From: Bilabrum cf. latius
Taxonomy: Eukaryota
Assembly: GCA_965178125.1 (NCBI GenBank)
Contig: OZ237756.1
Span: forward strand, 682,001 to 746,000
Direction: 5' to 3'
DNA length: 64,000 nucleotides
Below are positions 1 to 64,000 of the stretch, piece by piece (positions within the stretch are counted from its first letter, which is position 1; every line of letters starts with the position of its first letter). The translations under genes were made by a program, and so were the position numbers. A model generated the notes under the pieces. It searched no databases. It was not told the origin of the DNA and saw only the letters and a list, made by a program, of their open reading frames with translations.

Positions 1-189
1 GCTATACCCAGCGATAAACTGTATAGCAAAATCCATAAAGATTTAGATAATGAAGATAAGGATGTAGCAAGACATTCACGAGCTGAATTTTTGAAAAGTT
101 TTAACCCTAATGAGTATAGCGTGTATAATACGTTTGAAGGGCTTTCATAGATGGTTATGTCAGTCTATAATATGACCTACAGAGTGTAA
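1..189 (+). CDS. 3' end of a homolog of the element B P-loop protein (20384-21001)
   Basis: IPSDKLYSKI..SRAEFL..EYSVYNTFEGLSQMV aligns by eye with VPSHSLFEEI..SRTNLI..QYCVYSSFQQLEEFV; one in-frame TAG; TAA stop. Confidence 0.55.
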
Positions 190-225
190 TTATTTGAATA
201 TTATTAAAATATAAATTAATAATAT

Positions 226-1383
226 TTATTTAGTCTTATTATTAAAATTATCCTTTAGAGTTTTTGATATATTTTTAGCCGGCTCCGTTGTTATCTTCCA
301 TTGAATTAAATATTCATCTTGTCCCTCTTGATTCTTTCTTCTCTTTATTATTTTACCTATATCATTCTAATATTTTCTTTTAGTAGCCTCATCAACATAT
401 GAATCTTTCCATTTAACCCTGTATGTATTATTTTTATTCTTTCTTATCAATTTTTCAATTATAAATATATCTTGTGCTTTATTCTCGTATGGTTTAGATG
501 CTAATAACAACTAATCTCTATTAAAGTATGTATAGGGTATGCCCTCAATTTTATATAATGGGGGGTTATCTGGTTTTATTATTACTCTTTCAATTTTATA
601 AGGCTTTACGCTATATTTAATATCTCCCGCCCTAAATGCTCCGGTCTCCTTTATCCCTTCTATACTTCTAGGATAATCTAATCCTATTCTTACCATTTCA
701 CCCTCATTTAATACATCACATACTTCACCCTAACATCTAGGCGGTATATATGGTAGATTCTCCCTTTTCTTATTCAACATTTCCTATCTTGTTTTATAAC
801 GCTCGTTTAATATCTCCCTCAACTTTGGTATTAAATGTCTCCAGTTCGTAATAGTTGTCCCCGTTCTTATCTCCTATGAATTCAAATAATAAAATATAGC
901 TCTCCCTATTTCCTCATTCAATCTCTCCACCAAAGCCATCTACGATTTACGCTTCACTCTTGAAAATATATGCTCTATCTTATTCTTCTTTAGATATTCT
1001 TTAAATAATTCATTATCAAATTCTCCCCCTTTATCTGTTCGTATCATTTTAGGTTTCATTAAATAATTTCTTTTATAGATTTTTTGAAAAGCTTTTATCA
1101 CATCCTCCGCCCCTCTATCCTTTAACTCTTCAAAATCTAACGCTAACCCGCTCGTATCTATCACAACTAATAAATATTTTGAATCGTTCTTGGTAGCGTA
1201 AGGGAGATACAATAAATCAGCCTATTGGATAAGCCCCTCTTTAGTAGGTTTATAATATTTAACATAATTCAATCCTTTCGGTTTCTTTATCGGCTTCATT
1301 AAATCGTTCGTGATAGACTTCGTATTAAATCCAAAACTTGACTCATTAATATCATTATCTTTTTTCTTTCCTCTCTTACTCAT
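226..1383 (-). CDS. Retroviral-type (rve) integrase with chromodomain-like tail (element C)
   Basis: Single 385-aa frame with TAG=Q; Q[Q]ADLLYLP, YLLVVID, IRTDKGGEF and [Q]MALVERLN give the D-D-E triad; C-terminal EYLIQWK..TEP. Confidence 0.9.
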
Positions 1384-1423
1384 TATATATATTAATTGAT
1401 TTTAATATTTATAAATTAATTAT

Positions 1424-1795
1424 TCACGGATTAAATAATTTATTAATAGCTTCATTCGTTTTAATGTGCTCCTTGGTGTCTCTTATCTCCTAATGGATAT
1501 CAACCAACTTTAATTTTTCTTTCTTAGTGAGTCCGTTCATCCTTCCCTTCAATTCTTTTAAAGTTTTCATATAAGGGGCTATAGCTTCTGCTTTCTTTTT
1601 GCTCACCTCTTTATATTCCACATTAAGAGCGGTTAATTTACTATTCACTTTATTTTTTAATTCTGTCTCTTTTATTTTTAGTTGCTTTAACTTTTGTTCT
1701 AATTCACGATTGGTCTTCTTAAAGTCTTCTACAATATCAAGAAATTCATTCTTTAACTTTGAGCGGGTATTAATCACTTTTTGTAATTTATCCAT
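1424..1795 (-). CDS. Hypothetical Lys-rich coiled-coil protein
   Basis: ATG to TGA through one TAG; preceded by the shared TCTA upstream motif. Confidence 0.65.
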
Positions 1796-1800
1796 TTATA

Positions 1801-1837
1801 TATAATTACTAGATATTTTTTTTATTTTTTTTAAACT
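1801..1837 (-). promoter_or_regulatory. AT-rich TATCTAGTAATTATA upstream motif, copy 1
   Basis: 37 bp identical to 2141-2177; both copies lie just upstream of an ATG. Confidence 0.6.
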
Positions 1838-2135
1838 TCATTTTAACTCTTTGTAATTCTCGTGCTATTTCTAATTCCATCAATCCCCTTATTATTCTGC
1901 CATCGTGATAATCCTAAGATGAACAATGAATCAAATCATTCTAAACTGCCGGTAAAGGTATTCTATACATCAATTCATATTTAATAATCTCAAGCGTTAT
2001 TCTGCCTGTTCTCTTCTTCAAAGCTACCCCTAATAAGAGCGGTATTTGTTTATCAGAAACTCTTTTGAATGTCCCTCTAACTATTTTTAATATTCTGCTT
2101 ATACTCTTATCTGTATAAATTACTCTAAAATCCAT
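1806..2135 (-). CDS. Hypothetical protein
   Basis: 109 aa with TAG readthrough, ending in TAA; shared upstream motif. Confidence 0.6.
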
Positions 2136-2140
2136 TGGTA

Positions 2141-2177
2141 TATAATTACTAGATATTTTTTTTATTTTTTTTAAACT
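2141..2177 (-). promoter_or_regulatory. AT-rich TATCTAGTAATTATA upstream motif, copy 2
   Basis: Identical to 1801-1837. Confidence 0.6.
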
Positions 2178-2230
2178 ATAGAATTTTATAAAACGGGTTT
2201 AATAAAATAAAATAATAATTATAATAAAAC

Positions 2231-3028
2231 TTAATTAAAATTATCCTCTATCTCGTCTCGCTCCTCGTTATCCAATACCCAATCTAATCTTGAAGGGTGC
2301 CACGCTCTAGAAATTAATTCTTCTTTGATTTTTTTAGTTTGTTCAATTGTTTCATCTTTCCGCTCTTCTAATGATGGGATTAATGTCGTGGAATAATCAA
2401 TTCGTTCATCCTTAATTCCATTCTCCAAATGATTAAAACTAAAACAATTAGAAAACATACATTCCATATCTACAACATTTGAAACATCCCAGTTATTTAA
2501 AGGTTGATTTAGTGAATGGCAATCATAAAACATTCCGCACATATCTTTAACATTTGAAACGTTCCAATTATTCAATGGTTGGTTAAATGAATGGCAATCA
2601 TTAAACATTTCACTCATATCTTCAACATTTGAAACATTCCAATTATTCAATGGTTGGTTAAACGAATGACACTCATTAAACATACCGCCCATATCTTCAA
2701 CATTTGAAACATCCCAGTTATTTAAAGGTTGATTAAACGAATGACACCCATAAAACATATCGGTCATATCTTTAACATTTGAAACATCCCATGAATTTAT
2801 TGGTGATTCAATTATCATATTATCAAATAGGTTTAACATATTCGTAATAAATGTTGTTACTAATAATTCAGGTTTCAAAAACTACAATGCGTGAAGAAGA
2901 AAATCTGTATCTTTAGCTACGTAATATGTTTTACCTTCAAATTTCACAATATAATTATCTTTTCTAAAATAATATTCTTTTGGTTTTGTAGCTTTCAAGG
3001 TTCCATTTTCCCATTTTAAAACTTCCAT
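2231..3028 (-). CDS. DUF285/BspA-like repeat protein
   Basis: About five 25-aa repeats WDVSNVxDMxxMFxxCxSFNQPLNN; ATG at 3028 reached through one TAG. Confidence 0.85.
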
Positions 3029-3525
3029 TCTGTATATACCTATAATAAATATATTTTTTAAGTCAATTTAAACGCTCTATAACAATTTAAAAATAAAAGC
3101 GCGTTTGTTCCATTTGTGAAGGTATAAGCGAGGATAAGGGGGTATAATGAAGGTAGTTTAGAAGGTTGAATAATGGAGTCCCATAAAGTGATGGAACTTT
3201 TGGCTAGAAAATGGCTAGAGTCCCATAACACCTTCACAAGAGGGCTACATCCACGTTTTGATTAGAACTTACATATACTAATACGCAATTTATGGATATG
3301 GTCATCGTATAGAGTTTTATATATAATTGATTTTATATAATTAGAAGGATAAAGCAGTTATATGAAGTAGCAGTATGAAGAGGACCACCTTGACTTTTGG
3401 AGCGACTAGCTCCAAAAGGAGTGGAACGGACTGAAGAGCTTTAGCTCTGATGGACTGGAACTATTGATGATGTTAATCATCCTTAACCGAAGGGAATAAA
3501 TTTATTTATTACCGTAGCGGGGGGG

Positions 3526-3719
3526 TATTTTCTCTACGCTGGAGTTCCATACCTTCCACTTTCTTTTAATCGTTCAATTTTTGCCCTTTTCCTTATAAAA
3601 TCACTATATTCTGTTTCTAAATCTACGTCGTCCCTTGCCTGTAAATCTAACATTTTAGCATTGTCCAGTTCCCTCTCTAGGGCTTGCTGAATAAGAGCAT
3701 TCACTTTAGCAGTTTTCAT
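3526..3719 (-). pseudogene. 5' part of the 15552-16733 homolog, interrupted by element C
   Basis: Same MKTAKVNAL.. N-terminus; homology stops after AGAGAAAATA. Confidence 0.8.
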
Positions 3720-3782
3720 TTACTATAAGCTTTTATAAAAAGCTTGACCAAAAAATAAAAAAAAGTGTTTGTGTATAGTATA

Positions 3783-4022
3783 ATGGATATTGATAAGTGG
3801 ATTATATAGAGAACCAAACAACTCGCGCTATAGAAAGAACAAGACGCTTTAAATAGAGTTAAAAACCATCATATTAAAGTTGGGAAAGGCCGTAGTAAGC
3901 CTAAGCGGAAAGTGAGCGCCAAAATGAAACGCCGCAATAAACTTGTAAAAATGGTGATGTAGTAGACTGGTATGAGTTTACCTCAAGCAAGTCGGTATAT
4001 AAGAGAATAGAATATTATTTAA
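3783..4022 (+). CDS. Small basic putative core protein
   Basis: 79 aa with TAG=Q; GKG site followed by RNKLVKMVMQQTGMSLPQASRYIRE; conserved in B. Confidence 0.7.
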
Positions 4023-4051
4023 AGAAACTTTTATAACAAGTTTGACCAAAA

Positions 4052-4954
4052 TTATAGAAGGTAAGCCTACCTTTCTCCAATTAAATACCTCGGGTAATTC
4101 CTATGAACACAAACCCACCGAGAAGGCATTTTTAGGACTTTAGAGATTTCTTGTTTCTCAAGTCCAATATAATTTTTTAGTAAATACCTTAGAGAATGTG
4201 CGGAAGAACACTAAGGGAATATAACGAACTTATGACTTTCCGCAAGAATAATACGGGTACTTTTATAGTTGGTGGATAAATGACTTGTGATTAATACTGA
4301 AGTATTTGAGTGGCGACCAACCTATAATATTTCATCCTGTAAATGATTGAGGGCTTCCCTTAACTTCTTATCTTTGATTGTATCAATATCATCCAAGATT
4401 ACTAAGGCGTCCCTTAATTCCTAATGAATATCAATCGGGTTCTCCACCAGTTCCTCATTTAAAATAATCCTTTTCAGTCCTTTCACTTCATCTAAGACTT
4501 TATCCTACTATACTCGTGAAAATAAAATAATTCTCCTGTTTGGAAACATTCTATGATAATTCTTAGCATACTTGGAAACCCAAGTAGACTTCCCAGCACC
4601 TGATGGTGCGGTGATATATATTACCTCTCTTCCGTTTAAATTTGGTAATGATTGGAATTCACCCTATTTTAATGTAATCTCTTTATGTTTCTTTTCCTAT
4701 GCTTTTTCATACAAGTATTTGATGTCTTCGTCTAGGGGTTCGACCTGTTTGATTAAGTGTCGTGCTAATAAATCCATTTTCCTCTGCGGAAATCGTTTCC
4801 CTGTAAGTGATGATACTTGAAAATCCTAGAATGTAACACTATCATCTCCAAATTGGTTGTCTGTGTTTTCCGCTGTGTATAAAATACGTTTTCCGTGAGT
4901 GTCATATGCGATAGGTGATGATTTTGTAGTTTCCTTCCAAGAAAAATATGCCAT
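4052..4954 (-). CDS. Virophage packaging ATPase (A32/FtsK-HerA-like)
   Basis: 300 aa; Walker A APSGAGKS, Walker B LVILDDID, GRH motif. Confidence 0.93.
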
Positions 4955-5029
4955 TTTAGTGTATTTACTATATGTTTTTATATTTTCTAAAGTGTTTTGT
5001 CTTTTTGTTGAAAACTTATTTTGAATGAC

Positions 5030-5368
5030 TTAAACAGTTTCTAGATTTTGTGGGGACTTTTCCATTTCCTCTAGAACCTATGTTTGTAACTCTTTCCTTC
5101 GTTTTGGATTAATAGAATTCCGCAATACTCTTACATCACTTGACAACAATTTCCACTAAGTATATATTTTACCTCCATTCACCGGACAAATCTGTTGTCC
5201 TATCTCAAGCAATAATTCTATGTGCTCCTCAGTTTCTTCCTTTTTGGTTTTGAGTAGATTATACTACTTCTTAAGGTCAAAATATGCTTTCCTTGCAATT
5301 AAATAATCTTTATATACTTCCATATACCTTTTCCAATTACCATATTTCCTTGGTCGTCCTGCTGACAT
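5030..5368 (-). CDS. Hypothetical protein with N-terminal GRPRKY (AT-hook-like), absent from element B
   Basis: 112 aa with TAG=Q, ATG to TAA. Confidence 0.6.
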
Positions 5369-5542
5369 TTTTTTAATTGTGTCTGTGTATCGTTGGGGAA
5401 AATGTATCAATTTTTCTTGGGGACTTTTTAATACCGATTTGTTTTCCACAAATTCCTAAATGGATTTTGTAGAAATACTTCTACACTTAAATAGTGGTTA
5501 AGAGAATTCATCTCCCCCAATATATATGTATATAATAAATCT

Positions 5543-6097
5543 ATGGATTATGCTCTTAGCGATAGTGATATTCGTGTTCTCCTCCAAAATCCACCAAATA
5601 TTAAAGGATTTCTTCCTACGTCGGTAAATATTGTACCTTATACCGAATTAGGATAGTACAATAGTATTGATGGATTGTTTTCCCGTTGTAATTGTTGCAT
5701 TATTTTGTATCAAGAAGAAATAAACTCTGGACACTGGGTGTGCTTATTTAAGCGTAACAAAACAATATACTTCTTTGACAGTTATGGAATTCGTCCTGAT
5801 AGGCAATAGCAGACAATGAGTGAAAGCGTGCGGAAACGTTTTTATGAAGACCCTGAGTTAATTTATTTAATGTATCATTCTCCGTATAAGATTGACTATA
5901 ACCCATATTAGTTTTAGGCGGATGGAATGGATATAGCAACCTGCGGGAGACATTGTATAGTTCGTCTTTGGAATAGAGCGAAAAACGCTAATTAGTATAA
6001 AAAGTGGGTGGATAAGGTTTGTAAGAAACATACATTAAATCCTGATGAATTAGTGTATTTATTGACGTATCATCTTAATGATATACAGGAAATATAA
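5543..6097 (+). CDS. Adenain/Ulp1-like maturation cysteine protease
   Basis: 184 aa; GHWVCL, FFDSYG, F[TAG=Q], TCGRHC (H-D-Q-C). Confidence 0.93.
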
Positions 6098-6139
6098 ACG
6101 GGCATACATTAAATATTATTATATCACTTTATAGAAATA

Positions 6140-6451
6140 ATGCGTTGGACTTCAAAAGACCAAGATAAATGTATGAGATTAAGAAATAAAATAGAAGACA
6201 AAATATGTAATTTAAACGTCAAACAAGGTGTTCTATCAGAAACAGCAATTAAGGAAATTTAGAGTTTATTTTATAATATAACATTATTTGAAAAGGAACC
6301 TGAGAAGTATCATGAACAAATTCAATCACTGACAAATATGGTGGAAAACATTATATTTGAAGAGCAAGTAGAGTATCTTGTAAAATAGGCGAAAACACGA
6401 ATTCTTAACAAAGACGAAATCAAAGAGATAATCGGTAATGTATCTAAATAA
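6140..6451 (+). CDS. Hypothetical protein, absent from element B
   Basis: 103 aa with two TAG, ATG to TAA. Confidence 0.6.
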
Positions 6452-6511
6452 TAAAGATGATATTAAGTCCCCATAAAATTCTGATGCTTCTTGCTGTTAA
6501 AATGGTGTCAT

Positions 6512-7004
6512 TTATGAACTCCAAAGGTAAAAATGTGAGAAGAACTTTGGGGTTCTTGGTTTTACTTCGATACCGTGTCGTTTGAAGTATCTAAATTGGC
6601 GGTCCGTATCTAAATGATTTAAATGGCTGTAATACCCTATTCTATCGTAAAATTGCTAATACCGCCTATCACCAAACGATGTAATATATTCTGATCCTAA
6701 CGCCGGATGGGGTTCGGTGTTGATGCCAGAGTGGGAGCGCGTGAACGTCTCGTTGGGTTCCGATGGCGGTTGCGACCGGGAAGGTGCGACCAAGCCAACG
6801 GATTGCTTGCGATGACGCGCATACCCTCTCTGTGTTCAGGAGAGGGGCGGAGATTGGGTAATTTTTGCGAGACTAGGTTGCGCGTACACTCTGGCATCAA
6901 TCATTTTCGTCAAAAACATCATACTTCTTATTCTTGCGTCTTGAGGGTGCTTTAAATTGAAAATTTTCAACAACCTTTTCAAAATCGTAGGTATGTGGCT
7001 TCAT
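6512..7004 (-). pseudogene. DUF5754-like gene disrupted by a 208-bp insertion
   Basis: Matches intact 13312-13596 except for the insert at 6692-6899. Confidence 0.8.
6692..6899 (-). mobile_element. 208-bp GC-richer non-autonomous insertion with asymmetric inverted repeat (Helitron2-like?)
   Basis: Absent from B; 13-bp IR TGATGCCAGAGTG (6721-6733) / CACTCTGGCATCA (6887-6899); no TSD. Confidence 0.7.
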
Positions 7005-7206
7005 AAGTACTTTATAGTATAGTCTTCTACTTATATCAAAGCCCGAGCTTCTTGTATTCCTTTAGTTTTTCGTGTAATTTTTTCCAAATACGTGGATTAA
7101 TTTGCTTGACAATATGCTCTATCATCAACTCCTTTAAAAATGGGTTCATTTACTATAGTGATATAGAATGGCTTAAATTATCATCTCTTGGGAAATCCTT
7201 GGAAAA

Positions 7207-8250
7207 TTAATTTTAATATTTCTTTGTATCCTATATTGTCAAAATTTTTCAATCAATTTTTGTGTTTTTAATTGGAAAACAATTATAATTTGTTTTTTAT
7301 TTTCCTTTTGATTTTTATGGTGGCATCATAGGAGTTACAACATTTAATTTTAATCTTTGAAAAAGATATCAAAAGAGCGGAGGGCAAAGCCCGAGCATCT
7401 TGGGAACTTAATTTATTCTTTCTAAGTCTCTTATAATTGACCTGTAAAATTGACAAGTTTTTTGGGGACTTTTCGAAAGGGACTTAAAATACGTTTTCGT
7501 TTTCCTTTTAATTTTAATGGTGGCATCATTGGAATTATAACATTTAATTTTAATTGGAAAATATATTTATTCTTTCTAAGTCTCTTATAATTGACCTGTC
7601 AAATCTCTCAATTTTTGGGGGACTTTTCCAAAGGGACTTAAAATACAATTATAATTTGTTTTCGTTTTCCTTATAATGTATCATCTCTTGGGTAATCGGT
7701 TTGGTTGCTTCGGAGAACAATTTAGTCGCTTGGGAAATCCTTGGGAAATCCTTGGGAAATCCTTGGGAAATCCTTGGGAAATCCTTGGTCGGTTCATCGG
7801 TCGGTTCATCGGTTTGTCGCTTGGTGTAACTACCTTGTTCTCTTGATAAAATACCTTGTTCTCTTGGGAAAATCCTCGGTTGGTCTCTTGGTCTCTTGGG
7901 AATTCATCCTTTCGTTCCTACAGCAAACACAGAGAGGTTTTTGACACTTGGTTAATTTCTTCATTTTTTCCTACTTTACTAAAACATCTCTGTCTTTGCT
8001 GTTAGAGTTTATAAGGGGGATAAAGATTAGAATTCTTCAATTTACCCCTACTTCGTAGGAGTAAATTTTATATCTGAAAATGGGTACATAGAGGGGTTCT
8101 ATAGGGGTTCTTGGGGAACCCCTTGGGAAATCATCTAGGTTTATAGGGAAAACACTTGAGTTGCTAAATATGCCTTTAAAGGAGGGGCGAGCGTAGCGTA
8201 GCCCTCGTCCTCAACGCTTGGTGTACCTACCACCACCCGTTGTCCCCCCC
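7207..8250. repeat. TIR of element A
   Basis: Near-identical to 27975-28886; contains 11-bp CCTTGGGAAAT tandem repeats. Confidence 0.9.
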
Positions 8251-8460
8251 CTGCGTCGCATCTTAGCGTCACAGGCCGTGCCAGAGAAGAACGCTACTGG
8301 CTTGGGCTGCTTCTGTATTTCTTTGCTAATCCTGTCTAGCGCAGAGGCTGATCTCTCTCTTTCCCCAGTGTAGACTCGAACCGGAATGACACCTCGCCGG
8401 TCGATCACAGGATCACGCCAGTATCAGCTGAACGTTCGCGAACGAACAGCTGACCCTGCC
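8251..8460. repeat. Internally deleted copy of host repeat 29817-30778
   Basis: 8251-8415 matches 29817-29980 and 8413-8460 matches ~30728-30775. Confidence 0.85.
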
Positions 8461-11400
8461 CGGTTCGAGCTGCCCGGGCTAAACTTGCCGGCTGCTCCTC
8501 TCTGGACCGTTTAGGAGCACTCGCATGAAATCGTGTTCGGTGAGGTAGATGCAGGACGTAGATATGATATGATATATATGGGGGGATGTTCTAGAGACAT
8601 TAGAATATGTCGTGGGGATCAGGTGGGGATAGTGATGTGAGGGATCCTGCAGAGAAGCGCCTGTAAGCCTGATGGTTGGATGTAGTTTCGATTGCGATGG
8701 ACCACCTCTGTTCCTGGCAGCCTAACCTGGATCCAATTACCCGCAGTCCTTTGTTGGCATTGCATTAATCCTGCCGATTTCCCCGCTACAGCCTCACCAC
8801 AAGCGCACGTGACGGCTTCATCCGCCCCTTCACACGGCCTCGGCCACCGGATGCTCTTCATTCGCATCGATCGCCTTGTCGTCTTTCTTGGCAATCCCTG
8901 GCTTCGTGTTCCTGCATTTAAAGAAGTAGGTGGCTGCTCCCACCGTGACGGCAATGACGACGACCACCACCACCACGATGATGATGACCATGCTGGCCCC
9001 TCCCTCGTCGCCATCCTCGTCCGTGGAAGGAGCCACAGCCTCCTCCACTTGCTGGTCCTATTCTTGTACGGTGACCTCCACGGCAATACTCGTCGTATCA
9101 ACCGCGAGTAGCTGGGCTATCTCGGCGGGCGCAGCCATCCTGAGCAGCTCCACCAGCGTATTGTCTTCGGACGTGGTCCTGTTGCCCCGCATGAAGTCCA
9201 GGATGTCCTGCCTTGTGTTCTCCGCGTCGGTGCGCTCCAGCAGAATTGTCACGGTGAAGTCCAGCTCGGTGGCGGAAACACCATTTTCCTCTGAGCCCGA
9301 GGCCTGAAGGGAGCGGCTCCTGCTGGTCGAGGACGGGGTCAGCCGGTCGATGGCCACATCATCGCTTCTGGCCACTTCCCCGACGGCAGTGATGAAGGGA
9401 GTCAGCAGGTTCGACTGGAAGATGGGCGTGGTCACGCTCTACACCCTAGTCCCGGATACCCTGATGCGCCTGCCTTTGCTCCTCACGGGAGCCGTGCACG
9501 TGTTACTGCTGGCCGAGCACACGAGTCCACTGGCGCAGTTGGCTGCGGCGATGCAGGTCCTGCCCTGGGCGCACAACGGACAGTCCTCAGCAGACGCGTC
9601 CCCGCAGTCAATGTCGGTTTCCTGGCCGTTGGTCTCGCCATCACTGCATGTCGATCCTGCGGCACTACCGGTGCTGGATGTGCTCGGCATGGGCGAGGTG
9701 CTGGGACTGCTGGTGATGCTCGGCGTGGGCGAGATGCTGGGGCTGCTGGATACACTCGGCGTGGGCGAGGTGCTGGGACTGCTGGTGATGCTCGGCGAGG
9801 GCGAGGTGCTGGGGCTGCTGGATACACTCGGCGTGGGCGAGGTGCTGGGACTGCTGGTGATGCTCGGCGAGGGCGAGGTGCTGGGGCTGGGACTGCTACT
9901 CGGGGTGGTCGACGGCGACGGCGACAGCGACGGCGATGGTGATGGCAGTTCCCATTCATTAAAGAGGATCCAAGTTGCCCCTCGGCCTCCCGTTATAAAA
10001 TTACTACCATCGTTGGCTGCCCCGACTGCGAAGTCGGTGGTGCCATCTCCGTCCAGATCGCCTAGGGATGCCACGGAAGATCCGAAGTAGCCCTTATCGT
10101 CCAGCTCGCCGGTGAAGCCGCCTTCCGTATCGGAGATCTTCTGGTGGTACTTGACGGTGCCGTTGGCGTTCAAGAAGAGGATCCAAGTTGCCCCACGGCC
10201 CTGCCCTCCATCATCATCTCCGCGCGCCCCCACTGCGAGGTCGGTGGTGTTATCTCCGTCCAGATCGCCTAGGGATGCCACGGAAGATCCGAAGTTGTCA
10301 AAGTTGTCCAGCTCGCCGGTGAAGCCGCCTTCCGTAGAGGAGATCTTCTTGTGGGACTTGACGGTGCCGTCGGCGTTCAAGAAGAGGATCCAAGTTGCCC
10401 CACGGCTCTCTCCTCCATCACTATCGCTGCCTGCCGCCACTGCGAGGTCGGTGGTGCCATCTCCGTCCAGATCGCCTAGGGATGCCGCGGAAGATCCGAA
10501 GTAGCCGTAATCGTCCAGCTCGCCGGTGAAGCCGCCTTCCGTAGAGGAGATCTTCTGGTGGTACTTGACGGTGCCGTCGGTGTTCAAGAAGAGGATCCAA
10601 GTTGCCCCACGGCGATTTCCTCCATCACCATCGTTGGGCGCCCCCACTGCGAGGTCGGTGGTGTTATCTCCGTCCAGATCGCCTAGGGATGCCGCGGAAG
10701 ATCCGAAGTAGTCCCCATCGTCCAGCTCGCCGGTGAAGCCGCCTTCCGTAGAGGAGATCTTCTGGTGGTACTTGACGGTGCCGCCGGTGTTCAAGAAGAG
10801 GATCCAAGTTGCCCCACGGCTCTCTCCTCCATCATTATCGTACATTGCCCCCACTGCGAGGTCGGTGGTGTTATCTCCGTCCAGATCGCCTAGGGATGCC
10901 ACGGAAGATCCGAAGTTGTCAAGTCTGCTCAGCTCGCCGGTGAAGCCGCCTTCCGTATCGGAGATCTTCTGGTGGGACTTGACGGTGCCGTTAGTGTTCA
11001 AGAAGAGGATCCAAGTTGCCCCACGGCCGTCTCCTCCATCATCATCTCGGCTTGCCCCCACTGCGAGGTCGGCGGTGCCATCTCCGTCCAGATCGCCCAG
11101 GGATGCCACGGAAAATCCGAAGTTGTCCGCACTGTCCAGCTCGCCGGTGAAGCCGCCTTCCGTATCGGAGATCTTCTGGTAAGATTTGACAGTCAAGGTA
11201 GCGTCTGTCGTACTCAGCTCTCGCCTCAAAGGGCGCTTTGCTGTCACATCCACTACGAGGTTGTACCCCATCGCAGCGAATGCAGTTGGGGCAGCCGCCA
11301 CGGCCGCCGCAATGATACTGCAACAAGCAAATAGAGCGGATTCTAAAACATTAGGTTTTGATGTATGGTTTTATCTACCGCAATGCTGCCAGGTGCACGA

Positions 11401-11907
11401 GATAAGAAGAGGGTGTAAGCCGCTGCAAGCGATTTCACAGTCCAACCGTTCTGCTCACAGGCATGCATTCGTGCCAAACGTCAGAGACATTTTTGTTAAT
11501 ATCCGGATGTGGTTCTTCCAGCTGCGATGCTTCGAAGGGCATGAATCAAATGAATGGAGCAGAATCGAGTCGGAGCAGTGAAGGGACAACAAGCCTGGCG
11601 GTACTCGCAGGACACCATGCTTGGAGCTGGCAGTGTGCAACTGCTATGGAGTAGTTGGTGGATCGTGTTTGCTTTGTGACACTATGATATACCGACAAGT
11701 TTTACGTGAAGTGTAGATGGGCCCTGGCTCTTCACACTGTAGTCCAGCAGGCGGCATCCATATGGATCAACGATACGAATACCAAACGGCATCAGAACGT
11801 GTGGTCTTTAGAGTACTAGTAAGATGCTTTATCTCACGTACGAGGCTGGATGTTGCAAGGGGCTTGGGGTGAGACCTCTCGAAAGCTGTATCAGCTGAAT
11901 CAAGACT
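8461..11907. repeat. Segmental duplication, paralog of 42774-46225
   Basis: Direct near-identical copy including the FG-GAP gene and flanks. Confidence 0.92.
8830..11301 (-). CDS. Type I membrane protein: FG-GAP (integrin-alpha-like) repeats, S/T/P linker, Cys-rich module, TM helix; start uncertain
   Basis: Three track ORFs are one frame joined by TAG; repeats FGSSVASLGDLDGDGTTDLAVGA; hydrophobic VIIIVVVVVVVIAV; TGA stop. Confidence 0.85.
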
Positions 11908-11959
11908 AGACTAGATAATCACACACAACAAAACCTAGGTTTTACCCTACAAATTATTC

Positions 11960-12095
11960 TGGTATATTCTGGTTTGGGTCTGAACCCATCATGGGTAGAA
12001 CAGACATGGACCGTTCCCCGCGCGAAGTCGTATGTGTATCTAGGGTTGCTGATATCGACGACGAGGATCCATGCCACAGCAGCAGAGCTTGGGCC
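11960..12095 (+). pseudogene. Left half of a non-LTR (LINE) RT remnant split by element B
   Basis: VPRAKSYVYLGLLIS resembles the RT domain-7 YLG motif; frame continues at 28892 when one GGGCC is removed. Confidence 0.5.
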
Positions 12096-13061
12096 GGGGG
12101 GGGACAACAGGTGGTGGTAGGTACACCAAGCGTTTAGGACGAGGGCTACGCTACGCTCGCCCCTCCTTTAAAGGCATATTTAGCAACTCAAGTGTTTCCC
12201 CTATAAACCTAAATGATTTCACAGGGGGTTCCCCAAGAACCCCTATAGAACCCCTCTATGTACCCATTTTCAGATATAAAATTTACTCCTACGAAGTAGG
12301 GGTAAATTGAAGAATTCTAATATTTAACCCCCTTATAAACTCTAACAGCAAAGACAGAGATGTTTTAGTAAAGTAGGAAAAAATGAAGAAATTAACCAAG
12401 TGTCCAAAATATCTCTGTGTTTGCTGTAGGAACGGAAGGATGAATTCCCAAGAGACCAAGAGACCAACCGAGGATTTCCCCAAGAGAACAAGGTATTTTA
12501 TCAAGAGACCGAGGTATGTTCCCAAGCGACAAACCGATAAACCGACCGATGAACCGACCGATGAACCGACCAAGGATTTCCCAAGATGCTCGGGCTTTGC
12601 CCTCCGCTCTTTTGATATCTTTTTCAAAGATTGGATTTCCCAAGGATTTCCCAAGCGACTAAATTGTTCTCCGAAGCAACCAAACCGATTACCCAAGAGA
12701 TGATACATTATAAGGAAAACGAAAACGTATTTTAAGTCCCTTTGGAAAAGTCCCCCAAGATGCTCGGGCTTTGCCCTCCGCTCTTTTGATATCTTTTTCA
12801 AAGATTAAAATTGAGAGATTTTACAGGTCAATTATAAGAGACTTAGAAAAAATAAATTAAGTTCCCAAGATGCTCGGGCTTTGCCCTCCGCTCTTTTGAT
12901 ATCTTTTTCAAAGATTAAAATTAAATGTTGTAATTCCTATGATGCCACCATAAAAATTAAAAGGAAAATAAAAAACAAATTATAATTGTTTTCCAATTAA
13001 AAACACAAAAATTGATTGAAAAATTTTGACAATATAGGATACAAAGAAATATTAAAATTAA
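12096..13061. repeat. Left TIR of element B
   Basis: Reverse complement of 27975-28886 with repeat-number indels. Confidence 0.92.
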
Positions 13062-13311
13062 TTTTCCAAGATGCTCGGGCTTTGCCCTCCGCTCTTTTGA
13101 TATCTTTTTCAAAGATTGGATTTCCCAAGAGATGATAATTAAGACCATTCTATATCACTATAGTAAATGAACCCATTTTTAAAGGAGTTGATGATAGAGC
13201 ATATTGTCAAGCAAATTAATCCACGTATTTGGAAAAAATTACACGAAAAACTAAAGGAATACAAGAAGCTCGGGCTTTGATATAAGTAGAAGACTATACT
13301 ATAAAGTACTT

Positions 13312-13596
13312 ATGAAGCTACATACCTACGATTTTGAAAAGGTTGTTGAGAATTTTCTATTTAAAGCACCCTCAAGACGCAAGAATAAGAAGTATGATGT
13401 TTTTGACGAAAATGATGAATATATTACATCGTTTGGTGATAGGCGGTATTAGCAATTTTACGATAGAATAGGGTATTACAGCCATTTAAATCATTTAGAT
13501 ACGGACCGCCAATTTAGATACTTCAAACGACACGGTATCGAAGTAAAACCAAGAACCCCAAAGTTCTTCTCACATTTTTACCTTTGGAGTTCATAA
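13312..13596 (+). CDS. DUF5754-like small viral protein
   Basis: 94 aa; SRRKNKKYDV..SFGDRRY..H.D..R..Y..RH..LW pattern recalled from giant-virus/virophage proteins. Confidence 0.7.
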
Positions 13597-14127
13597 ATGA
13601 CACGTCAATAAATACACTAATTCATCAGGATTTAATGTATGTTTCTTACAAACCTTATCCACCCACTTTTTATACTAATCAGCGTTTTTTCCCCTATTCC
13701 AAAGACGAACTATACAATGTCTCCCGCAGGTTGCTATATCCATTCCATCCGCCTAAAACTAATATGGGTTATAGTCAATCTTATACGGAGAATGATACAT
13801 TAAATATATTAACTCAGGGTCTTCATAAAAACGTTTCCGCACGCTTTCACTCATTGTGTGCTATTGCCTATCAGGACGAATTCCATAACTGTCAAAGAAG
13901 TATATTGTTTTATTACGCTTAAATAAGCACACCCAGTGTCCAGAATTTATTTCTTCTTGGTATAGAATGATACAACAATTACAACGACTAAATAATCCAT
14001 CAATACTATTGTACTATCCTAATTCTGTATATGGAACGATGTTTACCGACGTAGGAAGAAACCCCTTAATATTTGGTGGAGTTTGGAGGAGAACACGAAT
14101 ATCACTATCGCTAAGAGCATAATCCAT
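13591..14127 (-). CDS. Adenain-like maturation cysteine protease
   Basis: 178 aa; same H-D-Q-C motifs as 5543-6097; ends YLLTCHL-TGA. Confidence 0.92.
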
Positions 14128-14316
14128 ATATATTTATTATAGAAACATATATTGGGGGAGATGAATTCTCTTAACCACTATTTAAGCGTAGAAGTATTTC
14201 TACAAAATCCGTTTTGGAATTTGTGGATAGCATAAAAGACAATCATTCAAAATAAGTTTTCAACAAAAAGACAAAACACTTTAGAAAAAATAAAAACATA
14301 TAGTAAATACACTAAA

Positions 14317-15219
14317 ATGGCTCATTTTTCTTGGAAGGAAACTACAAAATCAACACCCATCGCATATGACACTCACGGAAAACGTATTTTATACACGGCG
14401 GAAAACACAGACAACCAATTTGGAGATGATAGTATGTCATTTTAGGATTTTCAAGTATCATCACTTACAGGGAAACGATTTCCGCAGAGGAAAATGGATT
14501 TATTAGCACGACACTTAATCAAACAGGTCGAACCCCTAGACGAAGACATCAAATACTTGTATGAAAAAGCATAGGAAAAGAAACATAAAGAGATTACATT
14601 AAAATAGGGTGAATTCCAATCATTACCAAATCCAAAAGGAAGAGAGGTCATTTATATCACCGCACCATCAGGTGCTGGGAAGTCTACTTGGGTTTCCAAA
14701 TATGCTAAGAATTATCACAGAATGTTTCCAAACAGGAGAATTATTTTATTTTCACGAGTATAGTAGGATAAAGTCTTAGATGAAGTGAAAGGACTGAAAA
14801 GGATTATTTTAAATGAGGAACTGGTGGAGAACCCGATTGATATTCATTAGGAATTAAGGGACGCCTTAGTAATCTTGGATGATATTGATACAATCAAAGA
14901 TAAGAAGTTAAGGGAAGCCCTCAATCATTTACAGGATGAAATATTGTAGGTTGGAAGACATTCGAATACTTCTGTATTAATCACAAGTCATTTATCTACC
15001 AACTATAAAAGTACCCGAATTATTCTTGCGGAAAGTCATAAGTTCGTTATATTCCCTTAGTGTTCTTCCGCACATTCTCTAAGGTATTTACTAAAAAATT
15101 ATATAGGACTTGAGAAACAAGAAATCTCTAAAGTCTTAAAAATGCCTTCTAGGTGGGTATGTGTCCACAGGAATTACCCGAGGTATTTATTAGGAGAAAA
15201 GTAGGCTTACCTTATGTAA
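14317..15219 (+). CDS. Packaging ATPase
   Basis: 300 aa with 9 in-frame TAG; APSGAGKS, LVILDDID, IL[Q]VGRH. Confidence 0.94.
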
Positions 15220-15248
15220 TTTTGGTCAAACTTGTTATAAAAGTTTCT

Positions 15249-15488
15249 TTAAATAATATTCTATTCTCGTATATACCGACTTGCTTGAGGTAAACTCATA
15301 CCAGTCTACTACATCACCATTTTTACAAGTTTATTGCGGCGTTTCATTTTGGCGCTCACTTTCCGCTTAGGCTTACTACGGCCTTTTCCAACTTTAATAT
15401 GTTTGTTTTTAACTCTATTTAAAGCGTCTTGTTCTTTCTATAGCGCGAGTTGTTTGGTTCTCTATATAATCCACTTATCAATATCCAT
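15249..15488 (-). CDS. Small basic putative core protein
   Basis: Ortholog of 3783-4022. Confidence 0.7.
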
Positions 15489-15551
15489 TATACTATACAC
15501 AAACACTTTTTTTTATTTTTTGGTCAAGCTTTTTATAAAAGCTTATAGTAA

Positions 15552-16733
15552 ATGAAAACTGCTAAAGTGAATGCTCTTATTCAGCAAGCCCTAGAAAGGG
15601 AACTGGACAATGCTAAAATGTTAGATTTACAGGCAAGGGACGACGTAGATTTAGAAACAGAATATAGTGATTTTATAAGGAAAAGGGCAAAAATTGAACG
15701 ATTAAAAGAAAGTGGAAGGTATGGAACTCCAGCGTAGAGAAAATAGGCAGACCAAAGCAACGAGGAAATCATATCTAAGTCAATATCTGGTATAATGAAA
15801 GGTATTATTGAGGGTAAAAATGTAAGTCCAGCAGTGAAAGCATTGAAGGATTTTGTTGGTAATATCAATATGTCTCCACAAATGAAGCAACAACTAGCCC
15901 GTCAATACGTAAATATTGAGAGATTTCAAAGGAAAGGCTACGAAGGACTGCAGAGAGTTCCAGCTGAAGACAGAAAACAACTCTTAGAATTAGGGAAAGT
16001 TATATAGGAGGCATCCGGACAACGAATACCGTAGGGAATGTTGGGAATTGATTAGTAGCCAACATCTTTACAAACACCTGCTCGAACAACAAGAAGAAAC
16101 ACGTTTTCCGCTCCAACACAAGTACAGCTTCCAAAAAGGTCTTCGGGTGCGTATAAATAGTTATTGGAAAGAGCCAGAGAAAGAATACAACAAGACAGAC
16201 CCTTAACTGAAAAACAACGAATAGCGTGGGATTTAGAATAGGGAAAGAATTTCTCACAAAGAACATCACAGGGGCAGACAAATATGTTTTAGCATTTTCA
16301 AGAGGGTTCAAGTAGTAATGCGTCAAAAACATCAAAAGACTTAGATGCCATATTAGCCGCAGCGAGCAATGAAAGACCACTACCGCAAGGAAGCACTCCG
16401 GGGGCGTGGGACCCAGAAACTGGTGAGTACTATGATATGCCGAGTAGGATAGAAATTGAGCAGGGAATTGGAAAACGTGCTACTAGACCTGTGTAGCGAT
16501 TTACGGGGTTTAGTCCGCCCTATGGAATTTAGTAGCCTGATTTAGAAGACCCACCATCACGCGCAATGACTGTAGAAGAAAGTGGAAAACCAAAAAAGGG
16601 GAAAGGATTACGAGGTGGAAAAAGGATTATCTATGATACAGCAATGAATGTAGCCAAGAAAGTAAAAGGAGCCGATAAAGATATTCATCATTAGGTTGCT
16701 ATGGAACTATTACATCTTTTAGGAAAAGATTGA
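15552..16733 (+). CDS. Hypothetical 393-aa protein, possible core precursor
   Basis: Open from ATG to TGA with only TAG interruptions; GKGLRGG near the C-terminus. Confidence 0.75.
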
Positions 16734-16798
16734 CCAAAACCTCTTATTTACATCTTTTGGCAACCTGATAAAAATTATTTCTGTGGATATACTATAAA

Positions 16799-17290
16799 AT
16801 GTCAGTTTCAAATCTTCTATCTAAGAACAGTCTAGACCTTATGTCTCAAACTATTACGTGTAATGTTGTGAGTAGCGACGCAATTAAAGTGTCCGCAATT
16901 ACTAACTCTACGGGAGCAGTCATAGGCAATCCAAGTATTGAATTCAAAGACGGAGAGCCTTATATGGAGTGGGGTGAAACTGTTCTACGGTTTGGAAAAA
17001 ACGGAGCGTCTGCTGGTTGTCAGTTCAGTATGAGCGAAGAAGGAGAAAGATGCGATATTTCACTAGTTGGTTCATTCAAGACTTCTCAAGAGGGTGTTGT
17101 TGGGCTGAGTGAGGTTGCTGGAGCTACATTGGCTGACGCTTCTACCCCTATTAATACGTCAGCAGAGCGAAAGTTCAAGGGCGCTTTAGTGTATAATGGA
17201 AGCGACAACGATGTCTATGTGGCGATTGGCAGTTCTTCTACATCTAGTTGGAAATCCTTAGTGTCAGGTTCACTTATTACACCATCTTAA
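16799..17290 (+). CDS. Hypothetical 163-aa Ser/Gly-rich protein upstream of penton (possible fibre/spike)
   Basis: Intact ORF; function guessed from position and composition only. Confidence 0.65.
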   Translation: MSVSNLLSKNSLDLMSQTITCNVVSSDAIKVSAITNSTGAVIGNPSIEFKDGEPYMEWGETVLRFGKNGASAGCQFSMSEEGERCDISLVGSFKTSQEGVVGLSEVAGATLADASTPINTSAERKFKGALVYNGSDNDVYVAIGSSSTSSWKSLVSGSLITPS

Positions 17291-17346
17291 TTATACTTTA
17301 GAAAAGTAATCAAACCCACCCCATAATTATAAACGTCTATAGTAAA

Positions 17347-18456
17347 ATGAGTTCTCCAGACCGATTTTACATTACCGCAAACATACGAAATAACGAAGAT
17401 ACTTTCCAACCAGCGACCTATAGCGAAACCCGCAAGTAGCCATTATTAGATAAGGATGTTGGTGATTATACGATGTCAGTATTCCGGTTTTCCATAAGCA
17501 CCAATTCAATACCTTTATGGGTTCCACACATAGAAACCGATAAAGTGAAAAATCCATCTTCAAATCCTAATCAAACGGTGTATAGAATAAGCATTACAGA
17601 TGAAGACGGAGTAAGTTTGTGGACCTCAAGCATTCAGTGGAGACCCTAGTTAACAGGGGAAAACCAACCATCATTTTCCAATCCTATGTAGTTTGTTCCT
17701 TATTATTATATGTATTCCGTGTAGCATTTTGTTGATTTATTCAACGAAACCATATAGAATGCTTTATCAGCGGATATTACATCAGTTCCGGTTTTACTCT
17801 TTAAAGATGGAAAGTTCAGTTTAGTAGCAAATCCCGATTACGACGAGGAAAACTCAGGACAGAAATTTAAATTAGTGTTGAACGAAGCCCTTAACGAACT
17901 GATGACGGGTTTTCCTATGGAACGAATGGATATCCAAGATGACGACTTATACGCAAGCATTCTATTCAAATCCTTAGGAACGAATGTTTTATTTGATGAT
18001 GGCTCTTCTGTTGGAAAATATGAACCTTAGGCATACTTCGAGGGAAACCCAACGGGAGACTACAGATTAATGATGACCTAGGAACGAGGGAGTTTAGTGT
18101 AGTTTTAGATTTTTCGCGGAATAGTTTTCACATCTTCAAGTCTTCCAGTGAGGAGTGAGGCAATATCCTAGAAATCCGCCTATGGACAATCCACTAATAC
18201 AGTTCAAAATTCAGGTTCAGGGACCGAGAGTTTATTAGTGGATATGGATTGTGTATTAGATGATACTGAAACAGTTAATTAGTAGGTTCTTCAATACCAG
18301 CCCCATATTCTCCACGAAATTGATTTTTTAGATACACATTCAGTAGATAGGATTTAGTTTAATCTATATTGGAAAGACAATTATTCAAATCTAAGACCTC
18401 TTTATTTACGCCACGGAAGTGTGAGTGTGAAGTTTTTATTTAAGAAACGGAAGTGA
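17347..18456 (+). CDS. Minor capsid protein (penton)
   Basis: 369 aa; YSETR..PLL....DY.MSVFRF..IP N-terminus and YWKD..L.PL...SVKFLFKKRK C-terminus typical of virophage pentons; directly before MCP. Confidence 0.85.
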
Positions 18457-18561
18457 AATTAGTTTTGTATTACTTTTATGAAGAAACGAGTTTGCGTTCT
18501 TTTCTAAAGAACTGAGTGATAGAATTTTATTCGTTGTATATAATATACAAGGAAAACAAAA

Positions 18562-20328
18562 ATGTCATTGAATACATTTGCCCTTCAGCCAGTCAAAGTA
18601 TCTCCCGCAACATTAGACGTACAACCAAAGCCTTATGAAGTTCAAGAAGGTTATGAGAACCGAACGTTTCGCAGATACGCTCCATCTGGTTCAGCCGGTA
18701 ATTATAATTCAGGTGTGAATTGGAATATTAGTATGCCTTCAGGTGTAGGTTTATGCCGCCGCGCATACGTGTCTTGCCGTTTTTCCATTACCTTTTCCGT
18801 GAATAATCAAACCGCAGGTGCTCTCGTACCATTTACACCAGATTACGATGCTCCACGCTCATATCCACTTAATCGCTCCATTGCAACACAGACAGTTGGT
18901 ATCAATAACATTCGCTTTACTTAGAATAACGCGGAAATAATGGACGTAGTGTCCCATTGTTTAGATGATGATGTTCATCGTGTGAATTGCCTTGATAGTG
19001 TGTATAGACGCGACAATGTGCCTTCATACGCGATGATGAGTTAGGCTACAAATAACGCTCTTGCTTCGTATGAGGACGTGCTTTAGGACCAACCCGCAAG
19101 AGGAAGTGGATTTTATAACTTGGTTCAAATGGATAACACTCCAGTGCCCGCAGGTCAAACGCAAAATCGTGTTCTTGTCTTTGAATGTACTGAGGCGGTT
19201 CTTTGCCCACCTTTCCATTACGAAAGTAAATAGGAACAACCAGCCATTTTCGGTTTAGAAACTCTTTCCTTGGATATCAATTGGTCGCAACTGAGTAGAA
19301 CCGTGTGGTCTCGTATTCCACAATAGGACTTAACTGCTACCGTTTAGTCGGTAGATGTCCAGAACCCCTATTTATACCTTGAATAGATTACCCCTAAAAC
19401 AGGGTTTGTCCTTCCAAAACAGGTATCCTATGATATTTTTGAAATGACTTCATATACTCAAAGCTATGGTGCAACAATCAGCGCAGGAACAACAGCAACT
19501 CTTACGAACAACAATATTAAACTTAGCAATTCAGTTCCATCTCGTCTATTTGTGTTTGCCCGTCGCTCACCTACCAGCGTCTCAGTAGATTAGGGAAACA
19601 CATTCCTTGGAATTGAGGGAATATCTATTGAGATGAATAACCAAAGTGGATTACTCGCAGATGCTTCACCTCAGTAGCTATGGGACTTATCCAGAAGCAA
19701 TGGACTTGAATAGCAATACGCGGAATGGGCTATGCGTAAATTCGGGGATAGGGTGCTATCAGGCGCAATTCTCTCCATCGACCCCGCCAAGGATTTGAGC
19801 CTAGATGTAGATTAGACAAATGGAAGCAACGGCTCTAACCAATTGTCTATCACCCTACGAGTGAAGAATAATGATGTTGTAGATTACCAAAATGTGTAGT
19901 GTGTGGTTGTGGGATTGTACGAAGGAGTAATGAATGTGATTGATGGTTCTAAGATTGAGTATTAGCAGGGTGTCATCTCACGGGCAGATGTTCTTTCCGC
20001 CTCTAAACTACCCGTAGTATATGAAAGTCAATTATCAGGACTACACGGTCGCGGTCTTGGGAAAAAGATTAGACACGCCTTAAAAAAGTTCGCACACAAA
20101 ACCGCTGATTGGGTAAAGAAAGGCAATCTCAAAAAAGTATTAAAGGATGGTAAGTAGGTATTTGACACCGCTAAAATGGTGGGTGAAATGGCTGGTATGG
20201 GACGCCAAAGGAAACCCCGAAAAACTACCAAGAAAGGCAAGGGCTTAACAGGTGCCAAGTTGGGTTCTGGATTAACAGGTGGTAAATCTCTCTCTCGCAA
20301 TCAATTACTCGCTATGCTCCAAGCTTGA
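18562..20328 (+). CDS. Major capsid protein (virophage double jelly-roll type)
   Basis: 588 aa with over a dozen TAG; YPLN..I, TEAVL.PPF, VPSRLFVFAR; basic Gly-rich C-terminal tail. Confidence 0.88.
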
Positions 20329-20383
20329 GTATGAAAAGGGTAAACCAATAAATATTTGTCTTGGTATATAGTATATCAAAACA

Positions 20384-21001
20384 ATGTCAGTATCATCTGC
20401 TGTAATGGTTGCTGGGACTTTGGCTCCTTTAATGTATTCTGGTAGTCGGTGTCTATATTCTTGGTGGACGAAAGACGGAACTTAGAAACAGAAATCCTGC
20501 GTGGTTGTTCCAAAAGGCTCTGGGAAAACTACTTTGTGTCGCTCTATAGAAAGTGTTGATAAAGACACTTTGGTCATTGACTTAGATGAATGCGTAAATG
20601 GTTAGATTTCAGGGTAGGAAAAATAGAAAATGGAGAAAATGCTAATTGATGGTGATGAAAGCACCCACCGTCTCTTTTATTACTCTTAGTCAAGATTAGT
20701 GTATGAAAAAATTAAAGCGGATTGGCTCACAAAGAAATCCAGGCGTTTAATTGTTATGGTTGGTTCGTTGGAATTAGCGAAAGATTTATTTAAGGAAAGT
20801 TCAATTTTTGTGTGTGTGCCTTCTCACAGTCTTTTTGAGGAAATCCGTGAAGGGAAAAAATCGGGGGACTTATTGTCTGTAGAACGCTCAAGAACGAATT
20901 TAATCGCTGGATTACATTAGAGTTAGTACTGTGTCTATTCATCCTTTTAGCAACTGGAGGAATTCGTCCGGAAAACCTTCGGTCTTGGAAGTCGTCTATG
21001 A
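20384..21001 (+). CDS. P-loop NTPase/kinase-like protein
   Basis: 205 aa; VVVPKGSGKTT, LVIDLDE; hydrophobic N-terminus. Confidence 0.7.
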
Positions 21002-21026
21002 GTTTTTTAATACAAGCCTATACTAA

Positions 21027-22283
21027 ATGGATAGTTTTTATACACTTAGTGGCGGAAAAATGAATTCTGGTTTTGTTAAGACGTACATTAGTGTCAAAGA
21101 ACCAAAGAGTAAAACAACAAGGACATGGAAAAGTGAACATCCTTATTCTAAAGAAGCCCTTGAAAAAGCAATTAAGTTTGAAGATGGTGTGCGAAGCACC
21201 CCCTCTCGGCGCAGTTAGCTGGCGCAACAGCTTAAAGATGGTGTGGGAACAAAAGGAAAACCAAAAAAGAAATCCTAGAAGAAATCCACACAATCCAACA
21301 CACTTCATTAGTATTTAAAAGATGGTTTGCGAAGCACCCCCTCTCGGCGCAGTTAGCTGGCGCAACAGCTTAAGGGTGGAGTAGTGTATGGGAATTCAAA
21401 CGAAGTCCAGAGAACACTACAGCAATACGGGGATAGAACAATTATAGCTATGAAAGTAATTAGAACCCCCATTAGTGGCGCGATTAATCGGTTGCTTAAC
21501 TGGATTACCCTTGGAAAAATGAAAAAGTTAAAAAATAAACACGGATATAATGATTTTTTTCACTTAGCCTTAGAGTTGAACCTTGGAGGTGGAAAAAAGA
21601 TTTATCTTGAGAAGAATGAGAGGGTTAATTTGTCCTCAAGATTTTCCACCAACAAGAAAACACAAACTATGGAAGTAAATATTAATGGAAAACCTTAGAA
21701 AACAGTAAGGGAATTATATGAAACCACTTTACAGAAAATAGGAGAATACAATTTTTATTAGTATCGTGCTTTCTCGTTGAATTGTCAAAAGTTCATTTAG
21801 GATGTTCTACGCACAAATGGGTTTTTGACACCACCCTTAAACCAATTTATTATGTAGGATGTAGAGAGTATTGCTAAGAACGTATCGGGATTTACTAAGA
21901 GAGTGGCTAATGCTGCTACTGATGTGGCTGGGTATTTTTCCAAATGGTTCGGGAGAGGTTTAGATGATTTACCGGAAGATGTAAGAAACGCTTTAAGAAA
22001 AAATTAGGAAAAGCATAAGTAGAACACAGAAAGGGATTTTGGACAAGATTTTAAGGAAGGTTGGGATTTAGCAACTAAAACAGTTGGAAGACCAATTATG
22101 AAAGAAATCCATTCGCATACGAATGACCCAGTATCGGGTATGTATCTGGAAATATTTGGAGGTCAATGTCAGTGTGAAACAAAACGTTCAAGAGTTATGA
22201 AAATGGCGTCCATTTTAAGAGGAAAAGGAATATCCAAGAAGACAGCACTTAAGTAGGCTTGGAAAATGTTTGCGTATGATTAA
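21027..22283 (+). CDS. Protein with putative permuted papain-like (H...NC) domain and basic tails
   Basis: 418 aa; FFHL..LEKNE..YRAFSLNCQKF; ~54-bp internal duplication at 21181 and 21319. Confidence 0.7.
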
Positions 22284-22303
22284 TTTATGATTGTGTATAG
22301 TAA

Positions 22304-22945
22304 ATGGCGGGTGTTGATGATTATACCGAAGAACAACTACATTTACTGGCTAGTTAGCCACATCAGAGTTTGGGGAAAGACGCTAGACAAGCACTAGCAA
22401 TTTTGAAAGGATTGAGGAAGCACTAGAGTATAGGGGAAAAGTACGCTAATCGTGTATATGTAAACCCTTAGGAAAGGGAAATGATGGAAATGCTCGCCGA
22501 AAAGACCGAACAAGAATTTGATACGCTAGGAATTGACAAAGATAGTGATGGTGATTATGACGTGGGTATACTAAAATTCTTATCACCATCACTACACGAG
22601 CAACACGACACAACACTTGATGATTTTAATTAGGCAATTCATAGAAAATATGCGTCAGAACGGAGAGATACTATGCGTGAATTTTTTGATGCTAGAGAGA
22701 AGGGAAATAGTTAGAAAGAACTATTATCATCGAGATAGGCTAGAGTAATGCGAATGGGTGGTGAAGTGCCTGATTGGGGCTCGAACGAAAGAGCGAAGTA
22801 GAGTTTTAAACCACAAAAAACTGGAAAAGGGAGGCGCCGTCGGAAAAACCCAAAAGCAAAACTAGCAATGAAAATCGCTCAGTAGTTAAGAGGTAGAGGA
22901 TATGGGAAAAGTGATGCTCTAAAAATTGCTTGGTAGAATGTATGA
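22304..22945 (+). CDS. Hypothetical protein with basic C-terminal motif
   Basis: 213 aa; GKGRRRRK..AMKIAQQLRGRGYGKSDALKIAW. Confidence 0.7.
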
Positions 22946-22986
22946 CTTAAATCTAACTCTATAGTATAATACTATAGAATACAAAA

Positions 22987-23259
22987 ATGACACTCAGTCA
23001 TTCAGAAAGAAAAGAACAGGATAAGCTGTATGCCCGTGAATACTACCGGAAAAACAAGGAAAAACTTGGAGAATAGATAAAGTGTTCCTGTGGTGGTGTA
23101 TATAAGAAGTACAATAAATCACATCATTGTAGAACCAAAAAACACCTTGATTGGCTTCAAAAAGAGGAAGACACAAAAAGGGAACAAATTAATATTATGG
23201 ATGAACTTGATAGTTTGCGATAGGAAATTTAGAGACTAAAGGAAAAGCAGACTATTTAA
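22987..23259 (+). CDS. Zn-ribbon/C2H2-like protein
   Basis: 90 aa; CSCGG.Y...NKSHH..TKKH. Confidence 0.75.
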
Positions 23260-23260
23260 T

Positions 23261-25102
23261 TCAATCTTTTCTAAAAATTTTCTTCTTACTGTGAATAATT
23301 TGACATTCACCTGATTGCTCCAACTTCATACCCCCAAGGTTCGTTGATAACTTTAGAGGTAATTCTTTCTCACTAATGAAACCATCCGTGTTGACATAGT
23401 GAATGTTTTCAAGATATGGCTCAATCATTTTGGACAATTTACTTCGTCCAAGTCCAGTCAGAAAGGGGCCCATTCTTGCGTAGGCTGTTTTGTAATCGTA
23501 CTCTTCGTCATATAGTATACCCGATACAAGTCGTCCAGATGCTTTAGGATACGCGTTCTTTAATTGTCTAAAATTCATACAATCACCATCTCGGAGTGTT
23601 TTTGTGATTGTGTTTTTCTAACATAGAGAACCCCAAATATTATTTAGTATCTCCTTCGCACACTTCAATCCCTATTTTTTATAACCGTACAATCGCTCAA
23701 TCATCGTTTTGAACAGTCCATTTGCCTTCACCCTTGTTGTCTCATCGTAAAGTAAAGCGTTGGCTTCACCGTCTTCAATCAGAGACACCTAAGCGCCCGT
23801 CTCAATCGCTCGGTTAATGTCATATTGGGTATAATAATTGTTTTTTCTTTTTTGTACCAATTTAGAATTGATATTTTCAATATGTACCCTAAAAATGCCG
23901 TACGGATAGAAACCACTTGAAGGTACTTCAAATTTTACGAACTTACCCCTTCTAACCGGAAATGTAAATGTACCCTTCATAATACTTGGATAAAATGAGT
24001 TAATATCGTACTGGTATGCGTTTTTTAATGTAGTATTCTTGTTTGCCCAATTCAATCCACCACCCGAGGCTTTAGAAATCCATAGTGCTTCAACTTGGTC
24101 AATCGGGTCGGCAGGGTAAAGTTTGGAAAACTTACTGAAATACGACTTTACAAATAGGGATGTTCTAAACATAAATCGTGATAAATCCATATATCCACCC
24201 GTCTCCTTCGCTAATGCCCTTACATTTTTCATCCGTTCTTCGTGTTTTGTTCTTAGTTCTTCCTTGGACTTGACTTCAAAGATGAATTTATCCTTGGAAA
24301 CTGATGTAATGCCTTCTGATTGATACTCACGGTCTCCATCAAATAGTAAATAAGAATTCTCGGATTGATACAAGCGGGTAATTAGCGTACACGGTTCTTT
24401 AGACGGCGGTGTAAATAATTCTTTCTAACTAATGGGGGGAACATACTTGTAATGCCCATTTGTTAATGAAACAGTTAGAAGACGGTCAAAATGAGTTTTT
24501 CCAGATGTGTATTCAAAGTCGCCTACAACATGAATGCGTACTTGAAGTTCGTCTTCTATCTCTGGTATTCTTCTGTAATCAACGGGGTCATCACGTCCAA
24601 TTTTCAAGAGTTCTTTGAGGTCGGACTTCGACAATCTTTTAATAGTAGTTTTCCATTTGCCTTTTGCGCTCTTTACATTTACCTTACGACCAACTGAAAA
24701 AGGAAAAGCCTGTTTTATAGCGTTATATAAACAATCGTTATGTTCGTCAGCACCGCCTTCTGGTTCTGGCTTTCTAATAAGCAGTAGTTCAAAAGAATTC
24801 AATTTTCTATATTCGTCGTCATCGTCGTCTTCGTAGCCCGCCCATAAACTATCTTGATTTTCTAAATCATCTGTAGTAATCCAAGTGCTTCGTGTTCGCC
24901 AACCTGTATCTTGGTAATTGATATTCACCTTAAATTTAAAGTCATCAAACGGATTTTCACCACCATCGTCGTAATCACGAATAAATTCCAAGACATTTTT
25001 TACGGTGATAAGGTCCTCGCTCTCAAATCGCATACTCCATATTGGTTTCCCATTAAGACGCAATTTGGTTCTTTGGGGTTCCGTAAAATCGATTTCGGGC
25101 AT
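23261..25102 (-). CDS. Protein-primed family B DNA polymerase (short)
   Basis: 613 aa, three track ORFs in one frame; YDINSFYP, KEILNNIWG, YVNTDG. Confidence 0.9.
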
Positions 25103-25121
25103 TCTATAGTATCTATTATAT

Positions 25122-25153
25122 TATAGAATACGATAATTATTCTTAAGGTACGA
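25122..25153 (-). promoter_or_regulatory. 32-bp motif upstream of pPolB
   Basis: 29/32 identical to 26836-26867. Confidence 0.6.
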
Positions 25154-25159
25154 ACTCAC

Positions 25160-26821
25160 TCACTTCTCAATTTTACAGAGGAATTTGGAAAGTTTTCCTT
25201 TTTTGTTCTTTGGTGGGTTCTCTTTTATCCATTTTTGAATAGCGATGCTATTCTCAACACTCAGCTGTTTCTGGATTTTCTTATGGACTTGTTCCGTCGG
25301 TGTAATCTCCTTTTCTAATTCCAACTATTCAATCGTTTCCTACTGCTATGCGACTTGTTTCTGTAGTTCTCTAATCTACTCTCGAAGAACATCTACCTCG
25401 GATTTTGCTTTTTCCATCTCAGCAGAATGACGAAGTGCCTAAAATTTAGATTGGAAGCCTTTTAGTAAGTCTGCGTGTTTCACATTAAATTCTTGTTTTC
25501 TCTATTTGTTCATCGTTGAATGAACACCTACCTCTGACAATAGTGTTTTAATCATAGGTGTACCAAGGTTCTTCACTCTACCGTTCAGTTCCTGCTTTAG
25601 ATAATTGCGGAATTCCAAGACTGTCATTTTAAAATCTCTGCCTTCGTCCAGCCACTCTTCTTTTAGAATTTTTAAAACCGGATGTGCGCCATCAAGAATT
25701 CCTTTGTAAAAATTCTTTGATTTTGGTGCGAATTGTCCTGTAAAGTCTGGTGATTTATCATAGATTTCAACCAATAACATATAAAATGCCTTAGCCACTT
25801 CTGGATTTTCTGTAAAACGTTTTAGTGTTGTAAAGTATTCTTTGTCTCCTTTCTTTGATGTATTCACATCCAAAACACAATATCTACGGATTTCCTCGGT
25901 GATTTTGATTGGACTATCATTCGTATCAATAATTAGATTGAATGTATTCGGACGACTTTCGGATTTGACAAACTTCTCATTACAGGAAAAGTGTTTTTCC
26001 GTAATAAGATTTCTTAGTGTTGCCTACATGGCGTCCCAAATAGTTGGCGAGGCTTTTGGAATTTCATTAAAATTGACTAATAGTTTCCCGTCCAGAATTG
26101 AGTTGAAGGCGTCGGGTTGAAGCATCTTGTGTGTAAGCGTCTATAGTGTAAGGGTATATCCGAGTAGTTTTCTCATAAGGAAGGTAATAATCATCGATTT
26201 ACCAGTTCCTTGTGGAGATTTCAAATATAGTGCTGTTCCCAACTTCTTTCCGCCCACAATAACGTGAGCCAACCATTTCATCACAAAATCACACTATTCT
26301 TTGTCTTCTGAAGTCCACACCTTCTGGATATGTTCATAAATCATAGTCGCGCCTGCTTTTGCGTCTTCGGATAAATCCTCTATGTTTCCACAGTTTTCCC
26401 GTGTAAGTATAGGTGAACCCATAACGTTAATTGTTTGATTGTCGTAATCCACGGTAGGTGAATTAAATTTTCTTACAATCGTAAATACGTCGGTATTCTC
26501 ATTTAAGAACCAGTCTCGTGCTGACCAAGTCTTTACTCTTTTGTTGCCCACAATCGCGTAAATACAGTGTCCCCCAATCAGGTAATTTTCAGTAATATTT
26601 TTATTCGTAAGGAACTACCAGACTGGTTTCTGGGGTTCGTCATCACTTATGTTATTCCGATTTAATTCAGATGCTATTAGAAAATACACCCCGCCACCTT
26701 GCTCGTGGGTGCGGTAGAAGTATTGTCTAAGGTATTGAATACATTCCTCTTGTTTTCCGGCATTACATAGGTCCATAAGGCTTTTTGACGAATACGCTTT
26801 AGTCGGCAGAGTGAATGACAT
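25160..26821 (-). CDS. Superfamily 3 (D5-like) helicase
   Basis: 553 aa; SPQGTGKS, LVNFNE, IIDTND; coiled-coil tail. Confidence 0.88.
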
Positions 26822-26835
26822 TTTTGTTGTTGTAC

Positions 26836-26867
26836 TATAGAATACGAAAATAATCCTTAAGGTACGA
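26836..26867 (-). promoter_or_regulatory. 32-bp motif upstream of helicase
   Basis: Shared with the pPolB upstream region. Confidence 0.6.
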
Positions 26868-26878
26868 TACGGGGCATC

Positions 26879-27934
26879 TCAATTTTCTATATCCCACTCC
26901 AAAATTAAATTAGGAGCAATTTCTTGGATTTTATTCTTTGGTTCCCACGTCCAATGTTCTGGTTCTGGAAAATCTTTCCATTCTATTTGATATTCTGTTT
27001 CGTTCTCGGATTTTATTTTTTTTGGCAGAAAGATTGTCTGAGCATCTCGGTTATTGTCCTCATTATCAAAGTCGATAATCTGTAATTCCTCTTTTGTATA
27101 AGCCACTAAATCGTCCTAATCCACAACATATAAAGGTGGTTGTTCGGGTCTTAATAACACTTTAGTAACCGTTTTGATTTCTGGATTATAGCGTAAATCG
27201 GAAGCACGAAAATTTCCGGATAATTTTTGCTGTAAATTTGTAGCCTTTCTGGGTTCTTCTAATGGTATACGAACTCTTGTACCCTCTTCCAATATATTAC
27301 AAGCGTCCCCTTTACACTACGTAAAGTCGAAGTGTTCTGGGGGTAAAGGTGGTTCTTCTATATACTTTTCCAGTTGATATTCATTATAGTTTTCAATGAT
27401 GTTTGGAAGCATATCCACCCATTCTACGCTTTCGTTACCTGTATTTAACTCATTAACGTTCTATAGGGTAAATATGGCTTTTCCCAACGTTTTATTTAAG
27501 TTTTCCACTAATGCTTGTTGTCGGTGGCGACCTGCTTTATTTCTTCGTACAAATACGTCGGTCTCTTCTAAATATCTTTGTAAAGCGTTGAATTCTTTTC
27601 CATTATCTATTTCCAAACGGTACTGCGGTTTCTGGACATTTCCACGATTGAAAATCTTTTTTGACGCCTTTAATACTTCGTTCTAACGCTTGGTTTTGAG
27701 CGGTTCAGCATCGGCCTACTTTGTATGTAAATCAATAGCAGTTAATGCGTATTTATAATTCTTGTCGTGTGGTAAAGATAATAAATCCATTTGTACCACT
27801 TGGTGAGGTTCTGGTACATTTACGTGGGGTCGATTTACTCCTTTGGGTCGTTTTGGTCGTTTCATTAAATTTACAATACGACTGTTGGGATAAATGTTTA
27901 GGGATTGTAATATTCTTTCAAAGGCGCTACTCAT
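26879..27934 (-). CDS. rve integrase with C-terminal chromodomain
   Basis: 351 aa; QMDLL, IDNGKEF, QQALVENLN; YQIEWKDFP...TWEP. Confidence 0.92.
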
Positions 27935-27974
27935 TTGCTATATAGTTCTTTAATAGAGGTATGCTTTTCCTTGC

Positions 27975-28886
27975 TTAATTTTAATATTTCTTTGTATCCT
28001 ATATTGTCAAAATTTTTCAATCAATTTTTGTGTTTTTAATTGGAAAACAATTATAATTTGTTTTTTATTTTCCTTTTAATTTTTATGGTGGCATCATAGG
28101 AATTACAACATTTAATTTTAATCTTTGAAAAAGATATCAAAAGAGCGGAGGGCAAAGCCCGAGCATCTTGGGAACTTAATTTATTTTTTCTAAGTCTCTT
28201 ATAATTGACCTGTAAAATCTCTCAATTTTTGGGGGACTTTTCCAAAGGGACTTAAAATACAATTATAATTTGTTTTCGTTTTCCTTATAATGTATCATCT
28301 CTTGGGTAATCGGTTTGGTTGCTTCGGAGAACAATTTAGTCGCTTGGGAAATCCTTGGGAAATCCTTGGGAAATCCTTGGGAAATCCTTGGGAAATCCTT
28401 GGGAAATCCTTGGTCGGTTCATCGGTCGGTTCATCGGTCGGTTTATCGGTTTGTCGCTTGGGAACATGCCTCGGTCTCTTGATAAAATACCTTGTTCTCT
28501 TGGGGAAATCCTCGGTTGGTCTCTTGGTCTCTTGGGAATTCATCCTTCCGTTCCTACAGCAAACACAGAGATATTTTGGACACTTGGTTAATTTCTTCAT
28601 TTTTTCCTACTTTACTAAAACATCTCTGTCTTTGCTGTTAGAGTTTATAAGGGGGTTAAATATTAGAATTCTTCAATTTACCCCTACTTCGTAGGAGTAA
28701 ATTTTATATCTGAAAATGGGTACATAGAGGGGTTCTATAGGGGTTCTTGGGGAACCCCCTGTGAAATCATTTAGGTTTATAGGGGAAACACTTGAGTTGC
28801 TAAATATGCCTTTAAAGGAGGGGCGAGCGTAGCGTAGCCCTCGTCCTCAACGCTTGGTGTACCTACCACCACCTGTTGTCCCCCCC
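27975..28886. repeat. Right TIR of element B
   Basis: Inverted copy of 12096-13061. Confidence 0.92.
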
Positions 28887-29550
28887 GGGCCCGGCTACGA
28901 AGAGAGGGACGTGATAGCCATTGACATGGTCCCCCACGTTCGGCGGAGGGTGGCAATGGCGATGCAACAAGCATCCATCATAACCCGCGCTGCACTTGAC
29001 TGTGATTGGTCTACACTCCCAGATTCTCTATTCTGGAGCGCTCACAAGTGCGCTCTATGGCATTGGTGCTGCTGGATGCGCCACTGGCTGGGAACGCTTC
29101 CGAGGTCTGGAACAGCGGATCTCTGTGAACTACGGCGTGATCATGAATGCAGCTGTGATGAGTGTAGTGGACCGTTTCCTGGCACGCATGAGGTGGATGC
29201 TGGCCACTGGAATGGCTGACCGTATGCCATTTGCCGTCGAAGGATCCTGTAATGCTTGCTCGGAGTTCAGTAACAAATGTGTAGACCCACCAGTTAATGG
29301 TGCTGAGAAAGAGAGCGACGGGGCACAGGACCAGCGTCAGACTCCCGCCGCGGAGTCGCCTGGTCCACTGGGTCGCCTCCCGCGACCCCTGCCGGCACGG
29401 TCGGTGCGCCCCGTCGTCTCAGGGAAACGACTCCCTGCCGATGGGTCAATCAATTCACACAAATCACTACATCCCCAGGCAGCCCTTTTGGCTGCCTCCC
29501 CCTTGGCCGAGTCGTGGGTGGGTGGGAATGCAGCGAAGCGTCAAAAGTAA
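28887..29550 (+). pseudogene. Right half of LINE-like remnant (post-RT thumb region, frameshifted)
   Basis: PHVRRRVAMA, then in another frame ILYSGALTSALYG..RGLEQ. Confidence 0.45.
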
Positions 29551-32275
29551 CCCACTGTTGCAGTCTCAGCCGCCATAATCATAGCAAATACACATGTTTA
29601 ATTCAGGAGACCGAATTCTCTGAAACTATAGCGTAGTTTGTCCCCTTGAAGAGGAATCGCACAGAAAGACATCGTGGCGCGTCTCAAAGCCCACCGAAGT
29701 CAGACTTGCGGGCAGCGAAGGCGCAACGAAAACTTCTAAAATAACTTGTGCCATCTAAAGCGTTCGAGTACTCAGTGCTGCGGCGCAGAGCTGCAGACTG
29801 GTCGTTGTGCCCTGAGCTGCGTCGCATCTTAGCGTCACAGGCCGTGCCAGAGAAGAACGCTACTGGCTTGGGCTGCTTCTGTATTTCTTTGCTAATCCTG
29901 TCTAGCGCAGAGGCTGATCTCTCTCTTTCCCCAGTGTAGACTCGAACCGGAATGACACCTCGCCGGTCGATCACAGGATCAGTTGGTGAGGCCAGCAAGG
30001 TCTCTGAGATTGAGGTCGCGCGGTGGGCGCAGGACCCGCTCGAGGTGCAGGAGCAGATGCGACGTAGCGATGCGGAGGAGTGAGAAAGATGCGACGTAGC
30101 GAAGCGGAGGAGTGAGAGAGAGAGAGAAAGCGGCTAGGGATGCAGACTAGGAGCGGCGGCGACGCGGGGTGGGCGACGGATGGAGAGGGGAGTGGTGTGG
30201 GTGGAGCAGAAGGAGAGGGCGAGGGATGGGGGGGGGGTGGGGGGCGGAGCAGAAGGAGAGGGCGAGGGGTGGGGGGGGGGGGTCGGGGTGGGGGCAGAGC
30301 AGAGAGAGAGAGGGCGAGGGATGGGGGAGGGGGGGGGTTAGAGAGAGAAGGCGATAGATGGGCGGGGGGGGGCAAAGCAGGGAGGAGGGGGGGGGGCGGC
30401 GGTTCACCAAGTGGGGAGGAAGAAGTGGAGGAGAAGATGAGTGGTGGGGTCATCGGGTTGATACGGCGGATAGAAAGGGGGGAGGCACAGGCCGGGTAGG
30501 TGGGGGTTTGGGCATGTGGGGGACGGGTGACTCGGATCAGGGGGATCGGATCACCCGACCACGTGCGGATGTGGAAGTTGAGAGGTCACAATTAGACTCG
30601 AGCGGCAATCAAGCCGCGTGCTATTCGGGCGCTGAGAGGCAGCGCTCGCCAGTTTTCTTTTCGCCTTAACATTTACAACCATGTGTGACTGTCTGCGAGA
30701 TTAGGGTGCTGTGTACAACGTGTGATCTCACGCCAGTATCAGCTGACCGTTCGCGAACGAACAGCTGACCCTGCCCGGACGTCGCTTGCCGAAAGTGGCG
30801 TTGGATTCTGAGGTATGGCTTGCGAGTGCTGCCGGAAGGACCGCACGGGACCTCTTTGAGCTCATGCGAGCCCCAGATAGGAGGGGTCTACCAGTGGTAT
30901 CTCACTTGCCAGTGGATGTCGCAGCAGGGACCTCTTAGTGCTGCGGCGTCTCTCAGGCTTCACCTTCATGACAATGGAGTATCTGTTGACAACGGAGTGA
31001 CTTGGCTGGGGGAGAAGGAGCTGAATCGGGCGGTGCGCCGTTGGCACTCGTCGAAGTCTGCTTCTAGCATCAGGTCTTTCAGGAACTTGAGCCCGGGATG
31101 CCACTCCGGCTACGTCCTGGCGAGCGCAATCAGGCAGCAGAATGCAGAACAGACAGTATCACTGGATCAGTACCATGGCCAGGTTGACGGGGTGTTCGGC
31201 CCTGGTTCACTGCCTACCACTGCAGCACTGCAACCGCGTGGCTCCGACGGGCGATTGATCCTTCGTGTTCGTGCGGGTATTTACCCTCGTTCCTGTTCCC
31301 CTACTCCAGAGCTGACTGACAAGGTGGCTGTGGAGATGACTCGCCGAGAGTCATCGCTGCAGTCACGTGATCTTCAGGCAGAGTGGGTCTGCGGTGACTG
31401 GGCCAGTCGAACTTCAGAGGAGAAGAGCAAGATAAGGAAGGCATGGGCGGACCATGGCCTACGTCTTGAACCTCACTCACAACCTCTGGAGCAGGACAGG
31501 CGTGGAGTCGCTGCTGCTGAGCGAACCATTCCCAGGATGCGCCGAGCAATTGCCCGCTCTAGCGCCTCTGTTGGATTGGTACGGCTTGCGACACGGGTGG
31601 TTGATGAGCTGAGTGTAAAGATCAGAACGTTTCCGTCCTGGACTGCCTGCAGGTGGTGGACTGGGGCCTCGGTTCGAGGCTGGACTGCGAGCTCATCGGA
31701 TGACCTGTATGCTGCAATGCGAGCTCAGGATCGAAGGGGACATCGTGTGGCTCGCCCTAGAGGGCTCATGCACACTCTTGAGAGGGTCTGGGCGCGTGAG
31801 ATGGCGACTTCGCTTCGCTGTGTCTTGCGTGAAAGGGAGTAGCTGCGTCGTACATGGACGTCCAGCTGGTGGCGGATGGCATGTGTTGACGGTCCGGCTG
31901 TCCTTACGAGGATGGCTCGGGCTCACTCTCCTTCCCTCTGGTCCTTTGGTGGATGAGTGGCTGAGTCTCAGGGTGATCGTCTCGGTATGTGTAGCACCAT
32001 GATGTTTTGGAAATCCTCTTCGGGACGAGGGGTTCTTCTTTCTTTCTTTTGCTTTCTCTTGAGGCTTTGGCCTTTGCTTTAGGGGGGGGGGGGGGCTGCG
32101 GGTCTTTTGATCGCGTTGTTCTCTGAGGTCATCTTTGATGGCCCCACCTTGGGGTGTGACAGCCATTCGTGAAAAGTCGTATCGTTACATTCAATCATCA
32201 TCATCACCTTCGAGATCTCGCATCGGACCCTCGTCCAACACTTAATCTCTGTGGCACTCATCGAGACTCCCGAGT

Positions 32276-34314
32276 TCACTCAGGATGATCCAGAAGCACC
32301 TATACCCCGCCGTGGTGGGGTTGTGCTGCAGCTGGAGCTCCTGGATCCTCGGGCTCGATCTCTTGAGGAGGTGCTTCGCCAGGGTCAGCAGCTGCGACTG
32401 CTCCTCCCCGGATTCCGCCCTGCAGGTTGAGTGCGACCGGCAATTCTTCCTGCTGCTGGTCGGCTTCAGCTTCGGTCTGTTCAACGACTGCTGCGAGTGC
32501 TGCGGCCTCTGCCGCCTCACCTGCCGCTGCCACTGCTGCTGCTTCCTGTTGCTGTTCCGCTCTCTCTGCGTCCTCCCTCCTCTTCTCCTCCTCGGCAATG
32601 GCACGGCGCGTAGTAACCAGCTGAACATGTTTGTAATAATCGTTCATGTACTTCGCCCGTGTCGTTGCCAAACTCATCGTGATGCGCCTGGCCCACGTCC
32701 TGACCTGTGCGCCCACGCTCTTGCTCTGCTCTGGCCCAACACGCTCTCGCCTGATCCTCGCCAGCTCCTCTAAGACCTTCCATGCGCCGGTTCCTAGTTT
32801 CCCGGTGTGTAGAACGACGAAGTCCCGGAAAATGTACCTCCCCGGGTATTTCAGGTGTTTGCAGACCTTCTCGCTGGGCGCGTTGCCTCCCACCGGCACC
32901 TGTCCTGCGATCAGCCTCGTCTGGTCCTTGGGTTGGTAGTACATCTGCAGCTTCACCTACGCCCCTGCGTATAGTGCGCTCTCGTTCTGCCAGTCTGACC
33001 CCGACCGCTTGCCTGGTCCCCTCGTTTTGTCGAAAATGTGGCGTGCATACTTGCCCGTGTGTGCTTGTGCCACAAGCACGTCGACGACTACGTTGGTGCC
33101 ATCCTTCCTTGTGTAGATCGTGTCCGCGTACCTACCTCTCTCCTTGAACAGCCCACGTGGTTTCATCGTTCTACGAAATCCTACGGCGGTGTTGATGATG
33201 TTGCCGAGGATCCCTTCGATTTCCCCACTGCCTCGCGTGGCGAAGCCCTTCTGGAATGTGTGCTGTTTGCCTGATCCGCACCGTGCCCAATGCAGTGGGT
33301 CGTGCAAATATCCTTCCTTGCCACACCTGGGCATCGGGCACGTGTGGTTCTTCTCCTTCTCGAGGTCGTGCTGCCCCTCTGTCGTCAGCTTGGTCCGCAG
33401 CTGAGCGATGGGGCGCGCTTTGACGTAGGGCACGTACAGCCTGGCGCATACCTCCTGTTGGAAGACTGCCTCAGTGATGCCTCCGTGGCATTGCCTGATG
33501 GGTTCAGCTGTGTGTGCACTCCTGCGTGAGCGAATTGCGATCCTCACGTCCTGCACCTGTTGCCGTTGTTGCCACGTGTAGTCGAGGGGGGTCTCGCACA
33601 ACAGTTTGCCTGCTTCGTGCTCCAACATAAAACGTTCGCACTAGGCGTACGCTGCTGCAGCCCTGAGCAGGCTCTGATGGTTGCCTCCCATGATGACGCG
33701 CTCTGGTCCTGCCTACTACAGCTTCAGATGCACCCAGTCTGACAGGTTCTTACTCTCCATGAGCCATGCTGGGGGTTTTGGTATCGCCTTCTTTGCTCGA
33801 GCGAGACGATCCGTCCCGGTGGACGGTCCCCGTTCTGCGGGTGGGGGTGGGGTCGGATCTCCGGGGATCTCGAGTGATTTGCCAGGCGGGGGCATGATCA
33901 CGTTTGCCAACTTGGGTCCTGTCTGCGGGTCTCGAGCAGCTGCTTGGAACTTCTGTGAGTTCCATACTGTCTGTAGGAAAGTGGGAAACAAATCGGTGGC
34001 GAGAGGCTGGAATGGCTATACGTTCCGCTCGAGCTCGTTGGGCAGTTCCTTCTTGCCCCAAATCAGCCTCTTCATCTTGTCCAAGGTGTACCTGAGGGCC
34101 CAGTCTGCCACCTCCAGCAGGGGGGCACTGTGCACGCCAAAGGAGGGAGCCCGCTGCTCAACCTCTCCATCTCTCGCCGGCTCGACCAGGGAATCGAGAG
34201 AGTTCAGGTATGGTAGGTCATACTTCTTCCCCATGCTGAACAGACCCGCCACGACGTCCAGGCACATTCTTAGCAGGTCTGGGGTTACAATCAGTAAGAC
34301 CGGAACTGTAGAAA
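32276..34314 (-). CDS. CCHC zinc knuckle + restriction-like endonuclease protein (CRE-like non-LTR C-terminus), interrupted at its 5' end
   Basis: Track ORFs join through TAG; CPMPRC..H..C, RYAD..VVVDV, EK..K..Y, F..TG.LG..A. Confidence 0.6.
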
Positions 34315-36290
34315 ATGGTGCCTTGATGCGCCTACCACTAGCTGCCTTTGCTGCTGTGGGCAGCTTGGCGAGCCTGGGTGGGTTGCTGCGCGTCGTCCAT
34401 TTGACGTCCGCTTGCCTTTGTCTTTGATGGCGCCTTGATGCGCCTGCCACTGGCCGCCTTTGCTGCTGTGGGCAGCTTGGCGAGCCTGGGTGGGTTGCTG
34501 CGCGTCGTCCATTTGACGTCCGCTTGCCTTTGTCTGTGATGGCGCCTTGATGCGCCTGCCACTGGCCGCCTTTGCTGCTGTGGGCAGCTTGGCGAGCCTG
34601 GGTGGGTTGCTGCGCGTCGTCCATTTGACGTCCGCTTGCTTTGTTCTGTGATGGCGCCTTGATGCGCCTACCACTGGCCGCCTTTGCTGCTGTGGGCAGC
34701 TTGGCGAGCCTGGGTGGGTTGCTGCGCGTCGTCCATTTGACGTCCGCTTGCTTTGTCTGTGATGGCGCCTTGATGCGCCTGCCACTAGCTGCCTCGCTGC
34801 TGTGGGCAGCTTGGCGAGCCTGGGTGGGTTGCTGCGCGTCGTCCATTTGACGTCCGCTTGCTTTGTCTGTGATGGCGCCTTGATGCGCCTGCCACTGGCC
34901 GCCTTTGCTGCTGTGGGCAGCTTGGCGAGCCTGGGTGGGTTGCTGCGCGTCGTCCATTTGACTTCCGCTTGCTTTGTTCTGTAATGGCGCCTGACTGCGC
35001 CTGCCACTGGCCGCCTTTGCTGCTGTGGGCAGCTTGGCGAGCCTGGGTGGGTTGCTGCGCGTCGTCCATTTGACGTCCGCTTGCCTTTGTCTGTGATGGC
35101 GCCTTGATGCGCCTGCCACTGGCCGCCTTTGCTGCTGTGGGCAGCTTGGCGAGCCTGGGTGGGTTGCTGCGCGTCGTCCATTTGACTTCCGCTTGCTTTG
35201 TTCTGTAATGGCGCCTGACTGCGCCTGCCACTGGCCGCCTTTGCTGCTGTGGGCAGCTTGGCGAGCCTGGGTGGGTTGCTGCGCGTCGTCTATTTGACGT
35301 CCGCTTGCCTTTGTCTGTGATGGCGCCTTGATGCGCCTGCCACTGGCCGCCTTTGCTGCTGTGGGCAGCTTGGCGAGCCTGGGTGGGTTGCTGCGCGTCG
35401 TCTATTTGACGTCCGCTTGCCTTTGTCTGTGATGGCGCCTTGATGCGCCTACCACTGGCCGCCTTTGCTGCTGTGGGCAGCTTGGCGAGCCTGGGTGGGT
35501 TGCTGCGCGTCGTCCATTTGACGTCCGCTTGCCTTTGTCTGTGATGGCGCCTTGATGCGCCTGCCACTAGCTGCCTCGCTGCTGTGGGCAGCTTGGCGAG
35601 CCTGGGTGGGTTGCTGCGCGTCGTCCATTTGACTTCCGCTTGCTTTGTCTGTGATGGCGCCTTGATGCGCCTGCCACTGGTCGCCTTTGCTGCTGTGGGC
35701 AGCTTGGCGAGCCTGGGTGGGTTGCTGCGCGTCGTCCATTTGACGTCCGCTTGCCTTTGTCTGTGATGGCGCCTTGATGCGCCTGCCACTGGCCGCCTTT
35801 GCTGCTGTGGGCAGCTTGGCGAGCCTGGGTGGGTTGCTGCGCGTCGTCCATTTGACGTCGGTTTGCCTTTGTCCGTGATGGCGCCTGACTGCGCCTGCCA
35901 CTGGCCGCCTTTGCTGCTGTGGGCAGCTTGGCGAGCGTGGGTGGGTTGCTGCGCGTCGTACATTTGACGTCGGTTTGCCTTTGTCTGTGATGGCGCCTGA
36001 CTGCGCCTGCCACTGGCCGCCTTTGCTGCTGTGGGCAGCTTGGCGAGCCTGGGTGGGCTGTCGTACATTTGACTTCCGCTTGCCCTTGTCTGTGATGGCG
36101 CCTGACTGCGCCTGCCACTGGCCGCCTTTGCTGCTGAGCGCAGCTTGGCGAGCCTGGGTGGGTTGCTGCGCGTCGTACATTTGACGTCGGTTTGCCTTTG
36201 TCTGTGATGGCGCCTGACTGCGCCTGCCACTGGCCGCCTTTGCTGCTGTGGGCAGCTTGGCGAGCCTGGGTGGGTTGCTGCGCGTCGTCC
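34315..36290. repeat. Tandem array, ~112-bp unit, ~18 copies
   Basis: Unit GATGGCGCCTTGATGCGCCTGCCACTGG...CTTTGTCTGT. Confidence 0.95.
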
Positions 36291-36326
36291 AGTGGATAAC
36301 TTAAGGTTGTGTTACGATGCTCAACC

Positions 36327-38990
36327 GCGACAGCACTAGCCGCCAAGGAGGAGATGACCACCCCCAAGGCAGCCTGTGTGAGCAATTGCACCATATGCAC
36401 CATGAAACAGCTCGACCAGGAGGTCTTGTCATAGCGACAGCATTAGCTGCCAAGGAGGAGATGACCACCCCCAAAGCAGCCTGTGTGAGCAATTGCACCA
36501 TGTGCACCATTGGACAGCTCGACCAGGAGGTCTTGTCATAGCGACAGCACTAGCTGCCAAGGAGGAGATGACCATCCCCAAGGCAGCCTGTGTGAGCAAG
36601 TGCACCATGTGCACCATTTGACAGCTCGACCAGGAGGTCTTGTCATAGCGACAGCACTGGCGGCCAAGGAGGAGTACATCTACTAGCGGCGCGACGACAG
36701 CACCCCCAGCGCGAGGCGCAGAAGGGCCAGGTCACAGGGCAGCCGCGGTAGTAGGAAGCAGCACGAACATCAGCACCGACGTAGCAGCAGCAAGGCGGCA
36801 GAGTGCTTCCGACGTTCGCACTAGAAGGAGAGGTCCGACTAGGTCACGGCGAAGGGGGACTCATACTGCCTGTCAAATCCACGGGACCATCCCTTGATGC
36901 TAGAGTTAGCCTTGGGGGGACCCGGGAGGAGGCTTCGAGGAATTAGTCGTCCGCTGTAAAGCAGGCCACCCAGGAGCGAACTCTCGTAGCCCGTCAGGGA
37001 GCCAGAGCAGAGCACACCGAGAGGGCTATTGTGGAGCAACGTGGCGGCATGAACTCGCGGAGCAGCGCACTGAGGAGCATGCAAGTGCACAGTGGGGACA
37101 AACTGTATTGGATGCATCTAGCTACATTCTCAATCTGCACCACGCAGTGTTGTCCGGTGGCGGAGGTGTTGCACGTCTTAGGCAAGTATGGCGCGCCTTT
37201 CCACTGGTACCTCGAGCCTGACGCAGCGATCAAGGCTCCACGAGACGGTGGAGACGCCGACTGGCACGAGGGTACCTTGACCCAATCAGCCCTGTCCACT
37301 GAGATTCGCAAGCAGGTTGAGGCAGGATTCATTCGAGTTACATCGACACCAGCAACATCAGATATGCCGAGCGCCTTGCTGGTCCGGAAGTACGCTTGGA
37401 AGCTCAGCCCCAGCGTGGGCATGCAGCGACGCATAGTACCAAGTGAATGGGCCAGGATCGTCGTGGATTTCTCGGGACTACGACCACATGCAAAGGAGGA
37501 GATGACCATCCCCAATGCAGCCTGTGTGAGCAATTGCACCATGTGCACCATTGGACAGCTCGACCAGGAGGTTTTGTCATAGCGACAGCACTAGCTGCCA
37601 AGGAGGAGATGACCATCCCCAATGCAGCCTGTGTGAGCAATGGCACCATATGCACCATTGAACAGCTCGACAAGAGGGTCTTGTCATAGCGACAGCACTA
37701 GCTGCCAAGGAGGAGATGACCATCCCCAATGCAGCCTGTGTGAGCAATGGCACCATATGCACCATGAAACAGCTCAACCAGAAGGTCTTGTCATAGCGAC
37801 AGCACTAGCTGCCAAGGAGGAGATGACCACCCCCAAGGCAGCCTGTGTGAGCAATGGCACCATGTGCACCATTGGACAGCTCAACCAGAAGGTCTTGTCA
37901 TAGCGACAGCACTAGCTGCCAAGGAGGAGATGACCACCCCCAAGACAGCCTGTGTGAGCAAGTACACCATATGCAACATATGCACCATTGAACAGCTCGA
38001 CAAGAGGGTCTTGTCATAGCGACAGCACTAGCTGCCAAGGAGGAGATGACCATCCCCAATGCAGCCTGTGTGAGCAATGGCACCATATGCACCATTGAAC
38101 AGCTCGACAAGAGGGTCTTGTCATAGCGACAGCACTAGCTGCCAAGGAGGAGATGACCATCCCCAAGGCAGCCTGTGTGAGCAATTGCACCATATGCACC
38201 ATTTGTAAGCTCGACCAGGAGGTCTTGTCATAGCGACAGCACTAGCTGCCAAGGAGGAGATGACCACCCCCAAGGCAGCCTGTGTGAGCAATGGCACCAT
38301 GTGCACCATTGGACAGCTCAACCAGAAGGTCTTGTCATAGCGACAGCACTAGGTGCCAAGGAGGAGATGACCACCCCCAAGACAGCCTGTGTGAGCAAGT
38401 ACACCATATGCAACATATGCACCATTGAACAGCTCGACAAGAGGGTCTTGTCATAGCGACAGCACTAGCTGCCAAGGAGGAGATGACCATCCCCAAGGCA
38501 GCCTGTGTGAGCAAGTACACCATATGCAACATATGCACCATTGAACAGCTCGACAAGAGGGTCTTGTCATAGCGACAGCACTAGCTGCCAAGGAGGAGAT
38601 GACCATCCCCAAGGCAGCCTGTGTGAGCAATTGCACCATATGCACCATTTGTAAGCTCGACCAGGAGGTCTTGTCATAGCGACAGCACTAGGTGCCAAGG
38701 AGGCGATGACCATCCCCAAGGCAGCCTGTGTGAACAGTTACACGATATGCACCATTGAGCAGCTCGACCAGGAGGTCTTGTCATAGTAACAGCACTATAT
38801 GCCAAGGAGGAGATGCCCATCCCCAAGACAGCCTTTGTGTGCAATTGCACCATTTGCAGGGACGCAGCTCGACAACAGAGTTTTGTAAGTTCCGGATGGA
38901 CAGCACTAGCAACGACAGGACAAAATGAGCAGCACCATATGCACCATTTGTAAGCTAGACTGGGAGGTCCTGTCGAATGGATAGCACTAA
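36327..38990. repeat. Tandem array, ~107-bp unit (116-bp variants), interrupted at 36676-37489
   Basis: Unit TCATAGCGACAGCACTAGCTGCCAAGGAGGAG...GGTCTTG, decaying to the right. Confidence 0.95.
36676..37489 (+). pseudogene. Fragment resembling the N-terminus of a DIRS/Ngaro RT
   Basis: GAPF..EIRKQVEAGFI..VRK..RIVVDFSG. Confidence 0.45.
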
Positions 38991-40476
38991 CAACGACGAA
39001 AGCGATGATCACTCCCGCAGCAGCCTGTGTACTTGAATGCATCTTAGGCACCAGTATTAAGCTCGGCGAGGATTTCGTATATAATTGACATCTCTGGTTG
39101 CGATCAACGACTAGGCTCATCGGTGGTACGGTGAATGCTGCAGATCAGCCACCATTACCTGACAGTTCAACACAACAGTCGATGCAAGTAGCTCCACGGT
39201 GGTCACCACCGACAGATGACTACCACCGGCCGTGCAAGAAAGCAAGCAGGGTGAGATTGATGGCGTGTACGAGTCCGCATCTGCCGGGGAGGATCACGCA
39301 GGGGTGAGCAGCGGCAAGCAAAGCGGACAGCAGCCATTGTGGCGACTATATCCAAGGAGCGGATTAATGTGACCCACAGGTCAGTATGCGTAGGGCGGCA
39401 AGCCGCAGTGGCCACAGGTGGCCAAATCTGCGGGTCAGTACGGCGCAGGCTGCACCAGCAGCCGGGTCCCCTTGTGGCGCCACGGGTGGTTAACCGCCCG
39501 AGGAGCCGGGGCCCAGCGCGCCCTCGCATTTATCTAGCAACCCTAACCGGAGGTTCTAGAACTGATTCGATGTAACGTACAAATCAATGTCAGTTTTTAG
39601 CAGGTCTGGGGTTACAATCAGTAAGACCGGAACTGTAGAAACTGGGATTGATTTGCGTGAAGGCCGACTCATCTTCCCGAGGGTACGCCGAAGATACTGA
39701 TCTCGGCAGTGCTCAAGAAGACACGTACTACAATGTAGTGTAGTTCTGAGTCAGCTTGCAAAAGTTTTCCCGCCCACTCGCAAAGTGTAGAGGAAGTGCA
39801 GAGAGGAGTGTCATGACTCAAGTCCCTGAATGATGGGGCAAAGAGCCCACGCGTACCACAGCAATTTGGAGCGCGAGGACAGCCCAGGGCCTGCGATTTG
39901 GCGCAACGATAGCGCATATCTTGCAGGGCAGGGATCATGACTCAACACCCAGAGGTACAGGGGTCGCCACCGGACACCGAAGGGCGGCACCCAGGATCGC
40001 GCGTGAGTTTGTCGGCATCCTCAGCCAACAAATCACACCGCGGGACAGTCAGCAGAAGACGGGGTCGTCATCTCAACGAGAGGGCGGCACCCAGGCATGG
40101 ATAGTTTTCTTCCGGAACATTTTCGGTCTTTATAGTCCAGGCCATGCAGACACTCTGAGGGATTTGGATGTAGGGGTCGTCACCTCACTGAGAGGGCGGC
40201 ACCGAGCTCGGGTGACTTTTCCCAGCCACTGGCTGGGTGTTTAGATCTTCGAGCGCATCTGCTTACATTGTATGATTGAATGATACCTCCGGTGGGTAGG
40301 CACTTTGCTTACCCGCGTCAGGCGCGCAGGCTGCACCAGCAGCCGGGTCCCCTTGTGGCACCACGGGTGGTCAACCGCCCGAGGAGCCGGGGCCCAGCAC
40401 GCCCTCGCATTTTCTAGCAACCCTAACCGGAGGTTCTAGAACTGATTCGATGCAACGTACAAATCAATGTCAGTTT

Positions 40477-41738
40477 CGGAGGACCTGAGGCAGCCTGTAG
40501 TGGATGCAGGTGCGCTGCCCGGGCTGGTGGGCCTGCTTGGATCTAGCAAGGGCTTGGAGGCCGAGACGGCGGCTTGGGCACTGCTTAATATCGCAGCTGG
40601 ATCGGAGGGTATGAGGCAGACTGTAGTGGATGCAGGTGCGCTGCCCGGGCTGGTAGTGTTGCTTGGATCCAGCAAGGGTTTGGAGGCCGAGAGAGCGGCA
40701 TGGGCACTGCTTAATATCGCAGCTGGATCGGAGGGCCTGAAGCATGCTGTAGTGGATGAAGGTGCGCTGCCTGGGTTGGTGTGCCTGCGTGGATCCAGCA
40801 AGGGTTTGGAGGCTGAGAATGCTGCATGGGCGCTTCAAAACATTGCTAATGCGTCCAATAGCCTGAAGCGGGCTGTACTGGATGCAGGTGCGCTGCCCGG
40901 GCTTGTGGACCTGCTTGGATCTAGCAAGGGCTTGGAGGCCGAGACGGTGGCATGGGCACTGCTTAATATCGCAGCTGGATCATACGACCTGAAGCAGGCT
41001 ATAGTGGATGAAGGTGCGCTGCCCGGGCTGGTGGGCCTGCTTAGATCTAGCAAAGGCAAGGAGGCCAAGACGGCGGCTTGGGCACTGCTTAATATCGCAG
41101 CTGGATCGGAGGGTATGAGGCAGACTGTAGTGGATGCAGGTGCGCTGCCCGGGCTGGTAGTGTTGCTTGGATCCAGCAAGGGTTTGGAGGCCGAGAGAGC
41201 GGCATGGGCACTGCTTAATATCGCAGCTGGATCGGAGGGCCTGAAGCATGCTGTAGTGGATGAAGGTGCGCTGCCTGGGTTGGTGTGCCTGCGTGGATCC
41301 AGCAAGGGTTTGGAGGCTGAGAATGCTGCATGGGCGCTTCAAAACATTGCTAATGCGTCCAATAGCCTGAAGCAGGCTGTAGTGGATGCAGAAGCGCTGC
41401 CCGGGCTTGTGGACCTGCTTGAATCTAGCAAAGGCGAGGAGGCTGAGAATACGACATGTGCACTTCTTAACATTGCAGCTGGATCGAAGGACCTGAAGCA
41501 GGCCGTGGTGGATGCAGGTGCGCTGCCTGGGCTGGTGGTGTTGCTGAGATCGGGCAAAGGCGAGGAGGCTGAAAATGCGGCGAGGGCCATTTCGAATACT
41601 GCAGCTGGATCGAAGGACATGAAGCAGGCCGTTGTGGATGCAGGTGCGTTGGGCCCACTAAGGCAGCTGAGGGACTCTATCACAGGACCAACTCGTACGA
41701 GGGTCCGAGCGGCTCTGCTGGTTTCGGGCGAGGCGTGA
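40477..41738 (+). pseudogene. 5'-truncated armadillo-repeat gene copy
   Basis: 42-aa ARM repeats with the same C-terminus and 3' flank as 52052-55237; starts abruptly after the duplicated 154-bp segment. Confidence 0.75.
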
Positions 41739-42384
41739 TCTTCGGTAAAAGTCCATGGATATCCAATGTATCTTTGGGAAGCTAGCTGATCGGGCCCTTG
41801 TCAAGGTGCTTGTACTGCCCTTAACTGTAGTACAAGCACATGATGAGGCTACTGGTAGTACAGGCGTGGACGGGCAAGAAGAGGAGGGTGACGATGATGT
41901 CATAGGAGGTCTTGAGATACGTGACGTGGCTTGCGTCGGGGCAGGAGGTGGTGGATTGCAGGGTGCGGCGGGAGGGGCCGTAGGTCCAGCTCCGAGCGAA
42001 TGCGGTGGCTGTGGGTGCTTGGTCTGGTGGATTGCTGAGCGGTCAGTTCGCGTCGTTCCGTCAGGAGGTACAGGTGGAGCGGGCCCGTTGGGAGGCCGCC
42101 CGCCGGTCCTCGTCCTCGTCTAGGGGACACACGGGGGGCAGCTTCAGCGGTGGGATCTGTACGGTCGTGGGAGGTCCTCGGGGGGGGGAAGGGGGGGGTT
42201 GTTAATCAGAACTCGGGAGTTGGATGTGCCATCTTGCCTGATTGCCTGAAGTACAGGCGAATCCACCTTCGTGCCAGCCGAACCCAGTGCGCGGCATCTC
42301 AGCTACGGCGCCGTGCACGCTGTGGTCCCGTTTAACTGAAGTCCGGGCATGTGCCAGTGAGGGCAGATGAATCCTCGGAGCACC

Positions 42385-42679
42385 CTAAGGGTGGGGGTGG
42401 CAGGCAGGTGCAGCGAGTGCTAGTGCAGGGCATCGTCCCCATCAGCGAGGGCACTCTAAGGGTGGGGGTGGCAGGCAGGTGCAGCGAGTGCTAGTGCAGG
42501 GCATCGTCCCCATCAGCGAGGGCACTCTAAGGGTGGGTGTGGCAGGCAGGTGCAGCGAGTGCTAGTGCAGGGCATCGTCCCCATCAGCGAGGGCACTCTA
42601 AGGGTGGGGGTGGCAGGCAGGTGCAGCGAGTGCTAGTGCAGGGCATCGTCCCCATCAGCGAGGGCACTCTAAGGGTGGG
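42385..42679. repeat. 71-bp tandem repeat, four copies
   Basis: CTAAGGGTGGGGGTGGCAGG...GAGGGCACT. Confidence 0.92.
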
Positions 42680-43142
42680 CTCACCAGACGGTGGGGCCAC
42701 AGCTCATAGATCAAAAAAATCTAGCGATGGAAGCCTGCTCGATCCGGATGTGGTCGTCATGCCGTTGGCATGTCGGTTCGAGCTGCCCGGGCTAAACTTG
42801 CCGGCTGCTCCTCTCTGGACCGTTTAGGAGCACTCGCATGAAATCGTGTTCGGTGAGGTAGATGCAGGACGTAGATATGATATGATATATATGGGGGGAT
42901 GTTCTAGAGACATTAGAATATGTCGTGGGGATCAGGTGGGGATAGTGATGTGAGGGATCCTGCAGAGAAGCGCCTGTAAGCCTGATGGTTGGATGTAGTT
43001 TCGATTGCGATGGACCACCTCTGTTCCTGGCAGCCTAACCTGGATCCAATTACCCGCAGTCCTTTGTTGGCATTGCATTAATCCTGCCGATTTCCCCGCT
43101 ACAGCCTCACCACAAGCGCACGTGACGGCTTCATCCGCCCCT

Positions 43143-45629
43143 TCACACGGCCTCGGCCACCGGATGCTCTTCATTCGCATCGATCGCCTTGTCGTCTTTC
43201 TTGGCAATCCCTGGCTTCGTGTTCCTGCATTTAAAGAAGTAGGTGGCTGCTCCCACCGTGACGGCAATGACGACGACCACCACCACCACGATGATGATGA
43301 CCATGCTGGCCCCTCCCTCGTCGCCATCCTCGTCCGTGGAAGGAGCCACAGCCTCCTCCACTTGCTGGTCCTATTCTTGTACGGTGACCTCCACGGCAAT
43401 ACTCGTCGTATCAACCGCGAGTAGCTGGGCTATCTCGGCGGGCGCAGCCATCCTGAGCACCTCCACCAGCGTCTCATCTTCGGACGTGGTCCTGTTGCCC
43501 CGCAGGAAGTCCAGGATATCCTGCCTCGTCTGCTCCACGTCGGTGCGCTCCAGCGGAATAGTCACGGTGAAGTCCAGCTCTGTGGTGGAAACACCATTTT
43601 CCTCTGAGCCCGAGGCCTGAAGGGAGCGGCCCCTGCTGGTCGAGGACGGGGTCAGTCGGTCGATGACCACATCATCGCTTCTAGCCACGTCCCCGATGGC
43701 AGTGATGAAGGGAGTCAGCAGGATCGACTCGAAGATGGGCGTGGTCACGCTCTACACCTAAGTCCCGGATACCCTGATGCGCCTGCCCCTGCGTCTCTTG
43801 GGAGCCGTGCACGTGTTGCTGCTGGCCGAGCACACGAGTCCACTTGCACAGTTGGCTGTGAGGATGCAGGTCCTACCCTGAGAGCACAACGAGCAGCCTT
43901 CAGCAGACGCGTCCCCGCAGTCAATGTCGGTTTCCTGGCCGTTGGTCTCGCCATCACTGCATGTCGATCCTGCGGCACTACCGGTGCTGGATGTGCTCGG
44001 CATGGGCGAGGTGCTGGGGCTGCTGGTGATGCTCGGCGAGGGCGAGGTGCTGGGACTGCTGGTGATGCTCGGCGTGGGCGAGGTGCTGGGACTGCTGGTG
44101 ATGCTCGGCGTGGGCGAGGTGCTGGGGCTGCTGGTGATGCTCGGCGTGGGCGAGATACTGGGGCTGCTGGTGATGCTCGGCGTGGGCGAGGTGCTGGGGC
44201 TGCTGGTGATGCTCGGCGTGGGCGAGATGCTTGGGCTGCTGCTCGGGGTGGTCGACGGCGACGGCGACGGCGATGGAAATACCACTCCATTGAACAGGAT
44301 CCAAGTAGCCCCACTGCCCTGTCCTCCATCATCATCGCTGGCTGCCCCCACTGCGAGGTCGGTGGTGCCATCTCCGTCCAGATCGCCTAGGGATGCCACG
44401 GAAGATCCGAAGAAGTCACCACCGACCAGCTCGCCGGTGAAGCCGCCTTCCGTATCGGAGATCTTCTGGTGGGACTTGACGGTGCCGTTGGCGTTCAAGA
44501 AGAGGATCCAAGTTGCCCCACAGTCGTCTCTTCCATCATCATCTCCGCGCGCCCCCACTGCGAGGTCAGTGGTGTTATCTCCGTCCAGATCGCCCAAGGA
44601 TGCCACGGAGGATCCGAAGTAGTCAATACGGTCCAGCTCGCCTGTGAAGCCGCCTTCCGTATCGGAGATCTTCTGGTGGGACTTGACGGTGCCGTTGGTG
44701 TTCAAGAAGAGGATCCAAGTAGCCCCACGGTCGTCTCCTCCATCATCATCGTTGGCTGCCCCCACTGCGAGGTCAGTGGTGTTATCTCCGTCCAGATCGC
44801 CCAGGGATGCCACGGAGGATCCGAAGTAGTCAAAGTTGTCCAGCTCGCCGGTGAAGCCGCCTTCCGTATCGGAGATCTTCTGGTGGGACTTGACGGTGCC
44901 GTCGGCGTTCAAGAAGAGGATCCAAGTTGCCCCACGGCGATCTCCTCCATCACCATCGTTGGGCGCCCCCACTGCGAGGTCGGTGGTGCCATCTCCGTCC
45001 AGATCGCCCAGGGATGCCACGGAGGATCCGAAGTAGTCAATACGGTCCAGCTCGCCGGTGAAGCCGCCTTCCGTATCGGAGATCTTCTGGTGGGACTTGA
45101 CGGTGCCGTTGGTGTTCAAGAAGAGGATCCAAATAGCCCCACGGTCTCGGCTTCCATCATCATCATCTCCGCGCGCCCCCACTGCGAGGTCGGTGGTGCC
45201 ATCTCCGTCCAGATCGCCCAGGGATGCCACGGAGGATCCGAAGAAGTCCGCATTGCCCAGCTCGCCTGTGAAGCCGCCTTCCGTATCGGAGATCTTCTGG
45301 TGGGACTTGACGGTGCCGTTGGCGTTCAAGAAGAGGATCCAAGTAGCCCCACGGCCCCGGCCTCCATCATCATCGTTGGCTGCCCCCACTGCGAGATCGG
45401 TGGTGCCATCTCCGTCCAGATCGCCCAGGGATGCCACGGAAGATCCGAACCTGCCGTCATTGCCCAGCTCGCCTGTGAAGCCGCCTTCCGTATCGGAGAT
45501 CTTCTGGTAAGATTTGACAGTCAAGTTAGCTTTTGTCGTACTCAGCTCTCGCCTCAAAGGGCGCTTTGCTGTCACAGCCATTGCGAGGTTGTACCCCATC
45601 GCAGCGAATACAGTTGGGGCAGCCGCCAC
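43143..45629 (-). CDS. FG-GAP type I membrane protein, paralog 2 (start uncertain)
   Basis: Same architecture as 8830-11301, joined through TAG. Confidence 0.85.
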
Positions 45630-46532
45630 GGCCGCCGCAATGATGCTGCGACAAGCAAATTGAGCGGATTCTAAAACATTAGGTTTTGATGTATGGCTTT
45701 ACCTACCGCAATGCTGCCAGGTGCACGAGATAAGAAGAGGGTGTAAGCCGCTGCAAGCGATTTTACAGTCCAACCGTTCTGCTCACAGGTATGCCTTCGC
45801 GCCAAACGTCAGAGGCATTTTTTGTTAATATCCGGATGTGGTTCTTCCAGCTGCGATGCTTCGAAGGGCATGAATCAAGTCAACGGAGCAGCATCGAGCA
45901 GTGAAGGGACAACAAGGTACTCGCAGGACACCATGCTTGGAGCTGGCAGTGTGCAACTGCTATGGAACAGTTGGTGGATCGTGTTTGCTCCGTGACACTA
46001 TGATATACCGACTAGTCTTGCGTGAAGTGTAGATGGGCCCTGGCTCTGTTGCCGAGCATCTGTAGCAGGCGGCATCCATATGGATCAACGGTACGAATAC
46101 CAAACGGCATCAGAACGTGTGGTCTTTAGATTGCTAGTATGATGCTTTATCTCACGTATGAGGCTGGATGTTGCAAGGGGCTTCGGGTGAGACCTCTCGA
46201 AAGCTGTATCAGCTGAATCAAGACTGATGAGCGAACGGACAAATTCTGAACAGATTCTAGACCTTTCTTTGATTCTCAAGAACTTTCCACGCAAAGCTCT
46301 ATTCCGATCACGGTCAGTCTCACAAGATTCTGCATCCTGAGCTCTAAATATTGGTATCTTTACGTTATTTTGGGGAACTGGTCAAGCCAATATATCAAGA
46401 ATGTTTTACAGGCTTGTTTGTCTCCGATTCGGGCAGCGCGCCTTTGGAAAAATGCTTTACAGTAGCTCGGGTTCGATGCATTGCAGCTTTCCTCAGCTGT
46501 TCACGCTCTCAACACAATAAGTGTATTTGTAA

Positions 46533-48317
46533 TCATGATGTTGTGTGAGCTAACAACATCAAACCTTGCTGATTTACAGGCTTGGAGCGCAGATCAAGCC
46601 AATAGAGTGACATCGGCGCGTCGTTGCAGGTCAGGTCCGATGGCCACTGGCCGTGAGCTAGCAAGCGCCCGCTGCCCATGTCGTCTGTGCCCCCAATGAG
46701 CTGCAGCGTCCCACCGAAGCCTTGCACGCTGGCATCCACTCGCAGGATGGCCCGCCGCCCGCGGTGCGGCGACGTCGGGAATCGTCGTGCTCTGTTGGAG
46801 GCGATGGCTGCTCGCATCACTCGCAAGACCTCGACGAGCACACTGTCCAGCTGGATCTTGACGGCCTTGTACCCCACGCGGCGCAGTAGGCACTGCATTG
46901 GCCGGAGCATCGGCTTGACGGTGTACAGGGCGTTGCTGCAGAAGCTGAGCTCTCCCACGAGCCGCTCCAGATCCTTCTTGGAGTCCACGGAGCCCGTCTT
47001 GATCACGGCGTCCAAGCGCGTGAGCATGCGCTGCTGCCGGCCCGCGGGCAGGGCGATGGTCATGCTGTCGAAGTCCAGAAGGTACCCCAGGTACTTCGTG
47101 CGGCCTCTGGGCCATTCCTTGGCTGCCTTGCTGCGGCTGATGCCGAAACCGAGCTCCGCCTCGCCCATGACGAGTGCCATGATCCACTCGGCGTGCCGCT
47201 GGCCGGCCAGCAACAGCTAGTCATCCGAGAACACGGTGGCGCGCATCGCTGGTGATCTCGGGACCAAGTTGATGCGCTCCTGGATTCGCCTGTTGAACGC
47301 CGTCGACACCGTGCAGGCCCACGCCGCGCTAGAGCTGGACCCCATGGAAAGGCAGCAGTACATGGCCGCTCGTGCACCGGTGCGAGTCCATACGTGGAGC
47401 CCGTCGCGTGCCGCCAGTCGCATGGAGTAGAACCAACGGCTGAAGTCCGTGGGGCAGCCGACCATGCGCTCACCTGGAGGGAGGTCGCGCCGGAAGCGCA
47501 CGGCCGCACGCATCACGTCGCGAATTTCATCCAACGGGCAGTCGCAGTACCGCTTGTACCCGATGAAGGCGTTCGGGCCGAGCCCCCGTGTCGAAGAGAC
47601 CTTGGCGGAGCCATCGACGATGGTGCGGAAGCTGCCCGCCTCCTTCTTGGCCACGAAACGCGTGGGGGACATGCGGGTCGGAGGGACGGCGCCCAGGTCG
47701 ACTGGGACTACCTGATGCTGACGGAGGGCCTCGCCGTGGGCAAGGTGTGCACTAGCCCTGGCGCCGGGCCAGGATTTGGCTCGCGCCGCGGCTGCCTCCT
47801 CCTCGGTGGCGTCATCCGGGATCTCTGGCTGAGCGTACCGAGGTTCCTCGATACTCCGATCTCGGGGGGCACCCGCCCCGGTGTCCACGCATGCAGGAAA
47901 GCCCCATCGGAATCCCGCGATCACGACCTCGTACAGGTGCAGGGACCGCCACTCCGCCGCGCTTCGTGGCTCCACGGGCGGGCACTTCTTGCCAAAGAAC
48001 ACCTCCATGCGTGCGAGCCGGGCCTGGGTGGAGCGTGAGCCTGCATGGTCGCCGGTCGTGATGGCGGTGTCGGCGAAGATGTCCTGAGCCAGACGCGCCC
48101 TGGTACCGAGCGTGGCTGGTGCGGTGGAGGCCCGCACCGGTGGAGCGGTGGTGAAGGCGCGCAAGTCCGTGGCAGGCAGGTCGTCCGTGGTCCGTGAGCC
48201 ATCCAACATGGGCTCGGCTGCCGGTCCCGTACCGCTCCGTGCCATCACTGAGGGCAGGGTGTGCGCGTTCCACGCCGCTCGTGCCGCCCGTGCGGGTCCT
48301 TGTACCGCCTCGTGCAT
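46533..48317 (-). CDS. Reverse transcriptase-RNase H of a DIRS/Ngaro-type retrotransposon (3' truncated)
   Basis: FRTIVD, TDFSRWFY, LSMG, FSDD[TAG]LLL, KYLG, L.RLVGEL.F, VDASVQGFGG. Confidence 0.8.
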
Positions 48318-51300
48318 TAGGCAAGCCGGGGGCTTGATCCGCCGCGTGGAATCCTGGATGGCTGCGGCAAGGCGGCCTGCCGTGGAGTCTGGCTACGAGG
48401 CAAGCGGCCCCGCTGTCGTCACGATGGCCTCCGGGAGGTCGTAGGCCCGCTCCGTGCGGGTCATCTGCGCCGAGGGCACCCGGGAGCTGGCCGGTAGAAC
48501 GTGCCCGCCCGCGCTCGTCCTCGTGCCCGCCTCCTGCGCCGTCTGCGCCGTCCGTGGCGTCGTCCTTGGCCGAGGTGATGCCCTGCCCCTTGCTGCCGCC
48601 GCCGAGGCCATGGCCACTGTCGCTGGCGTTCGTGTGGCCGGCGCTGGCGGCGACGCGGGCGGAGCACCTGACTCAGCGGGCCCGGTCTGCCTGCCGTCGG
48701 CCCCGGCCCGCCAGCGCCGCTGGTCCGAAACCGTGCTGGCCAGGTGGCGAGGGTTGATGGGAGAACTTGTCCATCTGGTTACCGGCGGCTGCCTCGGGAG
48801 GTGCCGCGCCTGGTAGAGTGGTGCCTTCGTGCGCTGCACCTGAGCGGCTGCCCTTCCAGCTGCCGTCCGTCCGGGCAACCCTTGCGGGTGCCGGCCAATT
48901 TCCTCCTGCCATCCAGAGAACTCCTCCTTGTTCCCCAGAAGGGGCTGCCGCCGAGTCGGCGTAGCCCTCATGAAAGCCGGCACCATGGGAGGCCAGTCCC
49001 ATGGTGACGACAGGAGCCCAGGTGCAACCCGAGCCCCAAATCCCCCTTGCGCCCAAGGCCAAGGTGCTCCCTAACAAGCGCCCCAGCTGGGCCCCTGCCC
49101 CAACGGCATGGCCTACTACGTCTGCCAGGGTTCTGCCCCAGCAGTAGTCGTCATTGGTGGTACCACGGCCCTCCTGACCGCTGGCACGCCCATCCTCTTG
49201 ATTGCCCCCCCACGGGCCCGCCACTTGAGACAGCTGCCCACGCCATCGTGCGGCGCCCAGCACCGGCAGTTGGTAGCACGTGGTGCTTCCGACTGCGTCC
49301 GGTGGCCGGGCTGTCCCCCCATCGGAGCCCTGCACGGGCACAGCCGCGGCGGCTGCGCCGGTGGGGCTCTTCGCCTCTCCTAGATCGAGTGACGTATCCG
49401 TCCGCTTGCACCGGCCCCGCCGGCGAGCGCTCCTCATCCGAGCAGCTCGTCGACGGTGCCTTCGTCGCCGCCCCCGTTGATAGTGGGTACCGCGGGGGCG
49501 ACCAGGCAGTCAGAACATCCGGTTCCATGCCCGATCGCAGGCTGGCTCGTCAGGCTTGGAGCAGCGTGGCGTGCGTGGCTGCTCGTCGATTTCACGGATG
49601 CGCTTCAGGCATGTGATCACCAGGCCTTCCACCTGGGGCTTTGGCGTCGCATAGCCAGCGAACGGCTGCAGCAGCTCCAATGCGTCAGCCCGTGGCGGGG
49701 CGTCGCGCTGCGGCCCCCGCCACCAGCGGGAGGCGTCCGCCCACAGGGTGTACGAGATGAACTGGTCACCAGCCCTCAGGATCGAGCACGACGGGACCGA
49801 CTGCCGCTGGACGGCTTGGGTCCACAACCAGATCAGGACCGTCTCTGGGGCAGCCTTGCGTGCCTTCAAGTCGATGCTTTGCCCGTAGGAGGAGATGGCG
49901 AGTTGGAGTAGCTCCCGGCGTGCTGCGAAGGCGCCGTCCCCATCGTCGAGAGGCGCGGCCTGCATGTCGTCTGCCGTGGCCTCCTCGAGCCGTCCTGTCA
50001 CCGTCTGGCGCAGTGCGATGCACTGGAGGCCCCTGTGCGCGAAGACCACCTGCAGGTCCGCGAGCAGCACACCCTGCCCACGGTCCCGCCCGTCGACTAA
50101 CGCGATCCGATGATACCCAGCGGCCCGCCTGTACTCCGCCTGGAATGCCGTCGCTGCCGCCACGAAGGCGCTCAGCGCCTTGGCCCCGTCCTTGGGTGCC
50201 TTGGCGTGTTCCGTTGCCGAGCCGCCGCCCATCGCTGCGTCCACTAGCGCCTTTGCCATCTCCGCCAGCTGTACTTGTCCCACCGTGGTGTCCAATCCTA
50301 TGCTCTACATGTCCGCCTGAAGTGCCCTGTCGATGAACTTGAACATCGCGCCCCGCAGCAGCGATGCAGCCGGTCCCATGTTGCTCTTGTCGGTTGCATT
50401 CGTATGCGCTGCTTCACGTCGCAGTGCTGCGGCCGTCGTGGCTGTCGGGGCTGAGGCCGGGGAGGCCGGTGCGAAGGGGACAGCGGGCGCTTCGATCTCA
50501 CCGAGTGCACGGGGGGGGAAGATGGCTGAGTGCCCCAGGGAGGCTGTCAGCTGCAGCAGGGCGCGGTCGTGCGGCGAAGCGGAGGCACCGCGCTCATGTC
50601 GGAGCGTGTTCACGGCAGACGCAAGGGTCTTCAACGAGGAGCGGCTGCTGGTGAGGGCGGCACTGTGGAGGAGCTGGAGGTTGTCGTCGAGGACGCCGTG
50701 GGCAGTGGCGTGGATCTGTAGCGCGTACCACTCCGCCGGGCAGGCCGCGGCGACCAGCAAGGCCAGCGCATCAGCTGCAGGCGTCAGCTTGGCCACGTGC
50801 GCCGGGCGCATGGCAGGGAGGGCATCAGTCTCCTCGGGGGCCGAACGCAGGTCCATCCCGCGAATCCAGTCGGACACCCAGGCCGTGAGCTGCTCCGCGA
50901 TGCTTGTGCCCCGGGGATTGGCTCCGCCAGCGCCACTGGCGGGCGCCGGCAGCTGGGCCAGGGGCAGGGCGCCAGCCGTCGGCCCGTCCGACACCACCGA
51001 AGTCGCGTCCACGTCAGTGTCGTTGCCATCCTCGTCATCCTAAGCGCCCCCCGCTGCGGCTTGGTCCACGTCGGCCGGGCCAGCGTCGGCAGAGGTGGCC
51101 GCCTTGGACGGGAACAAGCTGCGCGAGACGGTAGTGCTGAGGTACCCCAGGAAACCAGGCTGATTCTTGCGCGAGTACGAGGCAAGCCGTCCAAAGTACA
51201 TCCTGACGTTGGTCCGCAACGCTACAAGCGACGTGGCGTTGAGCGCGTCAAGGCGCAGGGAGCAGATATCGCGTTCGGACCTCGCGATGAGCCTATCTAC

Positions 51301-52030
51301 GGCGCCGGGGTCTCTCAAGAGCGTAGCAGCGGCAAGATCCTCCGCAGATGGCTCTTCGGGCAACCCTCTCAAGAACAGGGCCGGTGGCGCGCCAACAAGG
51401 CCGCGGAGAGCGTTGCGTCGGCATGGAGGGCCGTTGGTAAGTCGAGCACCAGCCGTAAGGCGGCATGGCCGTTGCGAGCCGTCACGGCCTCGCGAATTCC
51501 GTTCAGTTCAATCGATGTCATGGCAAATATATAGCGGCTGCTACGGGAGATACTACTGGGCTTCACCCCGAACGACTGGTTCTTCACCGGTCCACCTGAA
51601 TGCGGTATTCATCTGACACTACGAATGTACACACCACTTTCCCCATGCACCCGACTGGCCTCGTCGCCACATGGCTTCCTGTTCCTGTTCCCCGCCCTAG
51701 GGACCGTGTGCTTTGCTCCCAGCATTGCCATCTTGGCCCTATCCTTTCAGCTTGCACGCGCCGGTCCTGGCCGACCTGCCGTGCGCCCCATCTGTCCACC
51801 CGCCTGTTGGCCTTCTGCGTGCTGCTGGCCATGCAGTCCGCTGCCACCCGCGTCTCCCTCGTGCCTTGCACCTGGAGCCCCCATTCCTCCCGTTGTGTTC
51901 TCCCTGTTGACACCGCACTGTCGTCGCCTGTGCCGGTGTCCCCCTCTTCTTCTCCACCTCCTGTCCTCCTGCGCCCACCTCGTCTTCCGTCTCACCTCTG
52001 CTCCCCGTTGCTTCAATCCTGATGTCCGAG
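46600..52030 (-). mobile_element. Very GC-rich DIRS/Ngaro-like retroelement remnant; boundaries approximate, no tyrosine recombinase seen
   Basis: Long ORF1-like frame followed by RT-RH; compositional shift at both ends. Confidence 0.6.
49510..51372 (-). CDS. ORF1/gag-like protein (probable frameshift near 51375)
   Basis: Three ORFs in one frame joined by TAG, upstream of RT. Confidence 0.5.
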
Positions 52031-52051
52031 TACATATAACAGTTTGAGTGC

Positions 52052-55000
52052 GTGTGTGGGCCTCCCCTGTGGATGGTGGAGATGATGCCTGACCCGAAAT
52101 CGGTGTGCAATGACATCGGGGATGATGACGTTGGTAGTAGTGACGATGCGGAGGAAGGTGTACCGTCCGCTGGCGCCGCCCCCTTGCGGCCCCGCAAGGC
52201 ACAGATGGTGGGCATGGAGCTGCTGCAGAGGCGCATGTGCGACCATCTGGAATACCTGGAGAATGATGAGCCGGGATCTATGTCTGATGATGTGCTTGTG
52301 CAGCTGTCCAGCGACATCGCGGATGGCGTGCATCACCTGCTGCAGCATGGGGTGGTGCACCGTGTCCTGAAGCTGGACAACGTGATGTGGGACTCGAAGG
52401 GGGGTCCGGAGGGCGTGGGTCGTGCGGTGCTGACCGGCCTGGGGTGCTCGCTGCGCGTGCATGTGGAGGAAAAAATATCACTGTTAGCTGATCCCGCTGC
52501 TGCCACTGCTGCTGGTAGTTGTGTCAGCATATCGTCCCCGTGTGTAGAGGAGGCACTGGATCGGGTCACGTATCGGTACCTAAAGGATAATGGTGACGGG
52601 CTTGGCGGCAATCAGGCACATCTGGCCCCTGAGGTGCTTGACGGGTGGAACAGGGGGGCGGCAGGAGACGACACAGCCGAGGTACCATTTGGAAAGCAGG
52701 CCTCGTGGGAGCTGGGTGTGCTGCTGCACGAGCTGGCCACGGGAGGGCAGCACCCGTTCGGCGACTCGTATCCTGGTGAACTGCAAGAGGGCACCAAGAC
52801 TAAACCAGGAGAGCTGGCAGCTGCATTGCATGCATGTGTGGCGCCGATGGCAGGTCAGGATATGCTATCTAAACGTCCTGGATGGTATGTTATGATCATC
52901 CGTGACCTGCTTTGCATCGATCCCGGGGACAGGATGGGAGTGCAGGAGGCCATGGATATGTTGCAATCTGGCGGAGACTCACTTAGAGGACCATCTCCAG
53001 ATGCTGACGTCAGCGCCCTGCTGCCTGCGTTGCTTGCCGGGGGCGAGGAGTGCGAATCAGCGGTGGTCAGGATCAGGGCGCTGGTGGATGGACTGCAATC
53101 AAAGGGGGACTGGGATGGGGTGTACCGAGTGCTTTAGCAGCTGGGGGTCGAGTCGGGACTCAACCAAGCCAATGATGCAGATACAAGTGCCCATCAGCTG
53201 CTCGAAGATGTCAGAACCGCCGTCTCGGATCACGTGCTATCAAACACAGGCGAGCTGGAGAGGATCGTGAAGTGCCTCGGCTTGGATAGGAGGATGGACC
53301 CCGAGATGGGAGCACTGTTGATATGGCGCGCATGTTTTAGAAACAAAAGAGCACGGCGGATCCCGTTTGCTGAAGCGGGTGCAATCGCAGGGGTGGTCGG
53401 CCTGCTTGGATCTAGAAAGGGTAGGGTGGCCGAGATTGCGGCGCGGGAGCTGTCGAGTATGGCTGTCGAATCCGAAGGCCTGAAGCAGGCTGTTGTAGAT
53501 GCAGGTGCGCTGCCTGGGCTGGTGGGCCTGCTTGGATCCAGCAAGGGCTTGGAGGCCGAGACGGCGGCTTGGGCACTGCTTAATATCGCAGCTGGATCCG
53601 ATGGCGTGAGGCAGGCTATAGTGGATGCAGGTGCGCTGCCTGGGCTGGTGGGCTTGCTTGGATCCAGCAAGAGCTTGGAGGCTGAGAAAGTTGCATGGGC
53701 GCTTCAAAACATTGCCGGTGCGTCCAATAGCCTGAAGCGGGTTGTAATTGCTGCAGGTGCACTACCTGGGCTGGTTGGCCTGCTTGGATCCAACAAGGGC
53801 TTGGAGGCCGAGAGAGCGGCATGGGCACTGCTTAATATCGCAGCTGGATCGGAGGGCCTGAAGCAGGCTGTAGTAGATGCAGGTGCGCTGCCTGGGCTGG
53901 TGGGCCTGCTTGGATCCAGCAAGGGCTTGGAGGCATAGAGAGCGGCATGTGCGCTTCTTAATATCGCAGCAGGATCGGAGGGTATGCGGCAGGCTGTAGT
54001 AGATGCAGGTGCGCTGCCCGGGCTGGTGGGCCTGCTTGGATCCAGCAAGGGCTTGGAGGCCGAGAGAGCGGCATGGGCACTGCTTAATATCGCAGCTGGA
54101 TCGGAGGGCCTGAAGCAGGCTGTAGTAGATGCAGGTGCGCTGCCTGGGCTGGTGGGCCTGCTTGGATCCAGCAAGGGCTTGGAGGCCGAGAGAGCGGCAT
54201 GTGCGCTTCTTAATATCGCAGCAGGATCGGAGGGTATGCGGCAGGCTGTAGTAGATGCAGGTGCGCTGCCCGGGCTGGTGGGCCTGCTTGGATCCAGCAA
54301 AGGCGAGGAGGCTGTGATTGCGGTGAGGGCCCTTTTGAATATCTCTGTTGGATCCGATGGCCTGAGGCATGCTGTAGTGTATGCAGGTGCGCTGCCCGGG
54401 CTGGTGGGCCTGCTTAGATCTAGCAAAGGGGAGGAGGCCGAGAGAGCTGCATGGGCGCTTCAATACATTGCCGGTGCGTCCAATAGCCTGAAGCGGGCTG
54501 TAATTGATGCAGGAGCGCTGCCTGGGCTGGTTGGCCTGCTTGGATCCAGCAAGGGTGAGGAGGCATAGAGAACGGCATGTGCGCTTCTTAATATCGCAGC
54601 AGGATCGGAGGGTATGAGGCAGGCCGTGGTAGATGCAGGTGCGTTGCCCGGTCTGGTGTGCCTGCTTGGATCCAGCAAGGGTTTGGAGGCCGAGAGAGCG
54701 GCATGGGCACTGCTTAATATCGCAGCTGGATCGGAGGGCCTGAAGCAGGCTGTAGTAGATGCAGGTGCGCTGCCTGGGCTGGTTGGCTTGCTTGGATCCA
54801 GCAAGGGCGAGGAGGCCGAGAAAGCTGCATGGGCGCTTCAAAACATTGCCAGTGCGTCCAATAGCCTGAGGCAGGCTGTAGTGGATGCAGGTGCGCTGCC
54901 CGGGCTGGTGGACCTGCTTGGATCTAGCAAAGGCGAGGAGGCTGAGAATGTGACATGTGCGCTTCTTAATATTGCAGCTGGATCGAAGGACCTGAAGCAG

Positions 55001-55237
55001 GCCGTGGTGGATGCAGGTGCGTTGCCCGGACTGGTGGTGTTGCTGTGTTTAAGCAAAGGCGAGGAGGCTACAACTGCGGTGGAAGCACTGCGTTGTATCT
55101 CTTGCGGATCGGAGGGCCTGAAGCAGGCTATAGTGGATGCAGGTGCGTTGGGCCCACTGAGGCAGCTGAGGGACTCTATCACAGGACCAACTCGCACGAG
55201 GGTACGAGCGGCTCTGCTGGTTTTGGGCGAGGCGTGA
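52052..55237 (+). CDS. PINK1-like (pseudo)kinase C-lobe fused to a long ARM-repeat array; start uncertain
   Basis: Four ORFs in one frame joined by TAG; VVHRVLKLDNV, GGNQAHLAPE; ~14 ARM repeats. Confidence 0.78.
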
Positions 55238-55385
55238 TCTTCGGTATAAGTCCATGGATATCCAATGTATCTTGGGGAAGCTAGCTGATCCGGGATCGGG
55301 CCCTTGTCAAGGTGCTTGTACTGCCCTTACCTGTAGTATAAGGTTCTGAACACATGATGAGGCTACTGGTAGTACAGGCGTGGAC

Positions 55386-57016
55386 CAGGGCTGCGCGTTA
55401 TTAAGGGCTCCTTAATAACGTGGATTTTCGCCAGCGGAGGCCTTAATAACGGAAGTCACTTTGTCGCCTCAATAGCCCATGATAATGGTTGAGAATAGTA
55501 AATATAGTTTAAATAGTTTTTAGTTTATTCGTATGGGCGGTTGTAATATCAATATTGCTATTATTTAGCCAGTATGAGCGTGCTACAATTCAAACCTTTA
55601 ACGTCGAACCCACGCAGGTCGGCACCAGGCCAAGAAAAGGCAGATATCGCCGCCAAAGTCTAGCTTAATAGCAAGATCAAGAGATGCTTACTCAAAATAG
55701 CCGGCTGGTATTCGTAAATACCACGAGGTTAGGAGTGCAGCTGAGCTACTACTGAAGCTAGGTGCAGGGCTCCTTTTGGGTGCAAGACTGTGTGGCCCGA
55801 CCGGACATTACTTTAATGTACTCCACAATGTTACCGATATTGATACAACATCCAGTGCGAAGGAGCTTGAGGCGCGATTAATGCGTCTGCTGATGCAGCA
55901 CGACGATCTGCCCATGCTTGCACTTGGGCGCACCAACACCTTCTCAGACAGCCCAGAAGCAAAGGCCATGGCGTCTTGTTTGCGGACTCAGCGTGCTAGA
56001 ACTATACTGATGTGGATAATGAAGGTAAATCACGCTATATCTGCGGTATTGAAGAGGATGAATTCGGATGCATCATCGTCGGCTGCTCGGGTCTTGGGCA
56101 AGGCATGGCTCGAGAAGAACAAGTGGTGGATGCTGCCAAACACCGCCGTTGGCTATGTGTTTTTATTACTGAAGATGGGCTGGTGCTGATGGATTCGTAC
56201 GAAGCTCAGGCATACCACAGGCGTGAGCTTCTCCGACCGAAGCAGACGCAAGAGCATCTGCTGGGTAGATCTAGGCAGGCCGCAATGACGCCCTTAAGGT
56301 TAACAAGGATCTCGCACCAGGAATAACCATCGGACAGGCTGCAGGTGACGGTACATGTTTGTTCAATTCGCTTGCGCAGCTGCTTCCTGAGGGCCCGACC
56401 ACCTCATAGCCTTGTAGGTTGCGCAAGGCCATCGTTGACGAGGTCAAAAAGGGCATGGGCGACGGCGTCAGAGGAGGCTCGACAGTTCTCGGGGAGATGT
56501 TGCAGACACCTGACGGCACGGAAAAGATGCTGATCTTGTAGTAGTACGTGAACAGCGTGCGCAAGGACGGTGTGTGGGGTGGTCAAATCGAAGTAATGGC
56601 TGCAGCGAGGGCCTGATGGGTACTTCTACTCGGTACATGCCCCCTCCTCATCCCGTCAAGTGGTCGCCATACACTTAATGGGCTCCTATTACAGCCCGTG
56701 CCATGCAAGCTATGTGGTTCTGCGAGCCTTGGTCGTCGAGCACGAGTGAAGGGTGTCATGGCTTCTTGTGGCTATCCGGCAAGCGTCACAGCCTGGATAA
56801 CTACCAGAATGTATTGCTTTGTAGTATACTAAGATGTTGTTTATAGTATGTGGCCTATATATCATGCATAGCTCCCAATATATGGACGAAATGAAGAAGA
56901 TCCAAGGACCCGATCTTAATAACGTGGATTATTTTGAAAATCTTCTTAATCACCGGCTTAATCACGGATATTGGGTCCCGGTATTAAGGTTTTGGCCTTA
57001 ATAACGCACAGCCCTG
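55386..57016. mobile_element. Non-autonomous hAT-type DNA transposon
   Basis: 21-bp TIR CAGGGCTG(C/T)GCGTTATTAAGG; 8-bp TSD GCGTGGAC; empty paralogous site at 41864-41871. Confidence 0.9.
56227..56616 (+). pseudogene. OTU-like cysteine protease fragment inside the hAT element
   Basis: GDGTCLFNSL..LR..Y...VWGGQIEVMAA, followed by TGA. Confidence 0.7.
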
Positions 57017-59899
57017 GCGTGGACGGACAAGAAGAGGAGGGTGACGATGGATATCATTGGAGGTCTTCAGGTGCGTGACATGGCTTGCGTCGGGGCAGGA
57101 GAAAGTGAATTGCAGGGTGCGGCGGGAGGGGCCGTAGGTCCAGCTCCGAGCGCATGCGGTGGCTGTGGGTGCTTGGTCTGGTGGAGTGCTGAGCGGTCAG
57201 TTCGCGTGGTTCCGTAGGTGGCGAAGGTGGAGCGGGCCCGTTGGGAGGCCGCCCGCCGGTCCTCGTCCTCGTCTAGGGGACACACGGGGGGCAGCTTCAG
57301 CGGTGGGAGGTCCTCGGGGGGCGGAGGGGGCGGGTGGTAAACTAGAGCTGTCGAGTCCACCCTTCTCGATCGGATCCGAGTGCCTGACAGGGTGAATTCC
57401 CTAGCTCGGATTCATCACTCGTGGAACCTGCGGCCATCGGATGCTCTAATCGATTCTGAGCTTAGGTAAGTGTCATGGGGTCGGCCAATCCCTGGTCCGA
57501 CGGATGTCTCGGGCTGGGTGCGGAACGAAAAACTTAAGGCAACATCCGGATCTGATCCTGACAGTCTTGAGTCATGACGACCATTTCGATTGATTCTGAG
57601 TAGCCTGACGTATCCTGCGGCAACTTGTCTGGTTCTCAAACACCACCAAATGAGGGTTATAATTCATTAAATCCGGATCAACGGCGGCTCATATCCCCTG
57701 CATTGAGCACGTCCCAGTCGGCCGGCTCTGGATTCGACTGATGCACCCAGGTTGGGATCCCACCCTTCAGACTTCTAGCGATCCCTTCGTGCACCATGGC
57801 CGATCCACACCCTGTCTTCCCACTGGATTCGTACTTTGGGATGGGTCTCACAATCGAAGTCGGCACGCTGCTGCTAGGCCTGCTCTGGGTTTCAGCTAAG
57901 TAACTGGCGGATACAGCTCTATCGGCAGGTGCATACGCCTGGTGGTCGCTAGGTGCTTCATGGTTCAAGATCCCAGCCCTCTGAGCTCCACCATCGAAGC
58001 TACGACTGCTTCTGGTGCTTCTCCTTGTTGTCCACATCTGATGAGTGCCGCTGGCAGAGTGCTCTGTTGGTGGGAGTGGCTGCCGACTTGCAGGTGACGA
58101 GCCATCGCGAGCCTGCGCCACAGTCCATGATACGGTGCTGCCGGTGGATGCCGATGCTGTCATCCCTGGCGCGGGAAGTGACCCCCACTCGTCACACTAA
58201 TTGCCTGCTCCCTTTTCTCCTGTCTCGGGCACACTCGGCCAACTGCTTGCGTCACCAGGTGCCCCCCGATGCGTGCTGTGTTCACGTATGTCTGCAGAAG
58301 CTTGCAGACGATGTGAGGCATGGCCAGGAGTATGACCAGGGGCATGGCGAGGGGCAGGTGTGACGAGCCCGTGCGGCAGATGGTACCCTGCAGGTGCGCC
58401 AAGCAGACCGGTTGCGATGTACTACGGCGGCAACCACTGGGTTTGATTCTTCTCCGCTCGCCTACGCTGCCCCCGACCTCTGTCTGCTCCGACTTGATGT
58501 CCTATGCCTGCGTCTACTACTTCACCGGCGGCACTGGAAATAAAAGCACCGCTGCCAGCATTGCTGGCAGTTGCATTTGTGGCGCTGCTGCCCGGGGCTT
58601 TTGGTGGACCACATCCCTGCTAATCTGCACCTACATACATTCGAAGTATCCGCAGCGCATAAAAACCTAACTCTATTCTGGCTTCATGAGAGTATCCGGG
58701 GAGTGGGCTCCTGAATAAGGACTGGAGCGCCCAAGTGCGAGTGCGTACGTCACGGTTCATTGCCAAGCCTGCCACGACACTAGAATCTACACCACACTAC
58801 TCCAGCTTGCTGATGACATAAGATAATAAAATACGAGCTGGTTTAGACTCCAATCTTCGTACTTGACGCAGGAATAGTCTGTACAACACCCGGTCTATTC
58901 GTCCCATGACTTGTCAGGCGCTTGATACTTCCGTTCCACTGTGGCGCACAAACACGCTAATATGATCTACGTTGGCCAAGTCCGTCACGGATGGTTGGTA
59001 CAGAGTGCGGCTGGCCACACTACCGACTGGCCGTGTCAGGCAATCGTTGCAAACCAAAGTGCTCCGTCGAAATACAACTACAGTGCTGCTAATGCGCAGC
59101 AACGCGATTGTATTCTTAGTTGTTTTTTTTGGCTACACAGTGCGGATTTTTGCCGTGAACGAACGAAGAAATCTTTATTTTCGAGCCCAACATTCGATAC
59201 CTGGGAGCAGTTCCGGTTTGAGCGCAGCGACTCCCGATCGGAGCCTGATGAGGTGAGCGCGGTCAGCCTGAGCGCTACCTTCGACTCGCCTGACGTTGTA
59301 ACAGCAACACGTGGGCGCTTAAGCTATCCAAAACCCAGAGCCATTAATACATTAAGTCTATTTTTAGAGGAATAAGGTCATCTCGGACACCTCAAAGGCA
59401 CCATTTGTCGCCTGACGGTACGGCCCGTGCTCTGCAGTCTCGCGGTGACGATCCGACTTTGCTCGGCAACTGCGGGCAGGACGGCCACATTACCATGCAA
59501 TCATCGCCTTTTAACCTTACACCACATGGATCTGACCCCCGAGTATCTCGGAAAGGGATTATGCGGGGAAGAGTTGGAACAGGCGCTTCAGCTTCGTAAG
59601 AGTTGATTGTGTTGTAATATTGCGGCCAAACTTCGTCACCAGTCCCCGGCAAGAGACACATAGCTAGACGTGTCATATTTACAGATTGTTTGCACCGCAG
59701 GTAGCAGCAAGTGCAAGCTCTTCGCCCGAAACGGTCGAGCCGCTGGCACTCGGCGGCTCAATCTGCCATTGCCGGTCTCAAATCGAGCGTCAGCGGCCCG
59801 AAGCGATTTGATGCAGCAGCACAAAGCAAAGTTCAATCACCACCAGATGCGTTGGACAAGCTTCTTGGACTGGATCAGCGTCTTTCTCCAATTTAGCGC

Positions 59900-62800
59900 A
59901 TGCCGCCGCCTTCTTCCAACGGGGACGAGAACCGGATTAGGCGGATTCCCAGCCTGGTGATCCATGAACAGTACAGGCAGCAACGGATGGACATAAACCG
60001 TACCGTTCAAAACGCGCGCGCCCGAGCGTCGCCAGTAGAACGTGTCGTGCCTACCACCACGGAAGAGACGACCGTGCATGATGGAAGCGGACCAGCCAGC
60101 AGCGAGCTGGCACCCATGGCATCGCACTCATCACACTCTTCTCCATCAAATCGCCTCACAATTTCAACCGACGCGGCCGGGTCATTCCCAGAACTACCAT
60201 CCTCCGCTGCATCACCGATGGCCGGAGCAGGTGGCGGCAGGGGCAGCGGCAGTCGTGGGAACAGGGTCTCCCCACTGGTGGGCGCAGGGGCAGTAGCTCT
60301 CGCATTCGCCTCGTCCTCCTCACCCCCGTCCTTGTCGTCGTCGAGGCACTCGTCACACTCATCGCCGACGTCTCCCTCTGTTGGTTCGGTGGCAGTCGGC
60401 CGGTCAGCTCGACTGCACCGGGGGCGCTCATTTGGGCACAGCAGCAGCAGCAGCAGAGGGGGAGGGGGAGGGGGCGCCAAGTAGACGCCCGGAGCAGCCG
60501 CAAACAGGCCGCCGCCACACGCCCACAGAAAGGCATCATCGCCTCTAGCGCGGCCGATCGCTCGCCCTGAACCTGGCTCGGCGCAAGAATGGATGGTCGC
60601 AGAGGGCGAAGTGCCGCCCCTTGTCACTCGTCACACCGATGCGGGCCGACTGACGGGACGAGCATCCAGCGGGTCCGTGGCCGTAGTCGGTGGAAGGAAG
60701 AAAAAGCCGACCGGTGCACTCTCAGTGCGTGAGAAACTCAGGCGCGCGGTGGGTGGAATCATCAAGACCAAGCGGAGAGCCAGGGGGGGAGACAGCTACA
60801 TGCAGTGGTGCGAGGATTCATCGCTGGCGGCGTTTGTGGCGGCGCAGGCCGCCAGCCAGCTTCGGCCGGAGCCAACTCTACTCAGGGCACAGCAAATGGC
60901 CAGCTCAACGACCTCCGACGGCCGCACGAGCACGAGCGGAGCCAATCGCACTTCCACCAGTACCAGTACCAGTGACAGCGACAACAGGAAACCAAAGAGG
61001 CGATCCAAAGGCAAGTCCGCGGTGGTAGAGGTTAAAGAGCGCTGTGGATCGATCGGCTCGGTGGGGGGCGGTACGTCTACCAAGGTACACGCTACAAAGC
61101 ACAAGAAACCCTCGGCGGCTCTCGAACTCCGGCACTTCGAGATGGGCTCCAAGCGATCGTCCGCGCTAGCGTAGGCCCTCAAGTCTGCCTCCAGCAGCCT
61201 CCGCGCTGCAGTCCTCAGCGGCAACAGGCTAAACGCCGCTGACGTCATCGATCTCAGTCAGGGGCTGCTGGAGCACAAGAGGCTGAAAGAGCTGGATCTG
61301 TCCCGAAATGACTTGAGCGAAAGCTCGCGAAGCCTTGTGGGCGTGGTTGAGATGGCAAAGAGGGCGAGCAGCGGTGCCAGCGGAATCCCATCCTCTGTAG
61401 GGGAGGCAATCGGCAGGGTGATCAAGGCTTGCCCAAAGCTGGTTCTAGTCAGGTTGCAACGGTGCGGCCTGTCTGCACGGGCGGTAGGGCATGTTTGCTC
61501 CGCTGCGGCTTCATCCAAATCGCTCAAGCTGCTCGACTTCAGAGGCAACTCGATCGGTCGGCATTTCATGAGCGCGTCGGGCGAAGCAGAGCTACGGGCT
61601 GCGTTTGCCCACCTGGGTACGTGCAAGCGCCTCAAGTACCTGGATCTATCGAGCAATGAGATTCAGGGCGCGCAGTGGACTGGCATGATTCGAGCGTGGT
61701 ACGATGCCCCATCGCTTCGAGAGCTCGACATTTCTGGCAACATGCTGGACGTGCAGTCATGCTGCGCCCTGGCAAGAGGGCTCAACAGTGGCGCAATGCG
61801 GCTCAGGTCAATTGCGATGGTTAGCTGTGCTCTAGATGAAGGCCTATCTGTAATAGTAGCATCGGGCGTGGCCGGCTCCAGGTCGCTCAAGAGAGTCACG
61901 CTTGACGGGAACAGGGTGGGTTCCCTTGCCGCGGCTGGCCTTCTGCTGTGGTCACTCGAGGACCCAGGGAACAAGCCCAGGCTAGTGAGTCTGCTGGACT
62001 GCGGTGTGACGAACGCGGTCAAGGAGTCGAGCCAGCTCTGGTGGATCCCGCCACCGCCCAGCTCCACCATGCCGCTCCCAGGACTGGGCGAGTACAAGAC
62101 CGCATCTGGAGTGGATGTCGACGATCCTGTGGGCCCTTACGAGCTGTGCCTGGCCCATCCCGTGCAGCGAGCCATGGCAAGGCTGCTGGCCATGATTTGT
62201 TCCATTTGGGAGCCCTACACGGTGGAGCAAGTAGAGTTCTTGGATCGATCGAAGGACGGGGCAGGGACACCTGCAGGGATCAAAGAGGCACTCGAGTCCG
62301 TAGCTGCCGGTGAGGGTGCTGGTGAGGGTGCTGGTGCACCCGTCCGACAGGCATCCATCACTTCCGACCGTGCCCGGATCGATTCGATCCTGAGTCGCAC
62401 CGAGCTATCGGAGCCCATCGCGAGTCTCGACACACAGTAGTAGCTGCTGAATGGCCTGCAGCGGGCTCGTGCCAGCGTTTCATCGAGCGGTGGAGCTGCG
62501 CCCAAGCTCAAGATCGGTCCGGTGGTGCGGGTCACTGTCGGCTGCACGCCCAAATACTCGGGTCACGGGGCGGAAGAGTCCCCGCAGTGCAGTGCACCCC
62601 ACGTGGACTACGTGCTGAGCGCCCTCGAGACGATCGTGGAGGCGAGCTGCTTCACGGAGGAGGAACGAGCGTGGGCGGCGGGGATGGTGTGCAGGGCGGC
62701 ACTCTTCACCACGGAGCAGGCGAAGCGTCTGCTCGAAATCGTCACGATGTCAGAGACCGACAAGGTGCCCTGGAAACAGGGGTCCGGGCCCAAGCGGACC

Positions 62801-64000
62801 ATGGCATCCGCGCCCTCTCGCAGCACTCACGGAGCGTATCGGCTGCAGATGCTCCGCCAGCTCTGCTCGAGGGTGAGCGGCGCCGCCGGCGGGTTTGCAC
62901 TCCTGCACGAAGTTTGTTCCCTGGACGAGAGGCGGGCACTGTACAGCAGCCTGGGCTAGCTGATCGCCTTCTAGCCGGGCAATGGCACGGGAAGGTACAG
63001 GCTTCGGCTGGCCAACAGGAACGACACCGCTCTGCTGGACCTGCTGATCGGCTGCGACACGCTCTGCAGGCGATGGAGGCAGGAGCAACCGCCCGGCCAC
63101 GTCTGCTTTGACACTAGTCGTTACGGCGACGGATCCTGTTTTAGGAATGTTCTGCTCGACGGCAGGCCCTACCGCATGCCGGCTTGCTGCACCACAGAGC
63201 AGATCGAGGCGGCTGGAAGCGAGCTGCAGTTCGACTTCGTGAACATCTCCAGGCCGAGGAGGGATGCGCCCGTGTTCGACGACGTGCAGTCGCTCGAGCT
63301 GTTTGCTGGTCTGCATGCTCTGCTGCAGTGCGATGCATCTAAGGAGCAGCTGAACCTCGCCCTGGTTAGGGCGCACAACGTCATCCGGTCCGGGGCCCCC
63401 GTTGGCACGACGACGTTGGCAGCCGGCCATGGAGCCGGAGGAGCAGCTGCTGCTGGCTCTCACTGGGACGGTGGCATCGGCCTAACGGTATCATCCACGG
63501 CGACGACTGTTGGCTAGTCATCCCGCGCTGCCGAAGATACGACCGCTCTGCTTGAGGACCCCGTGTCCATCCGTCGATTTGACTTGCTCGCGTCTCTGCC
63601 AGCACCCCAGCTCATATCCGAGTAGCAGGCTGGGCTGATCAAGGGATGGTACGACGTATACCACGAATCAGAGGACAGGGGAACGCAGTTTAGCAAGCTA
63701 AAGGAGATGCTTCCTTGCACGGTGCAGCACAGGCAAGATGCTGTGCGGTACCTGAAGCGGCTTTCGGCTTCACGGGAGCGGTTTCAGTCGCACTCAAGCA
63801 GTACATCAACGGAGAGCCAGGGGCCTAGAGCCTACAAGCAGTACGCATTTAAGCAATTTCACGCCCCCGTATCCAGGTTCGAGCTATCGTCGGGTATGGG
63901 GCCAGTAGACCCTGCATCCAGGGTACGCAGGGGCAGCACCAGTGGCAGCGGTAGCTCGCGAGGCAGGAGTGCATCCTCGCCTTCTTTATTGACGCAGCCG
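59900..64000 (+). CDS. Large protein with Ser-rich N-terminus and RNI-like LRRs (runs off the window)
   Basis: Five ORFs in the same frame joined by TAG; LKELDLSRN, LKYLDLSSN, LRELDISGN. Confidence 0.78.

Follow-up and report, generated by a model that had tools for sequence, protein, structure and literature searches.

The window, meaning the whole 64,000-nucleotide stretch of DNA analysed here, comprises AT-rich parts and GC-rich, protist-like host DNA (Table 1). Both AT-rich parts are integrated virophage copies, of which element B carries terminal inverted repeats at about 12091–13061 and 27975–28892 (I3 and I6, 99–100% complementary), and the right end of element A is a repeat of this terminal repeat. 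Integrases B and C, with their rve and chromodomain matches, are virophage genes and not retroelement genes; the PDB matches of integrase C are retroviral integrases, and two of its TAG codons (1222–1224 and 940–942) adjoin the catalytic D and E regions. A first, sequence-only reading had extended its proposed reassignment of TAG to retroelements, a point that is not confirmed: both integrases are viral, and the candidate retroelement, an RT-like ORF, gave no Pfam match and no meaningful PDB match and folds poorly (AlphaFold2 mean pLDDT of 34.5).

Table 1. Virophage, host and candidate retroelement features of the window, with in-frame TAG codons and terminators.
Feature	Position	Strand	Matches and remarks
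Virophage element A	1..8254	.	GC 0.30–0.34; repeats D12–D14, I1, I2, I4; truncated by window start
Integrase C	226..1401	-	rve PF00665 E=3.1e-10, chromodomain weak; 7 TAG, ends TAA
DUF285 repeat protein	2231..3067	-	PF03382 E=1.6e-55; 1 TAG, ends TAA
Packaging ATPase copy 1	4052..5029	-	43 homologues; 9 TAG, ends TAA
Cysteine protease copy 1	5543..6097	+	26 homologues; 5 TAG from first Met, ends TAA
Host FG-GAP repeat membrane protein copy 1	8830..11370	-	PF01839 E=1.3e-40; TAG at 9439–9441, 9058–9060; ends TGA
Virophage element B	12091..28892	.	Complete, 16.8 kb; end sequences and GC step
Cysteine protease copy 2	13591..14133	-	5 TAG, ends TGA; invariant-Gln-column TAG at 13753–13755
Packaging ATPase copy 2	14236..15219	+	9 TAG, ends TAA
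Virophage ORF, no family	15552..16733	+	13 TAG, ends TGA
Penton (minor capsid) protein	17344..18456	+	PF21507 E=1.1e-8; 13 TAG from first Met, ends TGA
Major capsid protein (MCP)	18562..20328	+	PF22031 and PF21915; 2245 relatives at E<=0.001; 14 TAG, ends TGA
Virophage ORF, no family	20276..21001	+	9 TAG
Virophage ORF, no family	21027..22283	+	11 TAG
Virophage ORF, no family	22304..22945	+	9 TAG
Putative protein-primed DNA polymerase B	23261..25120	-	PF03175 E=7.1e-5 (below curated cut-off); 4 TAG, ends TGA
Primase-helicase (DUF5906)	25160..26824	-	PF19263 E=6.6e-15; 11 homologues; 10 TAG, ends TGA; TAG at 26294–26296, 26141–26143, 26024–26026 opposite Gln, 25325–25327 opposite Glu
Integrase B	26879..27949	-	PF00665 E=5.8e-9, chromodomain PF00385 E=6.2e-6; 6 TAG, ends TGA
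Host ARM-repeat ORF	40446..41738	+	PF00514 E=3.1e-57; no TAG, ends TGA
Host FG-GAP protein copy 2	43143..45698	-	TAG at 43758–43760 (AGG in copy 1), 43752–43754, 43371–43373; ends TGA
RT-like ORF, candidate retroelement	46533..49433	-	FSDD-TAG motif, GC-rich; 6 TAG
Host kinase-like and ARM-repeat protein	52040..55237	+	Arm E=7.3e-80, Pkinase E=1.2e-7; TAG at 53135–53137, 53936–53938, 54566–54568; ends TGA
OTU-like cysteine protease fragment	56227..56616	+	PF02338 E=2.5e-7, PDB matches weak; 5 TAG
Host LRR-containing ORF	59618..64000	+	LRR_8 E=3e-7; 10 TAG, 8 within coding-scoring part; runs off window end

Under the standard code, the AT-rich parts yield three ORFs of at least 200 aa, as they also do when TGA is read as sense; reading TAA as sense gives 12 such ORFs, the longest of only 266 aa, and reading TAG as sense gives 14, the longest of 619 aa. 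Across 15 long virophage ORFs (5539 codons) there are 123 in-frame TAG codons, and the ORFs end in TAA (7) or TGA (8), in agreement with the earlier description of TAG breaks and TAA or TGA ends; the ORFs were delimited by TAA and TGA, so that the zero count of these two codons in frame is partly built in. The two off-frames of the same ORFs hold 190 TAG, 374 TAA and 315 TGA. Circularity is avoided because four virophage genes extend over the whole length of their homologues under TAG read-through, namely the ATPase (92% coverage), the helicase (97–99%), the MCP (residues 1–588) and the protease (95–97%). Homologues extend beyond the last TAG in 41/43 cases for the ATPase, 7/11 for the helicase, 146/150 for the MCP and 25/25 for the protease, and their C-termini lie at most five residues from the TAA or TGA end in 22/43, 10/11, 127/150 and 19/25 cases, respectively. 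Full-length genes for the capsid protein, ATPase, protease and helicase are recovered only with TAG as a sense codon.

Host genes likewise carry TAG inside continuing coding frames. The GC-rich host ORFs contain 23 in-frame TAG codons, and a nonsense model gives a probability of 5e-7 to 1e-6 for all 23 breaks being TAG; the frame signal continues across these codons, frame 0 being the best in every inter-TAG segment of at least 30 codons in the kinase-like and ARM-repeat protein (4/4 segments) and in both FG-GAP copies, and from codon 94 on in the LRR ORF. Between the FG-GAP paralogues, 50 codon differences overall are synonymous and 120 non-synonymous, a pattern that offers little evidence of constraint. 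Alternatively, recoding might be restricted to the viruses, with a standard-code host, a suppressor tRNA brought by a giant virus or virophage during infection, and TAG-bearing host ORFs that are pseudogenes; this arrangement, which would resemble the code-15 bacteriophages, is unlikely. It would accord with a TAG frequency about 6-fold higher in virophage genes than in host ORFs (22.5 versus 3.9 per 1000 codons), with documented TAG=Gln phages in standard-code hosts (PMC9523058), and with reports of tRNA-carrying virophages, including an ochre suppressor (PMC6905037). However, the AT bias of the virophages itself predicts their higher TAG use, neither virophage copy holds a tRNA, TAG lies within a continuing frame free of frameshifts, TAA and TGA in 4/5 large host ORFs, and the diverged FG-GAP paralogues have two TAGs in common. 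The TAG-only recoding put forward in the sequence-only reading is supported for the virophage genes; for the host, TAG within coding frames stands, and we infer a shared code because a virophage depends on host ribosomes.

The identity of the encoded residue was addressed by a Codetta-style column test, here applied to 33 TAG columns of the window in the four genes with homologues, in which Gln ranked first as had been anticipated (log-likelihoods of Q +18.2, D -3.6, E -4.3 and K -7.8, with S -19.3, Y -21.7, L -26.3 and W -45.6 at the low end), with possible circularity in that the protein collection contains the window's own protease copy 2 with its TAGs rendered as Q (P0205) and that some near homologues may likewise be TAG-to-Q translations, P0044 (90% identical, Q at 9/10 TAG sites) among them. 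In the controls, 60/61 sense codons were decoded correctly. Gln remained first when homologues above 50% identity were removed (Q +8.8, D -2.1, E -6.5) and when those above 40% were removed (Q +6.4, D -3.1); the ATPase alone weakly favours K (+4.5) and E (+3.1), with Q at +1.0. In the nearest-homologue test, Q occupies 13/36 TAG columns and 22/53 CAA and CAG columns, whereas GAA and GAG columns have E in 43/92 and Q in 11/92. The claim that a TAG following Phe upstream of the protease TCGRHC motif stands at a Gln position is borne out: the codon precedes the Cys of ATCGRHC by nine residues and, in copy 1 (5915–5917), falls in a column that is Gln in 25/25 homologues. At helicase TAGs 177, 228 and 267, P0044–P0046 have Gln. 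One ATPase TAG (copy 1, 4322–4324) falls within ILxVGRH. Between integrases B and C, which are 32% identical, the proposed match of KS-TAG-MALVE to RQQALVE does place TAG opposite Q; that of Q-TAG-ADLL to QMDLL depends on gap placement, the MAFFT alignment setting TAG opposite M, and the other 11 TAG columns are not Gln.

A sense TAG that stands for glutamate or another residue is very unlikely, even though one ciliate reads UAG as Glu (PMC11687900) and TAG does lie opposite Glu at several sites: at helicase TAG 500 (E in the three closest homologues), at ATPase TAG 236 (E in 36/43 homologues, including most of the distant ones, yet Q in 6/8 of the closest), and in the ARM repeats, where the caution raised at the outset holds (column codons GAG 16, TAG 2, AAG 1, GTG 1 and ACA 1). 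Differences between recent paralogues say little about the meaning of TAG, because one base substitution converts GAG to TAG. Against glutamate stand the pooled column scores, in which Q leads also without close homologues, the invariant protease column, and a nearest-homologue profile of TAG that is like that of CAA/CAG and unlike that of GAA/GAG.

It is extremely improbable that the TAGs are untranslated and mark decayed copies, assembly errors or sites removed by RNA editing. In protist assemblies, the genes of endogenous virophages and Polinton-like viruses do often carry spurious stops from assembly errors (PMC10120064, PMC8547959); however, 123/123 virophage breaks are TAG, though a single-base nonsense change would most often give TAA in these AT-rich genes and only 26–28% of single-base paths to a stop in the 15 ORFs yield TAG (P of about 1e-68 to 1e-72). 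Moreover, the virophage ORFs show no frameshift over the full length of their homologues, and the duplicate copies differ mainly synonymously (18 synonymous and 6 non-synonymous differences in the protease, 22 and 10 in the ATPase) with 14/14 shared TAGs kept, and the genes are therefore not decayed. In public data, the breaks in fragments of related capsid proteins coincide exactly with the same TAG positions.

Equally remote is a code in which both TAA and TAG stand for Gln and TGA is the sole terminator, the commonest nuclear variant (PMC11687900) and one that would suit the GC-rich host and retro-like ORFs, of which 8/8 end in TGA and none in TAA, since 7/15 virophage ORFs end in TAA, this end agrees with the homologue end in 22/43 cases for the ATPase and 19/25 for the protease, the two with homologue sets, 4943 AT-rich virophage codons contain 0 TAA against 116 CAA and 111 TAG, TAA becomes dense immediately after a terminal TAA (e.g., 7 in the 70 codons downstream of DUF285), and reading TAA as sense leaves the ORFs short.

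Functional virophage genes accordingly use TAG as a sense codon that behaves like one for Gln, and TAA and TGA terminate these genes; for the organism as a whole, it is likely that UAG is translated as an amino acid, most probably Gln, with UAA and UGA kept as terminators. The rule corresponds to NCBI table 15, and both integrated virophages are translated by host ribosomes, the virophages having drifted deep into the TAG-as-Gln code (111/272 or 41% of their putative Gln codons) and the GC-rich host genes using TAG more sparingly (18/142 or 13%). Such decoding would require the host to supply a CUA-anticodon tRNA-Gln, which differs from CUG by a single base, and an eRF1 that still recognises UAA and UGA and no longer recognises UAG efficiently. 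The tRNA-CUA of Gln identity that had been proposed as a check was sought in the 64 kb window, where the search returned no tRNA of any kind, both virophage copies included; neither this tRNA nor eRF1 was located in the window.

Reassignment of TAG with TAA and TGA as stops is a rare genetic-code change. Iotanema and three ciliates already provide examples of UAG=Gln alongside a UAA stop, and the window is a probable further case; no published account of a virophage adapted to this kind of code came up in a literature search. In Iotanema spirale (Fornicata), UAG encodes Gln and UAA is the primary terminator (Panek et al. 2017, PMC5304391), with UAA and UGA as stops as here; that organism is an anaerobic flagellate known in this respect from transcriptome evidence, whereas the present evidence is genomic, the DNA is GC-rich (55–68%), GC-rich ORFs prefer TGA, and integrated virophages share the code. 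Similarly, the ciliates Hartmannula sinica, Trochilia petrani and Protocruzia tuzeti have assigned UAG alone to Gln (McGowan et al. 2024, PMC11687900), and the argument made there, that a CUA-anticodon suppressor would leave UAA untouched, also fits here. These ciliates prefer the UAA stop (86.9–98.3% of genes), unlike the TGA-ending GC-rich ORFs of the window, GC in their class is 27–54%, and the pertinent parts of PMC11687900 report no virophage link.

Viral elements that follow an altered code offer a second comparison. Bacteriophages with genetic code 15 (PMC9523058) are likewise rich in in-frame TAG as Gln; however, they differ from their hosts in code, while host ORFs here also carry in-frame TAG and the viral element has no suppressor tRNA. 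In Streblomastix strix, endogenous viral elements share the TAA/TAG=Gln code of their host (Bellas et al. 2023, PMC10120064), a match read as a sign of long association; as in the window, integrated Polinton-like or virophage-type elements thereby follow a non-standard host code, but both TAA and TAG are reassigned there (table 6) and TAG alone is here. A structural likeness is seen with the EMALEs (endogenous mavirus-like elements) of Cafeteria burkhardae (Hackl et al. 2021, PMC8547959), for which the relevant passages mention no non-standard code and whose associated Ngaro ORF2 matches Pfam RT, unlike the RT-like ORF of the window. These are low-GC virophages with terminal inverted repeats in a high-GC host, adjoined by GC-rich mobile elements, and they have the same core genes, namely MCP, penton, ATPase, protease, integrase, polymerase and primase-helicase.

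The window is a mosaic of base composition, with a GC content of 30–40% at 1–8000 and 12000–28000 and of 54–68% at 8000–12000 and 28000–64000. Once TAG is read through, the genes of a virophage are recognized in the AT-rich parts by a Pfam scan of the ORFs and, for the cysteine protease, through homologues; they include the complete morphogenesis module of major capsid protein (MCP), penton protein, packaging ATPase and cysteine protease. In the repeat analysis, element B proves to be complete (16.8 kb) and is bounded by terminal inverted repeats (TIRs) of about 1 kb each that are 99–100% complementary; inspection of its end sequences gave no clear target-site duplication. The GC content of integrated virophage is 0.36–0.40, as against 0.54–0.68 in the flanks. 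Judged from the module, the TIRs, the integrases and the low GC content, the AT-rich parts are integrated virophages of the mavirus-like endogenous type; relatives of the capsid protein were sought in a collection of phage genomes and none were found. Element A is cut off by the start of the window, and its protease–ATPase end matches that of element B at 93–97% identity in inverted orientation, yet the integrases of the two elements are only 32% identical and the neighboring genes are unlike, a combination that suggests recombination between virophage lineages. Element A, unlike element B, carries a gene for a DUF285 repeat protein (Pfam E = 1.6e-55) that looks like an accessory one.

Features of the window with TAG read as a sense codon (semicolons separate copies or parts)
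Feature	Position	Strand	Basis or remark
Element A	1–8254		Virophage
Element B	12091–28892		Virophage
TIRs of element B	12091–13061; 27975–28892
DUF285 repeat protein	2231–3067	−	Pfam; element A
Packaging ATPase, copies 1 and 2	4052–5029; 14236–15219	−; +	Homologue set; elements A and B
Cysteine protease, copies 1 and 2	5543–6097; 13591–14133	+; −	Identified via homologues
Penton protein	17344–18456	+	Pfam PF21507 (V18/19 domain)
Major capsid protein, Sputnik-type	18562–20328	+	Pfam PF22031, PF21915
Protein-primed polymerase B	23261–25120	−	Weak Pfam match
Primase-helicase DUF5906	25160–26824	−	Pfam match
rve integrases B and C			Pfam; chromodomain match clear in one, weak in the other
FG-GAP repeat membrane protein, two copies	8830–11370; 43143–45698	−; −	Cellular type, GC-rich part
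ARM-repeat ORF fused to kinase-like region (kinase-ARM)	52040–55237	+	Cellular type, GC-rich part
Second ARM-repeat ORF			Cellular type, GC-rich part
LRR-containing ORF	59618–64000	+	Cellular type, GC-rich part; open at window end
OTU-like fragment	56227–56616	+	Cellular type, GC-rich part
ORF overlapping a tandem array	32276–36442	−	Non-repetitive C-terminal half at 32276–34300
Tandem array, period 112 nt	34194–36273
Tandem array, period 107 nt	36280–38931
RT-like ORF	46533–49433		Motif-level resemblance

In the virophage genes, UAG is efficiently decoded as sense, with a Gln-like profile of the aligned columns and with termination at UAA and UGA. Under the standard code, the AT-rich parts contain only 3 ORFs of at least 200 aa; reading TAG as sense raises this number to 14 (longest 619 aa), whereas the same treatment of TAA yields 12, none of them above 266 aa, and that of TGA yields 3. 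A total of 123 in-frame TAGs occur in the 15 virophage ORFs (5539 codons), the off-frames of which hold 190 TAG, 374 TAA and 315 TGA; since these ORFs are bounded by TAA or TGA, their lack of internal TAA and TGA is partly by construction. Independently of how ORFs are defined, four virophage genes span the whole length of their homologues: coverage amounts to 92% for the ATPase (best match), 97–99% for the helicase and 95–97% for the protease, and the capsid protein is aligned over residues 1–588 with homologues of about 540–660 aa. These genes carry 9 (ATPase), 10 (helicase), 14 (capsid) and 5 (protease) TAGs.

Alternatively, the TAGs could be read as nonsense mutations in decaying genes. 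In such a model, TAG makes up 26–28% of the single-base routes from AT-rich codons, and the probability that all 123 breaks would be TAG is about 1e-68 to 1e-72. Moreover, the two protease copies differ at 18 synonymous and 6 non-synonymous sites among 179 codons and the two ATPase copies at 22 and 10 among 325 codons, a synonymous excess that shows purifying selection on proteins with 5 and 9 in-frame TAGs, respectively; the 14 TAGs common to the copies of these genes are all kept. Occasional read-through of a stop codon would give too little useful protein from a capsid gene with 14 TAGs; thus, decoding would have to be efficient.

For the amino acid, the sequence-only reading had favored Gln and had proposed Codetta-type inference. 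In a test of this kind, weighted homologue residue frequencies were taken for each aligned codon column and log-odds were summed per codon over the four virophage genes (33 TAG columns), using 43 homologues for the ATPase, 11 for the helicase, 150 for the capsid and 25 for the protease, the last without P0205, a related entry in the public protein collection. Gln scored +18.2 with all homologues, followed by D at −3.6, E at −4.3 and K at −7.8, with L, Y, S and W below −19, and in the control with the same homologues 60 of the 61 sense codons were decoded correctly. Gene by gene, Gln reached +7.1 in the protease, +6.6 in the helicase and +3.6 in the capsid; in the ATPase alone, Q (+1.0) was weakly outscored by K (+4.5) and E (+3.1). 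The excluded P0205, a 94% match to protease copy 1, is none other than protease copy 2 of this window, each of its five TAGs being rendered as Q; therefore, some pipeline has already read this DNA with TAG as Gln. Close matches such as P0044, a protein of the same collection that shares 90% identity with the helicase and carries Q at nine of ten TAG sites, may be TAG-to-Q translations of the same practice. In order to avoid this circularity, the tests were repeated without close homologues, and Gln still led at identities of at most 50% (Q +8.8, D −2.1, E −6.5) and at most 40% (Q +6.4, D −3.1, E −7.5). In a second test, each column was judged solely by the closest homologue that has a residue there (P0044 and P0205 excluded); 13 of 36 TAG columns had Q, with K and E at five each. 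In the controls, Q stood at 22 of 53 CAA+CAG columns, and GAA+GAG columns had E at 43 and Q at 11 of 92; the profile of TAG is close to that of CAA+CAG and unlike that of GAA+GAG.

Among single sites, the protease TAG at 5915–5917 (13753–13755 in copy 2), nine residues upstream of the Cys in ATCGRHC, is the most telling for Gln, and the earlier assignment of this F[TAG] to a Gln position of the oxyanion region is upheld, as all 25 homologues (29–49% identity) have Gln in this column. We take this invariant residue to be the oxyanion-hole Gln of adenain/Ulp1-like cysteine proteases. Similarly, helicase TAGs 177, 228 and 267 face Gln in the three closest homologues, and at ATPase TAG 236 (in ILxVGRH) six of the eight closest homologues have Gln, whereas 36 that are more distant have Glu; contrary to Gln, helicase TAG 500 faces Glu in the three closest homologues. 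Two integrase motifs had also been offered as Gln positions: KS[TAG]MALVE stands cleanly opposite Q, but the pairing of Q[TAG]ADLL depends on gap placement, and the remaining 11 TAG columns between integrases B and C are not Gln.

UAA and UGA are kept as terminators in the virophage genes. The ends of the 15 virophage ORFs are divided between TAA (7) and TGA (8), and those of the GC-rich ORFs are TGA in 8 of 8, in agreement with the earlier observation that genes end in TAA or TGA; the result for TAA as a stop thus comes from virophage genes only. Homology continues beyond the last TAG in 41 of 43 ATPase, 7 of 11 helicase, 146 of 150 capsid and 25 of 25 protease homologues. The C-terminus of the homologue lies at most five residues from the TAA or TGA end of the query in 22 of 43, 10 of 11, 127 of 150 and 19 of 25 cases, respectively, an agreement somewhat favored by global alignment; it holds for the TAA ends of ATPase and protease and likewise for the TGA ends of MCP and helicase. 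When one copy of each virophage gene is counted (4943 codons), there are 111 TAG, 116 CAA, 45 CAG and no internal TAA, an absence that carries weight because AT-rich DNA should be rich in TAA if this codon were sense. Immediately after the terminal TAA, this codon becomes dense, with, for example, 7 in 70 codons after the DUF285 gene and 2 in 22 after each ATPase copy. No gene with TAG at a homologue-supported end was found.

Host genes carry TAG inside live-looking coding frames. Five Pfam-supported host ORFs contain 23 in-frame TAGs (2 and 3 in the FG-GAP copies, 3 in kinase-ARM, 10 in the LRR ORF and 5 in the OTU fragment), with 8 more in two retro-like ORFs and 8 in the ORF overlapping a tandem array, and every such GC-rich ORF that closes within the window does so at TGA. 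Under the nonsense model, the probability that all 23 host breaks are TAG is 5e-7 to 1e-6; the TAG-only pattern is weaker here because TAG is the commonest nonsense outcome in GC-rich coding DNA (53–55%). Inter-TAG segments of at least 30 codons were scored by codon usage trained on other host ORFs, and frame 0 was best in all such segments of kinase-ARM (4/4) and of both FG-GAP copies and, in the LRR ORF, in 7/7 segments from codon 94 on; the two segments before that point in the LRR ORF, which span 92 codons and are bounded by two TAGs, do not look coding in the frame score. TAG is found at 3.9 per 1000 codons in host ORFs versus 22.5 in virophage ORFs. For the host genes, both the residue at TAG and the use of TAA as an end are inferred from the dependence of the virophages on host ribosomes and release factor.

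The FG-GAP paralogues have two TAGs in common, although 170 of their 844 aligned codons differ; with 50 synonymous and 120 non-synonymous changes among these codons, dN/dS does not fall clearly below 1 and was set aside as evidence of constraint. One FG-GAP TAG stands opposite AGG in the paralogue, and two ARM-repeat TAGs stand at a column with GAG in 16 other repeats, which bears out the earlier caveat that TAG aligns with a Glu codon in these repeats. However, these pairings, like that of helicase TAG 500, say little on the meaning of TAG, because the sequences are very similar and the codons may be one-base neighbors, although none of the residues concerned is Gln. ORF-length statistics were rejected as non-discriminating in the GC-rich part, where TGA as sense yields even more long ORFs, all off-frame or antisense. 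A single OTU domain came out of a Pfam scan of 73 further GC-rich ORFs, which detected no housekeeping genes, and a PDB sequence search with the OTU fragment gave only weak viral OTU matches that are uninformative on the TAG columns. The ORF at 32276–36442 is inflated to 1388 aa because all three minus-strand frames are open in the array of period 112 nt; its non-repetitive half (about 690 aa, 5 TAGs) matched no family at E ≤ 0.01.

Both FG-GAP ORFs have a signal-peptide-like hydrophobic stretch upstream of the first Met; therefore, translation probably begins in an exon further upstream, and host introns seem to be present. The FG-GAP host segment is duplicated in the regions 8251–11400 and 42600–45700, with 8461–8760 being 100% identical to 42774–43073, and 8251–8415 is identical to 29817–29981, the latter beside the other virophage. 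Either the DNA around the virophage insertions could have been rearranged or segmentally duplicated, or these repeats could be an artefact of the assembly.

The extension of the code change to retroelements, as claimed in the sequence-only reading, was not confirmed: the integrases used as examples are virophage genes, and the RT-like ORF matches nothing. Its resemblance is at motif level only (FSDD-TAG), with no Pfam match at E ≤ 1 and no meaningful PDB match at E ≤ 10, and the single-sequence AlphaFold2 model (pLDDT 34.5) is unusable; as a result, a reverse transcriptase domain was recognized neither by family model nor by fold. In the PDB sequence searches, the protease returned only spurious WD40 matches, and the matches of integrase C, which are retroviral integrases, are confined to the region downstream of its first TAG.

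The UAG reader would be a tRNA-Gln with anticodon CUA. According to the accessible text of two reports, a tRNA with this anticodon decodes UAG and leaves UAA untouched, which allows UAG to be reassigned by itself (PMC11687900, PMC5304391); judging from the same text, eRF1 would lose recognition of UAG while recognition of UAA and UGA stays (PMC11687900, PMC5304391). The 64-kb window contains no tRNA detectable by ARAGORN or by an Rfam scan at gathering thresholds, and no eRF1 gene.

Five partial capsid relatives, 50–70% identical, were compared, and four of these public-collection entries end or begin exactly at query TAG positions: P0057 and P0110 stop before capsid TAG 384, P0055 begins after TAG 121 and P0160 begins after TAG 446. 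Such fragment ends suggest that recoded virophage relatives occur in other samples and have been split by standard-code gene callers. In practice, these callers fragment the virophage genes and may label them as degraded.

TAG accounts for 41% of the putative Gln codons of the virophages. A broader joint reading is offered tentatively, as a possibility that we would stop somewhat short of calling probable: the host would be a GC-rich non-ciliate in which UAG as Gln is undescribed and UAG has parted from UAA independently once more, with virophages that co-evolved with it and a code that acts as a compatibility barrier. If this joint reading is true, the host, its virophages and their helper giant virus would be bound to one another, and exchange with hosts of the standard code would be prevented in both directions. 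The separation of UAG from UAA bears on how eRF1 discriminates the two codons and on whether code changes begin with a CUA-anticodon suppressor tRNA. Moreover, host, integrated virophage and implied giant virus form a three-layer system that lends itself to asking whether foreign viruses are kept out of a host by a change of code, and how quickly viral codon usage responds.

This organism is a probable further case of a code in which UAG means Gln while UAA still terminates, and its lineage may already have been described elsewhere. Nuclear codes that separate UAG from UAA are rare, with about ten lineages in the consulted portions of two sources (PMC11687900, PMC5304391). As far as those portions go, UAG as Gln with UAA still a stop is known from Iotanema spirale (PMC5304391) and from the ciliates Hartmannula sinica, Trochilia petrani and Protocruzia tuzeti (PMC11687900), and UAG-only reassignment to Leu, Ser or Glu is known from a few other lineages (PMC11687900). 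In the literature within reach, to which supplements and most subscription journals did not belong, no report was found of TAG-only recoding in virophages or endogenous viruses, or of UAG as Gln in a GC-rich flagellate; the searched literature text on Halocafeteria (host GC 47%) mentions no code change. The present case would add a GC-rich genome with TGA, not TAA, as the usual stop, whereas the ciliate cases have the opposite composition. In the excerpted text of PMC10120064, the integrated viral elements of Streblomastix strix likewise obey the code of their host, in which TAA and TAG both stand for Gln. The endogenous mavirus-like elements of Cafeteria burkhardae are of the same element type as those described here and, in the part of PMC8547959 consulted, similarly place a low-GC virophage in a high-GC host.

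What the first reader, a model, noticed from the sequence alone, without database searches (positions are those of the whole stretch)
1..3719. A different virophage-like element nested inside element A
Seen: A's copy of the 393-aa gene breaks at codon ~65 directly against a G7 run. Beyond it lie an unrelated terminal region, a divergent integrase, a DUF285 gene and a distant homolog of B's P-loop gene. The terminus polarity (5'-CCCCCCC) is opposite to A/B (5'-GGGGGGG). Inference: one provirophage type integrated into and inactivated another.
Basis: partly seen in the sequence, partly recalled or inferred. Interest (0 to 1): 0.8.

Follow-up and report, generated by a model that had tools for sequence, protein, structure and literature searches.

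The report
Second virus-like element abutting a broken provirophage
The end of a second, unrelated virophage-like mobile element sits exactly where a resident integrated virophage is cut off in mid-gene, most likely because one inserted into the other, a kind of nesting recently described in another protist.

Summary
Element A matches complete virophage B (12096-28886) at 97% down to position 3526. It stops there inside codon 65 of B's 393-aa gene, directly against a G7 run at 3519-3525.

Left of the break, 1-3525 ("C") has no nucleotide similarity to the rest of the window. C carries:
- an intact DDE integrase, 33% identical to B's;
- a DUF285 gene and two small ORFs;
- the 3' end of a homologue of B's P-loop gene;
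- a 497-bp non-coding, hairpin-rich end.

C reads TAG as glutamine, as do A, B and the host-like genes, so it is not a foreign contaminant. C differs from A/B in terminal sequence (5'-C7 versus 5'-G7-8), upstream gene motif and GC content.

C is therefore a distinct integrase-bearing virophage- or PLV-type element. Insertion of C into A is the best reading, at about 0.55. Only one junction is visible: the other C end, a TATTT target duplication and the rest of A lie off the window. No capsid gene of C is visible either.

Rivals are deletion or end-joining, a G7 that belongs to a truncated A, and misassembly. Virophage-in-virophage nesting is already reported in Halocafeteria seosinensis (2026 preprint). 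This is a new member of a known kind, of moderate interest.

The parts
1..189 (+). 3' end (62 codons plus TAA) of C's homologue of B's 205-aa P-loop gene. It runs off the left edge of the window and has one in-frame TAG at 148-150.
   Evidence: E 1e-7; colinear with 4 database homologues; P146, S147, L150, S169, R170, Y182, V184 and F188 invariant.
226..1383 (-). C integrase, 385 aa with 7 in-frame TAG codons and a TAA stop. Retroviral-type DDE core (D56, D117, E153). C-terminal chromo-like region, not confirmed.
   Evidence: (rve 43 bits, above cut-off; Chromo 21.8 bits, below the 25.1 cut-off). Model core pLDDT 84-94 over residues 71-140; best PDB fold matches are PFV and RSV integrases, E 1e-10.
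1424..1795 (-). C ORF of 123 aa, Lys/Glu-rich (looks coiled-coil by eye), 1 TAG, function unknown.
   Evidence: (no Pfam family above its cut-off).
1806..2135 (-). C ORF of 109 aa, 3 TAG codons, function unknown.
   Evidence: (0 families).
1790..1837 (-). 48-nt block immediately upstream of the 123-aa ORF start. A 96% identical copy at 2130-2177 lies upstream of the 109-aa ORF. Promoter-like; contains TCTAGTAATTATATA.
   Evidence: (family D13).
2231..3028 (-). C DUF285 / BspA-type leucine-rich-repeat gene, 265 aa, 1 TAG. Holds 4 overlapping 150-nt copies spaced 75 nt apart.
   Evidence: family D3; PF03382, E 8e-55.
3029..3525 (.). Non-coding terminal region of C (497 nt, 35% GC). The last 146 nt form four hairpins. 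It ends in the G7 run 3519-3525.
   Evidence: z -5.97; 0 of 200 shuffles fold as well. B's last 146 nt give z -0.77.
3525..3526 (.). C/A junction. The 3' end of C (...GTAGCGGGGGGG) is joined to A-internal sequence (TATTTTCTC...).
   Evidence: (pair I1).
3526..3719 (-). Truncated 5' fragment (64 codons plus 2 bases) of A's copy of the 393-aa gene.
3526..8251 (.). Remnant of element A: ATPase 4052-4954 (-), the homologue at 5543-6097 (+) of the ORF I take by position to be B's protease, small ORFs, and the right TIR ending in C8 at 8244-8251. It is the inverted counterpart of B 12096-15745.
   Evidence: (pairs I1, I2, I4, I5, I8).
15552..16733 (+). Intact 393-aa gene in B, the reference for the broken A copy. 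13 in-frame TAG codons, no known family.
20384..21001 (+). B's 205-aa P-loop gene, directly downstream of the MCP gene. Reference for C's fragment at 1-189.
26879..27934 (-). B integrase (rve plus chromodomain), reference for C's integrase.
   Evidence: (rve 37.2 bits, Chromo 26.5 bits, both above cut-off).

Best explanation
Positions 1-3525 are the right-hand end (at least 3.5 kb) of a second integrating DNA element, C. C belongs to the virophage / polinton-like-virus class and is a different type from A and B. Its 3' end (...GCGGGGGGG-3') is joined to the interior of A's 393-aa gene.

The most likely mechanism is insertion of C into the already resident provirophage A, catalysed by C's retroviral-type DDE integrase. 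This would be 3'-end strand transfer across a staggered cut of about 5 bp at TATTT. It splits A and truncates one of its genes.

Shown:
- the clean break of A;
- the intact integrase with its D, D, E triad;
- the terminal, non-coding, hairpin-rich nature of 3029-3525;
- the shared TAG=Gln reading;
- the differences from A/B.

Inferred:
- that the G7 run is C's true terminus;
- that a second inverted end, a TATTT duplication and the rest of A lie upstream;
- that a chromo-like tail of the integrase favours silenced provirophage chromatin;
- that A is disabled by the insertion.
For: - Sharp break. A matches B at 97% up to 3526 and not one base further, inside codon 65.
- The junction lies at a G7 run. 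All 4 of the 4 G/C runs of at least 7 nt in the 25 kb of low-GC elements lie at element boundaries, against a shuffle mean of 0.22 and 0 of 2000 shuffles reaching 4.
- The 497 nt next to the junction are non-coding, as the ends of B are, and the last 146 nt are strongly structured (z -5.97). This fits a terminus and not an arbitrary internal point.
- The polarity fits integrase chemistry. A strand ending ...G7-3' is joined to target DNA (sequence; mechanism from established knowledge of retroviral-type integrases).
- C's integrase looks functional. It has 385 codons with no frameshift and D56, D117 and E153 are invariant in 13 of 13 aligned sequences. rve scores above the Pfam cut-off, and the fold matches retroviral integrases.
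- All four complete C ORFs are open once TAG is read as Gln. They hold 12 TAG and 0 CAG codons and end in TAA or TGA.
- At three conserved columns, C's TAG codons align with Q in 10 of 11, 9 of 11 and 11 of 11 database homologues. C therefore belongs to the same unusual-code host system as A and B, which argues against a cross-organism chimera.
- B shows that this integrase family makes 5-bp duplications here: GGGCC on both sides of B.
- C is a different type from A/B. There is no nucleotide similarity. GC is 28-30% in C against 32-36% in A and 33-43% in B. The A/B upstream motif TATA[GC]TA is present before 8 of 12 B genes and 0 of 4 C genes.
- Precedent. Passages and section 8 of preprint 10.64898/2026.07.28.741278 report 9 virophages and 5 PLVs embedded in other viral elements in Halocafeteria seosinensis.
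Against: - Only one junction is visible. No second C end, no target-site duplication and no continuation of A were seen.
- No capsid or other morphogenesis gene of C lies in the window, so its class is inferred from two genes.
- No close relative with context was found. The best relative of C's integrase (P0002, 75% identical) sits on a 1675-nt contig. The genome-contig scan returned only relatives at 30-34% identity: 9 confirmed of 49 pattern matches.
- The segment 3519-8251 reads 5'-G7...C8-3', which is the A/B polarity, so the run might belong to A and not to C.
- C's chromodomain is not confirmed (21.8 bits against a 25.1 cut-off; pLDDT mostly 37-65 and never above 65 over residues 301-385), so the targeting idea is weak.
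- Neighbouring rearrangements exist. A 165-nt, 100% identical repeat touches A's other terminus. This shows the locus is not simple.
- Read support for the junction is unknown.
Confidence: 0.55

Rival explanations
1. Deletion or end-joining junction. A and C entered the locus separately, as neighbours or as co-integrated linear DNAs. A later deletion, or non-homologous end joining of a broken A genome to C's end, produced the junction. C is not flanked by A on both sides.
For: - Only one junction is seen.
- The locus shows other rearrangement signs: a 165-nt exact repeat abutting A's right terminus but lying 925 bp from B's, three indels between A and B, and A and B in inverted orientation 3.8 kb apart.
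- There is no microhomology at the junction, which fits blunt joining as well as integration.
- The Halocafeteria preprint describes partial and 'hypothetical recombined' viral elements.
Against: - A deletion would have to end exactly at C's terminal run and terminal non-coding region by chance.
- All 4 long G/C runs mark element ends.
- An intact integrase offers a simpler route.
Confidence: 0.2
2. The G7 run belongs to A. Under this reading 3519-8251 is a truncated A-type genome with the normal A/B polarity (5'-G7...C8-3'). It lost everything between its left terminal run and position 3526. C is merely the DNA it lies next to or inserted into, which would be the reverse nesting.
For: The segment 3519-8251 begins with G7 and ends with C8, exactly as B begins with G8 and ends with C7. 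This would remove the need for an 'opposite polarity' terminus.
Against: - The run is followed by A-internal sequence and not by the A/B TIR (ACAACAGG...), so a deletion breakpoint would have to fall exactly at the run boundary.
- A's right flank is GC-rich host-like DNA, not C.
- The flanks GTAGC and TGCGT are not a duplication.
- 3029-3518 looks like a terminal region of C, being non-coding and hairpin-rich.
Confidence: 0.08
3. Assembly artefact. Two different low-GC elements were joined wrongly at or near the homopolymer.
For: - Endogenous virophages are known to cause assembly problems (passages of PMC8547959, and of PMC10120064).
- The junction lies at a homopolymer.
- No reads were available.
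Against: - A 7-nt run is too short to act as an assembly repeat.
- There is no shared sequence between C and A/B at which a collapse could occur.
- Both sides use the same rare TAG=Gln reading, so both come from the same biological system.
Confidence: 0.1
4. Recombinant hybrid genome. A and C sequences are two halves of one chimeric virophage produced by recombination during co-replication, later integrated as a unit.
For: Gene exchange between co-resident virophages and PLVs is reported (section 7 of preprint 10.64898/2026.07.28.741278). C and B share two gene families.
Against: - The join truncates a conserved gene at codon 65 and leaves a 497-nt terminal-type non-coding region in the middle of the supposed genome.
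- A hybrid would then carry a homopolymer terminus internally.
Confidence: 0.05

Closest known systems
Nested endogenous virophages and PLVs of Halocafeteria seosinensis (preprint 10.64898/2026.07.28.741278; abstract, passages and sections 7 and 8 read)
   Same: Low-GC virophage and PLV elements with TIRs and rve integrases sit in a higher-GC protist genome. Elements are embedded in one another (9 virophages and 5 PLVs). Integrase and other genes are shared between types. Some subtypes have terminal palindromes.
   Different: That host has 47% GC and no variant code is mentioned (0 hits for 'genetic code', 'stop codon' or 'TAG'). Here the host-like DNA has about 50-71% GC and TAG is read as Gln. 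Here only one junction is visible. Homopolymer termini are not mentioned in the parts I read.
Endogenous mavirus-like elements (EMALEs) of Cafeteria burkhardae interrupted by Ngaro retrotransposons (PMC8547959, passages)
   Same: AT-rich provirophages lie in a GC-rich host and are bounded by TIRs and short target-site duplications. A second mobile element interrupts provirophage genes ('nested parasitism').
   Different: There the invader is a GC-rich tyrosine-recombinase retrotransposon. Here it is another low-GC element with a DDE integrase. In the passages I read, virophage-in-virophage insertion is not described for Cafeteria.
Mavirus / Maverick-Polinton integration (as cited in PMC8547959: 5-6 bp target duplications; that mavirus has an rve integrase is from my own recall)
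   Same: Retroviral-type integrase. B shows a 5-bp duplication, GGGCC. The integrase gene lies near one end.
   Different: B's capsid protein is closer to Sputnik V20 (3j26, E 5e-29) than to the mavirus MCP (6g45, E 1.6e-8). C's capsid genes are unseen.
Endogenous PLV-like viruses of Streblomastix strix that use the host's variant code (PMC10120064, passage)
   Same: Integrated viral elements follow the non-standard stop-codon reading of their host.
   Different: There both TAA and TAG encode Gln. Here only TAG does, while TAA and TGA end the ORFs.

Membership tests
Retroviral-type (rve, DDE) integrase | Match to the rve catalytic-core profile above the curated cut-off | tested here: met
   C integrase scores 43 bits against a cut-off of 32.6, E 5.8e-11.
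Retroviral-type (rve, DDE) integrase | Catalytic D, D, E triad present | tested here: met
   D56, D117 and E153 are invariant in 13 of 13 aligned sequences. That these columns are the catalytic triad is my reading from the known spacing of the motif.
Retroviral-type (rve, DDE) integrase | RNase-H-like core fold | tested here: met
   Model core pLDDT is 84-94 over residues 71-140. The top PDB matches are PFV and RSV integrases, E 1.5e-10, probability 1.0.
Chromodomain-bearing integrase (the type carried by B) | C-terminal chromodomain | tested here: inconclusive
   C scores 21.8 bits for Chromo, below the 25.1 cut-off. pLDDT over residues 301-385 is mostly 37-65. B's integrase passes at 26.5 bits.
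Virophage (Sputnik/mavirus-type capsid module) | Virophage-type major capsid protein, penton, packaging ATPase and cysteine protease | not testable with these tools
   None lies in the visible 3.5 kb of C. The rest of C is off the window. B has the MCP (PF22031, PF21915) and penton (PF21507) families and an AAA-type ATPase. The ORF I take by position to be B's protease (13591-14127) matched 0 Pfam families.
Same element type as A/B | Nucleotide similarity, the same terminal sequence and the same upstream gene motif | tested here: not met
   Best blastn E is 0.18. The terminus reads 5'-C7GCTACGG against 5'-G7-8ACAACAGG. TATA[GC]TA lies upstream of 0 of 4 C genes against 8 of 12 B genes.
Nested transposon-type insertion | Target broken cleanly relative to an intact copy | tested here: met
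   The A/B match ends at 3526 inside codon 65.
Nested transposon-type insertion | Inserted element bounded by its own two termini (TIR) | not testable with these tools
   Only the right end is in the window. No inverted copy of 3029-3525 occurs anywhere in the window.
Nested transposon-type insertion | Target-site duplication and continuation of the target on the far side | not testable with these tools
   The far side is upstream of position 1. The contig collections that might hold it were closed.
DUF285 / BspA-type leucine-rich repeat proteins | Match to PF03382 above the cut-off | tested here: met
   184 bits against a cut-off of 25. 2182 homologues at E <= 0.001 among 2364 candidates; every one of the 120 listed carries PF03382.

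The most novel reading that the evidence does not exclude
C represents an undescribed virophage/PLV lineage with 5'-poly(C), hairpin-rich termini. It coexists with poly(G)-ended Sputnik-like virophages in a host that reads TAG as glutamine. It preferentially integrates into resident provirophages, so it would be a hyperparasite or competitor of another virophage. Its chromo-like integrase tail would steer it to silenced provirophage chromatin, and its different terminal nucleotide and upstream motif would point to a different replication and transcription partner.
Probability: 0.1. Interest if true: 0.7.

Novelty: new member of a known kind. Interest (0 to 1): 0.35.

Why it matters
If C did insert into A, provirophages in this genome are themselves targets for other integrating viruses. 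That would shape how long a provirophage stays able to reactivate and protect its host against a giant virus.

The same locus gives a natural comparison of two element types in one host. They differ in termini (5'-C7 against 5'-G7-8), in terminal structure and in upstream motifs. This makes it possible to test whether they depend on different replication enzymes or different giant viruses.

The case adds a second host system to the nesting described in Halocafeteria, this time in a genome with a rare TAG-only stop-codon reassignment. It does not by itself open a new kind of biology.

Tried and rejected
- Close relatives with genomic context. The genome-contig scan with the integrase alignment gave 9 confirmed loci of 49 pattern matches, all at 30-34% identity and none C-like. 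The longest, L001, had no recognisable family other than the integrase: 1 of 12 ORFs matched Pfam.
- tblastn of C's integrase and of B's MCP against the 'phages' collection: no match for either.
- The protein atlas would not take a protein read under a changed code, so it gave no look-alikes for the P-loop protein.
- DUF285 homologues match through the repeats only and say nothing about lineage.
- Function of the broken 393-aa gene: 0 Pfam families; best solved-structure E is 0.31, not meaningful. The P-loop family profile has 0 solved-structure matches at E <= 1.
- tRNA search (0 genes) and Rfam search (0 families) over the whole window.
- Other copies of C genes in the window: none except B's integrase homologue.
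- C as decayed pseudogenes was rejected. All 7 in-frame stops in the integrase are TAG with no frameshift, and they fall on conserved Q columns.
- C as a contaminant from another organism was rejected because it shares the TAG=Gln reading with A, B and the host-like ORFs.
bioRxiv supplements were closed, so the element tables of the Halocafeteria preprint were not seen.
- Papers on virophages with a TAG-only code. Searches found none: all 12 listed papers of the 47 found had 0 occurrences of 'virophage', and none of the 8 listed concerns this by title and abstract. I read passages in 3 of those 8.
Full report
LAYOUT OF THE WINDOW

The first 29 kb hold two low-GC blocks (28-43% GC) in DNA of about 50-71% GC.

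Under the standard code almost every long frame in these blocks is broken. All 7 in-frame stops of the integrase frame 226-1383 are TAG, and there is no frameshift. Reading TAG as a residue restores a full set of genes.

Block B (12096-28886) is then a complete virophage. It carries:
- a Sputnik-type major capsid protein (PF22031 E 2e-27, PF21915 E 2e-22) and a penton (PF21507);
- an AAA-type ATPase;
- a DUF5906/VapE-type helicase;
- a weak protein-primed polymerase B match (24.7 bits against a cut-off of 25.8);
- an rve plus chromodomain integrase.

B's capsid protein matches Sputnik V20 (3j26, E 5e-29) better than the mavirus MCP (6g45, E 1.6e-8). B has 495-nt inverted ends at 99% identity (pair I3). 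These include flanking GGGCC bases, which happen to extend the inverted repeat. Its termini read 5'-G8ACAACAGG... and ...CCTGTTGTC7-3', and it has a 5-bp direct duplication, GGGCC.

Element A (3526-8251) is the inverted counterpart of B's left 3.6 kb, at 93-100% identity in the matching blocks (pairs I1, I2, I4, I5, I8).

THE OBSERVATION

The A/B match (1503 nt, 97%) ends exactly at 3526. A reads GGGGGGG|TATTTTCTCTACGC and B reads GGTCTGCC|TATTTTCTCTACGC.

B's gene 15552-16733 is 393 aa with 13 in-frame TAG codons. A's copy starts at 3719 on the minus strand and its first 61 residues are identical to B's. It stops after the second base of codon 65.

The G7 run is at 3519-3525. In the 25,042 nt of low-GC elements there are four G or C runs of at least 7 nt, and all four lie at element boundaries. 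The shuffle mean is 0.22, and 0 of 2000 shuffles reach four.

- The integrase is 226-1383 (-). rve scores 43 bits, and it is 33% identical to B's with E 1e-44.
- The DUF285 gene is 2231-3028 (-), E 8e-55.
- The tail of a homologue of B's P-loop gene is at 1-189 (+), pairwise E 1e-7. It is colinear with four database homologues of B's protein, with eight invariant columns and the same end point.
- The terminal region is unrelated to the rest of the window, best blastn E 0.18.
- The terminal polarity is opposite to that of A/B.

WHAT C IS

Under TAG=Gln all four complete C ORFs are open. They hold 12 TAG and 0 CAG codons and end in TAA or TGA.

The meaning of TAG comes from the integrase alignment. 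At three conserved columns C's TAG codons align with Q in 10 of 11, 9 of 11 and 11 of 11 database homologues. At the other four columns there is no consensus. The closest homologue, P0002 (75% identical), has Q at 6 of the 7 positions.

The integrase keeps D56, D117 and E153, invariant in 13 of 13 sequences. Its modelled core is confident, and its best structural matches are the prototype foamy virus and Rous sarcoma virus integrases, E about 1e-10. Its chromodomain is not confirmed: it scores below the Pfam cut-off and the C-terminus of the model has low confidence.

The 497 nt between the DUF285 gene and the junction are non-coding. The last 146 nt fold into four hairpins (z -5.97, 0 of 200 shuffles as good). 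B's last 146 nt are unremarkable (z -0.77, 44 of 200).

The gene-upstream sequences also differ:
- TATA[GC]TA lies within 40 nt of 8 of 12 B starts. The background is 0.74 per kb per strand, which gives about 0.4 expected.
- The same motif lies upstream of 0 of 4 C starts.
- C has TATATA before 4 of 4 starts, and a 48-nt repeated block before two of them.

C is therefore a separate type of integrating element that shares two gene families and the genetic code with A/B. Whether it is a virophage or a polinton-like virus cannot be said, because no capsid gene is in view.

HOW THE JUNCTION MOST LIKELY AROSE

A strand ending ...GCGGGGGGG-3' is joined to the interior of a gene of another element. 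This is what strand transfer by a retroviral-type integrase produces, according to established knowledge of that enzyme family. B shows that such integrases make 5-bp duplications in this genome.

The non-coding, structured, homopolymer-ended stretch looks like a true terminus. I therefore favour insertion of C into resident A, with a predicted TATTT duplication, at confidence 0.55. The remaining steps are inference: the second end, the duplication, the rest of A, any targeting by a chromo-like domain, and loss of A's function.

RIVALS

(a) A deletion or end-joining between separately acquired elements (0.2).
- The locus has other irregularities. A 165-nt, 100% identical repeat abuts A's right terminus but lies 925 bp from B's. 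A has three extra segments relative to B, one of them a 208-bp insert of 55% GC.

(b) The G7 belongs to a truncated A (0.08).
- For: 3519-8251 reads 5'-G7...C8-3', like B.
- Against: the run is not followed by the A/B TIR, A's right flank is not C, and the flanks do not form a duplication.

(c) Misassembly (0.1).
- It cannot be tested without reads.
- There is no shared repeat at the join, and both sides use the same rare code.

(d) A recombinant hybrid genome (0.05).

COMPARISON WITH WHAT IS KNOWN

- Embedding of virophages and PLVs in one another is reported for Halocafeteria seosinensis: 9 virophages and 5 PLVs, one case three deep. The same work reports shared integrases and terminal palindromes in some subtypes (preprint 10.64898/2026.07.28.741278; abstract, passages and sections 7 and 8 read). 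That host has 47% GC, so it is a different system.
- In Cafeteria burkhardae about one in four endogenous virophages is interrupted by a Ngaro retrotransposon (PMC8547959, passages).
- A Ty3/Gypsy element inside a PLV, and viral elements that follow the TAA/TAG=Gln code of Streblomastix strix, are in PMC10120064 (passages).

The finding is therefore a new member of a known kind.

WHAT STAYED OPEN

- The contig upstream of the window, read support for the junction, and other genomic copies of C were not available.
- The only close relative of C's integrase lies on a 1675-nt contig.
- The genome-contig scan found only distant relatives.
- The atlas tool did not take recoded proteins.
- The supplements of the preprint were closed.

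SIDE OBSERVATION

The GC-rich host-like ORFs also carry in-frame TAG.
- Two FG-GAP paralogues (86% identical) share TAG at two aligned codons. Both stay in frame for about 200 further codons, through a hydrophobic, transmembrane-like stretch and a short tail (seen by eye in the translations).
- Two armadillo repeats have TAG where sister repeats have Glu.
- The TAG=Gln reading thus seems to be a property of the host. The elements follow it.

Noticed in passing
whole window; e.g. 226-1383, 12096-28886, 8833-11271, 43146-45698, 52040-55234, 59618-63997: TAG is a sense codon, with glutamine as the best fit, in elements A, B and C and apparently in the GC-rich host-like ORFs. TAA and TGA end the ORFs. 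The window holds no tRNA gene and no Rfam family. Searches found no paper describing virophages with a TAG-only reassignment.
   Followed up: partly
12096-28886: B is a complete 16.8-kb endogenous virophage. It has inverted ends of about 0.5-0.9 kb, G8/C7 homopolymer termini and a 5-bp duplication, GGGCC. Its capsid protein is Sputnik-V20-like, and it also has a penton, an ATPase, a weak pPolB match, a helicase and a chromodomain integrase. The upstream motif TATA[GC]TA precedes 8 of its 12 genes.
   Followed up: partly
8251-8415 and 29817-29981: A 165-nt direct repeat, 100% identical. One copy touches A's right terminus directly. The other lies 925 bp beyond B's right terminus. Its origin is unexplained: it could be a host repeat, a local duplication or a rearrangement.
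   Followed up: partly
6692-6899: A 208-bp insert of 55% GC in A that is absent from B, with imperfect inverted ends (TGATGCCAGAGTG / CACTCTGGCATCA). No other copy occurs in the window. It may be a small host transposon inside the provirophage.
   Followed up: partly
5029-5439 and 6074-6504: Two segments present in A but missing from B. Each carries a small ORF (112 aa and 103 aa under TAG=Gln). They show gene-content differences between two copies that are otherwise 93-100% identical.
   Followed up: no
8833-11271 and 43146-45698: Two paralogous FG-GAP repeat genes, 86% identical. Each has 207-nt tandem repeats, a Ser/Pro-rich stalk, a hydrophobic transmembrane-like segment (by eye) and a short tail. 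A and B flank the first one.
   Followed up: partly
30228-30396, 32082-32095, 32276-36442: A cluster of long poly-G tracts (9-14 nt), followed by a 1388-codon repetitive open frame with 8 TAG codons and no Pfam match. Its nature is unknown.
   Followed up: no

What the first reader, a model, noticed from the sequence alone, without database searches (positions are those of the whole stretch)
12096..28886. Complete, apparently intact endogenous virophage encoded in the host's variant genetic code
Seen: TIRs, GGGCC TSD, and ~17 ORFs that open only if TAG is read through, including the four virophage core genes plus pPolB, SF3 helicase and rve-chromo integrase. TAG is dense (9 in the ATPase) and lies at shared positions in A and B, so it looks like adaptation rather than decay. 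Established: this gene set resembles mavirus/EMALEs, which integrate and are reactivated by a giant virus. Inference: a code-locked provirophage that standard gene callers would miss, implying a giant-virus partner that also tolerates TAG=Gln.
Basis: partly seen in the sequence, partly recalled or inferred. Interest (0 to 1): 0.93.

Follow-up and report, generated by a model that had tools for sequence, protein, structure and literature searches.

The report
Intact integrated virophage using TAG=glutamine code
A complete small virus of the kind that parasitises giant viruses sits integrated in a protist chromosome, and all its genes, like the host's, read the stop codon TAG as glutamine, so ordinary gene finders break it into fragments.

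Summary
Window 12096-28886 is a 16,791-bp, 37% GC island in 55-65% GC DNA. It has ~1-kb terminal inverted repeats and a 5-bp GGGCC target-site duplication. Contigs in three public runs join the flanks exactly without it.

It carries 14 tiled ORFs (not ~17) with 105 in-frame TAG and no in-frame TAA or TGA. They end in TAA or TGA.

All four virophage core genes are confirmed:
- Major capsid protein: Sputnik V20 is the best sequence and fold match.
- Penton.
- Packaging ATPase.
- Clan-CE protease.

pPolB, a DUF5906 helicase and an rve-chromo integrase are also present.

TAG means glutamine. Profile likelihood over 44 columns picks Q in 1931 of 2000 bootstraps, and the invariant protease active-site Gln is TAG. 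Host ORFs with Pfam domains also run through TAG.

New here:
- An 11.5-kb metagenome contig holds a syntenic relative, 44-58% identical, with the same code.
- Together with four other sequences they form a clade of six MCPs (support 1.0).
- A TATA[GC]TA motif lies just upstream of 10 of 14 start codons.

Dependence on a giant virus and reactivation are inferred, not shown. I rate it a new variant of a known kind.

The parts
12091..12095 (.). left copy of the 5-bp target-site duplication, GGGCC
   Evidence: Read directly from the sequence. The empty-site contigs have 5 nt that fit on either side of the joint.
12096..13117 (.). left terminal inverted repeat, with internal 69-nt direct repeats
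   Evidence: Inverted pairs I3, I10, I6 and I13 and direct family D9; arms 959 of 1012 identical.
13312..13596 (+). small ORF of 94 aa (1 TAG), Pfam DUF5754
   Evidence: Pfam E 3e-6, 27.6 bits against a cut-off of 27.4. Homologues in 4 of 80 virophage loci.
13591..14127 (-). clan-CE (adenain/Ulp1-like) maturation cysteine protease, 178 aa, 5 TAG
   Evidence: H64, Q125 and C134 are invariant in 34 aligned sequences. Q125 is a TAG codon. AF2 pLDDT 94.2. Foldseek top matches include OtDUB, SseL, adenovirus protease and Ulp1/SENP, with poxvirus I7L and ASFV pS273R further down the list.
14317..15219 (+). packaging ATPase, 300 aa, 9 TAG
   Evidence: Walker-A P-loop; only generic AAA Pfam hits, all below cut-off. 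Homologues at 35-59% identity, present in 80 of 80 IMG/VR virophage loci.
15552..16733 (+). ORF of 393 aa, 13 TAG, function unknown; has a homologue in L081
   Evidence: No Pfam family. 32% identical over 210 aa to L081 2076-2879.
16799..17290 (+). ORF of 163 aa, no TAG, function unknown
17347..18456 (+). penton (minor capsid) protein, 369 aa, 13 TAG
   Evidence: Pfam V18-19, 41.5 bits against a cut-off of 27. Matches the Sputnik minor virion protein 3j26_N at E 1.7e-13.
18562..20328 (+). double jelly-roll major capsid protein, 588 aa, 14 TAG
   Evidence: Pfam Sputnik_MCP_1st (80 bits) and MCP_V20_C (96 bits). Matches 3j26_A at E 5.4e-29 by sequence. AF2 pLDDT 84.7. Foldseek: 3j26_A E 1.2e-36, TM 0.71/0.81.
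20384..21001 (+). ORF of 205 aa, 8 TAG, with a P-loop motif; function unknown
   Evidence: Weak AAA_24 hit, E 0.004. 58% identical to L081 7778-8398.
21027..22283 (+). ORF of 418 aa, 11 TAG, function unknown
   Evidence: Homologues in 5 of 80 loci. 46% identical to L081 8441-9544.
22304..22945 (+). ORF of 213 aa, 9 TAG, function unknown
   Evidence: partial match to L081 9586-10230.
22987..23259 (+). ORF of 90 aa, 3 TAG, function unknown
23261..25102 (-). protein-primed family B DNA polymerase, 613 aa, 4 TAG
   Evidence: Pfam DNA_pol_B_2, E 1.3e-5, 24.7 bits, just under the cut-off of 25.8. 32% identical over residues 82-602 to an ORF on viral contig L082.
25160..26821 (-). P-loop helicase, 553 aa, 10 TAG (Pfam DUF5906 / VapE-like)
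   Evidence: DUF5906, 57.2 bits against a cut-off of 27.6; VapE-like, 25.1 against 25. That these are SF3/D5-type helicase families is recalled, not tested.
26879..27934 (-). rve integrase with C-terminal chromodomain, 351 aa, 5 TAG
   Evidence: rve, 37.2 bits against 32.6; Chromo, 26.5 against 25.1. 33% identical over its full length to an ORF next to the pPolB on L082.
27975..28886 (.). right terminal inverted repeat
28887..28891 (.). right copy of the target-site duplication, GGGCC
1..8251 (-). copy A: a partial, mosaic second element, inverted relative to B and cut by the window start
   Evidence: 93-100% identical to B across the TIR, DUF5754, protease and ATPase. Region 1-3525 is unrelated to B: 29% GC, a second rve-chromo integrase and a DUF285 gene.

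Best explanation
Window 12096-28886 is an intact provirus of a virophage-type dsDNA virus. It carries a Sputnik-type capsid module and entered the chromosome of a GC-rich eukaryote through its own rve-chromo integrase, which left a 5-bp target-site duplication.

The morphogenesis genes are a double jelly-roll MCP, a penton protein, a packaging ATPase and a clan-CE maturation protease. They are joined to a Polinton/mavirus-like replication and integration module: a protein-primed PolB working from the ~1-kb terminal inverted repeats, a P-loop helicase and an integrase.

Every gene is written in a code where UAG is glutamine and UAA and UGA are stops. This has the same form as NCBI table 15. The neighbouring host genes show the same reading, so host ribosomes can translate the element as it stands.

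Inferred, not shown:
- The element is silent until a compatible giant virus infects the cell.
- That virus's transcription machinery recognises the TATA[G/C]TA motif just upstream of the start codons.
- The virophage is then expressed, replicated, packaged and matured.
- The giant virus must itself cope with UAG being read as Gln.
For: Integration.
- The TIRs and the GGGCC duplication are present.
- One contig in each of runs X1, X2 and X5 (2 studies) joins 12090 to 28887. It skips 16,796 nt, and 5 nt fit either side of the joint.

Coding.
- 105 TAG, 0 TAA and 0 TGA lie in frame in 4528 codons.
- TAG makes up 105 of 257 Gln-type codons.
- Long ORFs open only when TAG is read as sense.

TAG = Gln.
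- Opposite TAG, in alignments to 80 standard-code virophage loci, Q is the most enriched residue (3.5x; E 2.5x).
- Over the 44 TAG columns with at least 5 aligned residues, Q has the best likelihood. Bootstraps give Q 1931 of 2000 and E 69 of 2000.
- In the control, 7 of 7 real amino acids were classified correctly.
- Protease Gln125 is invariant in 34 of 34 sequences. It is TAG in B, in copy A and in L081.

Function retained.
- A and B differ by 22 synonymous and 9 non-synonymous codons in the ATPase, and by 18 and 6 in the protease. All 14 TAG in those two genes are shared.

Core genes.

Host code.
- The FG-GAP paralogues share TAG at two aligned positions, upstream of a conserved transmembrane tail.
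- The Arm-repeat array continues in frame past TAG at codons 632 and 842.
- The host ORFs listed that reach a stop end in TGA.

A clade, not a one-off.
- L081 is syntenic and 44-58% identical. It has 49 in-frame TAG in 12 ORFs, with stops TAA (8) and TGA (4).
- In a 95-sequence MCP tree, B, L081 and four other sequences form a clade of 6 with support 1.0 on a stem of 0.92.
- Only 1 of 233 best HSPs in the 80 other virophage loci has an in-frame stop.

Promoter-like motif.
- TATA[GC]TA lies 1-20 nt upstream of 10 of 14 start codons.
- 10 of the 25 occurrences in the element fall in the 2% of strand positions just upstream of ORFs.
- The same motif precedes most L081 ORFs.
Against: - No giant-virus sequence lies in the window. 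No RNA run was listed and no episomal or circular joint was seen among the rows shown. Dependence on a giant virus and reactivation are therefore untested.
- No suppressor tRNA gene lies in the window, and no genome is held. The host's tRNA-Gln(CUA) and eRF1 could not be examined.
- That TAG means Gln was measured on the virus genes only. In the host, the two Arm-repeat TAG align with GAG (Glu) in sister repeats. That fits an E-to-Q change or a different meaning.
- The empty-site contig matches the left flank for only 110 nt (11981-12090) and then diverges. It also differs by 5 substitutions and an 8-nt insertion on the right. It may be a paralogue rather than the allele.
- pPolB is just below Pfam's cut-off and has no PDB sequence match.
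- None of the 80 related virophage loci carries a homologue of this pPolB or integrase, so the module combination is unusual.
Confidence: 0.85

Rival explanations
1. It is an autonomous Polinton/Maverick-like virus-transposon or polinton-like virus. It replicates and spreads without a giant virus and is a virophage only in its capsid ancestry.
For: pPolB, an rve integrase, TIRs and a 5-bp TSD are the Polinton hallmarks. No giant-virus DNA is in the window. None of the 80 virophage loci has this pPolB or integrase. An Adintovirus capsid entry is the fourth BFVD match.
Against: The MCP, penton, ATPase and protease all have their nearest relatives among virophages. The MCP and penton match the Sputnik Pfam families and PDB chains. 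There are 2264 MCP relatives, the ATPase is found in 80 of 80 loci and the protease in 50 of 80. A short conserved motif lies 1-20 nt upstream of the start codons. This resembles the arrangement described for mavirus and EMALEs (PMC8547959, passages read).
Confidence: 0.1
2. The virophage uses a private code, as TAG-recoded phages do. The host keeps the standard code, and suppression is supplied by the virus or its giant-virus helper.
For: TAG makes up 41% of Gln-type codons in the element, against 18 of 142 (13%) in the five Pfam-supported host ORFs. No tRNA gene is in the window.
Against: Host ORFs with Pfam domains run through TAG, and paralogues conserve the TAG positions. The four longest host ORFs appear only when TAG is sense: 1461, 1388, 1065 and 966 codons, against a maximum of 646 under the standard code. 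The element encodes no tRNA.
Confidence: 0.04
3. It is a dead, decaying insertion or an assembly chimera. On this reading the TAG codons are nonsense mutations or errors.
For: Copy A is visibly mosaic and interrupted. The flanking host DNA is repetitive.
Against: All 105 in-frame stops are TAG and none is TAA or TGA. TAG falls on invariant Gln columns. Differences between the copies are mostly synonymous. A chimera would not create a TSD whose single copy is found in an empty-site contig. A 44-58% identical relative shows the same pattern.
Confidence: 0.01

Closest known systems
Mavirus and the endogenous mavirus-like elements (EMALEs) of Cafeteria burkhardae
   Same: A low-GC island in a high-GC protist genome. 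It is flanked by TIRs and a short TSD and encodes an rve integrase, a pPolB, a helicase and the four morphogenesis genes. A type-specific motif lies upstream of the ORFs, and insertions are polymorphic (PMC8547959, abstract and passages read; here).
   Different: The MCP is much closer to Sputnik (E 5.4e-29) than to mavirus (E 1.6e-8) by sequence, and also by fold. The upstream motif is TATA[GC]TA, not the plain TCTA. All genes use TAG = Gln.
Sputnik and lake virophages (e.g. Qinghai Lake virophage)
   Same: The MCP and penton belong to the same Pfam families. The best fold matches have TM 0.71-0.81. The ATPase and protease have homologues in the 80 IMG/VR virophage loci.
   Different: MCP identity to anything outside the new clade is at most 32%. 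None of the 80 loci has this pPolB or integrase. The code differs.
Endogenous viral elements of Streblomastix strix that use the host's TAA/TAG = Gln code (Bellas et al. 2023, PMC10120064, passages read)
   Same: Integrated double jelly-roll viruses written in the host's variant code, which the authors read as a sign of long association with the host.
   Different: Those belong to a Metamonada MCP group seeded by a Trichomonas vaginalis MCP, not to Sputnik-type virophages. In that host both TAA and TAG are reassigned. Here only TAG is reassigned, and TAA ends 5 of 14 genes.
UAG-only reassignment to Gln in Iotanema spirale (Panek et al. 2017, PMC5304391, abstract read)
   Same: Same form of code: UAG = Gln, with UAA and UGA as stops.
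   Different: That report is transcriptome-based and mentions no virus. Whether the present host is related to Iotanema is unknown.
TAG-recoded bacteriophages (code 15 crAss-like phages; PMC9523058, search listing and abstract start only)
   Same: A virus with dense in-frame TAG read as Gln.
   Different: Those phages differ in code from their hosts. Here host ORFs carry in-frame TAG as well.

Membership tests
Virophages (Sputnik-type capsid lineage; class name Maveriviricetes recalled) | Virophage-type double jelly-roll major capsid protein | tested here: met
   Both Sputnik MCP Pfam domains score above cut-off. 3j26_A matches at E 5.4e-29 by sequence. The AF2 model has pLDDT 84.7, and Sputnik and mavirus MCPs are the top five PDB fold matches.
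Virophages (Sputnik-type capsid lineage; class name Maveriviricetes recalled) | Penton (minor capsid) protein | tested here: met
   Pfam V18-19, 41.5 bits against a cut-off of 27. 3j26_N matches at E 1.7e-13.
Virophages (Sputnik-type capsid lineage; class name Maveriviricetes recalled) | Packaging ATPase orthologous to that of other virophages | tested here: met
   Homologues in 80 of 80 IMG/VR virophage loci at up to 48% identity. Pfam gives only generic AAA hits below cut-off. The FtsK-HerA class assignment is recalled.
Virophages (Sputnik-type capsid lineage; class name Maveriviricetes recalled) | Clan-CE cysteine maturation protease with a His/Asp/Gln/Cys active site | tested here: met
   H64, Q125 and C134 are invariant, and D79/D86 conserved, in 34 sequences. 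Model pLDDT 94.2. Fold matches to adenain, Ulp1/SENP, I7L and pS273R have probability 0.99-1.00 and TM 0.36-0.49.
Virophages (Sputnik-type capsid lineage; class name Maveriviricetes recalled) | Replication depends on a co-infecting giant virus | not testable with these tools
   Only indirect: a conserved motif just upstream of the start codons.
Mavirus-like elements (EMALEs) | rve integrase, pPolB, TIRs and a short TSD | tested here: met
   rve and Chromo score above cut-off. pPolB scores 24.7 bits against 25.8 and has a 32% identical homologue on L082. The TIRs and the 5-bp TSD are present.
Mavirus-like elements (EMALEs) | Proteins most similar to those of mavirus | tested here: not met
   The MCP matches Sputnik far better than mavirus by sequence and by fold. 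It lies in a separate clade of 6 with support 1.0. No mavirus sequence was in that tree.
Mavirus-like elements (EMALEs) | TCTA late-promoter motif of the CroV type | tested here: inconclusive
   The motif here is TATA[GC]TA, upstream of 10 of 14 ORFs. In several ORFs it or its variant is preceded by TC, giving TCTATA.
Polintons/Mavericks | Polinton-type capsid genes | tested here: not met
   The capsid genes fall in the Sputnik families.
Genetic code of the NCBI table 15 form (TAG = Gln; TAA and TGA stop) | TAG is a sense codon in the element and in host genes | tested here: met
   element; host.
Genetic code of the NCBI table 15 form (TAG = Gln; TAA and TGA stop) | TAG encodes glutamine | tested here: met
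   all on virus genes. This was not testable on host genes in this window.
Genetic code of the NCBI table 15 form (TAG = Gln; TAA and TGA stop) | TAA and TGA remain stops | tested here: met
   Neither occurs in frame in 4528 codons. They end 5 and 9 ORFs. The ATPase ends with TAA at the same place as its homologues.

The most novel reading that the evidence does not exclude
A whole lineage of virophages has co-evolved with protists that read UAG, and only UAG, as glutamine. It is seen here as an intact provirus and as a 44-58% identical metagenomic relative. That implies an as yet unseen giant virus whose genes are also free of UAG stops and whose late promoter matches TATA[G/C]TA. The three-partner system would then be sealed off from standard-code hosts by the code itself.
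Probability: 0.55. Interest if true: 0.8.

Novelty: new variant of a known kind. Interest (0 to 1): 0.66.

Why it matters
- It shows that virophage proviruses can be invisible to standard annotation. In public protein sets, relatives of this capsid gene appear only as fragments cut at TAG.
- It adds a deep clade to virophage diversity, pairing a Sputnik-like capsid module with a Polinton/mavirus-like replication and integration module.
- It gives a concrete handle on two open questions: whether giant viruses exist in variant-code hosts, and whether a changed code limits virus host range. The handle is to search the same samples for giant-virus contigs that have in-frame TAG and the TATA[GC]TA motif.
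- A nuclear code with only UAG reassigned to Gln is rare. A second case with genomic DNA would be of interest in itself.

Tried and rejected
- The whole genome is not held, so there is no copy count, tRNA or eRF1 search.

Reads and runs.
- No RNA holder was listed for the stretch.
- No joint linking the two element ends appeared among the joints shown; 7 more rows were not shown.
- Run X7 covered almost nothing, including the flanks, so it says nothing about presence or absence.

tRNA. No tRNA gene was found in the window.

Searches for relatives that failed or drew blanks.
- MCP alone in viral contigs: no confirmed relative.
- Two MCP alignments were too divergent for pattern scanning.
- The integrase and P0205 found nothing in viral contigs.
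- The 'phages' collection holds no MCP match.

PDB and Pfam searches without result.
- A PDB sequence search with the protease gave only repeat-driven WD40 hits with no passing stretch.
- The protease profile gave only E 0.3-0.9 hits.
- pPolB had no PDB sequence match.
- At E up to 1, Pfam gave nothing usable for the pPolB N-terminal 330 aa, for four of the function-unknown ORFs (393, 163, 205 and 213 aa), or for the long host ORFs at 46533-49433 and 32276-36442. An OTU-like motif I suspected in the pPolB N-terminus is therefore not claimed.

Evidence set aside.
- P0202 is a 90% identical MCP with Q at 13 of 13 aligned TAG positions. Its caller may itself have read TAG as Q, so I do not count it as independent evidence.

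Technical.

Rejected ideas.
- TAG = Glu: 69 of 2000 bootstraps.
- TAG = Leu: not among the eight best amino acids in any likelihood test.

Full report
**1. What is in the sequence**

The window has a low-GC island between GC-rich flanks. GC is 0.34-0.41 across 12001-28000, 0.55-0.58 at 8001-12000 and 0.58-0.70 beyond 30001.

Repeat finding gives inverted arms at 12091-12585 and 28398-28892 (495 nt, 99%). Further arms extend to about 13117 and 27975. A global alignment of the arms has 959 of 1012 positions identical.

Both ends read host | GGGCC | poly-G...poly-C | GGGCC | host.

**2. The integration is real**

Contigs of four public runs were laid on 10500-30400. In X1, X2 and X5 (two studies) one contig each joins 12090 directly to 28887. 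It skips 16,796 nt, and 5 nt fit either side of the joint. This is the target site with a single GGGCC. An assembly chimera would not produce that.

There is a caveat. The contig follows the left flank for only 110 nt (11981-12090) before diverging. On the right it differs by 5 substitutions and an 8-nt insertion. It may be the other allele with further structural differences, or a paralogous copy of the site.

The host DNA here is segmentally duplicated:
- 8461-8830 is identical to 42774-43143, and 11302-11907 is 92% identical to 45630-46225.
- 165 nt next to copy A recur 930 nt to the right of copy B.

Six runs from two studies hold 75-87% of the sampled words of 11600-21500. Laid contigs fall into identity classes of 99+, 95-99 and 90-95% (158/64/61 in X1). 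This suggests several diverged copies, but contig depth is not a copy number.

**3. Coding**

With TAG read through, 14 ORFs of 90-613 aa tile the space between the TIRs. They hold 4528 codons with 105 TAG, 0 TAA and 0 TGA in frame. The other two frames of the same ORFs hold 154 TAG, 247 TAA and 259 TGA. Five ORFs end in TAA and nine in TGA.

As a control I counted stop-to-stop frames of 300 or more codons in the element. There are 0 under the standard code, 8 with TAG as sense, 0 with TAA as sense and 0 with TGA as sense.

TAG supplies 105 of the 257 TAG+CAA+CAG codons, or 41%. One ORF (16799-17290) has no TAG. Its '9 TAG in the ATPase' is right.

**4. What the genes are**

*MCP (18562-20328).* Both Sputnik MCP Pfam domains score above cut-off. 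By sequence it matches Sputnik V20 (3j26_A) at E 5.4e-29 and mavirus MCP (6g45_A) at E 1.6e-8. An AF2 model built on 86 sequences has pLDDT 84.7 and pTM 0.80. Its best PDB fold matches are Sputnik (E 1.2e-36, TM 0.71/0.81), then four mavirus MCP chains (E about 1e-27), then NCLDV capsids. In BFVD the top matches are Qinghai Lake virophage and a Sputnik-like isolate, and mavirus is fifth.

*Penton (17347-18456).* Pfam V18-19 scores above cut-off, and the Sputnik minor virion protein matches at E 1.7e-13.

*ATPase (14317-15219).* Pfam gives only generic P-loop hits. Clear homologues exist at 35-59% identity, and all 80 virophage loci fetched from IMG/VR have one.

*Protease (13591-14127).* There is no Pfam hit. 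An alignment with 33 homologues shows invariant H64, Q125 and C134 and conserved D79/D86. The AF2 model has pLDDT 94.2. It matches clan-CE proteases at probability 0.99-1.00: OtDUB, SseL, adenovirus protease, Ulp1/SENP, poxvirus I7L and ASFV pS273R. TM-scores are modest, 0.36-0.49.

*Replication and integration module:*
- pPolB (23261-25102): DNA_pol_B_2, 24.7 bits, just under the cut-off of 25.8.
- Helicase (25160-26821): DUF5906 at 57 bits and VapE-like at 25.1 bits.
- Integrase (26879-27934): rve plus Chromo, both above cut-off.

The pPolB and the integrase each have a 32-33% identical homologue, lying close together on a standard-code viral contig, L082. None of the 80 virophage loci has either.

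Among the remaining ORFs, five have no assignable function and the 205-aa ORF has only a weak P-loop hit.

**5. TAG means glutamine**

Four lines of evidence agree.

(a) tblastn of the 14 proteins, with X at each TAG, against the 80 loci placed 1943 residues opposite TAG. Q is the most enriched at 3.5x, followed by E at 2.5x and D at 1.9x.

(b) I took the 44 TAG columns with at least 5 aligned residues. I compared them with substitution profiles learned from the real codons in the same alignments. Q is best, at -177.3 against -181.8 for E. Bootstrapping the columns gives Q 1931 of 2000 and E 69 of 2000. Control sets of real Q, E, K, D, N, S and L columns were each classified correctly in 300 of 300 draws.

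(c) Single sites point the same way:
- The protease oxyanion-hole Gln125 is Q in 45 of 47 tblastn hits.
- It is invariant in the 34-sequence alignment.
- It is a TAG codon in B, in copy A and in L081.
- Penton residue 245 is Q in 31 of 39 hits, and residue 277 of the 418-aa ORF is Q in 5 of 5.

(d) Against L081, the residue most often opposite our TAG is Q, at 16 of 63 positions, and 5 further positions are TAG in both.

The two single-protein tests on other homologue sets were weaker but also ranked Q first.

**6. The host reads TAG too**

Flanking ORFs with Pfam-supported domains continue through TAG:
- Two FG-GAP paralogues share TAG at two aligned positions, upstream of a conserved transmembrane tail.
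- A kinase-Arm protein has TAG at codons 632 and 842 inside its Arm array, which goes on in frame.
- An LRR protein has 10 TAG in 1460 codons.

The host ORFs listed that reach a stop end in TGA. TAG makes up 18 of 142 Gln-type codons in the five Pfam-supported host ORFs.

The host evidence is less clean than the viral evidence. In 60% GC DNA, reading TGA as sense also opens many frames. However, the four longest frames (1461, 1388, 1065 and 966 codons) need TAG as sense.

The two Arm-repeat TAG align with GAG (Glu) in sister repeats. The amino-acid meaning in the host therefore rests on the viral genes being translated by the same ribosomes.

Because TAA ends 5 viral genes, only UAG is reassigned. 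This is the rare form reported for Iotanema spirale (PMC5304391, abstract read).

**7. Adaptation, not decay**

Copy A lies at window 1-~8251, inverted and cut by the window edge. It shares the TIR, DUF5754, protease and ATPase with B at 93-100% identity. The ATPase differs at 22 synonymous and 9 non-synonymous codons, and the protease at 18 and 6. All 14 TAG in those two genes are shared.

A itself is mosaic:
- Homology to B stops at 3526, inside the 393-aa ORF.
- Region 1-3525 is 29-32% GC and carries a different rve-chromo integrase and a DUF285 repeat gene, with different upstream sequences.
- A 208-bp insertion (6692-6899) interrupts its DUF5754 gene.

**8. A recoded clade**

A search of 1.84 billion representative proteins found 2264 MCP relatives. 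Full-length hits are at most 32% identical. Five short hits at 56-71% identity begin or end next to the TAG positions:
- P0004 and P0048 end one residue before TAG384.
- P0001 starts after TAG121.
- P0089 starts after TAG446.

One metagenome contig, L081 (11,485 bp), holds a syntenic relative. Identities are MCP 52%, ATPase 54%, penton 44%, protease 47%, and 58% and 46% for homologues of the 205-aa and 418-aa ORFs. It has 49 in-frame TAG in 12 ORFs, and its stops are TAA (8) and TGA (4).

In a FastTree of 95 MCPs, six sequences form a clade with support 1.0 on a stem of 0.92 substitutions per site. They are B, P0202 (90% identical), P0203 (61%), P0205, L081 and P0204. No named references were in that tree.

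By contrast, only 1 of 233 best HSPs in the 80 ordinary virophage loci has an in-frame stop.

**9. Promoter-like motif**

TATA[GC]TA lies 1-20 nt upstream of 10 of 14 start codons on the coding strand. Of the 25 occurrences in the element (both strands), 10 fall in the 2% of strand positions just upstream of ORFs. The other four ORFs have close variants. The same motif precedes most L081 ORFs.

For mavirus and EMALEs, type-specific upstream motifs are thought to be read by the giant virus's transcription apparatus; for mavirus the motif is TCTA (PMC8547959, passages read). That this motif works the same way is an inference.

**10. Mechanism**

Shown: the anatomy, the homologies, the code, the integration footprint and the sequence conservation.

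Inferred:
- The integrase made the 5-bp staggered insertion.
- The chromodomain may steer insertions into repeat-rich chromatin; both copies lie in duplicated DNA.
- The pPolB replicates the linear genome from the TIR ends.
- A giant virus switches the genes on.
- The protease trims capsid precursors. LxGG-type sites occur in the disordered MCP tail and in the 393-aa ORF. This is my reading of the sequences, and the adenain site rule is recalled.

**11. Comparison and novelty**

The concept has precedent. Bellas et al. 2023 report that endogenous double jelly-roll viruses of Streblomastix strix use that host's TAA/TAG = Gln code (PMC10120064, passages read). Paez-Espino et al. 2019 note an ochre tRNA in one virophage clade as a possible hint of recoded hosts (PMC6905037, passage read).

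Six full-text searches combined virophage or giant virus with UAG/TAG, genetic code or stop-codon terms. None found a report of a Sputnik-type virophage written in a UAG-only code, or of a giant virus with such a code. Supplementary tables were closed and might list this host.

I therefore rate it a new variant of a known kind, with interest 0.66.

Noticed in passing
window 1-3525: The part of copy A that has no counterpart in B is 29-32% GC. It encodes a second, different rve-chromo integrase (226-1383), two small ORFs and a DUF285 repeat protein (2231-3028, Pfam E 8e-55). All have in-frame TAG, and their upstream sequences differ from the TATA[GC]TA motif. It may be a different recoded element, recombined with or nested in copy A.
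   Followed up: partly
window 6692-6899: A 208-bp insertion in copy A, at the position equivalent to 13416/13417 of B. It interrupts the DUF5754 ORF. The ORFs read across it look GC-rich and host-like.
   Followed up: no
window 8461-11907 and 42774-46225: A segmental duplication of the host FG-GAP gene locus, 92-100% identical. In addition, 165 nt at 8251-8415 are identical to 29817-29981. Both virophage copies therefore lie in duplicated, repeat-rich host DNA, and many contig ends pile up at 29981/29982.
   Followed up: partly
window 23261-27934 compared with 13312-22945: TAG supplies 19 of 69 Gln-type codons in the pPolB/helicase/integrase module, against 86 of 188 in the other genes (Fisher p = 0.0099). 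This could mean the replication module came more recently from a standard-code source such as the L082 lineage.
   Followed up: partly
window 25116-25153 and 26830-26867: A 38-nt sequence is conserved (87%) immediately upstream of both pPolB and the helicase. It extends well beyond the short motif shared by all genes, so the two replication genes may share an extra regulatory element.
   Followed up: no
window 32276-36442, 46533-49433 and 49510-51507 (minus strand): Very long host-side ORFs of 1388, 966 and 665 codons open only with TAG as sense (8, 6 and 2 TAG). None has a Pfam match. The first has a highly repetitive N-terminal half. Their nature is unknown.
   Followed up: partly
L082 (IMG/VR contig, 15,123 nt fetched of 29,434): A standard-code viral contig carrying homologues of this element's pPolB and rve integrase close together, plus several LRR genes and a large DEAD-like helicase. 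No capsid gene lies in the fetched half.
   Followed up: partly
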